This document shows positions 1 through 64,000 of a stretch of 64,000 bases of DNA, one piece after another; position 1 is the first letter of the stretch; the number at the start of each line of letters is the position of its first letter. The notes below the pieces were generated by a model that did not search any database, was not told where the DNA came from, and was given only the letters and a program-made list of their open reading frames with translations. The DNA comes from Amoebophrya sp. A120 (lineage: Eukaryota > Protista > Dinoflagellata), in the NCBI GenBank assembly GCA_905178155.1, contig CAJINV010000002.1, positions 12,964,480 to 13,028,479 of the forward strand, read 5' to 3'. A program made the translations under genes and the position numbers.

Positions 1-333
1 TGAAGGTCAGGGAAATGGCCAGAAATGAAGCGGGAGAAGGGAAAAAAAGCGGACCAGATGGGAAAATGGCCAGGAGGTCAAAAATGTCGCAAAAATGGGA
101 GAAACCAAGCGGGAGAAGGTGAAAAAAGAGCATTTTTGCGGTTTGGCCCACTTGATATCTGAAAAAGACACGGACTATTTTTTGCTCCGCCCGCTGGCCA
201 GCTGCGTTGGAGAAGCAGGCCCGCGACCTGTCCGGAAGCCTTGGGCCGCTTCGTAACTGGAAAAAGTTGGAAAAAAATGGCCAAAATTTGCTTTATAACG
301 TGGGCGGAAGCAATCGTCGGATTTTGCCCAGAT

Positions 334-660
334 CACCCGGGCCACTGGGAAAATGAAAAAAGATGAAAAATTGCGCAAAAGCGCAATCCCTCCGCAGGCT
401 TCAAAACTGCCAGTCAGATGCGGGCGGTAAAAATGTCCAGGTCGCCCGGGCCACTTGGAAAATGAAAAGCGATGAAAAATTGCGCAAAAGCGCAATCCCT
501 CCGCAGGCTTGAAAACTGCCAGTCAGATGCGGGCGGTAAAAATGTGCAGGTCGCCCGGGCCACTTGGAAAATGCAAAAAGATGAAAAATTGCGCAAAAGC
601 GCAATCCCTCCGCAGGCTTCAAAACTGCCAGTCATCTGCGGGCGGTGAAAATGTGCAGAG
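334..660. repeat. Three tandem copies of a 109-bp unit
   Basis: GATGAAAAATTGCGCAAAAGCGCAATCCCTCCGCAGGCTT recurs at 362, 471 and 580. Confidence 0.9.
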
Positions 661-938
661 CCCTTCGGCCACCTAAGAACCAGAAAAAAGAGCGAAAATT
701 GAAAAAAATCGAGAACCCTCGGCAGGCTTACAAACTGGCCGCCAAGGGCGGTCCGGCGGGCGCGCGCTTGCGCCGTACCATCGCGATTGGGAAAAAAATA
801 ACGCACTACAAGCGGGCGGAGGCATGTCCCAAAATCCCGATTTGGCCGGGGTTGTGAGCACCAATTCGGGACCTCCGCCGCGTCTGAAATGGCCGATTTT
901 GGTTGCCCGGAAGGGTTCGCGGGTTTTCGGCTTTCCGC

Positions 939-1178
939 ATACCTTCCTGGCCAGGGGGCCAGTTTGTCACGCAGGGGGCTAGAGAGGATGCCCCGCTGCG
1001 AAATAGCAGACCGGATTTCGCCTTCAATGCTTATCGAAGGAGCGGCCCTAAAGGGCCGCGGGCAACTACTGCGAAGCAGGTGGATCGCTCCTGCGATAAG
1101 CTTTGAATGCGAATCCGGAAGCCCTCGATGACCCAGATACCTTCCTGGCCAGGGGGCCAGTTTCTCATGCAGGGGGCT
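939..1178. repeat. 42-bp direct repeat pair, 198 bp apart
   Basis: ATACCTTCCTGGCCAGGGGGCCAGTTT(G/C)TCA(C/T)GCAGGGGGCT at 939 and 1137. Confidence 0.8.
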
Positions 1179-1221
1179 TGCAGAAGAAGGAGTGGGACTG
1201 TAATCAAAAATAAATAGCGCC

Positions 1222-1248
1222 AAAGCGCGGCCCGCAGGGCCGCGCTTT
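1222..1248. repeat. Perfect 12-bp GC-rich hairpin
   Basis: AAAGCGCGGCCC-GCA-GGGCCGCGCTTT. Confidence 0.75.
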
Positions 1249-1370
1249 CGCCGCGCGGCTGGTTAGGCTTTCGCGCTGATTAGAATTTCGCGCACGCATT
1301 TGGTTACCAATATCGCCCTCCGGGCGCGACCTTCATATATTTCAACCTTACGGCTTTTTGCCGATTGCCT

Positions 1371-1542
1371 CCTCACGGAAATAAAAAAGAACTCTTTTTA
1401 AATCTCACGGAAATAAAAAAGAATTATTTTTCCACTTGTTTCAGATATTTTGTAAATCTCACGGAAATCTCACGGAAATGATAAAGAATAATTCGGAGCT
1501 TCTCTGGAGCTCTTCCATACCCAGACATTTTTACATTTGATA
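1371..1542. mobile_element. Right end of a TIR introner (non-canonical intron); left end not in window
   Basis: The reverse complement of 1510-1542 (TATCAAATGTAAAAATGTCTGGGTATGGAAGAG) matches the left TIR at 30247-30279 at 30/33 nt. It is preceded by short AT-rich CTCACGGAAAT repeats, and the coding frame begins right after it. Confidence 0.8.
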
Positions 1543-4500
1543 TCTTCGGCAGCTCCTTCTCCTTGCGCTCCACTCTGAAAATGGGCAGTCTCTGCAGCGT
1601 GTTCTCACGGGCGTCGTTGGGAAGCAGCATGTCCGTTCTTGAGGCAGCTCGTTTGGGCAGCTCGCTCAGCATCCGCGCCTTCACCCGCATGGGTTCGCTG
1701 GCCTCGGTCTGCAGCCGCACGGATATCGGACTGCAGCTCTCCATCCTCGATGGGGTCTGCTTGGGAAGCTCGTTGTCGGTTCGCAACCGTGCAGCGAAGA
1801 TGCACGACCGGCTTTCGGTCTTCGATGCGCACAGCCTCGGGTCCGCCCTGAGTCTGCGATCGTTCGTGCGTCTCGGCTCGAGCCTGTCAGTGGTCAACGA
1901 CTACCGCCACTCTGGCGCATCTACGGTGACGACGGCCGCGGTGAGTGTGGGCGGAAAGACTCGCTTGGGCGATCGCTTGTCGGTCCTCGAGCAGATTGAG
2001 CTCGGTTCTTCGCTTTCCGTACGGTGTTTCGCGAAGTTCGGCAGTGCGCTGTCCATCCTGGACTTCTCGGTGCTCGGCTCCAGCCTGTCGTTGCGCGGGT
2101 ACAACAGATTTGGGTCGTCCATGTCCATCTTCACCGACACCAAGCTCGGAATGGACCAGTCGGTCATGTCGCAAATCATGGTCGGAAGCTCTCTCTCGTT
2201 GCGCAGCTTTGCCCGCAGCGGCGCCCGGATTTCTGTGGTGGACTTCCTGCACCTGGGATCGTCCATGTCGCTTCGCGGTGCGTTTGCGCGCTTAGGCGAG
2301 TGCTTGTCGGTCCTCGACTCGGTCGCGCTCGGCAGCGCTTTGTCTCTGCGCGGCTACATGCGTCTCGGCAGCTCCTACAGCACCGCCGGCGTCCCGCACA
2401 AGTCGATGGGCACGCACCTGTCGATCCTCAGCTTCGTTTCCCTTGGGTCGTCGCTTTCGCTCCGGCGGTACGCGAACTTTGGTTCCTGCTGCTCGGTGCT
2501 CGACAGCGTCTCCCTGGCCTCCTCGCTCTCTCTCCGCAATTACGCACGGGTTGGTAGCGGTTTGTCGGTGGTCGCGCCGCACTCGCGGTTGTCCTCTCGA
2601 CTTTCCGTCTTCGACTTCATGAGTGTCGGGTCCAGTTTCTCGCTGCGCAACCTCGCTCGCCTCGGTTGCGAGGTATCCATTCTCCACGCCGTCACGCTGG
2701 GCAGCTCCGTTTCGCTGCGGTCCTACGTGCGCATGGGAAGCAGTTTGAGTCTTCTCGACTTCTTCAACATGGGCAGCAGTTTGAGTTTGCGAGCCGTCGG
2801 CCGCGCCGGCCTGGGAATGTCGATTCTCGACGGGGTCTGCCTGGGCAGCTCGCTGTCGGTTCGCAGCGTCGGTCGCCTCGGCCAGAACGTTTCCATTCTC
2901 GACATGACTGTACTCGGAAGCAGTCTGAGCTTGCGCAGCGCGTCCGCCCGGATTGGCAGCGCGATGTCTGTTTTGGGCATCATGCGGAACCTGGGTAGCG
3001 TGTACCGCATGAGTGTGATCGACTTCTGCCAGCTCGGATCCAGCTTATCGATTCGACAATTCGTGCAGGCGGGCAGCCGCTCGTCGATCTGCGACTACCT
3101 GACTCTCGGCAGCTCCATTTCCGTGCGAAACTTTGCCCGCGTGGGGAGCGGCTTCTCTGTGACTGAGAGTCTGCGCATGCGCGGCGACGTGTCTCTATTG
3201 AGCTTTGCAATCCTGGGGAGCAGCTTCAGTGTCCGGTCCTTCCAGCGTATGTCGAGCACCTGCTCTGTCATTGAGTACCTGCAGCTTGGATCCTCGCTGA
3301 GCTTGCGCAGCCTCGCGCGGTTTGGCAGCAACATGAGTGCCCTGGACTTTGTCCACATCGGCAGTCTCTGCTCCCTCCGCGGGTTCGCTCGATTGGGTAG
3401 CACCTTATCGGTGCTCGGGACTCTGCGGAACCTGTGCGGCAACTCCATGTCCGTACTTGATGCCGTGTACTGTGCTAGCACTCTCAGCGTGCGCGCCAAG
3501 ACGGTCTTCGGCAGCCGGCTCTCAGTGCTGAATTGCGCGGTGCTGGGAAGCTCGCTGTCCGTCCGCTCGCACGTGACGCTTGCCCAGGCCAGCCAGGGCA
3601 TGTCAGTCCTCGACTTCGTGTCCTTCGGCAGTTCTCTCAGCCTCCGTGCGTACGGTCGCCTGGGAAGCGCGATATCCATCCTGGACTTCGCGAACACCGG
3701 TAGCTCCTACAGTTGCCGCGGCTTCGTGCGACTGAACAGCCGCTTGAGTCTGCTCGGTTTGTGCCAGAACATCGGCAGCTGCTACCGACTTTCCGTGCTC
3801 GACCAGTTCCACTTGGGCAGTTCGCTCAGTGTGCGGTCGATCACCAGGATGGGCAGCTGCATTTCGGTTCTGGACATGTCCAACTACGGCAGCGCCATGA
3901 GCTTGCGCGCGGTTGCGAGATGCGGTAGCTCCGTCTCGATTCTCACACGCATGCGGCTCGGCGGCTCCTGCTCGACGCTCGACTACGTGTGCATCGGTAG
4001 CAGCGTTTCCCTGCGGAGCTACGCACGCTGCGGGTCCGCGACCAGTATCCTCAATTTCGTGCACTGCAGCTCGTCGCTTTCCATCCGTGCGCACACCAAG
4101 CTCGGCAGTTCGCATTCGATCGTGGGCGTCATACAGAGCAGCAAAACTGTCTCCGTTCTGGACTTCCTCCTGCTCGCCTCCAGCCTGTCAGTACGAAAAT
4201 CCACTTCCTGCGGAAGTGCGTTCTCGGTTCTCGACGCGGTGCAGTTTGGCTCCAGTTTGAGTATTCGCAGCTTTGTGCGCAGCGCCTCCGCCATGTCGAT
4301 CCTGAACTTCTCGACCTGCGGCTCCGCACTGTCCATCCGCCAGTTCGTCCGCATCGGCAGCTCGTTCAGCGCGACCGGCCAGATCCAGGAACGGCTGCTC
4401 TTCGGGCAGCATGTCTCCATCCAGGACCAGACCCACTTCGGCAGCACCTTGTCGTTGCGTAACTGCGGTCGGTTCGGCTCCGCCATGTCGGTTATCAACT

Positions 4501-5762
4501 TCATCGCGCTGTCCTCGAGTCTGTCCCTCCGCGGGCACGTCCGCGTCGGGAGCACCTGCAGTGTCTTTGGCAAGGGCCGCGTCGGCTCCCTCTTCGCGGT
4601 TTCCGTTGTCGGGTTCCAGCACGTGGGCTCCAGCATGTCGCTGCGGCGGCGCGCCGAACTGGGCTCAAGGTTCTCCGTGATCGACCAACTCAACCTGGGA
4701 AGCTGCCTCTCCTTGCGCACCTACTCGCGGCTGGCCTCAGTCGCCTCGGTGATTGGGCGCACGCAGGTGGACCAACTGATTTCGGTGCTGAACTTCGGCG
4801 AATTTGGCTCCTCGGTGTCCCTGAGGCAGTTTGCGCCCGTGGGCAGTCGCGTCAGCGTCGTGGACTTTCTGTCGCTCGGCTCGTCGCTGTCCGTACGGTC
4901 GGTGTCGCGGTTCGGCAGCGCCCTGTCTGTGCTTGATGCGGCGAGCTTGAGCAGCAGCTTGTCCGTCCGCACCTATTTCCGGGCGGGCAGCGCCTTCTCC
5001 ATTCACGGTCTGCAGTTATTGAACAGCGTGAAGAAGATGAGCGTGATCGCGGCCACAACGCTGGGATCGTCGCTGTCGGTGCGCTGCTTCACGAGCTGCG
5101 CAGCCCGCATGTCGATCCTGGAGAACAGCCACTTGGGTTCTTCCCTGTCGCTCCGGCAGTACTGCCGCATTGGCAGCACCATGTCGCTGCACGGCGTCCA
5201 GTTTATCGGCAGCTGCGCGCAGACCTCCATCATGCACAAGGTCTTCCTCGCGTCAAGCATGTCGTTGCGCACCTTTGGGCGGTGCGGGAGCTTCATGAGC
5301 GTGTTGGATAACGTGCACATGGGCTCGTCGCTCTCCGTGCGCTCCCAGATGCGGTTCGGTTCGAACTTCTCGGTGCTGAACTTCGTGCAGATGGGAAGCT
5401 CCCTGTCGGTCCGCAGGATGTGCAAGCTCGGCAGCACGTCTTCCATCTGCTGCTTCGCGTCGATGGGATCGACCCTGAGTCTGCGAAGCACGGTGAAGTG
5501 CGGCTCCCGAACCTCCATCCTGAACATGGTGCACCTCGCGTCCGCTTTGTCCATCCGCAACTTTGTGCGGACCGGCAGCGCATTCTCCGTGCACGGCACC
5601 ACGCGGGTCGGCTCGCTCGTGAAGCTTTCGATCGTGCACATGTTCGAGACGGGGAGCACCTTCTCCGTTCGCGGCATGAACCGATTGGGACAAAACATGT
5701 CTGTGTTCGACTACGTCGCCTTCAGCAGCAACCTCTCCATTCGGCAGTTCGCGCGGTGCGGA
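1543..5762 (+). CDS. First visible exon of the giant repeat protein (internal exon, not the gene start)
   Basis: The repeat frame FGSSFSLRSTLKMGS starts immediately after an introner right end at 1542. The ORF track's TTG start at 1563 falls mid-repeat. Confidence 0.88.
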
Positions 5763-8700
5763 TATCCAATGCAAATATGTCTGGGTCTGCATGAGCGGCG
5801 CAAGGCAATTACTACTTTAAGCACTTTTGAACATCTACACGAAAAACTATTATCCTGTATCGCCAAAATATTTTGAAATATTTTCAAAATACGGCCAAAA
5901 TATTTTCAAAATACTGTGAAAATATTCCCAAAATATTCCCAAAAAATTTTGCAAAAACGCAGTTGTGTGCCAGCACTCATCCAGACCCAGACACTTTTGC
6001 ATTTCATAGCGGAAGCTCCATGTCAGTAGCGAACACACAGATGATTGGCGCTAGCAGACTGACGGTTCTGGACATGCTGAACATCGGCAGCTCTGTCTCG
6101 TTACGCGCTTGCTCGCGTCTGGGCTCCCGGTTCTCGGCGCTCAACTTCGTCAACCTCGGTTCGAGCCTCAGCGCACGAAACGTGATCCGGTTTGGAATGG
6201 AACTGTCCGTGCTGGATTACGTGAGCCTGGGCAGCAGCTGTTCGTTGCGCAGCTATCAACGGGCTGGCTCCATGCTGTCGATTCTCGAGATCGCGGCCTT
6301 CGGCTCGTCGCTTTCCGTGCGCCAGTTCGCGCGCGTGGGCAGCGGCTTCAGTGTGCACTCGCTCGTGAAGCAGGTGGGCAGTTGCTACAAATTGTCCATG
6401 CTCGAGCAGCTGCACATCGCGAGCAGCTTCTCTCTCCGCGACCGCATGTACCTGGGCAACAAACTGTCCGTCCTCGACTACGTGCAGTGCGGCTCCAGCA
6501 TGAGCGTCCGGCGCTTCACGCGGTTTGGCTCCGGTGTTTCGATGCTCAGCCAGACGCGCCAGAACGACCGACTCTCCGTCCTCGTTTCCGCCACGCTCGG
6601 CTCTTCCTTGAGTTTGCGTGGGGTTGCGAGGTTTGGGTCCCGACTCTCGGTACTCGACTGCTTCAACCTGGCGAGCGCCCTCTCCCTGCGGCAATACATG
6701 CGCGTCGGAAGCAGCTGCAGCACGGCCGGCCAGATTCGGTACGCGAAGAACTTCCGGTTCCACACCTCAGTGATCGACCAGCTGCAGCTGGGCAGCAGCA
6801 TGAGTGTCCGATCCTTCGTGCGCTCAGGTTCCGCTGTCTCTATTCTGGACTTTGTCGGTTTGTCGAGCGCACTGTCGCTTCGACAACACGTGCGGGCCGG
6901 CTCCGGCGTGTCCATTTTCGGGAAATTCCGGTTGGCCAATAAAGCCTCGGTGCTGGGGTACCTGCATCTCGGCTCCAGCATGTCGATGCGGTCTTTCGCC
7001 CGGATTGGCAGCATCACGTCGGTGTTGGATGCGGTCCACCTGGCATCCGCCCTTTCCATCCGCCAACTTACCCGACTCGGTAGTTCGCTCTCGGTTTCGA
7101 GTGTCACGCAGTCCGTCGGATGCCGCATGATGTCTGTTCTGGGGTACAGCAGCATGGGTAGCAGCTGCTCGCTGCGAAGCTACAGTCGGATGGGCAGTCA
7201 GTTCAGCTTGTTGTCCTTCCTGCAAACGGCGTCGTCGCTGTCGCTCCGCCAGTACCTGCGCTGCGGGTCCTCCGCGAGCATGTTCGGCCAGTTGCGCGTG
7301 AATCCCGTCGCGTCTGTGATCTCGCAGGCACATTTGGGTTCCGCGCTCTCAGTCCGACGTCACGTGAAGTTCTCCGAGGCTATGTCCGTTTTGGACTTTG
7401 TCGCGTGCGGCAGCTCACTGTCGCTCCGCAACTTCCTCCGGATCGGTAGCAACCTGAGTGTGAAGGGCTTGCAGCACTTCGGCGACGAGGGCATGTTCAG
7501 CCTGTCGGTGATTCGCATGACGCACTTGGGCTCGTCACTCTCCCTTCGCTCGTACCTGCGCATGGGCAGCAAGTTCTCCGTGCTGGACGCGACGAACGTG
7601 GGCTCGTCGGTGTCGTTGCGCCAGTATATCCGGTGCGCTTCATCGGCAAGTATGTTTGGCGCGCTGCGCGTCCCGGGCAGCCTGTCGATCATCTCCCACA
7701 CGCAATTGGGCTCCGCTCTTTCCGTTCGCGCCCACGGGCGGGCTGCCAGCAAGATGAGTCTGTTCGATTTCGTCTCCCTGGGTTCCGGCCTGTCCATCCG
7801 GACGTCGCTGCGCATCGGCTCCGCGCTGAGCTGCAGTGGTGTGTTCCGCTTCGGCTCGCTGCACACGCTCTCCTGCGGCGCCTCTGCGGTGCTGGCGCAA
7901 GACTGCAGTATCACGTGCCGATCCAACCTGGTGAACGGTTTGTCTGTCTTCGGGTACCTGCACGCCGCCAGCACGCTCTCCATGCGAGGTCCGGCCAGCT
8001 TCGGGAACCGGCTCTCCGTGATGGAGGAAGCCCACATGGGTTCCGCCATGTCCATCCGGAGCATGACGCGCCTGGGTAGCTGCATGTCTATGGCGGGCGG
8101 TATCGTGATTCCGAAAGAATTCTCCGTGACCATGGCGTGCTTTATGGGTTCTTCACTTTCCATGCGGAGCTTCGTGCGTATGCAGCGGGTCAGTTTCCTG
8201 GACTTCATGCACCTCGGTAGCGCCATTTCCGTCAGAAGCGCTATGCGTCTCGCTTCCGGCATCAGCTGCTACGGGCGCCCGAACGACAAACTCTTCAAGG
8301 GCGGCTCCACGGGATTATCGTTGCTCACCTGCGCGCACCTCGGTAGCTCCATGTCGCTGCGGCAGACCGCAAAAGCGAAGTTGCAGTCCACCCTCTCCGT
8401 GTTGGACTTTGTGCACCTCTCGTCTGCGGTCTCCGTCCGCCAGTTCTTCCGGGTTGGCAGCACGGTCTCTGTTCAACAGCTCGTGCGGTCGTCCGAGAAG
8501 CTTTCGGTGCTGGGCATGACCATGCTCGGTTCCTCACTCTCGGTGCGTAGCTTGGTCCGCGTTGGGTCCTCGCGTCCGCGCGGCAACTGCTCGGTCCTCG
8601 ACTGCCTGAACCTCGGGAGCAGTCTCTCTCTGCGAACCACGGTGGAACTCGGTAGCATGGCATCCGTGCTGAACTTCGCGTTCCTCGGCAGTACCATCTC

Positions 8701-11700
8701 GCTCCGCCATCACATTCGCATGGGATCCGCCTTCTCTTGCTGCGCGGCTCGCATCTACCTGGGCAGCTCGATCTCGATGTTGGACAGCCACCACGTTGGC
8801 AGCTCGCTGTCGTTGCGGAACTTCGTTCGCATGGGGAGTAACATCTCGATCGTGGGCGCCTCTGCGCGCAGTGGGACCAACTTGAGTGTGCTGAATTACG
8901 TCAATCTGTCGTCCTCCTTCTCCGTCCGGTCCTTCGCACGCTTCGGCAGCAATGCCTCCGTGCACATCTACGCCGATATGGGTTCGACCCTGTCGCTCCG
9001 GAACATGCTTCGCATGGGCAGCACGTTCAGTTGTTTCACTTCTGGTGGAAAGCAGCTGACCGGGCTGGGTGGTAGTTTGAGCGTGATGGACGCAACCATT
9101 CTCGGTTCCGCACTGTCATTGCGCGGGCAGCACACGAACCTCGGCATGGACCTCTCCCTTTTAACGTTCGCGAACTTCGGATCCACCCTGTCTTTGCGCC
9201 ACTCGCTCCGGACGGGTATGAAGGGCAGTGTGATGGATTTCATGCACCTCGGGTCGATCCTGTCTCTGCGAAACTACTGCCGCGTTGGGTCCAGCTTCTC
9301 CGCGTGCAGGCAAGGAACACTTGCAGCTGAGTTCTCGATTTTGAACCAAGTCAGACTGGGCTCCACCCTTTCCGTTCGACAGATCGGTAGATTCGGTGCG
9401 GCCTTGTCCGTACTGGATGCAGTCAGCCTTGCGAGTTGCTTCTCCGTTCGCTCGACGATGAATCAGCGGGGCGAGAAAATGGCCTTCTCCGTGACCAATC
9501 TGGTGAACATGGGTAGCAGTCTGTCCGTACGACAATTCGTCCGCGTGGGCAGCAGCTGCAGCGTCCGCGGACTGTTCCAGACACACATGGGTTCCGTGTT
9601 CAATCTGTCCGTTATCCAGCAGGCCGAGCTCGGGTCCTCTTTGAGTATCCGCAACGTGTTCCGGGCTGGATCCGCGACTTCGGTGATGCAATGGGCGGCC
9701 ATTGGCTCCGTCCTCTCGCTCCGATCGTGCGCTCGTCTCGGCAAAAACACCAGCGTGCTCGACTACGTCAGCCTCGGATCCGTGCTGTCCGTCCGCGCTA
9801 TGGTGCGCACCGGCTCGAACATGAGTTGCTTCGGCCTGTTCCGCTGCAGCTCGCTTGGCACGCTTTCCGTGGTGCATATGTCGCGTGTGGCGAGCTCCCT
9901 AAGTCTCCGTAACCACGTGCGTTTAGGCGACCGGTGCTCGGTGTTTGACCTGATGATGCTGGGCAGCAGCATGTCTATGCGGCAGTTCTCGCGGCTGGGC
10001 AGTTCCATGACAGTTACCGGCATGACCACTATTGGGTCTCTCCAGAGTTACAGTGTGATTGCCTTCACGCACCTCGGTAGCAGCCTATCCGTTCGCACAC
10101 ACAGCCGGCTGGGCAAATCTCTTTCGGTGCTCGACGCGGCCTCCCTCGGGTCGACCGTGTCGCTCCGCAGCTTCGCTCGAGCGGGCAGCATCATCAGCTG
10201 CATCGACTTTATCAACATGGCCAGCAGCATCAGCGTCAGAACTTTCAATCGCGTAGGAAGTGCGCTGTCCGTCTTCAGCAGCACGAAGGCCGGCGCCACG
10301 CTGAGTATGATCGAAACGATCTACCTCGGGTCCTCCATCTCGGTCCGCTCCACGGCGCGACTGGGCTCTGCGCTGTCGTCGATGAACTTCCTGGTCACCG
10401 GCTCGTCCCTGAGTCTCAGGTCCTTCGTGCGCGCTGGCAGCAGCATGTCGGTTTGCGGGGTGAGCTGGCTGTCTTCGATCCACAAACTCTCCGTCGTGGA
10501 CCAGCTTACGATCACCTCCACGCTGTCTGTGCGCAGCCACGCACGCCTGGGATCCGCCTGCTCCGTTCTGAACTTCGTGCACCTGGGCTCGGCAGTTTCC
10601 CTCCGGGGCTACAGTCGCTGCGGCTCGGGCGTCTCGCTCCACGGTACAGGGAAGTGCGGCGCGAAGCTCTCCGTCCTCGATTGCCTCAATCTGGGGAGCT
10701 CGCTCTCAGTTCGCGGGAGGCGTGGAGTCGTGGGCAACTTCTCGCTGTTGAACTTCGTGAATGCCGGCTCCAGCTTGTCTCTGCGATCCTACGCTCGAGT
10801 CGTCGAGCTGTCCGTGATGTCTTTCACGCATCTCGGGTCCAGCGTGTCGTTGCGCCGGGCCGTGCCCCTCGGGTCCGCGCTGTCCGTGTTGAACTTCGTC
10901 CAACTCGGCAGCTGTCTGAGTACACGCACCTACACCCGTCTCGGCAGTGTCTTCTCCGTTTCGAGTAAATTCAACGCCGGAGAAACCCTGAGCGTTTTGC
11001 AATCAGTTCATCTCGGCTCCAGCATGTCCTGCCGAAACTACATGCGTTTGGGCGCGAACTTGAGTATCTTCGACTTTGTCAATTGCGGCAGCAGTCTGTC
11101 CCTGCGAAACTTCGCTCGTGTTGGATCCAACATGACGGTGATTGGCTTCACCAGTGTGGGAAGCGCGCTGCGAGTGTCCATCCTGGAGTTTACCCACCTC
11201 GCGTCCTCGTGCTCCCTGCGCAGCTTCAGTCGCATGCAGGACTCGTGCAGCATACTGGACTATTCGCAGTACGCCAGTTCCCTGTCCCTCCGGGCCGCGG
11301 CCCGCTTCGGCAGTTCCCTCTCGTTGCATAAGTCCCTCCGGTTGAACAGCCATTTAAGCGTCGTGGACGCGGTGGCCCTCGGTAGTTCTCTCTCTCTTCG
11401 TGCCAGCTGGAAGGCGTCCAGCCGACTTTCCGTCTTGGACTGCTTCCACTGCGGGAGCGCGTTGTCGTTGCGATCGGTCATGCAGTGCGGCATGAGCGCC
11501 AGTGTGCTGGATTACGTGAACCTCGGGTCCACGCTGTCCCTCCGCGGATGCGCTCGGCACACGGGCATGTACTCGCTCCTCGACATGTACGCCTCCGGCT
11601 CCTCCATCTCTTGTAGGAGCTTCGGGCGGTTCGGGTCCAACCTGAGTGTGAAGGGAACGGTCACGCTGGCGTCGATCATCGCGGTTTCTGTAATCGGCTC

Positions 11701-14700
11701 GGCGCACCTGGGCAGCAGTCTTTCCCTGCGCGGGTACACCCGCCTGGGCTCCCACTTGTCCATCCTGTCGTTCTGCAACCTGGGTTCCACGGTGTCGTTG
11801 CGGAACTTCGCCCGGCTGAGCAGCACCTGCAGTGTGACGAAGCAAGCGACGCTCAACAGCTTCGCGTCGATTCTGTCCTACGTCCACCTTGGAAGCGGTG
11901 TATCCATCCGGAACCGGGCGCGCTTCGCGTCCAGCATGTCCGTTTTGGATTACGCGCAGTGCGGCTCGTGTCTCTCGCTCCGCGCATACACGCGGATCGG
12001 GTCCGGTATGTCTGTCCTCGGCTTAACCCGCGTCAGCTCGGTTTTGAAGCTTTCCGTGATCGACACGGGCCTGATGACTAGTTCGATGTCTTTGCGCAGC
12101 TTCACGCGGTGCGGCAGTCTTTGCAGTGTCCTCAACTACGTTTCGCTCAGTAGCACGCTTTCCGTCAGGCGCGGCGGCCGCGTCGGCACGGTCAACACGT
12201 CGGTCTTGGACTTTGCGTTGTTAGGCTCGGGCATGAGCTTACGCGCGTGCGGAAAATTGGGCAGCGGCCTGTCGACGTTGAATGCGGCGAGGATGAACAA
12301 ACAGCTGAGCTTGCTCGAGTTTGCAGCCTTCGGCTCGTCGGTTTCGCTACGCGGCCACGGCCACTTGGGCAACATGGTCTCCGTCATCAATTTCACGCTG
12401 ATGGGATCCTGCCTTTCTGTGCGCCAGTTCACAAGAGTCGGCTCGACCTGCAGTGTGCACGGCAGCTTCTTTGCGGGCAGCTGCTTGAAGACCTCCGTGC
12501 TCATGCGGGTGCAGTTGGGAAGCAGTCTCAGTCTGCGCAGCTTCGGGTGCCTCGGTAGCCGAGCTTCGGTCCTGGATTGCTTCCTGCTCGGAAGTTCTCT
12601 GTCTCTCCGCAGCTACAACCGGCTCGGCAGCGGCTACTCAATCTACGGTCCAAGCCTGTCGGCCAACTTGTCAGTGCTCGACAAAGTTACCTTCGGAAGC
12701 TCGCTTTCCGTCCGTGGCGCCGCCCGTGTTGGCGGCCGCGTCAGCATTCTCGGGTTCGCCGAGATTGGCAGTTCCCTCAGCCTCCGGAGCTATGTGCGCT
12801 GCGGCAGCAGCCTTTCGGTCCGCGGCGCCGTCACCGTCGGGAGTGTGTACAGGCTTTCCGCCCTGAACTTCGTGAACCTGGGGTCCAGTCTTTCTGTGCG
12901 ACAGGCCAACCGCCTGAGCAACCGGTTCTCTGTGCTCGATTGCCTGAACCTCGGTTCCTGCTGTAGCCTGCGCAGTTCCGCCACACTCAGCGGCCAGGCC
13001 TCGATCCTCGACGCGGTCAGCCTCGGATCGACGCTTTCCCTCCGTAACATGGTTCGGTCCGCCACCTTGTTATCGGTGATTGACCACGTGCGGCTTGGCA
13101 GCAGCCTGTCTATGCGCTCCCTGTCACGGTTTTCCGCCATGGCCTCCGTTGTGGACGCCGTTTCGCTCGGTAGTTCCATGAGCTTGCGCGGGCTGTGGCG
13201 GTGCGGGTCCGCCTTGTCGTGCCTCACGTTCTCGAACATGGGATCCGCGCTGTCCATCCGCGCCTACACGCGAGCGGGCAGCACTTTGTCCGTGACGGGA
13301 GCGGTAATCTGCGAAAGCATCTTTGCGTTATCCATCATGCGGTACTGCCACTTGGGATCTTCCTGCTCGCTGCGGTCCTACAGTCGATTCGGATCCTACC
13401 TATCCGTCTTCGACTACTGCCACCTGTCCAGCTCCGTGTCTTGCCGCAGCTTCGGCTACCTCGGCAAGAATTTGTCAGTGCTGGACTTCGTGACGATGGG
13501 CAGCACGCTGTCGCTCCGGGGTACTACGCGCATGAGCTCTGCGGTTAGCTTCATGAACTTTGGCAATCTGGGCTCGGCATTGTCGCTACGAAACGTGCTC
13601 CGGCTGGGGTCCTCCGTGTCGCTGTCCGGTCCACAATGCAGACTGCAGTCGATGGCTAGCGTGCTGGGCTACGTGCACTGCGGATCTACTTTATCGGTCC
13701 GCGGGTACAACAAGATTGGCGAAAGCTTGAGTGTGATCAACTTTGTGAACATGGGAAGTGCGACCTCCATGCGCGCGTTTACGCGCCTCAGCGACAGCTT
13801 CTCCGTCTGTGCGAGCGCGCGACTCGGCGACACCCTGTCAGTCTTGTCGCACACGCACTTCGGCTCCAGCTTCTCGCTCCGCGGATTGGGCCGCTTCGGA
13901 CACTCTCTGAGCACGCTGGATAGCTGCTACTTCGGCAGCTCCCTTTCCCTGCGCGCAAATGTGTCCGTTGGCAAGAAACTGTCTTTGATCGACTTTACCC
14001 ACTTCGGTAGCACGATGTCGCTCCGCCTCTACGCTCGCATGGGCATGAACGCCAGCGTCTTGGAATACGCGAACCTCGGCTCGTCGCTGTCTGTCCGCAG
14101 TTTCTCCCGGTTCGGAAGCGCTTTGTCAGCTGTGGGCACAACGGTGTGCGGCTCCTGCCTGAAGATGTCGGTGTTGCAATTCGTGCACTTCGGCAGCTCG
14201 ATGTCGCTCCGCAGCTACGGTCGGCTCGCGTCCGATACTTCGGTCGTGAACTTCGTCGCGCTCGGCAGCGCGTTGAGTCTGCGAGGGCGGCAGTGCAAGA
14301 TCAGCGTCAGCATGTCCATCATGGATTTCCTCACTCTTGGTAGCAACCTTTCCGTCCGCCGCGGCGCTCGCATGGGGACGCAAGGCCTGTCAGCGTTCGA
14401 CTGCCTCGCGCTCGGCAGTTCTCTCAGCCTGCGCAACGTCGGGAATGTCGGAAAGTCCGTCTCGATCCTCGACTCTGTCGCGCTGGGCAGCTCGCTGTCT
14501 TTGCGATCGGCGATTCGATTGGCGAACCAGATGTCGGTGCTCGACTACGTGCATATGGGTTCCTGCCTCTCGGTGCGTCAATTCGTCCGCCTCGGCTCTT
14601 CCCTTTCGGTCCACGGACGACAGGCTTGCGGCTCGGTCCTGGCGGTTTCGGTCATCGGGCAGGTACACTGCGGCAGCACGCTGAGCTTGCGCGCGTACTC

Positions 14701-17700
14701 CAGCGTGGGCAAGAAACTTTCCGTGTTGAACTTCACTTACTTGGGCAGCAGCATCTCCATCCGGGCGAAAGTTTCGATGGGAAGCGGGCTTTCCATTTAC
14801 GGTGATTCACGGCTAAGCGACGCCTGCTCCATTTTGACGCACGTGCACCTCGGTAGCACCTTCTCGCTGCGTTCGTTCGCGAAACTGAGCACCACCGCCT
14901 CAGTGCTGAACTTCGCCAACCTGGCGAGTGGCCTTTCCGTCCGACAATACGCCCGCGTGGGCAGCGGATTGTCCGTCACCGGCAGCAAGAACGTCCTGCA
15001 GTGCGCCCTGCTGTCCGTGATCCAATCCGTGCACCTCGGTAGCTCGTTGTCCCTGCGCGGAACGTCGAAGCAGAACCTCAGCAAAGAGTGCAGTATCCTC
15101 GGCTTCTGCGCGATCGGCAGCAGCATGAGCCTGCGAAACTTCGCGAGGCTGGGCTCGTTGACCAGCATCCTCGACTCCGTGAACCTGGGTTCGTCCATGA
15201 GCCTCCGGTCCTCGGTCCGTGTCGGCGGCGCCTGCAGTACTTTGAGCTTCTCGAACCTGGGATCCAGCTGCTCTATCCGGCAGTTCGTGCGGTGCGGTTC
15301 CAACCTGAGCGTGCTCGGTTGCTCCAGCCTCGGGTCGTGCTTGAAGCTTTCCGTCATCAACTTCACGTCGGCAGGCTCTTCGCTTTCGCTCCGTCAGTTC
15401 GCGAACTGCGGCAGCCGGATATCGGTTGTCGACTTCCTGGCCCTCGGGTCCGTTCTGTCCTTGCGAAGCAGTCGGGCCCTGTGCGGCGACAAGGTAAGTG
15501 TGCTGGACCTCCTGCACTGCGGCAGCAACTTGTCTGTGCGGGGAGTGACCCGCACCGGTTCGCGATCCTCCGTGCTCGATTGCTTTTCCTTGGGCTCTGC
15601 ACTGTCCGTTCGCACCTTCGTGAAAGTTGGAGTTTCCCTCTCCGCGATGGGTCGCGTTGCGATTGCCGGGTCCTGTCTGCAGTGCTCGGTGCTGGGCTTC
15701 GTGCACCTGGCTAGCTCGTTCTCGGTTCGCAACACCATGCGCATCGGCAGCAAGGCCTCTGTCGTGGACATGCTGAATCTCGGCAGCGCAATTTCCCTCC
15801 GATCGAGAATATCCTGTGGCAGCCGGTATTCCGTTTTGGACTACCTGCACATGGGGTCGTCAGTGTCCCTGCGCTCCCATTCGCGGCTCGGATCCATGGC
15901 CTCGGCGATCGACTTTGTCCATCTCGGCAGCAGCTTGAGCCTCCGCTCCTACTTCCGGGTGGGAAGCTCTCTGAGCGTTGCCGGCTTGACGTTCTGTGGC
16001 TCTTTGAGCAAAACCTCGGTGATCGCCAGCATGACCTTGGGAAGCACCATGTCCTTGCGTTCCGCGAGTCGGCTCGGCGACAACTTGTCAGTGCTCAACT
16101 TCACGCATTTGGCGAGCAGCTTGTCACTACGCGCGTACGCGCGTATCGGCAGCGGCGTTTCTTGCCTCGGATCGGCCAAGCTGGCGGACGGCATGTCGGT
16201 GCTGAAATACGCGCATCTGGGCTCCACACTCTCGGTGCGGAGCAGCGCTCGCTTCGGCACGCGCGTGTCCATCCTGGATTGCACAAATTTGGGCAGCTGT
16301 CTCTCGGTCAGGAACTACGCCCGCTGCGGCAGCAAGCTTTCCGTCGCGGGTTCCCAAGTGTTCGCGAACACATTCCTGTCGGTGTTGCAGCACGCGACGC
16401 TGGGCTCGAGTTTCTCGCTAAGGAACAACGTAAAATGCTCGGCCCGGTTCTCGGTCCTGACTTGCGCGGACTTCGGCAGTTCCTTGTCGTTCCGCTCCAC
16501 CGTTCGTACCGGTAGTAAGCTGAGTCTCTTGAGCTTCGTGAATCTCGGAAGCACCCTGAGCGTCCGCGCCTACGCGCGCATCGGTAGCAGCTGCTCCGCC
16601 CGGGGGCTGGTGCAGACGGGATCAGATGGGACCTTGCGCATGTCGATCATTGGCACGGTGCACCTGGGATCCAGTTTGTCTGTGCGCGGCCGCTTCAAGG
16701 TCTCCGACAACATGAGCGTGTTAAGCTTCGTGACTCTGGGTTCCGCCGTGTCCACGCGCGGTTTCACGCGATTGGGCTCTTCCACCAGCGTTCTAGGCGA
16801 CTTGCGCATCGGCGAGCAGGCCTCGGTCCTCGCCTTCGCACACCTCGGCAGTACCGTCAGCGTCCGCGGTCTCGGCCGCATGCGGTTTGCCCACCAGTTC
16901 TCGGCGCTCGACATGGTGAACCTGGGTTCTTGCGTCTCGGTCCGCAGCTTCTGCCGCGTCGGAAGCAGTTTGAGCGTGGCCGCGCGGGTGCAGGAAAGCG
17001 TCGGTTTGAGCGTCTTCGACTTCATCAACATGGGTGACAGCTTTTCCGCGCGCGACTTCGTGCGCCTGGGCAACATGATGAGTGTGCTCGACAGCTCGCA
17101 GTTCGGTTCCACTCTGTCGATGCGGCAGTTCTCCCGGTTCAGCTCGAACATTTCCCTGATCAACTTCGTGCACATGGCCTCTTCGTTATCCTTGCGCGGA
17201 GCGAAGAGCTTCGGCAGTCGCATGTCGATACTCAACCTGGTGTCTCTCGGATCCGCCCTCAGCATCCGCACCTACGCGCGCTGCGGGTCGAGTCTGAGCA
17301 TCACCGGCGGTGTGGCGTTGCCGTCCGCGATGAAGCTGTCCATCATCGGCTCGGTGGAGCTGGGAAGCGCGTTGTCGCTCCGGAACTTCTGCCGCGTCGG
17401 CGAAATGGGCAGCGTGCTTCGGTACGCGAACCTGGGTAGCGGCCTCAGTGTGCGGTCGTCCTGCCGCATGGGCTCGCGCTTCAGCGTGCTCGACATGCTC
17501 ACGTGCGGGTCCGCGCTGTCCCTGCGCTCCAAATCGCAGTGCGGTAGCCTCCTCAGTGTCCTGGACAACTTCCACCTCGGCTCCACTTTGTCCGTTCGCA
17601 GCTTCGTCCGTGGCGGCAGTTCGCTCTCCGTCCGCGGCGTGCTTGCGGTGGACTATGTGGAGAAACTGTCGGTGATCAACTACTTGCACGTGGGCTCCTC

Positions 17701-20700
17701 GATGTCCCTGCGATCGCAGTGCCGGTTCGGTAGCCGCTTGTCCATCCTGAACTACGGCTGCATGGGAAGTTCGCTTTCCATTCGACAGTACACGCGAATC
17801 GGATCGGGCGTGAGCGTTGAGGGCAACTTGAACGTGCGCGGCTCCGGCATGTTCTCGGTGTTGCAGTGCACGAACTTGGGAAGCTCGTTCTCCCTCCGTG
17901 GGCTCGCCAGATGCAGCAACAACCTCTCGATGCTGAACTTCTGCAACCTAGCCTCCGGTCTTTCGGTACGAACGTATCTGCGAATCGGGTCCTGCTTAAG
18001 CCTGGTGGGTGGCTGCCAGTCCGGCGGCCGCTTGTCTGTGCTGTCGCACGCGGAACTCGGCAGTGGTCTTTCCGTTCGCTCGGTGTGCCGGGTCGGTTCT
18101 CGCGCGTCGGTCCTGGACTGCTTGATGCTCGGCTCCACCTTGAGCATCCGGGCCGCCAGTCGCATTGGCAGCGGTTGTTCGGTGGTCGCGCAAGTGCAGC
18201 TCGGCGCCTCCATGTCGGTTTTGGACTACGTGACCTTCGGCAGCTCTCTGTCCCTCCGGCGTCATTCGCGTTTGGGCGACGGCGTCTCCATCATCAACCA
18301 CGTGAACCTGGGATCCGCGCTCAGCCTGCGTGGCTGCAGCCGGCTCGGGTCCAGTGTGAGTGTCAAGGGCTCCATGAAGTCCGCGGAGAAGCTGTCCATT
18401 CTGCAATTCAGCGGCCTCGGCAGCACCCTGTCTTGCCGCAACGGTGTGCGGCTCGGCGCGCGCTTGTCCATCGTTGATTTCCTGAACCTGGGCAGCTCGC
18501 TTTCCACGCGCGCGAACGTGCGCACCGGCAAGGCCTGCAGCACGCTGGACCACACGACCTTCGGCTCCACGCTGTCCATGCGCAGCCTGGCCCGCTTGGG
18601 ATCCGCAGTCTCGATCCTCGGCTTCTCTTCCATCGGGAGCGCGCTCTCGATCCGGGCCTTCACGCGCACCGCGGGCACGTTGTCGACCGCCGGCATGCTG
18701 GGTTGCGGCTCCATGTACTCTACCAGCGTGATTGGCTGCGCCAGCCTCGGCTCCAGTCTTTCCGTACGCAGCTTTGTGCGGCTCTCCAGCAAGGCGTCGG
18801 TGGTTGACTTCTTCCACCTCGGATCCTCCGTGTCGCTGAGGGACTACGTTCGCATCGGCAGCGGATTGTCGGTGATTGGCACAACGCTTGCGAGTGGGAA
18901 GTCCTTATCCATATTGAACGCCGCCAACTTGGGGAGCACGCTATCGCTCCGGCGAGCAGTCAGGGTTGGAGACAGCCTCTCCGTACTGAGCTTTGTGCAG
19001 ACAGGATCTACACTTTCCCTGCGGGCTGTCTGCCGACTCGGGTCGAGTTTGTCGGTCCAGGGGTCCGGAAGAGCCGCCGAGCAGCTCTCGGTTCTGTCCT
19101 GCGTCCACCTTGGTAGCACGTTCTCACTGCGGGACTCGGGCAGACTCGGGTCGAACATCTCGCTGCTGTCCTTCCTCGCCGTGGGATCATCGATTAGCCT
19201 TCGTAGCTACGCCAGATCGGGGAATGCAATTTCGGTCCTCGACTACGTGAATCTCGGGTCGGCGCTTTCGTTGCGCAGCCACATGAGAACGGGCTCCCTC
19301 GTCTCTGTCCTGGACGCGGCGACCCTCGGCTCCGCTCTCTCAATCCGCTCCTTCTTGCGGTGCGGAAGTGGCTGCAGCGTCCGCGGTCTCGGCGTTGTCG
19401 GCAGCGCACAGACCGAAGCGTTCAGCGTGTGCGGCAGTCTGATCCTGTCCAGCAACCTGTCCCTTCGCCAGTTTGCCCGCGTCGGCGGAGCCATTTCCAC
19501 CCTGCAGTTCACGCACCTGGGAAGCACACTCTCGATGAGATCCGGCACGCGGCTCGCGGGTGACATCAGCGTGCTGCACTACAGCAATCTCGGCAGTGCT
19601 CTGTCCGTAAGAAGCCACGCAAGATCGGGTTCGCGCATGTCCATCCTGGATTTGCTCTCCCTGGGCAGTTCGATGTCGGTGCGCGCAATCGCGCGGTGCG
19701 GCTCAACCGTGTCCGCACACGGACTGACTAGCTGCGGTTCTCTGTCAAAACTGTCGGTGCTCAGCTTCATGCAGCTGGGCTCCTCGCTTTCCGTGCGCAG
19801 CACAGGCCGGTTCGGCAGTTCACTATCGGTGCTCGATTTCCTGACCCTGGGATCCAGTGTAAGCCTTCGCGGAAGCGCAAGATTGCACAGCTCCTTGACC
19901 GTGATTGCTTTCGCGCAGGTGGGAAGCTCTCTTTCCATTCGGTCGACGGCTCACATGGGATCCAGAGCGAGCATCCTGGACTTCACCACCTTCGGGTCGA
20001 CGATCAGTATCCGGCAGCTGTCGCGCCTTGGCAGCTCGCTATCTGTATTAGGCCTTGCCGCCAGTGGCAGTGTCACGTCCGTCTCAGTCGTGGGCTTTGC
20101 GCACCTGGGAAGCACTCTGTCGCTGCGATCGATGGCCAGGCTGCGAGCCAACAGTTCGGTTCTTGACTTCGTCCAGCTCGGATCCTCGCTCAGCGTCCGC
20201 GCAGCGACCAGATTCGGCAGCGGCATGTCGGTTGCCGGCGTTGCCCGAACCGGTGGTGCTCTGATGCTCTCGGTCCTGAACTTCGCCAACTGCGCTAGCA
20301 CGGTCAGTATTCGGGCCATCGCGTCGAAATCGCGGTACGGCATCAGCGTTTTGGACTTCCTGAACCTCGGCAGTGCGGTTTCCTGCCGCAACGTGGCGAA
20401 GCTCGGGTCCTGCATGTCGATCACCGGCCGGGGCCGCATCATGGGCGATGGTCTATCGGTGCTGCAACAAGTCAGCCTTGGCTCCAGCTTGTCTCTGCGT
20501 TCCGTGACCCGCTTCGGTAGCAAGACTTCGATCCTGAGCTTCTTCACGGTTGGGTCCTCCTTCTCGTTGCGTAGCACGACCAGATTCGGCCACCAAATTT
20601 CCGTGCTGGACTTTGTCAACCTGGGCAGCAGCATCAGCGTCCGGAAGATGATTCGCCTGGGAAGCTCCGCGAGCGTGCAAGGCTTGGCGCAGGTGGGTAG

Positions 20701-23700
20701 CCTGTCAAAACTGAGTGTCTTCGACAGCATCACGCTCAGCTCGACGTTGTCTCTCCGCCGCATGGCCTCGTTCGCCGACACCATGTCGATTTTGGACTCG
20801 GTTTCCGTGGGTTCTTCGCTTTCGTTGCGCGCAATCGGGCGCATGGGCTCGGCAATGTCCGTCTCGAAGACCACCGCCTTCAATGACAAGGTGAGCGTTC
20901 TGAATTTCGCCGCTCTGGGTAGCGCACTGTCGGTGCGCGGCTTGAAGACCCGCTGCGAAGGCCGTGCCAGCGTGTTCGACTTCCTGGCCCTGGGCTCTGC
21001 CGTCTCCATCCGGTCGGTCGCCACCCTGGGATCCAGCTTCTCGATCGCGGGCGCGCACGCGCGCTTCGGCGGGTCAGCCTACACTTCCGTGTTGGATTCG
21101 ATCCAACTCGGCAGCTCGATGTCGCTCCGCAGCTTCTGCCGGTTGGGTGCAAACGTCAGTGTCCTGGAATTTGTCCACATCGCGTCGTCGCTGTCGCTCC
21201 GTAGCACCGGGCGCGCCGGGATCAACTTGTCCGTCTTTGATGCGATGTCCACCGGCTCCTCCATTAGCGTGCGCGGAGTCACAAGGATGTCAAGCCGCAT
21301 GTCGGTGTTGGACTGCCTGAAGCTGGGCAGCTCGGTGTCCGTCCGGGCCTTCAGTCGCTTGGGCTCCGGCGTGAGCGCCGTTGGCTTGGTCAGCTGCGGC
21401 AGTACCTTGAAGATGTCGGTGCTGAATTGGTGCACTCTGGGGTCGAGTTTGTCTATCCGGAACACTTCCCGGTTCGGATCGCGCATTTCCGTCCTGGATT
21501 TCCTGAACATCGGATCCAGCCTGTCCCTCCGGTCCCACGTGCCGATCAGCGGTAAAGCTTCGGTGCTGTCCTTCACACACCTCAGTTCCGCGTTGTCGAC
21601 GCGGGCGATCGCGAAACAAGGCTCCAGGTGCTCTGTTCTCAGCTTCCTGCACTTGGGCTCCACGCTCTCGGTCCGCCAATTCGCGTGCACCGGCGTGAGC
21701 CTGACGGTTCGGGGACTCGCGGCAGCGGGCTCTTGCTTCCAGATGTCGGTGATCGATGCGGTCAATCTGGGTAGCGCCTTATCCGTCCGCTCGTTCGTGA
21801 AGATCGGCTCCAGAGCGTCGGTTCTCGATTACCTGAACCTGGGTTCTTCGGTCAGTCTGCGCACATTGAGTCGCATGAGCAGTAGTCTTTCCATCGGCGG
21901 CCCGCAGATGCAGGCGCAGGCGCGCCTGTCGCTGCACAACCAAGTGCACCTGGGCTCGACACTGTCCTTGCGCAACAAGCTTGGTTGCAGCACGACTGCT
22001 TCCGTGCTCGACATGTGCAACCTGGCGTCCTCGCTCAGCCTCCGACAGTACGTGCGGTTGGGTTCGAGCCTCAGCGTTGCGCAGGCGTCCGCCCCCATCG
22101 GCGGGAAACTGTCCGTTTTGTCGTACGCCAACCTGGGAAGTGGCCTTTCCGTGCGTTGCAGCGCACGCTACGGCTCGCGCTGCTCGATTGTGGATCTCTT
22201 CAACCTGGGCAGCTCCATTTCCATCCGCAACTTCTTGAAGTGCGGCAGCAGCCTGTCGGTGAAGGGCGATTTGAACTTGATCGACCCGCTGTCCCTGCTG
22301 GAATTCACGCGTCTGGGCTCTTCTTTCTCCGTCCGGAAGTACGCCAGATTCAGCTCCTCGCTGAGCGTCATGGACAACATCGCCATCGGATCCGGCATCT
22401 CGATTCGTAACTACACGCGTATCGGTTCGGCCTTCTCCATGGTCGGCAAGGGCCGATTCGGAAACAAGATGAGCATCCTGCAGCAGGCGAGCCTCGGGAG
22501 CACATTGTCAGTACGCGCCGTCATTCGCGCGGGCTCCCGGGCCTCAGTTCTGCATTGCCTAGACCTGGGCAGCAGTTTGAGCTTGCGCAGCCAGATGCGG
22601 TTTGGTAGTCACTTCTCCGTGTTGAGCTTCGTGAACTGCGGATCCGACATGAGCATCCGAGCCAAAGGCGGCGTCGGCACCAGGGCGAGCGTGCTGGACT
22701 GCTTCAGTTTGGGCTCCGTTTTGTCGATTCGCGGCTTCGTGCGGGTGGGCTCCAATCTGTCCGCGCACGGCATCGTGCGAACGGTGAGCAGCTGCTTCGC
22801 AGCCTCTGTCCTGCAGGCCGCGACCGTCGGGAGCTCGTTGTCGGTCCGCGCGGCAGCTCGGTTCGGCAGTAAATGTTCTGTCATGGATTTGTTCCGGATG
22901 GGTAGCAGCATCAGTGTTCGCGCGATGACGCGACTAGGCTCCGGTATGTCGGTTGCGGCCCGAGCAGCAGCAAGCGGCAGTGCCAGCGTGATTGCGTACA
23001 TGCACCTGGGCTCCGGCTTGAGTGTGCGTGGTGCAGTCAGACTGGGCAGTCGTGCGAGCGTCGTGAACTTCTTGCACCTGGGCTCCGCACTTTCCGTGCG
23101 GGCGATCAGCCGTGTGGGATCCGGAGTTTCCGTGTGCGGCGCCTGCAACCTCAACAGCAGTGTGTCCGTCTTGAACTTTGCGCAGCTCGGCTCCACGTTC
23201 TCGTTCCGCAACTTTGGGCGCATCAGTAGCCACTGCAGCATTCTCGACGCCGTGACTTGCGGTTCCAGTATCTCCGTCCGACATGGACATTGCAGAGTCG
23301 GTACGAAAATCTCCGTCTTGGACTACTTGCGAATGGGATCCGCGATCTCAGTGCGGTCGATGTCCGCCGCGGGATCGAAGGCCAGCCTAATGGATATGTG
23401 CGCGCTCGGATCAAGTATCTCCGTCCGGGCCTACGTACGGCAGGGAACCGCAACTAGCCTGAAGGGCCTAGCAACGGTTGGATCCCTGCAGAAGATGTCC
23501 GTCATCGGCTGCGTCAACCTGGGCTCTACCCTCTCCCTGCGTTCGATCACAAGGACCGGAAGCCGAGCTAGCGTGCTGGACTTCCTCCACTCGGCCAGCA
23601 GCCTCTCGCTTCGCGCCCTCTCGCGCATCGGCAGCGGACTTTCCGTCGCTTCGTCGCTCGTCTTCGGGTCGTCTCGCATCAGCGTGCTCGACGCCAGCCA

Positions 23701-26700
23701 CCTTGGCAGCGCGCTGTCCTGCCGCGGCATTGTGCGGTGCGGAAGTCGGGTCTCGGTCTTCGATTGCCTGGCTTTGGGATCGACTGTTTCGGTCCGCGCA
23801 GCGTCGCGTCTCGGCTCGGCGGTTTCCGTGGAAAGCAAGTTGCGACTCGGAACCAACCTTTCCGTTCTGAACTTCGTCAACTTCGGCAGCAGCTTCTCCC
23901 TTCGCGCATTCTCGAAGTGCGGGAAGAACCTCAGTGTGCTGGACTTCGTGTTCCTGGGCAGCGCCATCAGTGTCCGGCAGTTCGCTCGCTTCGGCAGCAG
24001 CATCAGCGTGTCCTCGCAGAGTCTCCCGATTCCGGGCCGACTCTCGGTTCTAAACATGGCTTCCCTCGGGAGTTCGCTTTCCGTCCGCAACACCGTCCGC
24101 TGCGGCAGCCGCGCGTCAGTGTTCGACACGTTCGCGCTGGCATCCTCGATGTCGCTGCGCGCGGTGGTCCGACTGGGATCCAACTTGTCTGTCCTGGGCA
24201 CGACGCGCGTCGGCGATGACATCTCGGTTTTGGGCTACGCCCACATGGGCAGCACCTTCTCTGTCCGCGGAATCACCAGGTTTGGCTCACGTGCGAGCAC
24301 ACTCGACTTCGTCGGCGTCGGCAGTTCGCTGTCCCTTCGCGGCTTCAGTCGGGTCGCACTTTCCAGTTCGGTGAAGGGACTCACGCGCATCGGAAGCTGC
24401 TTCCAGGCCAGCGTAGTTAACTGCGTCAGCCTGGGCTCTTCACTATCCGTGAGGCAGATGTGTCGCGTTGGCAGCGCCATCTCGGTGTTGGATTTCACCC
24501 AAGTTGCCTCCACTCTGTCGCTCCGTAGCGCGATCCGCCTCGGTAGCTCCCTCTCCGTGCACAAGTTCACCACGGCGCAAGCCAAGCTTTCCGTGCTGGA
24601 CGCTTCAAACCTCGCGTCTTCGCTCTCCGTGCGGAACTTCTTCGCGGCGGGATCGCGTGCTTCCGTGCTCGACTTCCTTGCGCTCGGTAGCACGGTTTCG
24701 CTCCGCGCGGTCGCTCGCGTGCACAGCAGTGTGAGCATTGTGGGCACAAACGCGGCGGTGAACCCGAGGCTGTCCATCCTGAACATGGCCACGCTCGGCT
24801 CCGCGCTTTCCCTGCGCGGACAGCAAAGAATAGGAAGTTCGTGCTCGGTACTGAACTACCTAAACATGGCGAGTTCCCTGTCGGTCCGCGCTGTGGTTCG
24901 CATGGGCAGCGCCGTTTCGGTTGGCTCCAGCTTGAAGTGCAGCGGGTCGATGTCGGTTTTGGCCGCGACACACTTAAGTTCGGCTCTCTCCGTCCGCGCG
25001 GCGAGCCGCTGCGGCAGCAAACTCTCCGTTTTGGACCTGTTTGCACTGGGATCCGCACTCAGTATCCGCGGTCTCGCGCGCGTCGGGTCCGGGTTCAGCT
25101 GCAACGGAGCGGCTCGCGTCGGCGGCAACGTGTCCGTGATGAAGTTGGCCGCGTTGGGCAGTACGCTTTCCGTTCGGGCGGCGGCAAAGCTCGGTTCCAA
25201 GGCCTCGCTGTTTGACATGCTGGCGTTGGGCTCCACGGTCTCTATCCGCGCCTTCAGCCGGCATGGCTCAGCCATCAGCGTCCGCGGACTCGGTGTCTTC
25301 GGCTCGTGCAGTATGCTCTCAGTGATCAACGCGGTCCATTGCGGCTCCACCTTATCCATCCGAAGCTACGCGCGCCTCGGCAGTTCGCTGTCGGTCGTGC
25401 AGGCCAAGAATTTGAGCAATAAGTGCAGTGTGCTGGATCGGGTGGCGCTGGGTTCGGCTTTGTCGGTGCGTAGCACGACCAGGTTCGGCTCCCGCACCTC
25501 GATCATAGACTACCTGCATATCGGAAGCTCGGTGTCGATTCGGTCGTTCGTGCGGCTGTCCTCCACCGTGTCCGCCGCGGGCATCACAAGGTGCGGCTCG
25601 CTCACGCAGCTGTCGATCATTGATGCGGTGTCCTGCGGAAGCTCCCTCTCGATCCGCGGCATCTCCAGGTGCGGTAGCAACGTCTCGGTGCTCGACTACT
25701 TCCGCATCGGCAGCAGTGTGTCTGTGCGGCAAATGACCAGAATCGGCAGCTGCATGTCCGTCAACGGTGTTGCGCGCACCGGTGTGCACGCTTCCATCCT
25801 GAACTGCGTCGGCATTGGCTCCGCGCTTTCCGTCCGCGGAGTCAGCCGCCTCGGCTCGCGCGTGAGCATCCTGGACTTGATGCACTTGGGCTCGACCTTC
25901 TCAATCCGAAACTTCGTCCGCGTCGGCAGCACACTGTCGGTGAGCAACGTCTCGAGATTGCAGGCCGTCAGCGTCTGTCAGACGCTGGTCTGCGGCTCTG
26001 CACTCTCCGTCCGCGGAAACCTGCGCGTTGGTCTGCGCGCCGACCGCAGTGGCGCCAGTCTGCTGAGCTTCGTCAACCTGGGCTCGCAACTGTCCGTCCG
26101 CACACACGCGCGCGTTGGCAGTCGGGCATCCGTGTTGGACTTCCTGAACCTCGGGAGTGCCCTCAGCGTTCGCGGCGTGGCGCGCCTGTCGAGCTCCCTG
26201 TCGTGTACCGGCGATATCCTGATCTCGCACCGCCTGTCTCTGATTCACTCGATGAACGTTGGGTCCTCGCTTTCGCTCCGCAGCGTCGGGCGGGAACCCT
26301 TCGTCGGTGGCAGAATAAGCATGATGGACCAGTTCCTTCTGGGTAGTTCGATGTCATTGCGCAACCTCGCCCGGTTTGGGGGCTCCCTCTCCGTTCTCAA
26401 CTGTGTGCAGATCGGCTCCACGTTGTCGGTCAGGCAGTACGTGAAGATCGGCAGCAGAGTTTCGTGCGACGGCAACTTCCGCGCGCAAGGCAGCAAGGGC
26501 TTTTCCGTCGTCGGCTATGCACATATCGGTAGCGCGCTGAGTGTCCGGAACCTGAGTCGGGTCAACCTGGGCAAGAAGTTGTCCGTTTTGGACTGCCTCG
26601 CACTCGGAAGCAGCGTAAGCATCCGGGCTTTTGTTCGCGGAACGAACGCCTGCTCCATGAAGGGATGTTTGTCCAGCGTTGGGAGTTGCCTGCAGGTCTC

Positions 26701-29700
26701 AATCCTGAGTCAACTGCAGGTCGGCTCAGCTCTGTCTGTCCGGTCCGTCTCACGGTTCGGCTCTCGCATGTCTGTCCTTGATTGCCTAGCCCTTGGCTCC
26801 GCCATCTCGGTGCGCGACTTTGCGCGGGTGCAGGGAGCTGTTTCAGCACAGAGCGACCTTCGCGGCGTGACGCAACTGAGTGTGCAACAACTCGGACAGA
26901 TCGGAAGTACCTTGTCCGTTCGCACGTACGCACGGTTCGGCTCTCGCATGTCCGTCCTCGACTGCTTGGCCATCGGCAGCACGTTCTCGGTTCGCGCGAT
27001 GGCGCGGTGCGGCAGCGGTGCCTCGATCGTCGGTAGCACAGAACTCAGCCAGAAGATCTCCGTGCTGAACTTCTCGAATCTGGGTTCGTCCCTCTCCATT
27101 CGAAGCACCAGCAGGCTCGGGTCAAAACTGTCTACGGTGGATTGCCTGGCGCTAGCAAGCTCTTTGTCTGTTCGTGCGATTGTTCGACTGGGCGGAGACC
27201 TTTCCACGAGTGGGGCGCAAATCCTGCAAGCGAACGTGTCGCTGCTGAGCCAGACAACGGTTGGCAGCACCCTCTCAATCCGTGCGGCAACGAGATGTGG
27301 CAGCCGGGTCTCAGTGCTCGACTTGTTCCAGCTCGGTTCGTCGTTATCCGTCCGAAATTGCGTCCGCATGGGTTCCGCCCTCTCGGTGACCGGTCGCACC
27401 GCGGTTGGCTCGCTGTACAGCACTTCGGTCGTGCAGTGCACCGCGCTTGGCAGCGCCCTGTCGATCCGCTCGATCGCTCGAGCCGGCTCCCGATGCAGTG
27501 TGGTCGACATGTTCGCGCTCAGCTCCAGCATCTCCCTGCGGCATTTCGCGAAACTCGGGTCCTCGCTCAGCATCGCTGGTTCAAAGGTCATCTTCGGCGC
27601 AGCACGCCTGTCGGTTCTGGATAGCGTCACTCTCGGGTCCAGCCTGAGTCTGCGAAACAAGGGCCGCGTCGGCGATCGCGTATCCGTTCTGGACAAGCTG
27701 ATGTTGGGGAGTTCGCTGTCAGTGCGAGCCTCCGCTCGCTTCGGCAGCTCTCTGTCTGTGAACGGACGCCAACTAGTTGGCGGAAACTGCAGCGTCCTGC
27801 AGTTCACGGCACTCAGCAGCTCATTGTCCATTCGGGCGGTCATCCGGGCCGGTTCGCGCCTTTCGATCCTGGATCTGTGCAACCTCGGATCGTCCATCTC
27901 CCTGCGCGCTGCGGTCCGCATTGGCTCGGGGCTTTCGGCGATCGGCTACACGGCTGTCGGAAGCGTGACCAAACTGTCGCTGGTGCAGCACCTCACCCTG
28001 GGCTCCAGCCTCTCGATAAGAAGTACAGGCACCGGCGGAGGCCGAGCCTCCGTCTTGAACTATTTGCAGCTCGGCTCCAGTGTGTCGGTTCGAAACTACG
28101 CGAAGATGGGCTCCAGTATGTCTGTCGTCGGTGGCGGAAAAGTGGGCAAGCACCTCAGCATTCTGAACTTCACGAACTTCGGCAGCAGCATGTCGTTCCG
28201 CAACCATTGCCGCGTGGGAGGCACCGCGTCGATTCTCAGCTTCATTCAGCTGGGATCCTCCCTGTCAGTGCGACAGTACTTGCGCAGCGGCAGCTCCTGC
28301 AGCATCCTGGGGAGCTGTCGCACCGGCCTGCAGGCCTCCGTATTGAGCTGCGCCGCTCTCGGCAGTGCGCTCTCGGTCCGGAACGCCATGCGGTTGGGTA
28401 GTCGCGTTTCTGTTTTGGACTGCTTGAACCTGGGCTCTGCACTTTCCGTACGCGGCTTCGTGCGATTGGGCAGCAGCTGCAGCACGGTCGGCGTGATGGA
28501 GTTCGGCTCCCTGTACCGTTGCAGCGTCCACGACTTCACGAAATTGGCAAGCACGTTGTCCATCCGCAGCTTCGTCCGGCTCGGCTCCCGGGCCTCGGTG
28601 CTCGATTTCATGACGCTCGGCTCGGGCATGAGCATTCGAACCATGGGCCGAGTGGGATCCGGCGTCTCGGTCTGCGGCGCGCAAGCTCGGGTGCAGTCGC
28701 ACCTGTCGGTGTTAGACCTCACGAACTTGAGCAGCACGCTGTCTCTCCGCGGCGCTTCGCGGTGCGGAAAACAGCTCACGATCCTGCAATTCGCCAATCT
28801 CGCAAGTGCGCTTTCGGTGCGGTCGACTGCAAGAATCGGCTCAAAGACGTCGGTTCTCGACCTGCTTGCGCTTGGCAGCGCGCTGAGTGTACGTGGCATT
28901 ACCAGATGCGGCAGTACTTTGTCGGTCGTGGAACCAACGCGCCTTTCCAGCAAGTTCAGCGCGCTGAACCTGGCACAGCTGGGCAGCTCGCTTTCTTTAC
29001 GCGGCCTCGGCAAGAGTGGCAGCAGATGCTCTGTACTCGATTTCATGTCGCTGGGCAGCGCGGTCTCCGTTCGGTCCTTCGTGCGGTACGGTTCCGCTTT
29101 GTCCATCACCAGCGGCGATCGCATCGGGGCCATCTCGCTGTACACGCGCATCAACTGCGGCAGTGCGCTTTCCGTGCGGGGGGTTACCCGTCTGGGCTCT
29201 CGCGCGTCTGTGCTAAACTGCCTGCACCTGGGGAGCTCCCTCTCTCTCCGCGGCTTCATCAGGTCGGCCTCGGCCACCAGCGCCAAGGGCTTCCTCGCCG
29301 TCGGCAGCATGGGCCGGACGTCCGTGATCGACTTCGTCAACGTCAGCAGCTCGCTCTCAGTCCGCGCGGCCTCGCGCCTGGGAGAACGGTTATCCGTCCT
29401 GGACTTCATGAACCTCGGGTCGTCGGTTTCGCTCCGCGCGGTGGGACGGCTCGGCTCGGCGCTCAGCATTTCTGCAACGCAGACGCGAATCTGCGGCATG
29501 GTATCGGTGACAGAGCAACTGCACAGCGGCTCCGCCCTCAGCCTACGATCATTCGCACGCACGGGCTCTCGCGCCTCTGTTCTGTCCTACGCGCAGTTGG
29601 GATCCGCGCTCTCGATTCGGGCCGCCGGCAGGTGTGGTAGCAAGCTTTCGATCCTCGACCTCTTCAACTGCGGGAGTAGCCTGTCGGTTCGAGGCTTCGC

Positions 29701-32700
29701 GAGACTCGGCAGCAACCTCTCGTGCTTCATCGGTACGCACGCGACCATACCGAATTGGAACAGGAGAACCGATAAAGCCGGAGGAAAGCTATCCGTCGTC
29801 GGATGCACGAACTTCGGTTCGGGCGTGTCTCTGCGACACAAGTGCAAGTTCGGCGGCAGACTTTCCGTGCTCGACTTCACAATCATCGGGTCGTCCCTGA
29901 GCATGCGATCGAAAACCCAGACCGGCAAATGCATCAGCGTGCTCGACTCCGCCTGCTTCGGGTCTGGGCTTTCGCTCCGGTCCTTCGTGCGCGCGCCGAA
30001 GACCGCGTCCTGCCTCGCGTTTGCGACGCTCGGTAGCGCTTTGTCCGTCCGCAGTAAGGTTCGCACCAGCAGCAGGTGCTCCGTGCTCGATTTCGCGAAC
30101 TTCGGATCCACGCTGAGTGTGCGCGGAGCCTGCCGGTTCGGCAGCCGGGCATCGGTGTTGGATTGCCTCAACCTCGGCAGCAGCATCTCGATGCGGGCGT
30201 ACAGCCGGCTGGGTAGCAGCGTCTCCATTGCCTCCAGCGTCATCTTTATCAAATGCAAAAGTGTCTGGGTCTGGAAGAGTGCATGCTTGCCTGGCCTGAC
30301 TCTTAAATCTGTCATGCACGTTACCCACGTTACCCAGAAGGCTCGGCTGAAGTTGGGTTTTAGGATTTTGGCTTCCAAAAATCGACAGGGGTCTGGGCTT
30401 CCAAAATCCTAAAACCCAGTTTGTCATGCAGAAAAATAGGCAACACCTAGGAGCCCAAAAATTTGTCATGCTGTGCCAACACAACTTGTGGCCTCCTCAT
30501 GATAGTACAAGTACGCCACCCAGCATCACAAATTTATTCCAGACCCAGACCTATTCGCAGTTCATAATCTTCAACGGCGCCTCGTACCCGTTGTCAGTCG
30601 TGCAGCAAATCGACCTCGGCAGCACGTTGAGCGTGCGGGGCGCCACCCGGTGCGGTAGCAAACTGTCCGTCCTCGATTGCCTCCACCTTGGCAGCGGCAT
30701 GAGCATCCGCTCCTTCCTCCGCTGCGGTTCTAACGTCTCCGTTGCGGGGGCGCTCGTGTTCGGCTCGATCACACACATCAGCCTGCTGAACCACGTGAAC
30801 CTGGGAAGCACTCTTTCGGTGCGCACCCACTTCCGGTGCGGCAGCCGCGCCTCCGTTCTCGACTACCTCCACGTGGGCGCAAGTCTGTCGGTCCGTAACC
30901 GAGCGCAGATCGGCACCAACACCTCAGTGCTGGAATTGGTGAATCTCGGCAGTTCGGTCTCCCTGCGCGTCTGTACCAAGCTCGGCTCCAGGCTGTCCGT
31001 GCTGAACTTCGTGCACTGTGGGAGCTCGTTGTCCGTCCGTGGAAGGACCACCAGTGGCGCGACCGGACGAATGTCCGTGTTCAACATGTTCGCTCTGGGC
31101 AGCAGCATCTCTGTGCGCGCCGCGACTCGACTGGGCTCCAACCTTTCCCTCGCCGGAAAACCGCTCTTGGGCGACGGCGCGTCGGTGTTGCAGCGAATGA
31201 ACCTCGGATCGGCCCTGAGCCTGAGAAGCACCAGTAGGTTGGGTAGCTGCGCTTCCATCCTGAGCTTCGCCATGCTCGGCTCCGCCTTGTCCATTCGAAA
31301 CTTCGCCCGGTGCGGCAGCTCGCTCTCCGTGCATTCCGTGTGCAAGGCGCTGGGCTCCGTCTCCAAGGTGTCGGTGGTAAACTTCCAGGCTATGGGCAGC
31401 TCGCTTTCCGTCCGCAGTACCGTCCGTCTCGGGTCCAAATGCTCGGTGTGCGACCACTTTGCGCTCGGAAGTACCCTCAGCCTCCGATCCTTCGTGCGGG
31501 CAGATGACCGCGTTTCCGTACTCGGGTATCTGCACCTCGGCAGCTCGCTGTCACTGCGTGCGGCGAGCCGGTTCGGCTCCGGCATGAGCGTTTATGGCGA
31601 AGTGCCGCTCGGCGACAAGTTCTCCGTGCTCAACTTCCAGGGCTTGGGCAGCAGCCTGTCTATCCGCGGCCGGCTGACCAACCACATGCGTGTCAGTGTG
31701 CTCGACTGCCTCACCCTGGGCAGCAGCGTCTCGCTGCGCGCGGTCAGCCGCCTGGGCTCCGGTCTTTCGGTGAAAGGACTCGTGCGCGGGTGCATCGGCA
31801 GCAACCCGTTCATCGGGCTGAGCCACAGCAAGTCCGTGATTGAGCACGTGCACCTCGGCAGCAGTTTATCCGTCCGCGGGTACCTGCGGGCCGGTGAGAA
31901 GCTCAGCGTGCTGGGCTTCGTGCACTGCGCGTCCACCCTGTCCGTGCGGGGCATCAACAAGTTTGGCAGCCGCCTCAGCCTGTTCGACACCCTGGCTCTC
32001 GGCTCCGCGATCAGCCTCCGCCACTTCATGCGGCTGGGCTCCGCGTTGTCCGTCGAAACCGCCGATTTGGATTTGTCCGGCAGCCAGTACACCAAGATCC
32101 GGAAGGACAGCGTCAGCGGCTACCTCTCGGTGGCGCAGCAGGCCTTCATCGGCAGTTCGTTCTCCCTGCGGGGCTTCGCGAAGATGGGCAGTCGGTTGTC
32201 GACGCTCGACTTCATGCTCCTGGGCAGCAGCGTGTCCATCCGAAGCTTCAGCCGCCTGGGTAGTTCGCTCTCAATGCACGCGGGATTGTGCGGCTTCGGT
32301 TCCAGCATTGACAACGGGTCATCGAAAGGATTGTCCATCACGCAGCACATGAACGTCGCGAGTACGCTTTCGCTGCGGGGCGTTGCCTACATGGGTTCCC
32401 GCCACAGCGTGCTCAACTACCTCAACCTCGGGTCCGCTCTGTCGGTCCGAGGTGCGGGGCGGTTCGGCTCGCGGGCCAGCGTGCTCGACTTCCTGATGTG
32501 CGGGTCCACAGTGTCGACTCGTGCCTTTGTGCGGACCGGCAGTTCCTGTTCGGTGGTGGGCAGGGGGCGGCTCCAAGGCGAGCTCTCGCTCCTAGACATG
32601 GTCACGGTCGGCAGCTCGCTCTCCATGCGCAGCTACCTGCGGTTAGAAGGAAAGCTGTCGCTGTACAACACCGGTCGCGTCGGTGGCCGCGCTTCCCTGA

Positions 32701-35700
32701 TGGACATCGCCATGTTGGGAAGTATGCTGTCCCTGCGGTCCATGACCCGGCTTGGCTCCTCGACGTCGCTCTTCAGCAATTGCCGGGTCGCCGGCAACGT
32801 GAGCATTCTCTCGTTCCTCAGCACGGGCAGCTCGCTGTCCGTCCGGGGAGCGATCCGGGCCGGCTCTCGAGCATCCGTGTTCGACTGCCTCGCGCTGGGG
32901 TCGAGCATGTCGCTCAGATCCTTCGTTCGCCTCAACAGCGGCCTGTCTGTGGCGGGACGATTCGGTATTTCTTTTGAAATCATGGTGCTTGTTAATGCCC
33001 TTTTGATACAAAGTAGTGAGCAACCACCTGTGTGATGTTCTGATTTTTCTCCAACAATACCAAAAGGCGTAAAACGTCATAGGTCGCGAGCGCATGATGA
33101 AACTTTTCCCAAAACGTACACAACAGATCTGCCAAGCGTCTCCTCGTTGTCGGTGGTGCAGTGCACGAGCCTCGGGTCCTCCTTGAGCGTCCGAGGATTC
33201 ACCAGGGTATGATATTTTCTATACCATTTTGATTTTTGATGCAATTGGTTTATTTCGAAACCTGAAGACTCAGGCTGAATCTGGCAATAGACGTGATGGT
33301 GATCAAGATCTTCACTATTACGACGATGGACTTTTTTTTCTGGCGGCGGCCACCAGGACTTTTTTTGCTCCGTGGTGTGTGACCACCAGGACTCTTTTTG
33401 CTCCGTGGTGTGTGGCCACCAGGACTTCTCTTGCTGGTGGTGACCACCAGGACTTTTTTTGCTCCGTGGTGACCGCCAGGACTTTTTTTGCTCCGTGGTG
33501 TGTGACCACCAGGACTCTTTTTGCTCCGTGGTGTGTGGCCACCAGGACTTCTCTTGCTGGTGGTGACCACCAGGACTTTTTTTGCTCCGTGGTGTGTGAC
33601 CACCAGGACTTTTTTTTCTGGCGGCGGCCACCAGGACTTCTCTTGCTTTGTGGTGGCCACCAGGACTTCTCTTGCTTTGTGGTGGCCAACAGGACTTCTC
33701 TTGCTGGTGGTGACCACCAGGACTTTTTTTGCTCCGTGGTGTGTGACCACCAGGACTTCTCTTGCTTGAGCGTCCGAGGATTCACAAGGGTATCACGACT
33801 TTTTTTTTGAATTTGATGCAATTGGTTTAAGTAAGTATTTCGAAACCTGAGCCTACTAGCAATAGACGTGATGGCGATCAAGATCTTCACCATTACGACG
33901 ATGTGATAGCAAAACCATCAATGATCAGCATCAGATGTGAAGATAGTGAAACTGCATGCGTTATTCCTCCCTTGACATTCAAAAAAACCAACTATACCAG
34001 CTTTCGTCAAGGGCCAGCGTGCTGGATTACATGCACATTGGTAGCTGCTTGAGCGTCCGGGGCCAAGTTTTGTCCGGTACCAAGCTGCACCGTTCCGCGT
34101 CCGTGATGGACTTCTTGACTCTGGGCAACGCCATGTCGATCCGTTGCTTCACCCACAAGGGCGGCCCGCCACGCGTCTCAGTCTTCGACTTTGTCACGTT
34201 GGGCTCCGCTCTGTCGGTCCGCAGCAGAATCCGGTGCGGATCGTCCTGCTCGGTAACATGATAAAAACGTTACTTTGCTTGATTTTTTTCCTTTTGTTCG
34301 GTTTTATTCTTGCATTACATCAGTTTCGATGTCCTTGCGCATCTCATATCAGCAGAGAATGATTACACGATGAAATGTTAGTTCATCTTACCTCAACCTT
34401 CTACGCCAAAAAACTTTCATCATCCTCAGGTTCTGGATATGGCGAGATTCGGCTCGAGCCTATCGCTCCGGCAAAATGCGCGATTAGGAAGCCGGGTTTC
34501 AGTCATTAACTTCCTAAACCTGGGCTCGTGCCTATCGGTGCGCGCACCTGGCAAGGTACGGTGTAGCGGCAAAGCGTCGGTCCTGAACTTCGTGGCCCTG
34601 GGATCCGGTCTTTCTGTGCGTAGCTTCTCACGACTCGGCAGCACGCTGTCGGCGGCCGGAAACCTCGCAACCGGCAAGTTCTCCGTCTCGCAACAAATGA
34701 CTGCCGGATCCACGCTCTCAGTTCGTGGATTCTCCAGATTTGGTATGATCTACAGTTTCACATAACTTTTCTTTTTCGGTACTTCTACTTCTCGCAGCAC
34801 TTCTAAAGTAAGTAGATTTAAAATTCCAAGAACATGAACTTGTGGGCGAAGATGAAAAAGCCTCCAGTAAGAAATCCGCAACGATTCATCGGAGAAATCA
34901 AACACTACAGGTTCTAGAGCCAGTGTTCTGGACATGTTCCAGCTGGGATCGCAACTCAGCGTACGGGGCTTCGTGCGGTGCAATTCGGCACTGAGCGCCG
35001 TCGGCTTGGTTGCGGCGGGCTCGATTTCCAAGCTGTCCGTCGCGCAGATGACGCACATCGGATCGTACTTTTTTACCATCTGTTTCTTTTTTTTCCTCAT
35101 GATGATGTTGCAAAAAAATAAGACTCTAACCCACCGGGTGCTGTCATGCCTTAAATTCTAAATTCATGTTTGCCATCTTTCCCATAACAACCATTCACAG
35201 GTCCTTGTCGATCCGCGGTGCGATGCGGTGTGGCAGTCGCGCTTCCCTTTTGGATTGTCTGCATCTGGGCTCCACGGTCTCGTTGCGCGCCGTCTGCCGG
35301 CTCGGTAGCAGCGCGTCGGCGTATGGACGATCAAGTGTGCAAAGCACGTGCAGTGTGATGGATTCGACCTTCCTGGGATCCGGAATCAGTCTGCGTTCCT
35401 TCGCCACGATTAGCAGCCGATTCTCCGTGATTGACATGCTCCGAATCGGTATACAAACTGTTTCTTCAACATGTTCTTTGTTTCAAAGACCTTTCCTCGA
35501 TTCTCCGCTCCAATAGCGATCTTGGTGAGTTAGTTCTCTTCGAGCCATTTCCATTTACGATTGCCACTGTATATCAATGCATCCCATCAAAAAACCGCAG
35601 GTTCGTCGGTGTCCCTCCGTGCATTCGGCCGCCTTAGCTCATCGGTGAGTGTGTACCAAGCGCTGCAGTCCGGCGGCAATTGCAGTGTGCTGAAATTTGC

Positions 35701-38347
35701 GACTCTGGCGTCTACTTTGTCCATCCGAGCCGCGGCGCGGCTGGGCAGCCGCGCTAGCGTGCTCGACATGCTCTCCTTGGGTAGCAGCATGTCCGTACGA
35801 GCGGCATCTCGTCTGGGCAGCAGCCTGTCGGTGAACACCCTCCGTTGTACGCAGGTCGGCCAGTGCTCGGTGGTGCAGTACGTGCACTGCGGTTCGTCCC
35901 TGTCGACAAGAAGCATCATGCGGTTCGGCTCTCGAATGAGCCTGTTCGACACCATCGCGCTGGGCTCCGGATTGAGCATCCGCGCATCCACGAGGTAAGT
36001 GCGTGCTTTGAACTTTTAGTGAAAGAAAATGTAAAAGAGCATCGAATGAATCAGAGTGAACCATTCGCATCAGATTGACACCGAGTGGTAGTGTTCTTGT
36101 TGATGGCGCAACTAACTGGAGTTGAGTTTAATGTGATACTAGTATGCGCAACTACTTCTAAGATTCATTTTCTTCTATCACATGAACTACAGGTTGGGCT
36201 CCGCGCTCTCGGTCCACGGAACGGGTGTCGTGGGTGGCGTCAGCATCATCGACCGCGTTGCGTTCGGCTCCTGCCTGAGTCTGCGCGGCATTGCAAGAAT
36301 GGGCTCAAGAGGCTCGGTGATCAACTTCCTGTCCCTCGGCTCGAGCATGTCCGTCCGGTCGTACACGCGACTCGGAAGCTCGCTGTCCATCGGTGCGGCA
36401 CCTGCAGCTGTCGGAGGTAATATTCTTGTTGAAGCCCTCTACTATTTCGCACTGATGCGCATTTTTCTCCTCGTCGAACGACAATGATTTTTCTTCTCCT
36501 TTTTAGTTTGTACGACCCGATAACGCTGACAAAAAAATGACTCACAGGTAAACTCTCCTTGACTTCTGCCCTGCACGTTGGCTCGTCCTTGTCGTTGCGT
36601 GGCAGAGTCAGAATGGGCAGCAGATGCAGCATTCTCAGTCACGTCTCGTTGGGCAGCACCCTATCGGTATTTGATTTTTTCCTTTAGTTCTTTCGCAGTT
36701 GCATCAGCTCGATCACCTTCTGCTGTTGTGCCTGAAATTTATTTTTAGAGAAAACACGAATCGATGATCCACTTTGTTTTCGTGAAAAAACGCAAAATCT
36801 TTTTGTCGCAAATTCCATAACAGCTCCGGACGTTTGGACGAGGACGGATCGGTGATGCGATGTCGATCCTGGACTTCGCAAGCATCGGCAGTGCGCTCTC
36901 CATTCGCAGCTTCTTGCGACTCGGCAGCGCCTTGTCTGTGAAAGGCACCATGCGCACGGACAGCACCTCAGGCACCGCTCGGGTCGTCAGCATCGACGGC
37001 AACGAGATCAAGGCTAATACCGCACTGATGACGGCCAACAACGGTTTAACGGGCACCTCCGGGTTCTCGACGGTTGCAACAGGCGACGAACCATCACTGC
37101 TCTTCAGCCTAACGAGCAACACCGCAATGAGTATAGAGAATTTGATTCATGATTTTCTTTTTGACGTACTGCTGAATATGTCGTCTTTGTCTTTCACCAC
37201 CGAAACTTGAGAAATACGACCAGCTTCTGTTCACAAAAACCATGAACCCATGTTCACAAAAACCATGAACCTCTTCAGGTATGGAATACGATATCGGCAA
37301 CACAAATGCGGTCTTTGGTCACTTGACTGGAACGTGGACCTTCGATAGCGGAAGTATCACCATGTCAGACCGACGCGTGAAGACCGACATTGCACCGCTA
37401 ATGCGCGAACTGATGCAATTGTCACAACAGGTACAAACTCGAAATAGCTGCTTTTTCTTTCACGACTCAAATCGACTGGCGCACTTCGTTTTCGCTTCTT
37501 TCCTACTTACGTTGATGTCATAGGATTGGTGTAGTTGCATTTGCAAATCCAAATGCTGAAGATAGACAATGGATTAGCGAACTATGTTTGAGTGATCTTT
37601 ACGTATCTATCCATACAAAAACGCAAAACACAGTCTCACGCCTCCGGAGCCAGTGACGTTGAGCAGTACAAGAGCGTGAACGCCACCAGCGGCGACCTCG
37701 CCACACTGAACGTGATTAACCAGCTGAGGCCGGTTAGCTACCACTACAAGGCGGCCATGGAGAGTAAGTACAGCCGATTCGGTTTTGTCGCCCAGGAGGT
37801 GCAGGAGGTGCTCCCCGCGCTGGTGGGCACGACGCCCTCGGGCTACAAGGTCCTGAACCTGAAGGACCTGATCTCGGTGCTCACCCTGGGTCTGCAGTCC
37901 CTGGACCGCGTTACGGCGGAAATGGAGGTCGCAATCGACGAGCTCAACGCCAAGGTCGACTACCACGAGGAGGTTTTGACCACCAGAATTTCCGCGGCCG
38001 AAGAAGAACTCTTTGGCGAACTCATTCACCGGCTGCTCCAAGAGGAACAGGTACAATGTTGATATATGCTCTGCTTCTACTAGAAAAGTGAACTATGCCC
38101 GCGAGAGTTGTACGGAAAAATGACAGAATCCGGCCCTTGTTTTTGCTAACCTGTCTTGCATAATACCGATTCAGTTTCTTTGCCAGAAAATGCAATCATC
38201 CCGAAACACACCACGCCACAGATTGAAATCCTGCCGGACCCTGCGATTCGCAAGATCTTGGGTAACGAAACGGCGGAGTGGTATTTCAATGCCTCGGCGA
38301 CGGATTTACGAAATCCGGACCGGCCAACAGCAGCCCTGACTCCATAA
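1543..38347 (+). CDS. Giant (>=~11,200 aa, 5'-incomplete) 12-residue-repeat fibre-like protein with C-terminal Peptidase S74/ICA autocleavage-chaperone domain; multi-exon
   Basis: Manually inferred exons: 1543-5762, 6014-30246, 30572-32964, 33127-33206, 34001-34252, 34430-34742, 34911-35064, 35201-35448, 35601-35994, 36193-36416, 36548-36666, 36824-37130, 37279-37430, 37634-38050, 38222-38347. They sum to 33,632 nt (2 nt partial codon + 11,210 codons including the stop). Junctions keep the frame, and within the repeat region the repeat register (e.g. QFARCG|SSMSV, SSVIF|NGASY, GFTR|LSSRASVLDY, RFG|SRASVLD). No N-terminus lies in the window. Confidence 0.88.
5763..6008. mobile_element. 246-bp TIR introner with 5-bp direct repeat GCGGA (non-canonical intron)
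   Basis: Ends are TATCCAATGCAAATATGTCTGGGTCTGCATGAG ... CTCATCCAGACCCAGACACTTTTGCATTTCATA. GCGGA lies at 5758-5762 and 6009-6013. Removing 251 nt exactly joins the two ORF frames. No GT-AG or GC-AG pair exists in any sliding position of the direct repeat. Confidence 0.9.
6014..30246 (+). CDS. 24.2-kb single exon (~8,080 aa of 12-residue repeats)
   Basis: Stop-free, GC-rich, continuous LGSSLS(L/V)R / SVLDF repeats, bounded on both sides by TIR introners. Confidence 0.93.
30247..30566. mobile_element. 320-bp TIR introner with 5-bp direct repeat ATCTT (non-canonical intron)
   Basis: Ends are TATCAAATGCAAAAGTGTCTGGGTCTGGAA ... TTCCAGACCCAGACCTATTCGCAGTTCATA. ATCTT lies at 30242-30246 and 30567-30571. 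Removing 325 nt restores the frame. Confidence 0.9.
30572..32964 (+). CDS. Third visible exon of the giant repeat protein
   Basis: The repeat frame resumes after the ATCTT direct repeat and ends at the GTATTT donor at 32965. Confidence 0.9.
33127..37130 (+). CDS. Nine short exons carrying the last repeats and the non-repeat neck (TDSTSGTARVVSIDGNEIKANT...)
   Basis: GC-rich repeat-coding blocks alternate with AT-rich GTA...CAG introns, and the phases are compatible at every junction. Confidence 0.85.
33328..33764. repeat. Intronic minisatellite, ~14 variant units of ~29-32 bp (core CCACCAGGACTT)
   Basis: Units such as CCACCAGGACTTTTTTTGCTCCGTGGTGTGTGA and CCACCAGGACTTCTCTTGCTGGTGGTGA alternate inside intron 33207-34000. 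Confidence 0.92.
33765..33903 (+). repeat. Diverged duplicate of the exon-end/intron-start segment 33182-33328
   Basis: CTTGAGCGTCCGAGGATTCAC(C/A)AGGGTAT ... TTTGATGCAATTGGTTTA ... GCAATAGACGTGATGG.GATCAAGATCTTCAC.ATTACGACGATG occurs on both sides of the minisatellite. Confidence 0.88.
37279..38050 (+). CDS. Peptidase S74 / intramolecular chaperone autocleavage (ICA) domain plus coiled coil, two exons
   Basis: Motifs ITM-SDRRVKTDIAPL (Ser codon 37365, Lys codon 37380), INQLRPVSYHYK, RFGFVAQEVQEVLPALV and LNLKDLISVLTLGLQSL followed by a heptad-like helix. Recognised by eye as the motif order of endosialidase/tail-fibre chaperones and the MYRF ICA domain. Confidence 0.85.
38222..38347 (+). CDS. 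Probable terminal exon (IEILPDPAIRK...AALTP*)
   Basis: Phase-0 donor at 38051. The A/C-rich acceptor CCACGCCACAG ending at 38221 matches the other acceptors. Alternative AGs at 38174 and 38186 give a different open frame and cannot be excluded. Confidence 0.55.
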   Translation: MEILPDPAIRKILGNETAEWYFNASATDLRNPDRPTAALTP

Positions 38348-41300
38348 TGGAGTAGAAAAGAAAAAAATAAAAGCAAAACCGACCTCCTGGCGAGGAGATA
38401 CGGTTGGAAAATGAAATAAAAGCAATCAACGCAAAGAAAAAACAATACGCAAAAACGAATTTAGGGCGTAAGAAACTAAGAAATAGAGCGCTTAATGTAA
38501 AAACAGTGTCACTATGCACAAACAATCAAGTTTTTAGCAGTGTCAGCAGAAAATATCAAATCAGTTTTCTATCGAATCAACCTATTTACAGCATTTACTT
38601 CTTCAACAACGGTATTTCTATTCACTTCAGCACTTCAGATTTTATGAGAACAAGAATACTACTCACTGTCACTTCTTCAATATTAAACCTAAAGCGATTA
38701 TAGCAAAGAGCAATGGTTTGGTTTGGTAGCTACAAAAAGATCTTTTCGGTTTACACTTATTCAACAAAAACTCTGTTTCGAAGGTCGAATTTCGGCCCAG
38801 AAATTAACGTTAGAGCGAAGAGGGTGAGGAATAAACTTCTATTCGACGCCGGGTCGCAAAACGGGTCTTCGCGAAGAAATATCTCCCATTTTTCTGTGCC
38901 GGGGTGGCGCTCGGAGTGTCAGGAATACTAGGGATTTGAAAGAAATCGCATTTGAAAGCAACAGAAGAAAACGTCGAACTTGCACGGGGTGGCGCTCATG
39001 TACAGTTAGACGTTTCTTCTAGGAAGAGGACTAGCAGTGACAGCTGATGTAGATTTTTTTCCTCGATGCCTTCTACTATCTATGCTCCCACTGAAATTAG
39101 CACAATGATATTCAACTACTACAAGAAAACCAGAAAAGACATGTTCACACTTTATGTCATTTTTACCTGAAAAAGCAAGCAGATTCTGATTTCGATCAGA
39201 CTCTGACTTCACAGCACACAGCAGATTAGACAAGTGTTACGAGCAGTGAGTACCAAACTCAACTCTTCTACTATTACAACTATTCGAGATACTAGGACAA
39301 GTATAAGCTACGATTGCTATGATTGCCAAAAAAAAAAAAGTTGTGTCACTACTATTACCTCGTCCTTAGCGCTAAAAGGACACCAATTTCTCCAAAGTGC
39401 ACGCGAAACAGTTCGAGTAATTTTCTTTTTCGATATAGTCAAAAATGTCAGCAGTAGTTGTAAACTCAAACTTTTACTTAATCTAGCACCAATAATTACT
39501 ATGCCCCTCATTGATGCTGTATGCGAGGCACCAAGATGAATTGGCGACCGTCGCGGGGCGGCAGCTCTATTTGATTTGATTCTGATAATATTCGCACCAA
39601 GGAAGATGTCCTCACTACTGACGCAGTAGATTCGATTCGATTGATATAGATTACAGCAATTTTCTGAGCATATTCTTTTGTTTACCTATATTCTTCTAGC
39701 ACAAAAAATTCGGAAGGATTCGTGGAGCACGCAGTTGTTCCAGAGACTTCTGATTTTCGGAAATACAAGATAAACATCGCTAATACGAAAACCAGTCAAG
39801 AAAAAGCTTGCGAAAGTGTTTCGATAAAATTTCGCAAGGAGTTGTATTCTGTCAACAAGCTCTATGACAAAGCACGAAAAAACAGTTTCACCCAAACAAC
39901 TTCATTCAAGAAATCTTTGTAATATTTATTAAGCTCGACCAAGAATCAAGCAAAAATAAAACCAGCACACGCCAGGACGCCCGAGGTTTCGCCAGGAAAC
40001 CGCTTTTTAGTAGACGCGATTGGTTGTTCATCTGTATGTGTTTCTTGTTCCTGAGCATTGGCTCCTGTTCTCGCCACTTTTTTTTCGTGTCGATTCCTGC
40101 AAGAGTTGTTTCAGTGTTTTGTTCTTTCCTTGTTTCCGTACCGATGTGTGCGCCACTGCAGTCGCCTGATCTTTTTCCCCGTGAAGCCTGATAGTTCCTT
40201 TGATGACTATGACTTGATTGTGGAGCAGGTTCATCTGAGTCGAGATCCACAAAGAACGGCTCTTTTTCTGTGATCATGGCACGTGATCTTACTAGATGGC
40301 GACTTCTAGTAGCCTCAAGGCGCGCCCGATCGCGCGTGTTAGTACGTTGGGGCGCCGCCAAGTTTGTCGCCGAAGAATGCTCCCGCGAAAAAATTTCAGA
40401 ACCGCCTCGGGTTCTTGGTTGCGGCTCTTCCTTGGCGGCTCCACCAAAACACGCCCGCCGCGTAGCGTCCGTGGCGAGGCGGCCAGCCCGTCCGGTGGGC
40501 CGGCAGGCTTCTCTGCTTGGGTCAGCCTGCTTCCTCGCGCGCGCGCTTGGGCGCACCGGCAAGCTGTTGAAGCGCCGCAAAAATTCAGACGCGGCGCGGG
40601 TTCTTGGTTGCGGCCCGCTGTGGCGCAACCAAGAGAGAAGCAAGCGGCCGGCCCGCCAGGCGAGCGCGCGCGCGCGGGTGCTTATGAGTTCGCCTGCTCG
40701 CGCGTGTTAGTATGTTGGGGCGCCGCCAGGTTTGTTTCCGAAGAGTGCTCCCGCGAAAAAATTTCAGAACCGCCCCGGGCTCTTGGTTGCGGCCCTTCCT
40801 TGGCGGCTCCACCAAAACACGCCCGCCGCGTAGCGTGGCGAGGCGGCCAGCCCGTCCGGTGGGCAGGCTTCTTTGCTTGGGTCGGCCTGCTTCCTCGCGC
40901 GCGCCCGTGTGCTTATGAGTTCGCCTGCTCGCGTGTGTTAGTACGTTGGGGCGCCGCCAACTTTGTTTCTGAAGAGTGCTCAGTCGAAAAAATTTCAGAA
41001 CCGCCTCGGGTTCTTGGTTGCGGCTCTTCCTTGGTGGCCCCACCAAAACACGCCCGCCGCGTAGCGTGGCGAGGCGGCCAGCCCGTCCGGTGGGCGGGCT
41101 TCTTTGTTTGGGCCAGCCTGCTTCCTCGCGCGCGCGCTTGGGCGCACCGGCAAGCTGTTGAAGCCCCGCAAAAATTCAGAAGCGGCTCGGGTTCTTGGTT
41201 GTGGCCCCCTGTGGCGCAACCAAGAGAGAAGGAAGCGGCCGGCCCGCCAGGCGGGCGCGTGCGCGGGTGCTTATGAGTTCGCCTGCTCGCGCGTGTTAGT

Positions 41301-42886
41301 ACGTTGGGGCGCCGCCAACTTTGTTTCTGAAGAGTGCTCAGTCGAAAAAATTTCAGAACCGCCTCGGGTTCTTGGTTGCGGCTCTTCCTTGGTGGCCCCA
41401 CCAAAACACGCCCGCCGCGTAGCGTGGCGAGGCGGCCAGCCCGTCCGGTGGGCGGGCTTCTTTGTTTGGGCCAGCCTGCTTCCTCGCGCGCGCGCTTGGG
41501 CGCACCGGCAAGCTGTTGAAGCCCCGCAAAAATTCAGAAGCGGCTCGGGTTCTTGGTTGTGGCCCCCTGTGGCGCAACCAAGAGAGAAGGAAGCGGCCGG
41601 CCCGCCAGGCGGGCGCGTGCGCGGGTGCTTATGAGTTCGCCTGCTCGCGCGTGTTAGTACGTTGGGGCGCCGCCAACTTTGTTTCTGAAGAGTGCTCAGT
41701 CGAAAAAATTTCAGAACCGCCTCGGGTTCTTGGTTGCGGCTCTTCCTTGGTGGCCCCACCAAAACACGCCCGCCGCGTAGCGTGGCGAGGCGGCCAGCCC
41801 GTCCGGTGGGCGGGCTTCTTTGTTTGGGCCAGCCTGCTTCCTCGCGCGCGCGCTTGGGCGCACCGGCAAGCTGTTGAAGCCCCGCAAAAATTCAGAAGCG
41901 GCTCGGGTTCTTGGTTGTGGCCCCCTGTGGCGCAACCAAGAGAGAAGGAAGCGGCCGGCCCGCCAGGCGGGCGCGTGCGCGGGTGCTTATGAGTTCGCCT
42001 GCTCGCGCGTGTTAGTACGTTGGGGCGCCGCCAACTTTGTTTCTGAAGAGTGCTCAGTCGAAAAAATTTCAGAACCGCCTCGGGTTCTTGGTTGCGGCTC
42101 TTCCTTGGTGGCCCCACCAAAACACGCCCGCCGCGTAGCGTGGCGAGGCGGCCAGCCCGTCCGGTGGGCGGGCTTCTTTGTTTGGGCCAGCCTGCTTCCT
42201 CGCGCGCGCGCTTGGGCGCACCGGCAAGCTGTTGAAGCCCCGCAAAAATTCAGAAGCGGCTCGGGTTCTTGGTTGTGGCCCCCTGTGGCGCAACCAAGAG
42301 AGAAGGAAGCGGCCGGCCCGCCAGGCGGGCGCGTGCGCGGGTGCTTATGAGTTCGCCTGCTCGCGCGTGTTAGTACGTTGGGGCGCCGCCAACTTTGTTT
42401 CTGAAGAGTGCTCAGTCGAAAAAATTTCAGAACCGCCTCGGGTTCTTGGTTGCGGCTCTTCCTTGGTGGCCCCACCAAAACACGCCCGCCGCGTAGCGTG
42501 GCGAGGCGGCCAGCCCGTCCGGTGGGCGGGCTTCTTTGTTTGGGCCAGCCTGCTTCCTCGCGCGCGCGCTTGGGCGCACCGGCAAGCTGTTGAAGCCCCG
42601 CAAAAATTCAGAAGCGGCTCGGGTTCTTGGTTGTGGCCCCCTGTGGCGCAACCAAGAGAGAAGGAAGCGGCCGGCCCGCCAGGCGGGCGCGTGCGCGGGT
42701 GCTTATGAGTTCGCCTGCTCGCGCGTGTTAGTACGTTGGGGCGCCGCCAACTTTGTTTCTGAAGAGTGCTCAGTCGAAAAAATTTCAGAACCGCCTCGGG
42801 TTCTTGGTTGCGGCTCTTCCTTGGTGGCCCCACCAAAACACGCCCGCCGCGTAGCGTGGCGAGGCGGCCAGCCCGTCCGGTGGGCG

Positions 42887-44212
42887 TCAGGCGGACAGGC
42901 CCGGGCGCCTTCCGGTTCTAATTATTAACTAAAACCCGGCTAATTTGAAAGCGCGCGCGGCCCCTTTGTGTCGGGTTGGCTGTGTGCCGAATCTCGGCGC
43001 GCGACGCATTGGGAGCATTCAGCGCGTCACTGTTTCGCGGGGAGCCTAGTACTTCGCGGCCTTGCCGATTTCGCGGTGGGCGCCTCTTTCGCTTTGTGGC
43101 ATTGGCCCGGGCAGTTCGTCCCCCTTTGGCCTGGATGGCATGTCTCGCCGCTTTCTTGGGTGTGTTCTGGCTTGCCATTCGGTCAGTGGCCATCCCGGCT
43201 TGGCGCCTGTCTTTGTTTGTTTTGGGTCGGGTGTGGCAGGCCGGCGGCTTCTCTCCGGCCGGGGACTTCGTGTTCGGGCACGCGTTTTTCTTCCTCTTCG
43301 TCTTGGGGCGGTTTCGGGCGTGGGCATTTCAAACAGGGCGGCGACCCTGTTTGACATGCCCGCCAAAAGCTCCGGGAACACCTCCCGGAAAATTCTAATC
43401 TGCAATTCTAATTTGAAAATGGGCTGAATTAGAAGCGCCAAAACTCTGAATTTTGGCGCTTCTAATTGGTACCTAGTTTGCAGCTAATGTAGCAGCTAAT
43501 TGGCGCTAATTGGCAGGCTAATTTGCAGCGGCCGAAAAATCGTTACCGATTTCCCTGTGCAAAATTGCGTCGATTTTGCACAGGGAAATCGGGAACGATT
43601 TTTCGGCCGGGAATTTGGGGAGGCTCTGCAAATTAGATGCAAATTAAAGAGCATATTAGAAAGGGTTGCAAAAAAATTAGATTTCAGATTAGCCACCTGC
43701 TTTTCGGTGGGTCGGGGGGTGTTCCCGGACGCAAATTAGCCACGAAACCGGCGCGCGCCGGACGCAAGTTCGAAGACGATTCTAATTTGTGTCCTTTCAT
43801 TCTGGCCCGGCCGATGTTTGCCCGCCCAAGCCCTCTCTTCGAATTTGAATGCCCTTCGGCCGGGCCTTTGATTGGTTGGGCGCCGCGCGAATCGGCTTGC
43901 ATTGGCGCGATGAATTCCCTTGGTGGGTCTTTCTTCGTGTCCCGGCCGGGTTTTGGGTCGGGCAGGGTGAATGTGGCGTCTTCCCGTCCCGGGTTATTTT
44001 TTTTGCCTGATTTTGAGCCATGTTGATTCCATGACGCCCTTCAGCGGAACAACAATGGTCGGGGGGTTTGGTTCTTCGAAGAGGCACCACCCCCGGGTGA
44101 GGGTGTTTTGCCGGGGTGCTTTTTTCTGCGTCTGCGCCTTCTTTTGGTTATTAAATTAGCCAAATTTCAGAAGCCAATTAGAAAAAGAGGTCGCCCGGGC
44201 CTGTCCGCCTGA
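42887..44212. mobile_element. 1326-bp non-autonomous DNA transposon (MITE-like) with perfect 21-bp TIR and 6-bp TSD
   Basis: TCAGGCGGACAGGCCCGGGCG ... CGCCCGGGCCTGTCCGCCTGA. TGGGCG is duplicated at 42881-42886 and 44213-44218, and the satellite unit resumes in register. No transposase-like ORF is visible. Confidence 0.92.
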
Positions 44213-44307
44213 TGGGCGGGCTTCTTTGTTTGGGCCAGCCTGCTTCCTCGCGCGCGCGCTTGGGCGCACCGGCAAGCTGTTGAAGCCCCGCAAAAATTCA
44301 GAAGCGG

Positions 44308-44407
44308 NNNNNNNNNNNNNNNNNNNNNNNNNNNNNNNNNNNNNNNNNNNNNNNNNNNNNNNNNNNNNNNNNNNNNNNNNNNNNNNNNNNNNNNNNNNNN
44401 NNNNNNN
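44308..44407. other. Assembly gap (100 N) inside the satellite
   Basis: Run of 100 N with satellite sequence on both sides; true array length unknown. Confidence 0.99.
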
Positions 44408-46979
44408 CCGCCAGGCGGGCGCGTGCGCGGGTGCTTATGAGTTCGCCTGCTCGCGCGTGTTAGTACGTTGGGGCGCCGCCAACTTTGTTTCCGACCGAAG
44501 AATGCTCCCCCGAAAAAATTTCAGAACCGCCTCGGGTTCTTGGTTGTGGCAGGCTCTTCCTTGGCGGCTCCACCAAAACACGCCCGCCGCGTAGCGTGGC
44601 GAGGCGGCCAGCCCGTCCGGTGGGCAGGCTTCTTTGCCTGGGCCAGCCTGCTTCCTCGCGCGCGCGCTTGGGCGCGCCGGCAAGCTGTTGAAGCCCCGCA
44701 AAAATTCAGAAGCGGCTCGGGTTCTTGGTTGCGGCCCCCTGTGGCGCAACCAAGAGAGAAGCAACCTGCCGGCCCGCCAGGCGGGCGAATGCTTAAGAGT
44801 TCGCCCGCTGCTTATGAGTTCGCCTGCTCGCGCGCATTCGTTGGGACGCCGCCAAGTTGCCGCAGCGCGCTGCTTCTACAAAATTTCAGAACTGCCTCGG
44901 GTTCTTGGTTTCTTTCGGCCCTTGGCGGCACCACCAAAACACGCCCGCCGCCCGCGCAGCGCGGCGAGGAGGCGGGCTAGCCCGTCTGGTGGGCCGGCAG
45001 TTGTGCTTGGGCCAGCCTGCTCGCGCGCGCCGGCAAAGAAGCTGCTGCAGCTCTGCAAAAATTCTGAAGCGCTTCGGATTCTTGGTGGCTTGTGGCCCCC
45101 TGTGGCGCAACCAATAGAGACGCAAGCGGCCGGCCCGCGAGGCGGGCCGGCGAATGTTTATGCGCCCGCCTGCTCGCGCGCGTTCGTTGGGGCGCCGCCA
45201 AGGTGCCGAAGCCTGGCAAAATTTCAGAACCGCCCGGGGTTCTTGGTTGCGGCCCTCGGCGGCTCCACCAAAAAACGCCCGCAGCGCGGCGAGGCAGGCG
45301 GCCAGCCCGCCCGGTGGGCAGGAAGTTGCGCCCGGGTCAACCTGCTCGCCCGCGCGCGTGCGGGCGCGCCGGCAGGTTGTTGAAGCTTTGCAAAAATTCA
45401 GAAGCGCCCCGGATTCTTGTTTCTGGCCGATTCCCTCCGAGCATGCAGGCAGCGAAGAGAGGGCGCACCTAGAGCGATAGCGTGGCAAAAGAGCAGACAG
45501 AGGAACCCAAAGAAATGAAAATCGCGAAGAGATCGCAAAGCAAAGCAAGAAGACTAGCCTGCGCATTGAGGGCGTAAAGCAGCGACGCCCATAGTAGATA
45601 GAAGGTTGACCGCAGCAAAGTGGTTGGCCTGGGAGAAGCTTCGTCTCACTAAGAAGAAGTAGCCGGACATTGCTTGGGGTGAGTGTGTTTTTCCTCTTCG
45701 ACGCCGTAGGCTGTTGTCTTTAGGCAGCGCCTGACCTTTCGCTGATACATGGCCTGCGATGGTTTGACTGGTGGATAGGGCGGGCAGGTGGTTGACTGGT
45801 TGACTAGAGCACTAGTGTAGGCAATTAGACCAGAGGATAACACACAGCACGTGGCCAGTTCCTGGCTCACCTGTCTGATAGCTTTTAAAGCTATCGAAGA
45901 AACTTGCGCTCGTCTACTATTCTTTCAGAAAAAAAGTCAAAAGCAAGAACCTCGCTGCAGTCTGGGACTTTAACTCATTGCCGTGATTTATTTCCTACGC
46001 AGACTTCGTCGTGTGTTCAATCAAGAAAGCACGCACGTCGTCTTGCATTATTGACCTCCCAAAACATTCCAAACTTGAGAGCGAAACTTATTCAGTCGCC
46101 TTCATTTTCGATGAGGGTTCCGGTTCGGCTTTCACCTGAGCTGACCGATGCGAATCCGTATCACCAACGACAGAGCCTCCGCTTTCCATCGTCGATTTTT
46201 ATTCATTGTTCGCTAGCGCCAGGATGCTTTCATCTAGGTTGAGATCAAGGGTGGGAATAACTTGAAGTGTAGTCGGGGATGTTGATGCGTCATGTATATC
46301 GTCAGCATTTGATATTGAATTTGGGAAGTCGACGCTTTTGAATCGTAGTCGTACGCAGAGCGAGATTACACGGGTTTCAAAGCAACGGCATATTTTATAG
46401 ATCGCGTAGAAATCGCTCACACGTGGGGAGTTTAGTCTTCGATCTTTCCCTTTTCGATTTCCTTGTGGCTAGGTCGTCGCTCTTCGATTCCGGATGTGGT
46501 TAAGTACTTATACATTAGACCAAAGCCTCAGGATCGGGCTACAAGTACTAAACAATAACGGACGAAACAGATCCATCTGTGTTTCTACACCCCTGGATGT
46601 CTTAAAAGAGTCACTTAGTAGATAGCAACCCTTGTAGAGGTTTCCTCCTCCCTCCTGTAACGATCAATAACGATGGAAAAAAGTAGACGACGAATGAGTA
46701 TAGATAGCCGCCCAAACCCAATGCTCGTCAATTTTTTTCTTTTAAAGGCTGATATTAAACTACAGCAGAAATGAAGGCTTCGACGTTATATCGCTGTTTC
46801 CGCTCATCTACTTGATTGTCTTCAACACGGTTGTTTGACGTGGACGCGGTGCGGTTTAGTGCTCACGGAGGGTCACTGCCGATAGAAGAACTCTCATTCA
46901 ATCCCACGTGAGTAGCTCCTGCACACGCAAGAACCTTACAGGTTTGACGTAGCGCACAAAAACAAGGAAAAAGACGAGG

Positions 46980-49974
46980 ATGCAGTTCGTTGCCGCTACG
47001 CTTGTTAGCACAGGCTTTTGCCTCATAGCGCGACATCTGTCCGAAGACGTGGAGAACCCTCCAAAGGCAGTAAAACCAGCAGGGTTGCCCCTACCCCGCA
47101 TCCACGCCGGAGAGCATCACCACACGAATGGAGGAGGTGACAATGGTCACACAGAGACCGATGCTTCTCTGCTGGCAGCGCGAACCCAGGTCGGCGTCTC
47201 AACCACCGAAGACGATGGCTCCGAGCAAAACCTACAAGACTCAAACGACAAAAGAAAAATGGCTTCCGCGGTGCTGAACGAGACGGGTCACATCACGATT
47301 TCCGGACAGAAAAATACAGGAGTTGTTGGTCGTGCAGGAATACTAACCAGAGACGAGCCGGTGAACTGGGACGACACCCACAGCAAAACGTCGGGCCCGG
47401 CGACCGGGGAACAGTTTTCGGAGCCACACGTCATGCAGAATGGTGCTGATCATCATCATTCTGATTTGCGAGCACACCCGTTCGAGAGTCGGAGCATCGG
47501 CATGACAGTCAGTCAAGAAAAAGAGAGTAGTGGCACCTACGTCGGTCAATCATCTCCTGTTGCTGCTCCTGGTGGGTCAAAGCAACGCATGGAAGACACG
47601 GTGAAAGAAGAGATCACGCAAAGGGGCGAGCAACGCGACGCGGGGACTTTCACGAATATCCGTATTGCTGAGCGTGCTCTCGTCAATATCTCCACCGTAC
47701 TCACTGAAGTCGAAATGCCCAGAATGAGCAGGAGTGTTGTCGTACCACCTAGTACCTTCGGCTCTCTGCGTCGAGCTTTTCCTCCTCCGTCTTCGCCAAT
47801 CTTTCCTGACCGCGACCAGAAAAATGAAGAAGTAGAGGACACGGCGCAACACAGGAGCGACGTCATGCCCATGTATGATGGCTTGGAAAGGACGGCGCAT
47901 CGCGGTGGCGACCACAACCAGAGCAGACACAGTCCAAACACCACCGACACTCTACATGTTGCACAGAGGTCGACTGTTGAGCTGAAAAGCAACACGAGCT
48001 GCACGTCCACGCTTGCGGACAAACTCACGCTGGTGTTGGACGAAGAGGTTGCTCCTGCGAGTTCGCACCATCGCATACTGCAAGCAAATGTCACCTGCGG
48101 CCGCTCCTTGGATGCGAACTTCTCCGCTCGCCGTAGCTGCATCAATGATACGCAGCTGAAAACGCAAATTCCCTTGGCGTTCGGGGAGGGTGCCACTGCG
48201 AATCGGACGAGCTGCCAAGTCGAGAACGCAGTCGCTCCCTCCACTGCGAATTGCGGTAGCAGTAACGAAAGTACTACGTTGCAGATCATCGTCGACCAGA
48301 ATACAACCCTGCTGCATGGTGAGCACGCGCCTCCGAAAGCGGGGCTGCAACAAAGCAGGTATTGCCTACGTACGGACTTTCTTACTTCACAAGCCGTGCG
48401 CTCTTTCGATTGATTCACTCATATTTGGTGCGTAGGTTCAATCCAATCGGATCGGCATCTTTCGCAATCTGTGTTGTGGTGTCGCGCGTCGCAGCTGCAG
48501 CGCGCCTGCTCGTCCATGCGCCGAGGGGTTGCCACACGCCACGCGCCCTTCTTTCCATTATTCTTTTCGTCGTCGAGATTAGCTCTCTCCCCTCTTTCAA
48601 ACTTCACCTTATTTCATGCAAATTCGCCGGCGCGTGCCAAGCTTTCACTTTATTCTTTTCGTTGTCCTCATCTTTCTGCACAGCCCTGGAGCGAGTGTGT
48701 GGCAGCATGCGACGTGTGGGGCTTGCTAGCTGGAGTGTGTGTGCGTGCGTGCCGCCGCCTCCTCCTGGCAGCTACCTAATATCTGCAAGGCGTGGGGATC
48801 AGTTTTCGCCGCAGCACGGCCTCGCAGTGTTTCAAGCAGAGGCGCAAGACCCGAGGCTGCTTGCTTTTGTTTTTTGAGCGTTTGCGAACTGTGTTTATGT
48901 GCACTACCCCTTTGGGATTTTGCTTTTCAGTATATTTATCTACTCTTATATACTCCGTCCAAAGCCAACCTCTGCAATGAATACTATACGCAAAGGCAAG
49001 GCGAAAACTATAACTAATTATAACGCGCAGCCGGTGCGCGCTATTGCCCCTGCTGCAGTCGGCGTCGCCAAAAAAAAAAAGCTTGCAGCGCTTGACCTCG
49101 TTTCGCTATTCACCGATACATGTCGATATCCTGGGCTCGACATATTTACACTCAGCGAAAGCATGCCCCCATCCCCATCGCCTAAGGAAGAGGAGGAGAA
49201 AGAGAGGAGGAACTAGAGGAGTAATCCTCAGGCACATAGATAGCACCTCGCTGCACATCTGAAAGAAATTGTGAAACAGGTGAAGAACAATAACAAAACT
49301 CACTCAGATTACGCAGAAGCCCAGTCAGCAGTCAGTCACGCCAAGGCAAGCGAGCTCTTGGTTGCTTCGCGTTCGCTGCCTCTCTCTGTATAATTTCTGG
49401 GTTAATTATCACTCACGTACTTCTCAGGTCCGTCGATGAAGATGCAGCATCCCCGCCAGTTTGTTCCTCGGCAGTGTCATTCATCCTCATGTCCGTGTGC
49501 GGTTCTTGCGTCTTGCTATTTCTCGTCTTTTACTTGCTACTATCTACGATGCAGGATGAGAACAATTTCCCACCGAGCCGTAGCTGCACTTCTGACGAAC
49601 TGGCCTTGCAGTTGCCGGCAGTGGCGCATAACGCTGTTGTTATCCCGTCGAACAATTCCGGCAGTGTTGAGTCTATTTCCCCTTCTACATCTGCAGCCGC
49701 GTCGCTTGTCCTGGCGCCCGCGAAACGTTGTTCGGCCCCGCCCGACAGAACCACATCCAGTTCAACCGCGAGAGCAACAAAGGCGACGTCGGTGCGGAAC
49801 GAATACAGTGCGGGGCCGCAGTCGTTACTGGGCGAACAAAACACATCAGGCACGGGATTGCTGTCGCCTCCAGACCGACCATCGCCATCTGCTCGCGGTC
49901 CAAGTATTGGACGACGGGAGGCCAAGCAGCAAGAAACCGCGAGCGCCCGTCGTTTTCTATCCTTTGCACATTGA
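46980..49974 (+). CDS. Hypothetical low-complexity protein with N-terminal hydrophobic segment and probable downstream transmembrane helix (exons 46980-48358 and 49428-?)
   Basis: 477-codon ORF starting MQFVAATLVSTGFCLIA. The phase-2 donor AG|GTATTG at 48359 is compatible with the acceptor TTCTCAG|G at 49427, which leads into AVSFILMSVCGSCVLLFLVFYLLLS. The 3' end is uncertain and no domain was recognised. Confidence 0.5.
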
Positions 49975-51228
49975 TAACGATATGTCGACAAGCAAGACGT
50001 GTGTCATTATTGAAGTGCTAGTGCTAAGATGAAGGATAGTATGCCTATGACTCTGCCCTTTGTGAGTCAAAAACTTCGGAAATTGTGCATGGCTACTTAC
50101 AGCAAATGTATACCAAAATTGAAAAAGTGCGGCTTGGTTTGCAATATAGATATACTTATGATGCAGACCAGCAGATCGCTTCGTCTGTAAATGTGTGTAA
50201 AAGCGCCCAACAAACAAGACGAAACGCTAAAGAAGTAAAAGACGGCACAACCATCGAGAAAGAAGCACGCGCGCGGCCCGCCTTTTCCTGGCGAAGAACG
50301 TCGGCGGGGCCGGCGCCGCGCTTCGCAGGACCAGACGCACCCCTTTGGACGGCCGCAGCTACGTGCAGCACAGCCCCAGCATCCCAATCTTTTGAAGAAT
50401 CCTGGGCCGCCTGCGCACATTCCTTGACCCAGCAGCATCGACCGCCCCCCCTCCAGCATGATTGCCGGAGGTGGCGGGCCGGGAACGGCGGGCCGGACCC
50501 TGTGGGCGTCACCCCGGCTGGTCTGGTGAAACCAAATGGCCGGCGGTCCTGGGGCATGCCCGACGTGCGCCGCCGGGCGAAAGGTCGGGCGCGGTGTGGC
50601 TGGTGGGATTGCCGGAGGCGCACATCGGGCGCGCCGGACCAGCGCTGCGCCATTGGATGCCCGCCCCGCCTCCTCCTGGAGATGCGGACTTCGACAGGCC
50701 TGGCCATTCCGCCAGACCAGGCCTGAAGATCCAGCAAACAAGCGAATGGGTGGACGGGCCTGCCTGCGACGGGCAAGCCCTTTATTCCACCAGTCCAGGC
50801 CTGGGCACTCCGAATGCGTGGACGGGTGGGCTGGCGCGCGACCGAAAGCAGAAAAAGGCGCCACCACAATTGTCATTTTTCGTTTCAACTTTATCAAGCA
50901 TAAATCTAATGCCTGGAGAGGTAAGTGGAGGCCGAGAATGACCGACGGCGCGATCAAAGTAAAGGCAAAAGGAAAAGAAGTCTGCGGGGAGCTGACTTCC
51001 ACGCCGCTTTTTCCTTTACGTGGGTGCCCCCCCGCCTTTCGTCTTCGGCGCCCAGCTTTTTGTTTTTGGTCTTGATTTTTTTTTTCGCTACTCTCTATGA
51101 GATATTTGTTGTTTCTTCGAGTCTGGATTTGCAGAATGTCATCTATTCAAACATCCAATAAATGCGCCTGATGCTATGTTATCGATTCCAAAATGGAGTG
51201 TTGCTTGGCCCCATATATTTTTGCGCAG

Positions 51229-51749
51229 GACATTGGGTTCGCGAAAGTACACGCAACGTTGTGGGGGCCGCTTCCGTTGTTACACACTTGGAACAAACGG
51301 AGGACAGCGTGGAAGTTGAAGATGATGAAGAACAACAAGTTGCTGACGCCCGCCACGACGTCGAAAGTACCGGCGAGGAGGCGCGCAGAGGAATATCGGC
51401 GACCGGCTGCAGTCCGAGCAGCGACATAGAGTTTGGTCCCATTTTTCTCCAAGACAAGCCTGTTACCAAGACGACAACGACTTCATCGTCAGCAATGCTC
51501 TGCTCGACCTCCAGCTCCAAGAATAGCGTGCAACACTCCTCGTCTTCGTCAAAGACGTTCTCTACTGTCGAGGACGCTAGTGTTACTGAGCAGCGGGACG
51601 ACGTGGGCACCAGTCCGATATTGGACGAAAATCAGGAACGTCAGGAGGTAGAGGAAACTTTTGCGTTCGGACTCGGAGGATCTGCTTTGCAGGAATTGCA
51701 GTATTCGAAATATGGAAGGAAAAGCGCAATGCGTTCTGGTTCTCGATGA
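51229..51749 (+). CDS. Exon-like acidic Ser/Thr-rich ORF, possibly a further exon of the 46980 gene
   Basis: Acceptor-like TTTTTGCGCAG ends at 51228, followed by an open frame EQTEDSVEVEDDEEQQ...TTTTSSS with composition similar to the upstream gene. Confidence 0.35.
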
Positions 51750-52900
51750 TCGTTATGCATGGATTCCTATTATTTGGTCACACAGGAACAACAGCTCTTT
51801 CTGCATTTTGCAGGAAGCTTGGCTGACTCTATTGCTTGATTTCAATTTCCGAAATGGTCTACATCCAGCTCTGCCTGATAACGGCGGAAGGAAAGGTTTT
51901 CGCGGCAATGATCATCAGCCTCTCCGTTATTCTACTTGCGACCTTCGTTTCAAATGAAGCTGCGCGCGTAGGATTTGCATTTTGATTTTCCATGGCGACC
52001 ACTTCTTTCCGGTTTTTTTCCCTCATTTACGATTTTTCTCTCCTCTTTTCCTTGCTAGAAAGATACCTACGGCAGGGGCTGGATTTTTTCAGCCCCGTGC
52101 GCGTTAGATGTCGTGTAGAATACTATCGCATTTATCCTGTACACTCTGAGAGTAGAGAGAATCTAAGTAGTCCATCGGTGGGAGGGGCGGGTAGGAGATT
52201 GCAGACGTGCTCTTGTTCTTTCTTTCCGCGACAGGTATTTCGCTTTGTGAAAGAAGGCACAGCAAAATAAATAGGGAAACGCGTTTCCGGGTTGGTTTTT
52301 GTAGAGGTTTAGGGCTAGTAAGGTGGTCTGGTGCAGCTGGTTCCGGAAAACTGGATATAATTTCCGTTCCCCAGGAAGTTCAGGTACGTCTTGGCTACCG
52401 GGCTATGGTTTAATACGTGTAGCCTGTCTGATTCTCTGAAAGCTAGGCTCTTGCGTTTCCGCTGGAACTCCAAAGGTCGCACGCTGGGGCGACGTTATTT
52501 CTTATTTGCTGGCTGAAGAGCAGGCAGCGCGCCGCGGACCCGATCTGGGCGCCGTTGCTGATGAGGTGGCTGCTTCGGCTGACTCCAGTTGAGCGGTCGC
52601 TCACCGCTATAGGCTTTTGAGCGCCTGATACTCGACATGTTTTCACCGCTGCGCCTTTGGCCGTGCCCTGATACACATCATGCTTTTGAGCGTCCGTTTG
52701 TCTAAGGCGGACACTTACTCGTGGAAAACTCGGTAGAGCCCTGGCAGTTACTCGCCCACCTACTTGCCTGCTGATTTTCCATTGTGGCGCAAATGCTTTC
52801 CCATCTGTGAGTTCGTCTTTCCCCTCTAGTCGGCCGAACTCAGAGAATGATAATGGTCAGGCATGTGTAAGTTCTTGGCATTCAAATTTTTGACCGCATT

Positions 52901-53431
52901 GTGCTTTTTTCCTCCTATACCGAAAGCGAAAGCGTCATCGTTCCAGAGGAACAAACTGCGTCTAGCTACCACCAGAACTACGAGGAAGCAGAAAGCGCAA
53001 TTGGCCCAGTTGAGCAGACTTGGGTTCGCATGGCGGAGCACTGGGGCGGTCCTGATTTTCGCGACAAGTGTCGAGGAAGTGGTACAAATGAAGACCGCCA
53101 CCACCGGAATGAGTCACTTTGCCTGAAGTTTCCTCTGCTTTTTCCGAGGAACAACGGCGAAAAACTCACAAAAGAGTTTGATGGTGCTCTCTGGTCTATC
53201 TCCTGGGCCAAGGGACCAGGTGCGACGTCGCAACTTGTCATCCCGATCGACTGCGCGAAAATTCGCGGAGCGGCAGGCGATAGGGTGACGGTATTTCGCA
53301 AGCATACCCGCGGCACACCATCGCTCACCCTGAGCTTGACGGTGTATCAGATAAACGATGAAACGTTGGGCCCTGGCGCTGGGGCAAGCGTTATGCAGTG
53401 TGTTTGCTTTTCAAAAGTCCAGGTGGCTTAG
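52901..53431 (+). CDS. Hypothetical coding fragment (176 aa)
   Basis: Stop-free and protein-like composition, but no ATG start, clear splice sites or recognisable motif. Confidence 0.2.
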   Translation: MLFSSYTESESVIVPEEQTASSYHQNYEEAESAIGPVEQTWVRMAEHWGGPDFRDKCRGSGTNEDRHHRNESLCLKFPLLFPRNNGEKLTKEFDGALWSISWAKGPGATSQLVIPIDCAKIRGAAGDRVTVFRKHTRGTPSLTLSLTVYQINDETLGPGAGASVMQCVCFSKVQVA

Positions 53432-55898
53432 CTCGTCAGGTGTTATTTTCCAGTACTTATCTTCATTAGCCTGATTATCCACGGTAAAATGGACGCCCAG
53501 TTCATTCAATGAGCCTCATTTTAACGCCGACGGAACTCCTACTGTCTGATGCATGTTCTGTTTTTAATTATTGTGTTCCTCATTGGACCACTGCCCGACG
53601 CCGTTCACACGCGTAATTCTAATTGGCTTCTCGTCTCACTATCATACACGGCCCGGAAGTGATATAATTATGCCACGACAAATCACAAAAGCCATATTTT
53701 AGTTTTACCGATACTTACAGAGTATGGAGCAGGCAGGCGCAGGGGCATTGACAAAGTCCACCTGAATATCGAAGCTACAGAAGCACGGCAAGGGGTTCGC
53801 AAAACCCGAAAAGCGCCAAAAAAAAACACCAATCATCAACGCTAATTACAGGTATGTCCGGAACACTATCATTGATCCCAGAAATTTTTTTAAAGCCTTA
53901 CTTTTAGTTTTACCTTGCCACGTCTCGTCAGGCTCTGTAGCCCAGAGTCGCCTGAAACTGGCTCGTTTGATTGTTGAAGATAAGTACTAGCAATATTCTA
54001 TCAGAAGAGCAAAATTGTTCGAGACTACGGAACTTGTTGATGTAGACTACAGCGAGTGAGGCAATCGATCATTCTCAACATACATCGTCTGAAGCTTAAT
54101 TGACTCTAATCGGAGAGGGATATGTTGTTTCTGCGTGCTTCGTGGATGTCATCGCATATCTCAGCAGAGTAGCGTTCTAAAAATTTTCGTTGTGTTTTCT
54201 TCGCTCCGGTTGCCGTAATGTACTTACTAAAACTTGTTAGTTTTTTGCCTCTGCAGTGCAATAATAATGGTATTTTTCTTTTGGCTTTATTTAACAAAAA
54301 TAATGCAAATCGGATTTACTACCGTCTTCTAGAATACCTTGCAAGTTCCATTGAAACAGACCTGAGAAGAACGATTCGCTGATTGCAAAGAATATTTCTT
54401 CACTTGAGGCGTGGAGGATTACACCACGATAAAAACATCTTGTCGTGTGCAAAGCATCGCCACGATTGAGTCGTGTGCCCGTGGTGCAAAGCATCGCGTT
54501 GTTCTCTGCCCCGGTCTATCGAGCTTGAGGGTAAGGGGCCACCGCCGCCGCACCCGTAACTACCTTACTAACTAACAGCGAGAAGGCATGACTTGACTTG
54601 ATCCGGCAACGAATCTGAGAGAGGTCTGATATGGTCTACTAGGGTGCGGTCGCCCTGTGTTTGTGACAACGAGAACTTCCTCGCAGGTCGGTAGTAACCA
54701 GTTTATGTCTGTGGTCGACCGCTTCTGCATCATGCTCATACTACAACAAGCATCAGCGTCCGTTGAGTAAATATCTTGACGGAGTTCGTTGTCGTATCTC
54801 TCCCCCCGCCGATGTGTTGCATCATCCGATAGGTCACTCATAGCTACCTCATTGGACCATGTTTGCCTCGCCTACATCTATACGATACGTGCAATTTTTT
54901 ACATTGCAGTTTCGAATTGTTGACAAACTAAGACCAGCATTGATTTTAGAATCTCGCGCTGAACGGTTGGGTTCGTCCGGTTGTTTTGGATTCTTCTGAT
55001 CGCAAGTCAAGCACTTCATTTTTGTATGGCGACACTTTTGCCGTATATTTGCTAAGAAAGTAACGCCGGTTCGATGAAAGCATTTTATCCTCTGATCGTG
55101 TGGATGCAAGTTTCGTCGTCGACTCAAGAGCAACAGAGATAGTGCTCCATCTAGATGGAAGTTGTCGCCATCGTAGTAAACCCTCGTGATCGTTGTCGTG
55201 ATCGAAGTAAGCGTTTATTGGGATATTTATGCCGAATTCCAACATGATCGTGGGTATAAGTATTTATATTTTCTGGTCGTGAGCAGTCGCAGGGTGACAT
55301 CACAAATTTTATCGTCGAACGATCGCCGGCTGCTGATGTCACTTCGACAAATGGCAGTCATCGGTATCATGATGAGTCGTCGATGATGTCGCGCCGAAAA
55401 TCGGTAGGGTGGACTTTCCGTGATGATCTATCATCTGTCATCAATTTCCATATACTCACTTCGAAAAAGATGAATTAAGTACTTACAGCAGAAGTAACAA
55501 ACCGTGCCAGCTTCTTCGTCCTTATCAACTTCAACGCAGCACATCGACCACCATGGCACTTACAACTCAAATACTCGCTATCAACCATGAAAACGACGTA
55601 GGTGTCTGGAGTGTTGAATCAATCCGCGTCGCCCCTCGAAGCAGTTAGGTTTGTTTTTCTACTTTACCCACAAAGAGGCGCATGTTGTTTTTCTACTTTA
55701 CACAGTTAATGTTGGATAAATGACGGAAAAACCCTGAACGGCGTTGCTGCGTGCGTCCTACTAGTCCATCAGACCAGTAGTAGCGTAAGCTTCAGGCCGC
55801 GGCACGATGGAGCCCGAAACAGGGATTATATCCAAAATTGAGAAAGCTCGCCGCGTACACGTACTACTGCAGCACTACAACATTCGCTTATATGTATC

Positions 55899-55986
55899 AT
55901 GGGCTAGTATTGCATTAAACACAGAACAACGTAGCACATAAATATGCGCGCTAGGACGTTCTGTCTTTAATGCAATACTAGCCCAT
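55899..55986. repeat. 88-bp foldback (29-bp arms, 1 mismatch)
   Basis: ATGGGCTAGTATTGCATTAAACACAGAAC ... GTTCTGTCTTTAATGCAATACTAGCCCAT. Confidence 0.85.
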
Positions 55987-56956
55987 AATGATATGTATTA
56001 AAAGCACACAGTCTCTTCCTGAAATACTGAGGTGGATATTTGGCTCTTCCGGTGTTTCTGTCCCAACATGTTCCGGCAGTTGTCCGAGCAGCACCTCTGC
56101 AAGCCTGTGGGTTGAATTAGAACTGGCGATGCAGAAATTGGCATTCTTACTTAATGAGCTGCACTCCTGCCGAAGTTCCTATTGCTGTTCATGCCCCACG
56201 AATGAGGGGGAGGGCGAATCGTACAGCCTCATAAGCCCCCCCCCTCGCGACCGGCTTGGGTGTGTACGGCACGGGTGCTGCCTGGCGGTCTTTAGGCACT
56301 AGCCCTATTTATGTGTCGTAGTTTGGGTGAAGTATCATCTAGGCTCCTCTAGCCCTGTGTCCGCCCGGCTAGAGTTCTTCGTACATGCGACATGTAGGAG
56401 CCTACCGCTCGTCCTCTGCAAGCTAGTCCAGGATGGATGACGACGAGAATGATTCTGATGATTACCATCATTGGCTCGTGCTCGAGTCTGTATCTCTATC
56501 TATCATACGAGTAACAAATTTTTGTGCAACGTACGAGGGATTCATGTTCTTTCCAGTCTTTGATTTTGAGCTTCGTTGGTCTGTGGCATTCTAGTCGCAT
56601 CTTCAGTTATAAGCCCATAAATATACAATTCATTGATTGAAGATAGAAGGCAACAGAGAGCTCGGAGAAGATGTCGTGAGTATTTTATTTTCGAGATTCT
56701 TATGATAGGGCTTAGGGTGGATGCCGGCGCTGAGGGCGAGAGCCAGCGAGAAAACCGACGAAATTGAACGAAAGTTGCGGCGCTAACTAAATTGTATTGC
56801 TCCTGCCAACGCATCTGTATTGATGTAGAAGCACACGCAAGAATAATAAAAAAGCGGAAAAGGTGCAGCGAGGGACTAGAACCATTAACTTCATCAGATT
56901 GAAAAAGGGGGCGCTGCTTTCGTGAATGGCGATGGTGAGCTTTTTCGTTTCAATAT

Positions 56957-57100
56957 TTGTTTGTTGGCATCCTCTACGTGCTGTTCGGCATGGCATTATG
57001 GTGGATGCACGAGGAGAAGAAGAAGCGGGACCAGAAGGACCGTGATCAAGAACGCGTCAACAACAGCCAGCGCATTCACAATGCGAATACAGACCATAAG
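56957..57100 (+). CDS. Possible internal exon: hydrophobic helix followed by a charged stretch
   Basis: FVGILYVLFGMALWWMHEEKKKRDQKDRDQER with C/G-ending codons and an AAG|GTACAA donor at 57101. No canonical acceptor found. Confidence 0.25.
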
Positions 57101-60100
57101 GTACAAACTCTTCGGCTCGACCTTGTTCCCAAGAATGCGAATTGTTCTCTTCGAGCGACAAAGACGTGCGTGTTCTGTGGTCACGTAAAACGCTATTTGC
57201 AATTACTCAGCCGCTTTGATGGTGATGTAGTGCCATTTTGACCTTAGGTTATCAAAATATGAGCACATAGGATCTGATCTTTCCCACACTTCCTACACAG
57301 GAGCTGATCGAATTCTCCTCGATTGTGAGTTTTTATATATAGTTCGATATCATACAAAAAAATAAAAAATTACCTTATCAAAATATCAGATCGACTGTGT
57401 TCGCGACACCGGCGAGGAGAACCGGCTCCAAATCATGGGGCTGCGGCGGTGGCGCTCGGAATCCTACTTATGCTGTGGAACTCATTTGCTCTGCGCCAGC
57501 GCCACAGATTCCCACATGTTCGGTTTTCGTATATATGCATTGCCGTTACATTGATTCGACGAAAATGAGTGCTACAGGCACCTGAGTGTGCATGTGCAAA
57601 TTATACTTGAAATCAAATGCGCAGAACGCAATGTATCTATTGGTAAGGATGCATCTTTTTCATCCTCGAGGTGGTTTAGTTCACGTCTGAGGCGTGTCGT
57701 TTTCTGTCCGAGCTGTAAGTACCTAGTAAGTTCGCGTCTTTGCAACATTCAAACTAGCAAGCGAGGGCGCAACGGCGTGGCGCTTTTTGCTTTTTGTTTT
57801 TGCCGCATACCTTTACCAAGTTTTTCACTCGTTCACCGACTTAGAAGTGAAGAGGAAACTTGAAAATCTCGGCCTGATATCCTCCACGACACAAACTCTC
57901 GCACAAGCAGACACAAGAGAGACCCCACCACTATGCATACCTACGATGCGTTTGCATATTATTCTGTATAATGTGTTTCGCGCTTTTACGTAGTCGAATT
58001 TCGCCTTTTTTCATGCGTAGTCAATCTCTCCTGGTCCTGCCACCTGTATGTTGGTGTTGGAGGGCCTGCGCTGTTTCAATAAAGATTTGCAAAAAAACTT
58101 GTTTGTGTGATCTTGTTCGAGATGCAATTCCAAGCGTGGTCGTCCTCAGGAAAAGTTATTAAGCGCCATGATGCATGAAAATGTAAATGAGTCCCCCTCA
58201 CTGCACTTCAAGTACGCATGTTTGCAGTGCGTTTTTAAGCTTCTGCGTGCGGTTGCCGTTGCTGCAGGCTAGATAAATACATGCTATGCTCGATCGTGTT
58301 TGTGTGTGCTGCTTCTGTTTTTGTCTCCTGCATACTGTGACGAAACCAAATCAAAAGAGGAAGTTGCCAACCTCCTCTTCCCGCCGAACGGGGCAAAGTT
58401 CCCGCGTCCCCTCCACGACCTGTGCGGACGACTCGATAGAACGGGGCATCTGTACAAACCGAGTATGACGTCGAGCAAAAATGTATCCAATCTGAACTGA
58501 TGCAGCAAAGCACGCAACTCGCTTTCGCTTGTGCTTGTTTGTAGCACAAGACACAGATGACACGATGCGCAGTAGTCACGATGGTTTACTTAATAATTAT
58601 AGCCATGCCACAGTGCAAATCGTATACAGATGCAGCGCTAATGATTTGTATGTGGAAATCTAGCCTGGCCGCGGTCTTATGTAAGTACCACAACATGAGG
58701 TTCTTCTTTTTGGCTGCGCGTCAAGAAGAACATGTATATTAAATGACGCCTCTGCTTTGTGCAGCCTTGGGTGGCCGACAAACTACGACCGCAGACTCGT
58801 GTCTCGGCTGTTTTATGGAGTTGTATGTTTCATTGTATTCGCATTCTAAGTTCTTGTTTAGCTTGAGGTTGAGCTAATGAGCTTGAGGCCTGAATGGCGT
58901 GTGTAGTATTAGGAAGCCATGCCGTCGAAATAACAAGTTGCATTCTTCTTGTTGTCGCCACTTCTGATTATACCCTTCAAATCAGTGCAAGAAGGAGTAC
59001 GTACTTGGTTGTCCTCAATATGCTATGATCGACATAAATGGAAGCGATAACGTTGAACGCGAGGCTGTCGTCTGTTGGGTTGGATATTGGCTGCAAATGC
59101 TCTTCGTAGGGATCCAGCTCGGAGTGGAGATTCCGTTACCCGCAGGGGTCCAGAAGAGTGCATCACAACCACGTCAAGACATATTATATAAGTAAAATTT
59201 GCATTTTTCCTTGCAAGACTGGGACACCATGGGCATCGTAGCAACTGATAAGTAATGAAGACAATACAGTGCAAACGTCTATATGTTGACCACGCAGTAG
59301 AAGCACCATATAACCATATCAATGTATTTGAATTGTGCAAGCAGAGTACGTTGGTGTAACTTTTATTGTGCGATGCAGTTTATTTTGTCATAAGCAAAGG
59401 TCACTTTGACTTCCTCATGTTGTATCATTGCGCCACCTGCATCACTGCCCGTCGGTCTACGTACCCTGCATCACTCCCCCACCTCCTCTGCGTCACCTGC
59501 CTGGACCTGGAGCGGTGATGCACGGAGCCCGCCGGGTTTGCAGCCGGTGTGTTAGGGTCTAGAGCTCAGGATTTGGGATCGATGCAGAGTCGTCGATGCC
59601 AGCCAACCACGTCGCGCCGGCTGGCCTCGGCGCTTCTACTCTGTCTTCCCGCGATACCGCGTCTCCATGTTCTCCCGTGCCTGAAGCAGCTTCCCTCCCC
59701 CTTCATTTCAGAAATCCTGGGCGGTCCCTCAGTGCGTCCGGCCCCGCCGTCTTTCACGTGTTCTTACTCTGCCCTGCAATGTTGGTGGCGCTCCGAGCCT
59801 TGTTCTTCGATTCCATGTCCACCCTAACGTGCCTGCCACCAGGCGGCGGCTACAGAGGTTCTTAGTGCCCAGGAGCTGCGGGCGGAGTATCATAGGACGT
59901 GGCGGGGACGTCAAGGTGAGGGCTCGCACATCAACATCTAATAATTGATAAATAGTGATCACACTCGTCATCATCATCGGCAGCGAAGCAAGTGATGTAC
60001 GACTGATCAGGAAACTTACTTCTCTGAGAAATTTGGTGTTTTGCGCAAGAGCACGGACGTGGTTGTACCATTGATGCACTGTTTATTTCACACCATAACC

Positions 60101-61142
60101 AGAAACCCTGATGAACCAGTATGAGAAGAAAATCAAGCATTTGCTATGACGGGACAAGGGGGAATTGACACATCAAAACACATTTCAGTCAGACACAAGA
60201 ACAGACAGCAAAAAAAACAGTCTCAGAGTTTCACAAGAACAGACAACTCAAAACACTCTCAGAGTTTCAGTACTATGTCAGATGAATGAATATGCCACTC
60301 ACTGTTTTATACCATTTCAAGAATCAATTGTAAGTAGAGCCTGCAGGCAACATCGCTACAGTTTTTGTATTTTTGGCTAGAAGATCCAGCTGTAACTTAA
60401 TTTGTTCAGAATCGGAGCCGATTCTCTCTTTACTTGCTGTGTATTAGTTAGTTGTGCTACTGTGTCCATGCTGCTCACGATGTACAAATCCATAGCAACG
60501 AAAATACGACAATTTCCTGATGAGCTAAAATGCGACTAAAGTGTTTCTTCTTTTTGATGCGCACTGCACTCTACAGTGTGTTCTTCTTCTTGTTCAGTGG
60601 ATCACTGCCAGAGTGTCTGTAAAGGTCTCAATGAGAGAATCCTCAGTGTGCATGTTTCCAAGCCTGCAAGTTCACCTTGTTTCCGCAGTGAGGATACACA
60701 GGAGTGGTGGAGCCACTTATCACGATCGATCTCAATCCTAGCAGCAACTGGGTAGCTTGCTCAGGCCGGCTCTTAAAGCAATAGCGTCATGGCACAACTC
60801 GTCAAACAAATCCTTGGGCATGTGGATGTGCTCCTGCTCGGACCTGGACTGTCATCTGGTAGTCGCGTGCCCGTGGTGCAAAGCGTTGCGTCGTTCCGTG
60901 CCCCGTTCTAGCGAGCCACATGAGAAGAGGCCACCGCCGACCACCACCCCTCGAAATGAAGTGAAATTCTGTATCTGTATAAGAAATCTGTACAACATGA
61001 AGAAGCTCCCCGCTCATTATTTCTCCTGCCTCTCGTTTCTGTTTCCGGGTTTCTTCATCGTTTCGACCCAAAATCGAGCATGCGAGAAAAACAGATCTTT
61101 GTTTACTACTTAGCACTGCAAAAGCAAAGCGTTGCTTTACGA

Positions 61143-61781
61143 GGTATCCGGGTAAACCAGGGCCCCTACGAACTGAACGGCGCTGCGAAATCTGCTACAC
61201 GGCTGTAAGCAAGGTCTGGCCGGAAGCGGATATGGTCGGACCCGCATCACAAGCAAGCTCTCACCTTTCCAGGCCCAGATCTTGTGTGCAACGCCAAGGA
61301 CATCGGCCGCCTGTCCGCGTTTTTTTTTTGTGGTCGGCTACTTGCCTCAGCTTATCCGTCTGTCTTTGTTGCGTGGTGTTGCTGAAGAATTCTTGTAGTT
61401 GTAGGTACTTTTTCCCTGGCCTGCCTGAGAGTCTCTTGCTTCTGTGAATCTCGGTCGCAGCTGATTATGGCAGCTGTGTGATAGTTTCTTTTTTTTATCG
61501 CCGCCCCGTCGGTGCGTATGCGGAGTACGGAAATACGCATTTTTTTGCTCGCGCGTATGATCGCTGCCGCATACATCGACGACGGGCGACGGCTGCGCCA
61601 ATTTTCTCCAGACGACCCGGCTACGGGAAACGGGAGCGATACTTCAATTTCTCCAGACCCAGGCTCCAGATTCCGGCACACCAGATTCCGGGACGCCGAT
61701 CAGTGCGTAGGGGCCACAGTTCGTAAGGGCCCTGGTCTGAGCAGTCGCCCTGGTCTCAGGGGCCCTGGTTTACACCGTTAC
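61143..61781. mobile_element. ~630-bp MITE-like element with terminal inverted repeats
   Basis: Perfect 16-bp IR GTAAACCAGGGCCCCT (61152-61167) / AGGGGCCCTGGTTTAC (61758-61773), with extra subterminal GCCCTGGT copies at ~61717-61755. TSD not resolved. Confidence 0.6.
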
Positions 61782-63194
61782 CGCTTTGCAAAATAAAATC
61801 CCAGCAACAGGACAAAAAAAGTCATGCGATTACCTTACCACATCAAGCACACCCACATGGGCATTGATCGAAATATAAAAATATCGAATTCCAGCTTCTG
61901 CAAGGATCAACCCACTTACCTAGCGTCAACTATGTATGCTCGGCACTCGGAGTCGGTTTGGCTCATTCTAATGCATTCTACCAATAAATTATGATTTTCT
62001 ACTTCATAAAAACACGAAACCGTGGTGGAGGAGAAGAAGAACAGCTTGCGTCCATGCCTTTCTCGTTTCCAAAATTAGGAAGTGATCTACGACTCTTTGA
62101 TTATACTGGTTTGAGTTTCTAGTTGTTAAAGGTTAGTACGACTTTTCCATCGTTAGTAGGTGTGATGTGCACACATGCATCCGGGTTTCCTTGAAATTTA
62201 TACTGGGGATGTTTCATGACCACCCGGCCGTGTATTTTCAAGTTTTTGTTTTGAATGCGACTGCCACACAACTACAAAAGAAGTCGCAGAAAATGTTTCT
62301 TGACCGGCCAAATTTTTTTTTCTTTTTCTGTTTCTTTCCTTCCATTGCAAGAGGCACCGCTGATAATCGCGTCTGTTGGGTACGTCATTCAGTCATTCTC
62401 TATAGGATGAAGCTCTCGCTATCGGCCTTTTTTTCAACATTTTCAGACAAGTCACGTAGTCCTTCTGTGTGTGCTGGGATGCCTTTTTTTGTCGATTTGG
62501 TGGCTGGTTTTGGTGAGGACGAACCGTTAGGAGCGCAAGACATTTTTCACAATGAGAGAAAATGCAGAGCCCCAGTCACGTCGCCACCCATCGTTGGCAT
62601 TCGCACCATCATTGAATTTGAGAGCTCAATAACGAGAGAAAATTCTCTGACATCGCTTCAGAAATAGAATGATTAATGAGCAAATTATTTGTCTTGGTTT
62701 TCGTATGAGCGAAATGGAGGTCGTTTATCGTGACAAGGATTATAAAATATATTCAGTGGCTCAGGAGGTGCATGATAAAGTACACTGCCTGTGTTTGTCT
62801 GTCGGAAAAAATCAACTGTCCCTCGTTTGTCTGTCTGCTTTATTTTATCATATCTCACTTATTCGAAGTTCAAGCTGTGTGTCGTCATCTGTGCCCGCGG
62901 AACTAAGCAATTGACCCGTTATAACGAGCGAATAGAAAACGCAATTGAAAAAAGTAGAGAGAAGACGCCTTCACACTACAGTCCAATTGCTGCCCGTATT
63001 GCATCGCGAGAGGACATGCTATTTTGCTATTGTCGCATGCGCGGCACGTAGTCAAGGAATCGAAAGAAATTTGACGAGGTCGAAGCCGAAGATAAGAACG
63101 CACATGCGATCAGGAGCGCTGAATGCAGCAATTACAACAAGTCTGAACAAGGAAAAACTCACGATATACTAAGAGTAACAACTACGTCAACAAA

Positions 63195-63463
63195 ATGCCA
63201 GACCTCATAGGGGCGGGAGAACGCGACGAAAGCCGACAATGCATGGCGAGGCGCGACGACGGCCAGGCTGCTTCTAGTTCATCTCGAGATAAAAGTGCTC
63301 ATGCGAGGGAGGAGTTAATGCTGATGAACCACTATGCGGACGAGGAGGAGTACGGTTACGTAAGACGACAGATCAGGCGCGAGACAGCACAGATGGCTGT
63401 GAAAACTCCTACTGTCACTGAACAAGACGGGAACAACTCGATGCCGCTTTTCATTTCGCAAAG
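63195..63463 (+). CDS. Possible first exon of a hypothetical protein
   Basis: CAAAATG start context, ~90-codon hydrophilic ORF, AAG|GTAAGC donor at 63464. Confidence 0.25.
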
Positions 63464-64000
63464 GTAAGCGCATCATGACCATGAGATCAATATATTTGCA
63501 GTCGAAGTATCTGTGGGCTGTAGCACACATCGAAAATATAGATAAGCTGCGGACTTCTGATATTATAGGGCGACCAAGATATAAGTATAACCTTCGTGCT
63601 GTTCGTATAATTTCCGACTAGACCTTTATCACCTTCATGTAGAACACTAGGCTAGCATACTTCTTGACTTTCTGAAGCCGGTCACAGTCTCCGCTATAAC
63701 CGGTGGAGCCCCGCCTCACAAGATGCTCGAGGGCTGTCGCGCATGAGCAGACATTTACTCGTGGAAAGCCAGAAAGTTCTCTGACAGGCAATCGCTCACC
63801 TAAAGAAGCAGGCACACAGAATATAATGACCTTCTGATAGCATTGATTCCGCATCCATTGTTAGTGTGCTTTTCTGTTATTGTGAGTACACTAGTAAGTC
63901 GACCACGACTTCCGTGCAGAGCCTCACTCTAATTGACGATCGAACTGCAATTACATCAGGGACGACACCAGCGCGCGACAGGCTGACAATGGTGATCTTC

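Follow-up and report, generated by a model that had tools for sequence, protein, structure and literature searches.

A transcribed giant repeat gene of Amoebophrya very probably encodes a TLP-12-type three-chain fibre with a C-terminal Peptidase_S74/ICA chaperone

Introduction

The locus described here raises the question of whether three very long open reading frames and a series of short exons in Amoebophrya sp. A120 form one gene for a giant fibrous protein, what structure such a protein would adopt, and what it would build in the cell. The window, that is the whole stretch of DNA that was analysed, comprises 64,000 nucleotides (assembly GCA_905178155.1, contig CAJINV010000002.1, forward-strand positions 12,964,480 to 13,028,479).

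A structure that bears directly on this question is TLP-12, a fibre from pond water reported by cryo-EM in the CryoSeek preprint (bioRxiv 10.1101/2025.09.30.679562) as a C3 trimer of three interwoven chains. The preprint describes a triple beta-helix of GSxxSx7 repeats, with two short strands and a rise of 9.6 Å per dodecapeptide, and with glycans of about 7 and 11 sugars attached at positions 2 and 5. The sequence was assigned to the fibre through its motif, which was traced to ~20,000-residue Amoebophrya proteins with a C-terminal ICA domain; ~150 candidates are given from six alveolate species or strains, including the free-living Polarella, none of which the preprint presents as characterised, and one Amoebophrya protein, A0A8J1ZHD7, has 19,853 residues and 1,263 GSxxSx7 repeats (10.1101/2025.09.30.679562). 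In a literature search that covered mostly open journals, only this preprint was found to describe the GSxxSx7-ICA family, and no organelle was found to be given for it. The family and its likely structure have been known since 2025, and the reading of the protein given in a preliminary description of this DNA needs correcting in that its kind is already described: giant Amoebophrya GSxxSx7 proteins with C-terminal ICA domains are named in the preprint.

Results

Gene structure and the 5' side of the locus

Fifteen plus-strand exons between 1543 and 38347, spliced in silico, give a frame of 11,209 amino acids without an internal stop. Three long plus-strand ORFs contribute most of its repeats (1485-5876, 5831-30412, and 30351-33035, of 1,463, 8,193, and 894 aa from stop to stop). 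Three-frame translation yielded 14 exons and 11,168 aa, with the RNA-placed last intron adding exon 15 and bringing the total to 11,209 aa. The features of the locus are as follows.

1..1337, no strand: end of a dispersed transposon-like repeat, in the intron upstream of exon 1; non-coding for the fibre protein
1516..1542, plus: 3' inverted-repeat arm of a third introner-like intron, with its 5' arm outside the window
1543..5762, plus: exon 1 of the window, aa 1-1406, dodecapeptide repeats (reading frame, gene model)
5763..6013, plus: predicted intron 1, introner-like, 251 nt (33-nt inverted arms, 5-nt direct repeat)
6014..30246, plus: exon 2, 24,233 nt, aa 1407-9483, unbroken dodecapeptide repeats
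30247..30571, plus: predicted intron 2, of the introner family of intron 1, 325 nt (arms, direct repeat)
30572..32964, plus: exon 3, aa 9484-10281, repeats (RNA contig covers from 31773)
33127-33206, 34001-34252, 34430-34742, 34911-35064, plus: exons 4-7, repeats (RNA, gene model; GT-AG introns)
35201-35448, 35601-35994, 36193-36416, 36548-36666, plus: exons 8-11, repeats (RNA, gene model; GT-AG introns)
36824..37130, plus: exon 12, final repeats (to about aa 10920) and linker to the chaperone (RNA, gene model)
37279..37430, plus: exon 13, conserved G-x-W strand and SDRRVK (RNA, alignment)
37634..38050, plus: exon 14, Peptidase_S74/ICA body and long C-terminal helix, a predicted coiled coil (Pfam)
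38051-38221, plus: last intron (275 X12 reads, 2 X11 reads, X4 contig)
38222..38347, plus: exon 15, 41 coding residues and stop codon (RNA joint, translation)
38348..39500, plus: long transcribed 3' untranslated region (RNA)

Exon 1 opens in the middle of a repeat, with neither a start codon nor a signal peptide, and a six-frame look upstream of 1543 in the window revealed no repeat-coding frame. The arm at 1516-1542 shows 83% complementarity with the 5' arm of intron 1 and can be aligned to the termini of both introns 1 and 2. Since exon 1 starts in mid-repeat directly behind this arm, the gene continues upstream of the window. The dispersed repeat end at 1-1337, which contains a 109-bp subterminal array and an internal hairpin, recurs at all three of the loci L003-L005 with 83-91% identity, the same end base, and different flanks; at L005 it precedes this introner end, and coding-like DNA comes next. 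Two motifs within this repeat end (939-962 and 1137-1160) were considered as the start of a U1 snRNA and rejected, both for want of an Rfam match to U1 and for their position inside a dispersed element.

Introners of Amoebophrya are reported to possess a terminal inverted repeat and a direct repeat of 3-5 nt at the exon borders (PMC7789003), and both features are found in introns 1 and 2, with shared inverted arms and 5-nt direct repeats. Each of these two introns splits a repeat unit and has a length indivisible by three, and its removal brings the flanking exons back into one frame; on this basis we infer that splicing joins exons 1 and 2 (9,483 aa) to the chaperone exons. In-frame GT-AG alternatives are available at 5756-6009 for intron 1 and 30239-30560 for intron 2, each differing by 3 nt in length, and GT-AG borders are present in 12 introns. 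The coding sequence has a GC3 of 0.79 and, over its whole length, not one repeated 30-mer, from which it follows that the array is old and that an assembly artefact, whether collapse or loop, is ruled out. Scanning 13 other frames of the window against Pfam gave no matches (0/13), a CART match on exon 2 (E=5e-5, under the cut-off) was taken as compositional, and an exact 27-nt probe from exon 1 retrieved 0 metagenome contigs.

RNA support

RNA backs 12 of the 14 introns, all but the introner-like introns 1 and 2. Four of 13 listed runs, X4, X5 (estuary), X11, and X12, were mapped to 33770-39500, where all ten introns appear as GT-AG joints in X12 (83-378 reads each), with nine of the ten represented in X4 contigs, four in X5, and one in X11. 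Read depth inside the introns is near zero, identifying the signal as RNA. A loose end at 34000, present in 114 reads, marks where exon 4 ends, and a 1,845-nt X4 contig beginning at 31773 fits exons 3-6 base for base only with introns 3 and 4 removed; these two introns are supported by both observations. The linkage of exon 3 to the 3' end is composed of overlapping short RNA evidence rather than a single molecule, and reaches 5' only to 31773. An A-tail at 39339 falls on a run of A in the genome, and internal priming may account for it. Under the same species label, X11 contains 7 reads from the locus (494 million letters) and X12 contains 11,391 (461 million letters), a gap that, having no control gene beside it, may reflect either stage or library make-up.

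The dodecapeptide repeat

Profile segmentation divides the repeat region (the first 10,925 aa) into 882 twelve-residue units, which cover 97% of it. The identity autocorrelation is 0.254, 0.285, and 0.218 at lags of 12, 24, and 36 residues, compared with 0.10 for shuffled sequence and 0.09 at lag 18, and strict GSxxS motifs number 552 against a mean of 51 and a maximum of 72 in 200 shuffles. Within the unit, G1 is conserved at 73%, S/T2 at 76%, and S/T5 at about 100%, the last figure being in part a product of the GSxxS seed of the profile, with hydrophobic residues at positions 4, 6, and 12. The units comprise 377 of type A, 394 of type B (G1 62%, S2 55%), and 111 of type C, with A and B mostly alternating to give a 24-residue period; junctions between units are flush at 765 of 881 positions and carry 1-12 extra residues at the other 116. 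The bulk of the repeats is rich in Ser, Leu, Gly, Val, and Arg, with 33 Pro and 6 Trp in the whole region. Hexapeptide families of Pfam gave no match in the three repeat stretches scanned, and a 240-aa piece of exon 2, folded from its single sequence, returned a pLDDT of 39, an unusable model.

The Peptidase_S74/ICA chaperone

Exon 14 matches Pfam Peptidase_S74 (PF13884) with E=3.5e-11 and 43.6 bits, against a cut-off of 22. The motif SDRRVK at 37365-37382 supplies Ser11008 and Lys11013, with cleavage predicted before Ser11008; in a 47-row family alignment the Ser and the Lys are each kept in 45 rows, and their spacing of five residues matches that of S587/K592 in MyRF. This pair is reported to be required for ICA cleavage in MyRF and endoNF, with ICA domains described as requiring a trimer and as positioned below triple helices (PMC8326128).

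A profile of the 47 family rows finds the structures 6f45, the chaperone of the S16 long tail fibre (E=1.3e-9), 8jov (2e-6), MyRF 7dc3 (0.007), and T5 fibre 8hqz (0.018). The fold model of the homologue P0001, the closest relative, aligns with the MyRF ICA domain (Z 7.3, rmsd 2.2, 92 aligned) and with the endosialidase ICA domain 3gw6 (Z 6.7, rmsd 4.0, 88 aligned), and contains a 61-residue helix (321-381) at pLDDT above 90; the C-terminal helix of the 11,209-aa protein has a modest heptad pattern, with 12 of 21 a/d positions hydrophobic. The repeats in the P0001 AlphaFold monomer are modelled at pLDDT of about 50-69 with short strands every 6 residues, resembling single-chain solenoids. Foldseek returned 0 matches of the P0001 model in the PDB at E up to 0.001, and the TLP-12 entry is absent from the structure-search matches, an absence that does not exclude such an entry.

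The phage ICA domains (K1F endosialidase 3gw6, T5 L-shaped fibre 4uw8/8hqz, and S16 6f45) have in common with this protein the S-D-x-R-x-K and GF-x-A-x-E motifs and the C-terminal helix. In contrast to the phage proteins, the gene is eukaryotic and split by introns, the stalk is at least 11,000 aa long and, by analogy with TLP-12, likely glycosylated, and the insert after the Lys is longer and variable (among relatives, 33-151 aa up to the following motif). The ICA domain of MYRF/MrfA (7dc3; PMC8326128) is eukaryotic, has the Ser-Lys pair, and is in the modelling the best fold match of the chaperone part. MYRF, however, is reported to free a transcription factor from the ER membrane, whereas the 11,209-aa protein has no DNA-binding domain and, unlike MYRF, no transmembrane segment after the ICA domain (highest C-terminal hydropathy 0.99).

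The account of the sequence in the preliminary description is largely upheld by these results. Its joining of three long ORFs and 12 short exons into ~11,200 aa is recovered as a stop-free frame, with introns 1 and 2 predicted; its estimate of ~900 twelve-residue units with almost no Pro or Trp agrees with the counts obtained, the missing 5' end is evident, and both the S74/ICA identity of the C-terminus and the Ser-Lys dyad at SDRRVK are confirmed. The claimed fusion of repeats to chaperone is borne out by RNA joints that link repeat exons 3-12 to exons 13-15.

Relatives of the protein

The repeat query retrieved 782 representatives at E up to 0.001. Among the 150 matches listed of these 782, 103 contain at least two A motifs, and 37 of them also have the chaperone start motif, so that repeats and chaperone stand in a single frame, P0241 of Amoebophrya A25 being among these. 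An alignment search gave 93 matches among 7,998 scored, with PF13884 present in 72 by our own table count. Of the 85 relatives with both repeats and chaperone, 82 have their start within the repeats, which marks most of them as 3' fragments. Five organism-labelled clusters, drawn from 30 proteins, belong to Perkinsus olseni, Apocalathium hangoei, Dinoflagellata sp. MGD, Biecheleria cincta, and Amoebophrya A25, the last providing the closest named chaperone region (46% over 199 aa), which together with the introner-type introns fits an alveolate, Amoebophrya-like source. No relative of 4,442-14,135 aa was present among 618 scored candidates; the published 19,853-aa family member lies outside this range and hence did not appear in the length search.

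The Perkinsus proteins have a hydrophobic, signal-peptide-like start (judged by eye; hydropathy 3.1-3.3 over 10 residues). Ahead of the repeats they carry a head domain that recurs in P0138, P0114, P0096, and P0035, with E-values calculated within a 243-protein set; a start of this type and the pre-repeat domain are present in Perkinsus olseni and at least three further relatives. An Atlas search with this head domain produced scores all under 0.9.

Weaker relatives are found among giant-virus (Nucleocytoviricota) look-alikes, with the P0120 family on loci L001 and L002 having an L-S-V dodecamer. Conservation at L4-S5-V6 is L97 S100 V95 in P0120 and L86 S98 V59 in P0012. The proteins P0012 and P0150, whose viral assignment is putative, carry S74, a C-terminal S74 being present in two of the three giant-virus-type proteins scanned, and the top Atlas matches (0.95-0.96) are viral clusters. 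These proteins differ from the Amoebophrya protein in having G1 at 0-10%, mostly no S2, and no introns.

Discussion

A TLP-12-type fibre

The gene is transcribed and, with introns 1 and 2 taken as spliced, very probably encodes a sugar-coated, exported three-chain beta-helix fibre of the TLP-12 type, at least 850 nm in length. The repeats, the chaperone domain, the Ser-Lys pair, and the RNA evidence joining exon 3 with the 3' end are observed directly. Splicing of the introner-like introns 1 and 2 would attach exons 1 and 2, and the N-terminus upstream of the window, if it resembles that of the Perkinsus relatives, would bring a signal peptide to direct the chain into the ER, together with a small head domain. 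By analogy with ICA biochemistry, three C-termini would then meet via the coiled coil, the chaperone would nucleate the triple beta-helix, and Ser11008/Lys11013 would cut the chaperone off. If the TLP-12 structure can be transferred, each repeat would contribute two short strands and a rise of 0.96 nm, with O-glycans on the Ser residues at positions 2 and 5; O-glycosylation is likely, and acceptor residues are present at both positions. At 0.96 nm per unit, the 882 units correspond to a fibre of 847 nm as a minimum.

Judged by its sequence, the gene fits membership of the TLP-12 family, carrying every sequence feature named in the preprint (the G1/S2/S5 dodecapeptide, C-terminal ICA domain, and alveolate source, with giant length if introns 1 and 2 are spliced), and it may already be among the candidates given there. 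Whilst the preprint describes the Gly as invariant, here G1 is 73% and S2 76%, with A, B, and C types and a 24-residue super-period, and A0A8J1ZHD7 has 19,853 aa compared with 11,209 aa within the window, the latter requiring that introns 1 and 2 be spliced and having its 5' part outside. The first symmetry search for TLP-12 gave 19.4 Å, twice the final rise (10.1101/2025.09.30.679562), a value that would agree with the 24-residue A/B period. The trimeric beta-helix reading of the preliminary description holds as a probable model on the strength of the ICA matches and, by analogy, the TLP-12 structure, and the reported rise of 0.96 nm per 12 residues corresponds to the top of its range (0.48 nm per 6-12 residues, for 0.45-0.9 micrometre). 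Its view of the serines as turn residues stands in part, with the serines kept but likely to be glycan attachment sites and not just turns.

Alternative structures and roles

It is improbable that each chain instead folds as its own beta-solenoid, either a left-handed LpxA-type hexapeptide helix or a two-sided roll, with three such solenoids side by side in a fibre of only a third to half the length. Weak sequence matches to LpxA/LpxD (E 0.012-0.057) and the automatic naming of some JGI relatives as LpxA point in this direction, as does the monomer model, which resembles pentapeptide and other solenoids (Z 5-7.7). However, Z values under 8 are common for repeats, the 18-residue period expected of an LpxA-type helix is absent (0.09 at lag 18 vs 0.25-0.29 at 12 and 24), and ICA domains are reported to sit below triple helices, with the solved GSxxSx7 fibre itself a triple helix. 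Slightly less probable again is that exons 1 and 2 represent a separate gene or an unspliced relic, leaving the chaperone on a protein of ~1,700 aa (exons 3-15). Such a division would be consistent with RNA reaching 5' only to 31773 and with the lack of a 4,442-14,135 aa relative among the 618 scored, but introns 1 and 2 carry introner-type inverted and direct repeats, each lies within a repeat unit and returns the coding sequence to frame once removed, in-frame GT-AG sites are available for both, exon 2 is open for 24 kb in a coding sequence with a GC3 of 0.79, and a family member of 19,853 aa has been published (10.1101/2025.09.30.679562).

The last and weakest step of the explanation concerns the role of the TLP-12-type fibre, which would most likely be a surface hair. 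A flagellar hair filament is the leading candidate, at somewhat less than even likelihood, with an extrusome thread and some other surface or released glycofibril both appreciably less likely and similar to each other. Amoebophrya spores are reported to bear both flagellar hairs and trichocysts (10.1101/2025.04.10.648098), and in Psammosa hair-like material is described in the lumen of the nuclear envelope, that is, in the secretory path (PMC3377698). The rival proposal, that the same fibre is an extrusome thread (trichocyst or mucocyst) or a host-attachment tether and not a flagellar hair, is less likely than not. The sporont is reported as the place where trichocysts are made, with a suspected part in attachment (PMC9478091), they are present in infective spores, and the 7 vs 11,391 reads are as expected from a stage-limited product; the read gap, however, comes without a control gene, and hairs would fit it equally. 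The relatives in free-living Apocalathium, Biecheleria, and MGD oppose a purely invasive role, although not extrusomes, and the presence of the family in perkinsids, parasites, and free-living dinoflagellates alike speaks for a surface structure that they have in common. The invasion role put forward in the preliminary description is weakened accordingly, with its flagellar hair and extrusome roles staying candidates, and its proposed survey of homologues has yielded relatives in dinoflagellates and Perkinsus, and weaker ones on giant-virus bins.

Significance

To the published family, the present analysis adds relatives in further free-living dinoflagellates, the signal-peptide-like start of the Perkinsus proteins, the look-alike repeats of giant viruses, and the difference of 7 vs 11,391 reads between RNA runs X11 and X12, for which there is no control gene. 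A speculative extension is that the family forms the flagellar-hair filament of dinoflagellates and perkinsids, in which one chain would span the hair and the number of repeats would act as a length ruler. On this view the design of repeat plus chaperone would also be that of giant-virus fibres, from which it may even derive, G1 and S2 being additions that serve for glycan attachment.

As an expressed, mapped gene in a cultured-type organism, the locus provides a handle on the family, with its unique insert peptides and the cleaved chaperone offering direct targets for proteomics and immuno-EM. Should the fibre prove to be a flagellar hair or an extrusome thread, the protein behind a structure long observed in a major group of plankton would be known. 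A glycofibre of ~0.85 micrometre from one gene would moreover be remarkable as a material, and might be one origin of fibrous glycoprotein in the sea.

Introns of the probable fibre gene

The two introner-like introns of the giant probable fibre gene can each be read as an in-frame GT-AG intron, with a length differing by 3 nt from that given by the direct-repeat reading. In the alternative form of intron 2, the AG falls where the inverted arm has a mismatch, a placement that would fit gain of a canonical acceptor by the element.

5756-6009, alternative in-frame GT-AG intron 1
30239-30560, alternative in-frame GT-AG intron 2
33207-34000, intron 4

Intron 4 contains a 76% duplicate of the end of exon 4 and the start of the intron (33182-33328 versus 33765-33903), with a 33-bp array lying between the two copies.

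Surroundings of the gene

Upstream of exon 1 lies the end of a transposon-like dispersed repeat that is shared with three further loci (L003-L005). It includes a 109-bp array and, at 938-1136, a strong hairpin (z -4.65). Both in the window and at L005, this repeat end sits nested in an introner. A U1-like motif within it was considered and rejected. Downstream of the gene, GC-rich 358-bp and 231-bp tandem arrays (40665-45400) flank a scaffold gap, and a Pfam scan of a 486-aa open frame gave zero matches above chance.

1-1337, end of the transposon-like dispersed repeat
44308-44407, scaffold gap
46953-48413, +, open frame of 486 aa

Relatives and expression of the probable fibre protein

Five database relatives (P0008, P0021, P0026, P0051, and P0073), two of which were checked for source and are ENA contigs, are long open frames of 1,160-1,780 aa carrying a proline-rich (8-10%), decayed form of the repeat in which the register of Ser at repeat position 5 is gone; they may represent a sub-family that has diverged, or the remains of pseudogenes. 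Two Amoebophrya A25 gene models, P0002 and P0241, share the same chaperone end and lie nine locus numbers apart, which suggests that the gene is either duplicated in tandem or split between two annotations. Two giant-virus bin loci (L001 and L002) hold tandem genes encoding L-S-V dodecamer repeats, neighboured by a putative asparagine-synthetase-like gene.

The estuary metatranscriptome X5 contains spliced pieces of the 3′ part of the fibre gene (33770-39500) at at least 99% identity in six of the seven contigs compared; the gene is therefore expressed in a wild population.

What the first reader, a model, noticed from the sequence alone, without database searches (positions are those of the whole stretch)
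5758..6013. Transposon-shaped intron without GT-AG: 246-bp element, ~30-bp TIR, 5-bp direct repeat
Seen: TAT...ATA termini with an imperfect inverted repeat, flanked by GCGGA twice. Deleting the element plus one repeat (251 nt) gives the exact frame shift needed and restores the repeat register RCG-SSMSV. No sliding position yields GT-AG or GC-AG (best is CG...AG). Established: non-canonical introner elements with inverted and direct repeats are reported from Amoebophrya genomes, and their excision mechanism is unresolved. Inference: the element is removed from RNA by a structure- or TIR-guided route, since the 8,000 codons downstream show no decay.
Basis: partly seen in the sequence, partly recalled or inferred. 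Interest (0 to 1): 0.8.

Follow-up and report, generated by a model that had tools for sequence, protein, structure and literature searches.

The report
Transposon spliced out without GT-AG ends
A small transposon-like insert in a giant protist gene is missing exactly from an assembled transcript although it has no normal splice signals, likely because its own inverted ends mark the cut; this odd intron class is already described from the marine parasite Amoebophrya, where the enzyme is still unknown.

Summary
Confirmed, and a known kind. The 246-bp element (5763-6008; 33-nt inverted arms, GCGGA twice) is real. A 37,027-nt contig from run X3 skips exactly 251 nt here (element plus one repeat), with no mismatch. 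It also skips a second copy (30247-30566; 325 nt) and 12 GT-AG introns, so it is spliced mRNA; DNA-like run X1 keeps the element. An in-frame GT-AG pair 2 nt away is not used. The arms fit the published Amoebophrya A120 introner motif (TAT, 7 nt, AAA; short direct repeats). In a related assembly, 119 of 144 arm pairs carry an exact 5-bp duplication of arbitrary sequence, removal restores the frame in 51 of 54 testable cases, and both orientations occur about equally. The element's ends, not dinucleotides, therefore likely set the cut. Catalyst untested: an adapted spliceosome (about 0.6) or a separate cut-and-join route (about 0.3). New leads: a codon-phase bias of insertion sites (63 of 112) and mostly synonymous mismatches between repeat copies (9 of 13), both bearing on the cut register. 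The junction itself rests on one contig. The scan noted similar introns in three findings from other genomes.

The parts
5758..5762 (+). Left copy of the 5-bp target-site duplication (GCGGA)
5763..5795 (+). Left terminal inverted repeat of element E2 (TAT, 7 nt, AAA, inner TGTCTGGGTCTG)
5796..5975 (.). AT-rich non-coding interior of E2 with short internal AAAATATTTT-type repeats; no match to 128 elements of the related assembly
5976..6008 (-). Right terminal inverted repeat of E2
6009..6013 (+). Right copy of the 5-bp duplication
5758..6008 (+). 251 nt absent from the X3 transcript contig (true ends may slide up to 5 nt to the right, to 5763-6013)
   Evidence: table 8, record 15
5756..6009 (+). 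In-frame GT..AG pair (254 nt) that the transcript contig does not use
30242..30571 (+). Second family member E3: 320-bp element 30247-30566 with ATCTT on both sides; 325 nt skipped in X3 and X5
1513..1542 (-). Right arm of a third, long element E1; its left arm is not in the window; the X3 contig leaves the window at 1543 and goes on in coding-like sequence
   Evidence: tables 7, 8
1543..38347 (+). Host gene, window part: 15 exons, 11,209 codons of a Ser/Leu/Gly-rich repeat protein ending in a Peptidase_S74 (PF13884) domain; start lies upstream of the window
6014..30241 (+). 24-kb exon between E2 and E3, 8,076 codons without a stop
32965..38221 (+). Twelve canonical GT-AG introns of the same gene (131-794 nt; all GTA...CAG); internal control that X3/X5 are spliced RNA

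Best explanation
The element is a 246-bp insert with terminal inverted repeats and a 5-bp target duplication that is missing exactly, with one repeat copy, from an assembled transcript; it is likely a non-autonomous DNA transposon removed as an intron, with its own ends rather than GT-AG likely marking the cut, most probably for an adapted spliceosome. Steps: (1) insertion by a DDE transposase/integrase acting in trans makes the 5-bp duplication (inferred; no transposase found). (2) The gene is transcribed and element plus 5 nt is removed (shown in contigs for E2 and E3). (3) The arms pair into a long stem (predicted) and the shared TAT...ATA ends are read in either orientation (inferred from the related assembly). 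(4) The two cuts lie within the repeat copies with offsets that sum to 5, so any matched register gives the original mRNA (follows from the sequence). My best single guess is intron = last base of the left repeat + element + first four bases of the right repeat, because N-TAT resembles this gene's GTA(T) donors (inferred, weak). (5) Catalysis by the U2/U5/U6 core without U1 (untested; Farhat et al.'s proposal). Odds by step: exact removal from RNA 0.93; end-guided 0.85; spliceosomal catalysis about 0.6.
For: table 8: X3 record of 37,027 nt, depth 257, no other letters or gaps: window 1543-5757 and 6009-9000 are adjacent in the record; the same record, and a 30,694-nt X5 record, skip 30242-30566 (ends AT..TA, 5 letters fit either side) and 10 listed GT..AG introns; one search shows the 15-exon chain equals the record span exactly (34,785 nt) and is open for 11,209 codons; one search lists 12 GT-AG introns. 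X1 contigs 1515-6003 and 5981-9000+ run through both junctions with the element. Selection: 19 of 20 X7/X9 differences synonymous. Family: 119 of 144 arm pairs with exact 5-bp repeat, 13 with one mismatch; GT/GC-AG possible in 18 of 119 against 11.6% of background 5-mers; frames called separately on the two flanks agree after removing element + 5 nt in 51 of 54; orientation to the host 16:19 and 10:7 in two subfamilies, opposite orientations within one 2,664-nt ORF in L007; 178 of 207 repeat-flanked inverted repeats found without imposing end letters begin TAT on both arms, across several unrelated inner-TIR families. Folds: z -4.99 and -5.40. A canonical spliceosome works on the same transcript (12 GTA...CAG introns). 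No Rfam family in the window.
Against: The E2 junction rests on one contig of one run whose RNA status is a tool guess (supported by the 12 missing introns); X5's record starts downstream of E2 and is the same sample as X3; the recorded metatranscriptome X7 shows 6 GT-AG joints but bridges neither element in the rows shown. No raw reads of this strain were laid, so retention rate and minor registers are unknown. Nothing tests the catalyst. Arbitrary end dinucleotides, identical 5' and 3' arm profiles and no shared branch-point motif across families sit badly with textbook spliceosome chemistry. The frame test in the related assembly cannot tell element+5 from element+2 or +8 and has no RNA behind it. 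TSD mismatches are synonymous in 9 of 13, more than a fixed register predicts (0.36-0.47; P 0.014-0.09), which hints at a variable register.
Confidence: 0.58

Rival explanations
1. Same element and same exact removal from RNA, but by a spliceosome-independent cut-and-join route that reads the TIR stem and TAT ends (as proposed for euglenid nonconventional introns, which leave as circles), possibly with a transposase-derived or tRNA-splicing-like nuclease and a ligase.
For: No usable dinucleotide in any register; orientation-blind; symmetric arms; adjacent in-frame GT..AG pairs ignored at both E2 and E3; U1 snRNA not detected in A25/A120; euglenid precedent.
Against: No such enzyme found or tested. 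Farhat et al. report nearly all spliceosomal proteins present and IR/DR structure also in 15% of canonical A120 introns; Fritillaria TIR/TSD introns are reported to be spliceosomal; N-TAT resembles the gene's donors (GTA in 12 of 12, GTAT in 6 of 12).
Confidence: 0.3
2. The element is cut out of the DNA in the life stage that was sampled for RNA (like ciliate internal eliminated sequences), so the transcript never holds it.
For: Element + one repeat copy is what precise DNA excision would leave; X1 and X3 are different samples; no X3 cover of the E3 interior.
Against: X1 contigs cross both E2 junctions without a break; TIR-bearing sequence is present in X3, X5 and in 89 raw RNA reads of X10 at other loci; an X7 contig ends exactly at 5762, as a branch between retained and joined forms would (weak hint).
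Confidence: 0.04
3. The joined form is a reverse-transcriptase template switch across a hairpin between short direct repeats, and the real mRNA retains the element or is spliced otherwise.
For: Hairpin plus short direct repeat is the known setting for such artefacts (PMC2923612, search listing only; detail recalled).
Against: Retention stops the ORF at codon 1,443, yet 8,076 codons stay open (about 6 stops expected per 1% neutral drift) and 16 of 17 downstream strain differences are synonymous; the 37-kb contig is unbroken at depth 257 across three such sites.
Confidence: 0.04
4. The element is removed by ordinary splicing at the nearby GT (5756) and AG (6009), deleting one codon.
For: The pair exists and keeps the frame.
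Against: The X3 record matches to 5757 and resumes at 6009, which a 254-nt cut cannot give; at E3 the 322-nt GT..AG pair is likewise unused; family-wide no enrichment for canonical options.
Confidence: 0.02

Closest known systems
Introner elements (IEs) among the non-canonical introns of Amoebophrya sp. A120 (Farhat et al. 2021, PMC7789003)
   Same: Non-canonical ends, inverted repeat starting TAT + 7 less conserved nt + at least three A, 3-5-nt direct repeat at the boundary (Fig. S19 legend: 5 bp), about 240-nt mean length, no transposase inside, removal seen in RNA, mechanism open.
   Different: The IR here extends to 30-33 nt against 8-20 nt as defined there; the repeat is uniformly 5 bp directly outside the arms; the same TIR occurs in a second assembly with about 80% interior identity and in reads of a strain that does not cover the gene, so the TIR is not strain-specific. 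Sequence identity with a catalogued family could not be tested.
Amoebophrya A120 TIR-DNA introner families of Gozashti et al. 2025 (PMC12130899, file sd07)
   Same: fam12 (331 copies, 252-260 bp, TIR 33-72), fam100, fam124, fam214 (TIR about 30) match size and TIR length; fam38 is annotated '5-bp TSD, TA/TA Termini', classed as Ginger in the table.
   Different: That table scores them by co-opted or carried splice sites with about half non-canonical calls; here no register gives a shared dinucleotide pair. The 12-letter TIR core was not found in the 12 of 14 supplementary files searched. The main text says fam38 lacks Ginger termini and TSDs.
Euglenid nonconventional introns (PMC11282704 section 6; PMC12501133 abstract)
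   Same: TIR stem brings the ends together, TSD-like repeats at junctions, no GT-AG, likely MITE origin.
   Different: Euglena uses a CAG/CTG pair at fixed spacing and a purine at the exon start; here TAT...ATA ends, and no purine bias at any repeat position once background is matched. Euglenid introns leave as circles; not tested here.
Fritillaria borealis TIR/TSD introns and Aureococcus/Micromonas introners
   Same: MITE-derived introns with TIR and TSD.
   Different: Those keep preferred ends (AG-AC/AG-AT) or canonical sites co-opted from the TSD; here the TSD has no sequence bias.

Membership tests
Amoebophrya A120-type introner element | Removed from RNA with ends other than GT-AG | tested here: met
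   (contigs; one sample)
Amoebophrya A120-type introner element | Inverted repeat at the intron ends able to form a hairpin | tested here: met
   33-nt arms, z -4.99
Amoebophrya A120-type introner element | IR begins TAT, 7 nt, then three or more A | tested here: met
   4 of 5 arms in the window; E3 right arm has GAA
Amoebophrya A120-type introner element | 3-5-nt direct repeat overlapping the boundary | tested here: met
   GCGGA and ATCTT
Amoebophrya A120-type introner element | Repeated in the genome | tested here: met
   5 arms in the window; very high summed X1 depth on the arms and interior bin, 4,185 records laid. The E2 interior has no relative among 128 elements of the other assembly
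Amoebophrya A120-type introner element | Host organism is Amoebophrya | tested here: inconclusive
   No genome held; organism coded; host protein relatives include an alveolate (Vitrella) and PF13884 proteins. Inferred from the motif match only
Amoebophrya A120-type introner element | Sequence identity to a catalogued IE family | not testable with these tools
   Family sequences are in figures or files not held or not searched
MITE (non-autonomous TIR transposon) | TIRs, fixed-length TSD, short, non-coding, many copies | tested here: met
MITE (non-autonomous TIR transposon) | Autonomous partner with the same TIR | tested here: inconclusive
   Five 481-1,255-bp members are internal expansions with short ORFs only; the longest ORF of E1's visible part has no Pfam hit; E1's left part is outside the window
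U2-type canonical intron | GT/GC...AG ends | tested here: not met
   none in six registers of E2 or E3
U12-type intron | AT-AC or GT-AG ends | tested here: not met
   minor snRNAs reported absent in A25/A120
Group I/II self-splicing intron | Rfam catalytic core | tested here: not met
   0 matches at gathering score in the window
Euglenid nonconventional intron | CAG/CTG pair near the ends | tested here: not met
   arm profiles against PMC12501133 abstract
Euglenid nonconventional intron | Excised as a full-length circle, no lariat | not testable with these tools
   contigs only for this strain

The most novel reading that the evidence does not exclude
These elements are served by a dedicated, orientation-blind RNA excision system outside normal spliceosome chemistry: it reads any TAT...ATA-capped stem, cuts at a register that can float within the 5-bp duplication, and restores the original message, which lets many unrelated transposon families insert anywhere in coding sequence at no cost.
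Probability: 0.25. Interest if true: 0.85.

Novelty: new member of a known kind. Interest (0 to 1): 0.42.

Why it matters
The class is published and this copy may already be among the 29,850 repeated introns counted in A120, so the locus is not a discovery. It is a clean test case for an open question: how a eukaryote removes introns with arbitrary ends. One transcript carries three TIR introns and twelve GT-AG introns, and ignores in-frame GT-AG pairs beside two of them. The family-level rules seen here (exact 5-bp repeat of any sequence, both orientations, shared TAT ends, phase bias, copies with one mismatch between the repeats) turn 'mechanism unknown' into specific tests on existing RNA-seq. 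I did not find orientation or phase of these elements treated in the main text of Farhat et al. or in searches; one 'orientation' passage in PMC12130899, the figures, and non-open papers were not seen.

Tried and rejected
Own genome: none held. Records behind the loci are not held for genome search, so no search for a transposase or element density on whole contigs. Protein atlas did not answer. X10 raw RNA does not cover the gene at 90% likeness, so no read-level retention estimate; X9 (share 0.08) gave only short pieces. Purine bias in the repeat: seen at position 3 in 44 sites, gone against matched background in 84-156 sites. The phase count was biased by my scoring and was redone. Fixing the register by polarising repeat mismatches by eye gave conflicting answers; not used. 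Pfam on ORF pieces of 8 loci gave hits in only 3 of 19 pieces, none spanning a junction, so host strands rest on ORF length and a codon model trained on the same loci. TIR core not found in supplements (files 13 and 14 not searched; 40 of 58 A120 rows read). One search returned no paper. Look-alike stretches among earlier scan windows: none. Pure hairpin reading weakened: positions 4, 5, 7, 15 of the arms agree no more than shuffled pairs, positions 10 and 14 do, which subfamily structure can explain.
Full report
Observation. The sequence is as described. GCGGA lies at 5758-5762 and 6009-6013 around a 246-nt, 35% GC insert that begins TAT and ends ATA. Its arms are 33 nt and 85% complementary. 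Removing 251 nt joins the 1,463-codon frame 1485-5876 to the 8,193-codon frame 5831-30412 and gives FARCGSSMSV; removing 246, 249, 250 or 252 nt, or keeping the element, stops the frame by codon 1,443. A search for a 5-bp repeat around a 30-nt inverted repeat returns this element and one more in the window, and none in 20 shuffles. No slide position gives GT-AG or GC-AG. In-frame GT..AG pairs do lie just outside the repeat, the nearest at 5756-6009; this was the obvious ordinary explanation to exclude.

The gene. A second full element (E3, 30247-30566, ATCTT on both sides) and a lone right arm (E1, 1513-1542) lie in the same gene. The 3' part has 12 ordinary introns, all GTA...CAG. The product is a Ser/Leu/Gly-rich repeat protein of at least 11,209 residues with a C-terminal Peptidase_S74 domain (E 2.8e-11); 15 relatives were found among 7,995 candidates scored, four with the same domain and one from Vitrella.

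RNA evidence. Nine listed runs hold the stretch or part of it. In run X3 one 37,027-nt contig (depth 257, no other letters, no gaps) aligns to 1543-5757 and 6009-9000 with adjacent record coordinates, so exactly 251 nt are skipped (table 8; the joint is not among the 15 of 92 rows shown in table 5). A cut at 5756-6009 cannot give this. The same contig, and a 30,694-nt contig of X5 (same sample), skip 325 nt at E3 and ten listed GT..AG introns; the full 15-exon chain has the length of the record span to the base (34,785 nt) and is open. X3's RNA status is only guessed by the tool, but a contig lacking 12 GT-AG introns is spliced RNA. It also leaves the window at 1543, right behind E1's arm, with 1,773 nt more upstream. 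In X1 (105 million letters, depth about 43) contigs 1515-6003 and 5981 onwards keep the element and cross both junctions unbroken. X7, a recorded metatranscriptome of another study, shows 6 of the GT-AG joints but, in the rows shown, bridges neither element; one X7 contig ends exactly at 5762. X10 raw reads do not cover the gene; 89 carry the TIR at another locus. So the E2 junction rests on one contig, E3 on two from one sample.

Selection. Of 20 exonic differences in X7/X9, 19 are synonymous, 16 of 17 downstream of E2 (I used 7 of the 28 X7 places, as only 8 were shown and one lies in a TIR, and all 13). The 8,076 codons between E2 and E3 would gain about 6 stops per 1% neutral change; the five arms differ from a degenerate family consensus at 6 of 150 positions.

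The family. Of 144 arm pairs, 119 have an exact 5-bp repeat, 13 one mismatch, 12 more. Most are 250-270 bp and fall in two clusters (92 and 34); E3 joins the second at about 80% identity, E2's interior matches none. The repeat has no sequence bias: GT/GC-AG would be possible in 18 of 119, against 11.6% of flanking 5-mers. Without imposing end letters, 178 of 207 inverted repeats inside a 5-bp repeat begin TAT on both arms (4 hits in a shuffle), and 227 TAT...ATA elements fall in at least seven inner-TIR groups. Frames called separately on each flank agree after removal of element + 5 nt in 51 of 54 cases (this is a test modulo 3, with a codon model trained on the same loci). Orientation relative to the host is 16:19 and 10:7 in the two clusters with 90-nt flanks, 17:19 and 10:3 with 150-nt flanks, 11:7 by ORF length alone; L007 has opposite orientations inside one 2,664-nt frame. 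5' and 3' arms have the same profile.

Mechanism. Shown: exact loss of element plus one repeat in transcript contigs, with arbitrary ends, beside unused GT..AG pairs (E2 254 nt, E3 322 nt). Inferred: insertion by a transposase in trans, and definition of the cut by the element's ends. Both elements fold into an end-to-end stem (z -4.99, -5.40), but in E2 the stem starts at arm position 6 and the terminal TAT/ATA is unpaired, and positions 4, 5, 7 and 15 agree between arms no more than chance. A hairpin brings the ends close; sequence reading of the ends is probably needed for precision, though transposase recognition alone could explain the conserved letters. The cuts cannot both lie at the TIR ends, since that would leave both repeats. 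Register 4 makes the 5' end N-TAT, like this gene's donors (GTA 12 of 12, GTAT 6 of 12), with the 3' cut four bases behind the stem; an earlier scan note on another protist describes a 3' site set by position after a hairpin (untested). I put an adapted spliceosome at about 0.6 and a separate cut-and-join route at 0.3; nothing here tests the catalyst.

Two leads on the register. First, the repeat starts at codon position 3 in 63 of 112 elements with a called frame (of 192 with enough flank), 39 of 67 with one per locus, against 411 of 1,181 random control sites. Registers 1 or 4 would make these phase-0 introns; a palindromic target preference on DNA is as possible. E2 and E3 are not in the majority class. 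Second, 9 of 13 called mismatches between repeat copies (of 23) are synonymous, one of the four others being a probable frame miscall; a fixed register predicts 36-47% (P 0.014-0.09). This hints that either copy can reach the mRNA. Both are small-sample, DNA-only results.

Comparison. Farhat et al. 2021 (PMC7789003; passages, sections 11 and 16, supplement legends; figures not seen) define introner elements by 8-20-nt inverted repeats and 3-5-nt direct repeats, give the A120 motif as TAT, seven less conserved bases, three or more A, count 29,850 copies, report U1 snRNA undetected and leave the mechanism open. The element meets every sequence feature tested; the host species is inferred from this match, not shown. 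Gozashti et al. 2025 (PMC12130899; passages and 40 of 58 A120 rows of file sd07) list TIR families of this size and one with '5-bp TSD, TA/TA Termini'. Euglenid and Fritillaria introns are the working analogues (PMC11282704 section 6; PMC12501133 abstract and introduction; PMC9860276 passages). Supplements not seen (files 13 and 14 of PMC12130899; figures S19-S25 of PMC7789003) may hold this family's sequence or its orientation and register.

Verdict. Real, RNA-supported, and a member of a described class; interest 0.42, resting on how directly it makes the open splicing question testable.

Noticed in passing
window 1543-38347: Host gene encodes a repeat protein of at least 11,209 residues (up to about 11,800 with the upstream part of the contig), with a single 24-kb exon and a C-terminal Peptidase_S74 chaperone domain as in phage tail fibres; function not studied.
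   Followed up: partly
window 1-1542: Visible part of a long element E1 (at least 1.5 kb if its left arm lies upstream): high-copy in X1, with a 126-nt tandem repeat near 330-700; related sequence is in X3 contigs. Candidate for a longer or nested family member; no Pfam hit in its longest ORF.
   Followed up: partly
L001-L153: The 5-bp repeat starts at codon position 3 in 63 of 112 elements against one third in controls; unexplained.
   Followed up: partly
L001-L153 and run X1: Neighbouring elements leave tiny spacers: 13 nt at least, median 115 nt in the loci; 4-40 letters between a right and a left arm in X1 contigs, which would be micro-exons if all are spliced.
   Followed up: no
L001-L153; window 30310, 30422, 30464: A TGTCATG motif occurs in 206 of 227 elements and three times in E3 but not in E2; possible transposase binding site.
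   Followed up: no
run X10 on window 1511-1544: 89 raw RNA reads of a strain that does not cover the gene carry the same TIR with one set of flanks: an element kept in RNA at another locus.
   Followed up: no
window 33207-34000: The 794-nt canonical intron holds a GC-rich tandem array and a second copy of the preceding exon end and intron start near 33767-33860.
   Followed up: no
window 38345-39500: The transcript contig runs on at least 1.15 kb past the stop codon (long AT-rich 3' UTR).
   Followed up: no
window 40300-45400: 358-bp GC-rich tandem satellite, broken by a 1.3-kb stretch with 60-nt inverted ends (42887-42946 / 44153-44212), a 37-bp hairpin (43529-43609) and a 100-N gap (44308-44407).
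   Followed up: no
window 55896-55989 and 61161-61715: A 40-bp hairpin and a 34-nt inverted pair 487 nt apart; neither has the TAT-type TIR.
   Followed up: no

Follow-up and report, generated by a model that had tools for sequence, protein, structure and literature searches.

Element E2, 320 nt at 30247-30566 of the window (the whole 64-kb stretch of Amoebophrya sp. A120 DNA analysed here), is a real non-canonical introner that is removed exactly. It runs from TAT (30247) to ATA (30566) between two copies of ATCTT, and it is of a published kind, already known from this organism. We consider it very probable that E2 is a MITE-like introner and that it is cut from the pre-mRNA by machinery reading its paired ends and not GT-AG sites. 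The locus bears on how introns free of such signals are removed, as it gives natural variants that separate the parts: one copy is spliced without interior motifs, in another an arm has decayed, and the imperfect duplications of some relatives could locate the cut. To the published picture we add an internal motif, a spliced copy that lacks it, the two orientations of the elements and a way to map the cut.

Table 1. Coordinates of E2, its sister copies and the host gene features in the window
Feature	Position	Strand	Evidence or remark
E0, right end only (1510-1542), then TCTTC	1510..1547	+	Left end outside the window
E1, sister element of 246 nt (5763-6008) with GCGGA duplications	5758..6013	+	Repeats, ends, X4 contig
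Host gene exon of 24.2 kb from E1 to E2, coding for S/L/G/V-rich repeat protein	6009..30246	+	ORF map, translation
E2 left target-site duplication, ATCTT	30242..30246	+	Read from sequence; 5 ambiguous letters at the joint in the X3 contig
E2 left terminal inverted repeat, TAT + 7 nt + AAAA ... GTCTGGGTCTGGAAGA	30247..30278	+	Inverted-repeat search, end alignment
E2 interior, diverged member of the 252-nt subfamily	30279..30536	+	Alignment to relatives
Internal 18-bp hairpin of E2, arms 30354-30371 and 30401-30418	30354..30418	+	Sequence, fold, alignment
E2 right terminal inverted repeat	30537..30566	+	Most decayed of the five window ends, 24/30 to its partner
E2 right target-site duplication, ATCTT	30567..30571	+	Read from sequence
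Ordinary GT-AG intron of the host gene, 162 nt, positive control	32965..33126	+	Skipped by 111 raw X12 RNA reads and by the X3 contig without E2
Probable downstream exon, Peptidase_S74 intramolecular chaperone domain	37625..38056	+	PF13884, E 3e-11

Six of 13 sequencing runs were compared with the window, as contigs (X1, X3 and X4) or raw RNA reads (X11, X12 and X13). In X3, an 11,591-nt contig covers 28400-30241 and resumes at 30567, a skip of 325 nt with five ambiguous letters, so that the cDNA junction called for by the earlier note is present as an exact skip in one transcript-type assembled contig. This joined form is the main X3 contig, with the same depth as the flanks (57.1), and none of the X3 contigs listed holds a flank together with retained E2, although contigs drop rare forms. 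The RNA status of X3 and X4 is a guess; the X3 contig also lacks the GT-AG intron at 32965-33126. X1 keeps this 162-nt intron and thus behaves as DNA. Its single-copy contigs enter E2 from both sides, and no joined form occurs among the X1 contigs listed from this one DNA run. In X4, one contig covers 1543-5757 and resumes gaplessly at 6009, showing that E1 is lost exactly, as 251 nt. The contig aligns from 1543 and its 1565 nt upstream are not placed on 700-1542 among the listed matches, which suggests that E0 is removed too and begins further upstream. Each junction is seen in one contig per element, the raw-read runs X11, X12 and X13 covering neither that of E1 nor that of E2; X11 and X13 reads match only short repeats from other loci. 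In X13, 866 raw RNA reads are confined to the short repeat at 1304-1338 and carry other flanks, and so stem from a copy at another, well-expressed locus.

Removal of the 325 nt yields SSVIF-NGASY, the restored frame that had been predicted from the letters, and removal of E1 and E2 together (251 + 325 nt) fuses three reading frames into a stop-free frame of 10,304 aa from 1545 to 33035. If E2 is retained, the frame of the gene hits a stop, and the element has stops in all three frames. Because the duplication makes the cut position ambiguous, six cuts are equivalent (AT-TA, TC-AA, CT-AT, TT-TC, TT-CT and TA-TT); GT-AG, GC-AG and AT-AC ends are found at none of the six, so the ends expected of standard U2 or U12 introns are absent. 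Rfam, which includes self-splicing introns, had no match within the 64-kb window at gathering score.

The host gene (1543-38350) would encode more than 10,300 aa of S/L/G/V-rich repeats, with 21% Ser and 0.3% Pro. By eye, its 3' part contains roughly a dozen GT-AG introns. The stop that closes the 10,304-aa frame lies within the first of them (window 33035-33206), and since transcripts skip this intron and continue, the real host protein is longer than 10,304 aa. The S74 exon, whose best named homologue is from Amoebophrya sp. A25 (48%) and whose homologues include none from A120, is a probable part of the repeat gene on sequence grounds, the homologue P0001 joining repeats and S74; Peptidase_S74 domains are those found in phage tail fibres. 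Pfam gave no match for the repeat exon or for three downstream ORFs. Long X3 and X4 contigs (9-40 kb) match the window only in short pieces, which suggests paralogues. An intron of about 795 nt at 33207-34001 contains a 33-bp tandem array (33328-33766) and, at about 33765-33900, a duplicate of the sequence where the exon before it ends and the intron starts; X12 reads pass from 33206 to the sequence at 34002. Further downstream, 40320-45430 is occupied by a 358-bp satellite (5.6 copies, 99% alike, plus relatives) that is broken by a segment of 1.3 kb (42887-44212), whose inverted arms measure 60 nt, and by an assembly gap of 100 N. Inverted-repeat pairs at 61143-61782 and 55896-55989 are without clear flanking duplication.

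The termini of E2 are shared with those of 5763-6008 and 1510-1542, as the earlier note had recognized. When the five ends of the family in the window are compared in all 10 pairs, 23-28 of 30 positions are alike, against a chance expectation of 0.003 for a match of at least 23/30 in the window, and no other site in the window lies within 9 mismatches of 27. Four of the five ends show TAT, then seven nucleotides, then three or more A; the exception is the right end of E2, with GAA in place of the A run. The direct repeat is ATCTT at E2 and GCGGA at E1, both read in the sequence as described before. E0 is a long, probably nested element; the part of it inside the window (1-1542) combines GC-rich repeats with a tandem repeat of 109 bp, at X1 depths in the thousands.

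Membership of E2 in an introner family, first proposed from the three copies in the window, gains support from many X1 contigs and from elements at other loci. The X1 bin with the left end of E2 has a summed depth of 730,001 and the bin of the E2 interior one of 34,273, whereas the flanks stay near 60, a measure that shows many relatives and not copy number; this left end is common to hundreds of other X1 contigs. A metagenome contig scan with a 32-nt end pattern gave at least 133 loci with 132 complete elements; the 80 loci whose contigs were listed all lie on assembly JACKZZ01. Because these relatives were picked by their ends and come from another assembly, end conservation at positions 1-32 is partly circular. 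Among the 130 relatives with both flanks, the 5-bp duplication was exact in 116, had one mismatch in nine and more than one in five; duplications of 4 bp or of 6-8 bp were found in none. The exact duplications are distinct in 105 of 116 cases and show no strong base preference, and shuffled pairing gave a mean of 1.1 exact matches and a maximum of 5. These are therefore true target-site duplications, and the claim that the differing repeats record independent insertions is supported. On either strand, 104-105 of the 116 relatives allow no GT-AG, GC-AG or AT-AC cut. Stops in all three frames occur on 237 of 256 relative strands, and these elements with terminal inverted repeats and a fixed duplication have no coding capacity, as is characteristic of MITEs. 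Seven imperfect duplications could be given a strand: their mismatches fall at positions 1, 2, 4 and 5, and in the likely frame three are synonymous, one changes G to E and three are unreadable. With this spread and these mixed codon effects, no cut site follows. Across the scanned loci, neighbouring elements lie 29-122 nt apart in 13 of 26 gaps, which makes the exons between such copies very short.

One relative splits RPB1 (RNA polymerase II) between DTAVK and TSETG and carries in-frame stops. The joined motif is continuous in 120 of 120 homologues, which views the unoccupied site at the protein level only. Given this continuity and the in-frame stops, the RPB1 copy must be removed exactly. 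The top named matches of this RPB1 are dinoflagellates and Perkinsus (43-47%) and one fungal fragment (38%); its nearest match reaches 73%. RPB1 holds one more copy of the family (L043:1201-2172), which an internal insertion has enlarged to 972 nt and which keeps the 5-bp duplication.

The interior of E2 had been described as unrelated to that of its sister, and for this pair the description stands: the local score between E1 and E2 is 18, against 23-31 for the top ten of 200 shuffles. Family-wide it does not: with 55 of 128 relatives the E2 interior scores higher than any shuffle (best 121 vs 28), and it forms long alignment blocks with the 252-nt subfamily. Nor are only the termini conserved, as had been concluded. 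When interiors were aligned over the relatives, the comparison that the earlier note had asked for, 91% of 1770 pairs (60 of the 128 short relatives) lay above the 99th shuffle percentile, with a median identity of 89% between nearest neighbours, 62% between random pairs and 47% in shuffles. The interiors are thus homologous and fall into subfamilies with lengths near 262, 252 and 251; E1 is the oddity. Its AT-rich orphan interior, with an 11-bp tandem repeat, stands barely above shuffles against relatives (best 30 vs 24). X1 contig pieces match two of the relatives' subfamilies (21 and 14 elements), so these subfamilies are present in the organism of the window too. The stretch around the internal hairpin of E2 is private and has no counterpart in aligned relatives, where 25 other letters take up the interval from 30327 to 30412.

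Repeated motifs stand at fixed positions in these interiors. Of the 128 relatives, 125 contain TGTCATGC, E2 has three copies of it (30310, 30422 and 30464), and T[GC]T[CG]ATGC peaks at 41-43, 73-75, 126 and 165 nt from an end; control introns in the motif comparison had coordinates set by eye, off by 1-2 nt. The E2 interior also holds GCATCACA at 30523 and short tandem duplications. TGTCATGC is absent from E1. That E1 is motif-less yet removed exactly means that neither motif is needed for removal, and it is on this ground, and not on conservation of the termini alone, that the earlier proposal of a splicing signal in the ends survives. Orientation was judged with a self-trained codon model that assigned the coding strand with confidence at 54 of 130 junctions and agreed in eight of eight same-locus pairs. 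The relatives lie in both orientations, 24 one way and 29 the other (53 in all, p 0.58), also within subfamilies. Together, the splicing of motif-less E1 and the use of both orientations suggest that the ends probably direct splicing and that the interior motifs probably serve transposition. By analogy with MITEs such as Emigrant, which carry subterminal transposase-binding motifs (PMC1636448), the internal motifs may bind a putative transposase. The 11-bp repeat of E1 and the length peaks at 251-252 and 262 had suggested a role for helical phase (bent DNA). This was rejected, as AA/TT periodicity of 10-11 bp is confined to 4 of 128 relatives and the length peaks are the subfamilies.

The ends of each element can pair. 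The E2 arms are 31 nt long and 81% complementary by inverted-repeat search, and end-to-end folds have z -4.58 for E2 and z -6.02 for E1. Compensatory changes between the arms, a further check set by the earlier note, found weak evidence. Covariation appeared only at positions 10 (p 0.0005-0.03) and 14 (p <0.001-0.09), where it is weak, fades as subfamilies are made finer and may be ancestry; at positions 4, 5, 7 and 15 the relatives show none. G-U pairs were not favoured over C-A mismatches at variable arm positions (44 vs 59, p 0.17). With such scant covariation and no G-U excess, selection for RNA pairing is not demonstrated.

We propose that the E2 family spread as a non-autonomous DNA transposon, moved by a transposase acting in trans. 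This enzyme would cut any sequence alike, with a stagger of 5 nt, and it probably binds the ends together with the repeated internal T[GC]T[CG]ATGC motifs. In the transcript the arms would pair into a stem of about 30 bp, which places the two copies of the duplication next to each other; the cut may then fall within these copies, made by a modified spliceosome or associated factor. With the duplications juxtaposed by the stem and the cut inside them, host codons would be restored at any target and in either orientation. A scarless cassette that inserts anywhere and either way round would explain how tens of thousands of genic insertions are tolerated. A stricter version, possible but held only tentatively, is a machine with two signals, in which the symmetric end pair alone turns any insert into an exact, orientation-independent intron by a route free of dinucleotide signals, possibly a non-spliceosomal one, and the T[GC]T[CG]ATGC array at fixed distances consists of binding sites for an undescribed transposase that makes 5-bp duplications. 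If so, a genome-wide map of the cut site could be drawn from the one-mismatch duplications (9 of 130).

The scant covariation also suits an alternative in which a protein or small RNA reads the terminal sequence itself and the cut is measured from there, with arm pairing incidental. The missing excess of tolerated wobbles points the same way, as do the near-invariant core at end positions 16-30, a pattern that is partly circular, and the removal of E2 despite arms that match at only 24/30. In RNA, however, the two ends are reverse complements of each other, which would oblige the reader to recognize two different sequences, and the inverted-repeat families reported by Farhat et al., hundreds to thousands in number, are without a shared splice signature, which favours structure. 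We regard direct reading of the sequence as unlikely, though as a serious competitor to recognition of the paired ends.

The remaining alternatives concern the junction. All of the junction evidence is of cDNA type, and a stable stem, 5-nt direct repeats and the lack of canonical sites would suit a reverse transcriptase that switches template across the hairpin between the short direct repeats, the element itself staying in the cell's RNA; artefacts of this sort have been reported by Houseley and Tollervey (PMC2923612). Retention would nevertheless truncate the protein, and in the RPB1 relative it would break an invariant motif of an essential gene with in-frame stops. The joined form is, moreover, the main X3 contig at flank depth (57.1), with no retained form among the contigs listed, and we find a template switch very improbable. 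Marginally less credible still is precise excision from DNA, programmed or somatic, with the transcript copying the excised template. The transposon anatomy would fit it, and exact loss of an element with one duplication resembles DNA elimination in ciliates; against it, single-copy X1 contigs enter the element, and no joined contig is among those listed from the one DNA run. An ordinary spliceosome could in principle use internal sites near the ends and leave a few extra codons, as GT at 30263 or 30269 with AG at 30560 gives frame-restoring lengths of 298 and 292. The joint observed in X3, 30241/30567 (+5), differs from these and contradicts internal canonical sites, and this reading has next to no credit with us.

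The E2 family is MITE-like in being short, non-coding and present in many copies, with terminal inverted repeats, a duplication of fixed length and repeated internal motifs. It is unlike MITEs in that it is removed exactly from mRNA and has no known cognate transposase. Its 5-bp duplication and TAT ends together fit no transposon superfamily tested. The hAT transposons make an 8-bp duplication, or one of 5 bp in the hAT5 group; a duplication of the 8-bp hAT type was found in none of the 130 relatives. Introners of Micromonas and Aureococcus are likewise transposon-derived, with direct and inverted repeats, in the summary given by PMC7789003; those of Aureococcus are described there with canonical splice motifs, whereas E2 has none.

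A search of article text, mostly from openly accessible journals, found no paper devoted to the mechanism or the internal motifs of these elements. Introners of A120 itself have been described with inverted repeats, direct repeats of 3-5 nt, a hairpin model and a resemblance to MITEs (Farhat et al. 2021, PMC7789003). Their ends open with TAT, followed by seven variable nucleotides and then three or more A, the non-canonical introns average 240 nt with 29,850 repeated introns, and U1 snRNA went undetected in both A25 and A120 (PMC7789003). A review gives the same picture of Amoebophrya introners (PMC11282704), and a paper on another strain describes such elements as confined to part of the genus (PMC12005148). 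More recently, Gozashti et al. 2025 distinguished 58 introner families in A120 (PMC12130899), among them fam12 (331 copies, 252-260 bp, TIR 33 or 72, classed as TIR DNA of unknown superfamily) and fam100 (256-261 bp, TIR 30). By description only, and among 22 of the 58 A120 families, fam12 and fam100 match the E2 family in size and structure. The Farhat 2021 passages on these elements do not mention the internal repeated motifs and the orientation found here and do not fix the intron border, although figures of the cited papers and two supplement files may show the motif. Compared with that account, in which inverted repeats are 8-20 nt and the commonest direct repeat is 4 nt, the E2 family differs in having inverted repeats of about 30 nt and direct repeats of exactly 5 nt. 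It agrees with the A120 introners of Farhat 2021 in its non-canonical boundaries, its paired inverted ends, its direct repeats (5 bp in the legend of Fig. S19), its TAT + 7 + AAA ends and its size.

Follow-up and report, generated by a model that had tools for sequence, protein, structure and literature searches.

The protein encoded by a giant gene of Amoebophrya sp. A120, a parasitic marine relative of the dinoflagellates, ends in an S74/ICA domain that likely trimerises and starts the folding of its chains, and that is predicted to cleave itself at a conserved Ser. The domain stands at the C-terminus of a spliced GSxxSx7 repeat protein of more than 11,000 residues. This gene is a real member of the TLP-12-type family, and its intron and its insertion are ordinary features once that family is known. 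We analysed a stretch of 64,000 nucleotides (the window), in which the gene occupies positions 1545..38347 of the forward strand, the strand of all features described here. The in-window part has 15 exons (33,630 nt) that encode 11,209 amino acids plus a stop, and its beginning is farther upstream, outside the window.

The 11,209-residue frame is a single open frame once 14 introns are removed. RNA supports 13 of these; the other, 5758..6008, was placed where its removal restores the frame, and the joint at 33207–34000 was taken from matching loose ends in two RNA comparisons. Two introns look like introners. The non-canonical intron 30242..30566 has inverted-repeat arms, a 5-nt direct repeat and the ends AT..TA and is skipped in the contigs of X3 and X6, and 5758..6008 belongs to the same inverted-repeat family. 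Introns of this kind agree with what has been described of Amoebophrya biology (PMC7789003).

A preliminary description of this DNA had placed three introns in and around the domain, and all three are real. Each is of the GT-AG type and is spliced in the raw-read RNA run X15, which has 6,768 reads on 33,900–38,700: 37131..37278 (148 nt, phase 1; 286 spliced reads, 140 + 146), 37431..37633 (203 nt, phase 0; 378 spliced reads, 188 + 190) and 38051..38221 (171 nt, phase 0; 275 spliced reads, 112 + 163, and two more in X14). The contig run X6 has the same three splice joints, and the raw-read depth of X15 falls to zero over 37442–37602; in run X1 the stretch is present unspliced, in one piece. The domain had been described as split by these introns, which holds for 37431..37633, ten residues into a 37-residue segment; the other two lie outside the domain, the first 28 codons before the Ser and the third beyond the coiled coil. 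After splicing, the frame runs HLTGTW...SDRRVK-TDIAPL-[37 aa]-INQ-LRPVSY...GFVAQE with a stop at 38345–38347, and the exons carrying SDRRVK and RPVSY are joined in frame, as the preliminary description had supposed. The last coding exon (38222..38347) encodes a 41-residue tail with two N-glycosylation sequons; RNA depth extends to 38,700, and a 3′ UTR of about 1.6 kb is implied, to about 39,960.

The gene is nuclear, spliced and transcribed. Contamination, which had been rejected from the outset, and a pseudogene are both excluded by the spliced reads, the open frame and the matching GC3 (0.78 in the domain versus 0.80 in the repeats). Stage-specific expression was also considered, since two runs of one study differ widely in reads (X14, 3; X15, 6,768); we make no such claim, as the comparison presupposes that the organism was present in X14.

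The sequence upstream of the domain is a stalk of about 879 GSxxSx7 dodecamers of the TLP-12 type (1545..36950, the end being approximate), which includes one exon of 24,233 nt (6009–30241). GSxxS motifs number 551, versus a mean of 50 and a maximum of 67 in 200 shuffles, and 435 of the 550 spacings between them are multiples of 12. The 879 units account for 96.7% of 10,907 residues, with Gly at position 1 in 73%, Ser or Thr at position 2 in 76% and Ser at position 5 in 99%. Their consensus is G-S-x-L-S-V-R/L-x-F-x-R-L, and the repeat logo agrees with G1, S2 and S5 of TLP-12. That the S74 domain ends a giant repeat protein of this type had been omitted from the preliminary description. A single-chain model of 452 residues drew the repeats as 9-residue strands; a fold search with this model gave nothing at E 0.001, and a sequence search for a solved TLP-12 chain found none. 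An LpxA-type hexapeptide enzyme, the source name of the relatives P0018 and P0023, was discarded, the matches being weak (E 0.024 or worse) and the period being 12 or 24.

The architecture of a giant GSxxSx7 protein with a C-terminal ICA is already published in the TLP-12 preprint. There, TLP-12 is a C3 triple β-helix whose dodecamer repeats bear glycans at positions 2 and 5 (10.1101/2025.09.30.679562, CryoSeek preprint, 2025), with a rise of 9.6 Å per repeat and, elsewhere in the text, 18 repeats in 14 nm. Its source was a freshwater pond, and it is tied to Amoebophrya by the motif only, which the preprint connects with proteins of around 20,000 residues in Amoebophrya. One of these, A0A8J1ZHD7 (19,853 residues, 1,263 repeats), ends in an ICA proposed to mediate folding, and about 150 candidates in six alveolate species or strains are reported, none of them characterised (10.1101/2025.09.30.679562). 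The window gene, which could be the A0A8J1ZHD7 entry or a paralogue, shares with these the GSxxSx7 repeat with G1, S2 and S5, the giant length, the C-terminal ICA and the link to Amoebophrya. It differs in what is discussed: the insertion, the introns, the origin and flagella are absent from the main text of the preprint, in which 'intron' and 'insertion' occur in the references only and 'flagell' and 'horizontal' do not occur, while its Fig. S5F–H may show the insertion. A search by title and the start of the abstract, with subscription journals outside its coverage, found no other papers on the family. New here are the family-wide variable insertion, the S-x4-K spacing kept throughout, the single clade, the sequon-rich tails and the trimer model of a relative.

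A search for longer proteins gave five matches among 900 candidates, and the nearest named relative, the single match that carries an organism name, is from Amoebophrya A25 (56% identical); the breadth of the family beyond A25 is taken from the TLP-12 preprint. A search of representative sequences gave 1,788 matches at E ≤ 0.001, and among the best 150, which were analysed, many share LxGxW before the Ser, motifs like SKYSRFGF and, where long enough, upstream repeats.

The family motif HLxGTW (37320..37337) stands shortly before the predicted cleavage site; among 74 aligned relatives G215 is invariant and L213 and W217 are at least 90% conserved. It is followed by S-D-R-R-V-K (37365..37382), in which the predicted catalytic Ser is encoded at 37365–37367 and the Lys at 37380–37382. 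The S-x4-K spacing claimed earlier is kept in frame here and across 98 relatives, so the dyad has not been lost: S-D-x-x-x-K follows LxGxW by pattern in 96 of the 98, and the two that the pattern misses also keep S-x4-K, one being mis-anchored (SDKRLK) and the other reading S-G-R-E-V-K. S229, D230 and K234 are invariant in 74/74 aligned relatives, most of them found with a query lacking the dyad. Pfam Peptidase_S74 (PF13884) matched the first exon below its cut-off (profile 1–23, E 0.021, 15.6 bits) and the second exon alone clearly (profile 15–57, E 2.9e-11, 43.9 bits versus a cut-off of 22). The latter contains the second half of the core, LRPVSY ... SKYSRFGFVAQE ... (37724..37858), which also matches 14 PHROG families, of which 13 belong to the tail category. 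A predicted trimerising coiled coil follows (37859..38050), modelled in a relative as a long helix with pLDDT >90 and making heptad contacts in the trimer model. In MYRF, cleavage is lost when either member of the pair is mutated (S587A or K592A), and this pair corresponds to S911/K916 of endoNF (PMC8326128). Because the dyad of the window protein matches this pair, self-cleavage activity may be expected here too. The reaction further depends on a basic residue that assists it, which is Arg897 in endoNF and possibly Lys671 in MYRF (PMC8326128).

The 37 residues between KTDIAPL and INQLRPVSY stand in the spliced frame as first described, and the estimate of about 30 extra residues holds: the distance from the Ser to GFVAQ is 71 residues here versus a median of 40 in both viral and bacterial loci. 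In the family, the distance to GFIAQE has a median of 75.5 and a range of 45–127 (96 proteins), whereas 9 viral loci (78/80 parsed) and no bacterial locus (72/80 parsed) exceeded 55; this parsing excluded 53/188 proteins and 13/53 metagenome loci, and for each locus it took the longest frame that carried the motifs, which was sometimes not the frame matched. The linker from the Lys to xRP likewise spans 20–102 residues in 98 family proteins (median 52; 46 here), with 4/98 at 25 or fewer. The insertion is thus, by sequence comparison, a family trait and not peculiar to the window gene, and a retained piece of intron was rejected since the insertion is spliced in frame and family-wide. Its ends are conserved (I-x-P-L-Y-x-x-L, and L-L-R-x before LRP), while its middle is rich in Ser, Ala, Gly and Thr and conserved in neither length nor sequence. 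In models of two relatives the segment forms a helix, a loop and a second helix. The first 10 residues (37401..37430) form a predicted added helix, as at the matching place in both models, and the last 27 (37634..37714) a variable loop running into the canonical helix. The insertion is best read from these models as a tolerated surface loop, and it appears to be older than the intron inside it. Sequons are marginally enriched in it (29 versus 21.6 expected; 40 of 1000 shuffles as high).

Trimerisation was modelled with the relative P0001 (residues 62–390), a stand-in of 59% identity folded in three copies and without an alignment, a setting outside the calibration. The score was 0.76, versus 0.00 for the best of three controls; the runs have at least 94% of their contacts in common, and pLDDT is at least 72. 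Contacts run almost gap-free along the repeats (74–165) and recur at residues 225–240, the region of the dyad, and in the coiled coil, with none confident at 244–269. The score mark was reached by 21/30 solved homo-pairs and 0/23 single chains (17/29 and 0/30 for eukaryotes). Solved trimers of this kind exist, so the pass may reflect memorised structures, and only one of seven eukaryotic cases without an older relative passed. The fold of a relative matches ICA structures (7DC3, E 5e-5; 3GW6, 0.013; 4UW8, 0.1). The models thus predict a homotrimer in which the insertion is an added helix with a loose surface loop.

Compared with the ICA of phage tail fibres and tailspikes (K1F endoNF 3GW6, T5 pb1 4UW8, 6F45), the window protein has the same S-D-x-R-x-K start, LxPV, GFIAQE, coiled coil and placement after what would be a β-rich trimeric stalk. 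It differs in the roughly 30 extra linker residues, the tail after the coiled coil, the intron, a far longer stalk and a setting that would be eukaryotic and secretory. With MYRF and Dictyostelium MrfA it shares a eukaryotic host, the Ser-Lys spacing and a similar predicted fold, with 7DC3 as the top PDB match, but within the window shows no Ndt80-like domain, lacks the transmembrane segment after the ICA and gives a weak profile match (E 0.13). No Ndt80-like domain was matched in four upstream pieces or in the 102-residue exon before the domain, and about 10,900 residues of repeats precede it; the highest 19-residue hydropathy in the last 330 residues was 1.3, upstream of the domain. The gene is therefore not MYRF, as the preliminary description had stated.

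In a tree of 56 rows (113 columns), 18 family rows formed one branch at 99/99, with the window next to A25 at weak support. The sister of this branch had no support for any viral or bacterial group, in a tree whose bootstrap was not fully settled. A second tree, of 141 rows and 112 columns and subsampled from 326 parsed domains, placed the 35 rows labelled as family on one branch (SH-aLRT 97), together with four family proteins that the pattern had missed; this branch held no viral or bacterial row. Both trees took their outgroups from sequences that resemble the family, and neither included MYRF or MrfA. The trees separate the family as one clade from viral and bacterial sequences and name no donor, and the viral or bacterial derivation drawn in the preliminary description finds no supported sister group in these trees. 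Probably the lineage acquired the domain a single time, at an early stage, from a viral or bacterial donor that the tree does not identify. Its age within the lineage is supported by the single clade (99/99), and that part of the earlier picture of an old captured module stands. The introns do not date the domestication and were dropped as proof of age, as relatives appear to break elsewhere or nowhere: in P0186, on a contig of 91 kb (assumed to be DNA), a single called gene runs through the domain, and the open frames of P0006 and P0007 begin inside the domain, with that of P0006 ending where the third intron lies, positions deduced from frame ends only.

A viral origin of the stalk was also considered from PHROG 36281 and 5353, which match the repeats at E 1e-10 to 1e-16, and was set aside since 36281 also matches one of 14 control genomes. 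The stalk gave no tblastn match in phages, and more than one 12-spaced motif occurred in none of 150 parsed viral and bacterial ORFs. P0184, a protein of 2,783 residues, ends in an S74 and has 12-residue repeats whose L-S-V is in register with that of the stalk, but lacks G1 and S2, has a short linker and carries an S74 that groups with the giant-virus bin L087 (100/96), outside the family clade and not sister to it. Beyond the three anchor columns its repeats were not significantly similar to the stalk (p 0.055). Scans of viral contigs found nothing with P0184 and, with P0159, eight loci with S74 only.

Three other explanations were weighed. The domain could share a eukaryotic ancestor with the ICA of MYRF and MrfA and have been fused later to the repeat stalk, a question of origin only that is compatible with trimerisation and self-cleavage. 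The MYRF structure 7DC3 is the best PDB fold match, and the trees support no viral or bacterial sister, which would suit this history; but viral models outscore 7DC3 (in a different library; 263 matched at E ≤ 0.001), the family profile ranks 6F45 (4e-10) and 8JOV (6.4e-7), both phage fibres, well ahead of MYRF (0.13), and all 72 aligned proteins matched Peptidase_S74 with no MYRF- or Ndt80-named family among the 10 listed. We regard shared ancestry as unlikely. Slightly less probable still is an ICA that trimerises and guides folding and then stays uncut at one end of the fibre, forming its base or its tip, with the insertion and tail as a docking surface. The family does retain long tails and motifs of its own (SKYSRFGF and the added helix), and a last-exon motif recurs in P0014, P0016 and P0186. 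Such a role sits poorly with the complete invariance of S229, D230 and K234 and with an insertion whose middle is unconserved.

It is very improbable that the S74 exons serve mainly in a shorter transcript starting at 32–36 kb and encoding a short fibre, with the giant exon joined only rarely. This explanation draws on the RNA depth of X15, which is about 500 over the domain and declines until none is left upstream of about 32 kb, on X16, whose reads begin at about 35.7 kb with none at 32.6–33.3 kb, and on template-switch ends that cluster at 32,551 and 36,248. The 3′ bias of cDNA from an mRNA of more than 35 kb accounts for such decay, and we read the upstream loss of depth in this way. The full-length mRNA is argued for by assembled contigs. 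A single spliced contig of X3 (30,715 nt, even depth of about 294; a run whose type is guessed to be RNA and which shows spliced joints) extends through the 24-kb exon and across the two introns that follow it and covers 13,301–33,206 at flat depth; the 4,320 nt left over are consistent with the 3′ exons and UTR. The frame is moreover open for 11,209 codons, and no spliced leader was found among the listed loose ends.

The favoured mechanism is thus a C-terminal, self-cleaving ICA on a full-length giant chain. Since the tails of the family are rich in sequons (119 in 67 tails, which are not mutually independent, versus 50.4 ± 6.0, with none of 1000 shuffles as high), the protein would enter the ER and be secreted, the signal-peptide region lying outside the window. 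After translation ends, three chains would trimerise at the C-terminus through the coiled coil and zip towards the N-terminus into a TLP-12-type triple β-helix. The ICA would then cut itself off at the Ser of SDRRVK, with the predicted release of about 200 residues. By analogy with the TLP-12 structure, O-glycans would be added to repeat serines 2 and 5, of which the acceptor serines are seen here, and the end product would be a glycan-coated extracellular fibre. The two TLP-12 geometries, 9.6 Å of rise or 18 repeats in 14 nm, suggest 0.68–0.84 micrometres of fibre for the 879 repeats of the in-window part alone. Flagellar hairs are about 1–2 micrometres long.

The product is most likely a cell-surface filament. 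Our leading guess is a flagellar hair, at somewhat less than an even chance, because the transverse flagellum of Amoebophrya spores is hairy (10.1101/2025.04.10.648098) and Psammosa has hair-like fibres between the nuclear membranes (PMC3377698); an extrusome thread, an attachment filament or a mucus fibre are also possible. More speculatively, and with considerable doubt, the hairs of the dinoflagellate lineage may be single-gene fibres of three chains of 10,000–20,000 residues, with the repeat count setting their length and a self-cleaving viral chaperone zipping them from the C-terminus, and the whole gene, stalk and ICA, may have come from a giant virus.

An ICA in a spliced nuclear gene other than MYRF is real but in print for the family, and the interest lies in the identity of the fibre. 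If the single-gene hair reading is true, it would give TLP-12 a cellular identity and make this a domestication of S74 independent of MYRF. The predicted chaperone fragment of about 200 residues and its defined cut site offer a handle to proteomics and to antibodies, in a parasite that infects bloom-forming algae and can be cultured, and the system bears on the cellular folding of three intertwined chains that each exceed 11,000 residues.

The giant repeat gene, whose in-window part spans positions 1545 to 38347 on the forward strand and which carries the S74/ICA chaperone domain, predicted to be self-cleaving, at its C-terminus, has a steep intron gradient towards its 3' end: one exon covers 24,233 nt of uninterrupted coding sequence (6009 to 30241), but 12 introns are packed into the final 5.4 kb. 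All 12 introns from 32,965 onward are of the GT-AG type, unlike the introner-like introns that break up its 5' portion. The latter constitute a single family of three members with inverted-repeat arms common to all. The member at 30242–30566 is spliced in RNA, and arms of the same family were found in the putative intron at 5758–6008. The third member, at about 1500–1544, has an arm near 1,520 for which a partner arm was not found within the window, indicating that the gene extends upstream. In the region 33,182–33,903, the 794-nt intron contains a tandem array of 33/123 bp, together with a copy, at 76% identity, of the end of the preceding exon and its donor region.

Three sequencing libraries from one study (X14, X15 and X16) differed sharply over 32,000–38,700. 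X14 was nearly empty across this interval, the coverage of X15 decayed to zero near 32 kb, and X16 provided reads from about 35.7 kb and none at 32.6–33.3 kb. These differences could reflect bias towards the 3' end, the make-up of the samples or the existence of a shorter transcript. The raw RNA reads of X15 also contained two minority variants, C>T at 36,964 (43 of 307 reads) and A>T at 37,803 (91 of 524 reads), both of which were absent from the sequencing runs X1 and X6; an allele, a paralogue or amplification error could account for them.

Downstream of the gene lies a satellite array with a 358-bp unit (40,300–45,400), in which about 5.6 copies at 99% were counted within 40,897–42,886 and which resumes beyond a 100-base N gap at 44,308–44,407. 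Inserted in this satellite is a 1,326-bp element (42,887–44,212) with perfect 21-bp terminal inverted repeats, beyond which the match is weaker, and an apparent 6-bp target duplication. This element looks like a non-autonomous DNA transposon. A Pfam scan of a 486-codon open frame on the forward strand (46,953–48,410) did not return a convincing match.

Outside the window, two S74 proteins from Amoebophrya A25, P0002 and P0185, have near-identical S74 C-termini; their annotated gene numbers differ by nine, and the A25 contig is 486 kb long in both cases, consistent with either local duplication or an assembly artefact. At locus L087 of a giant-virus bin, three genes stand in tandem, each ending in S74. 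The S74 domain of this locus groups with that of P0184, a 2,783-aa protein that combines 12-residue L-S-V repeats with S74 and probably originates from a giant virus.
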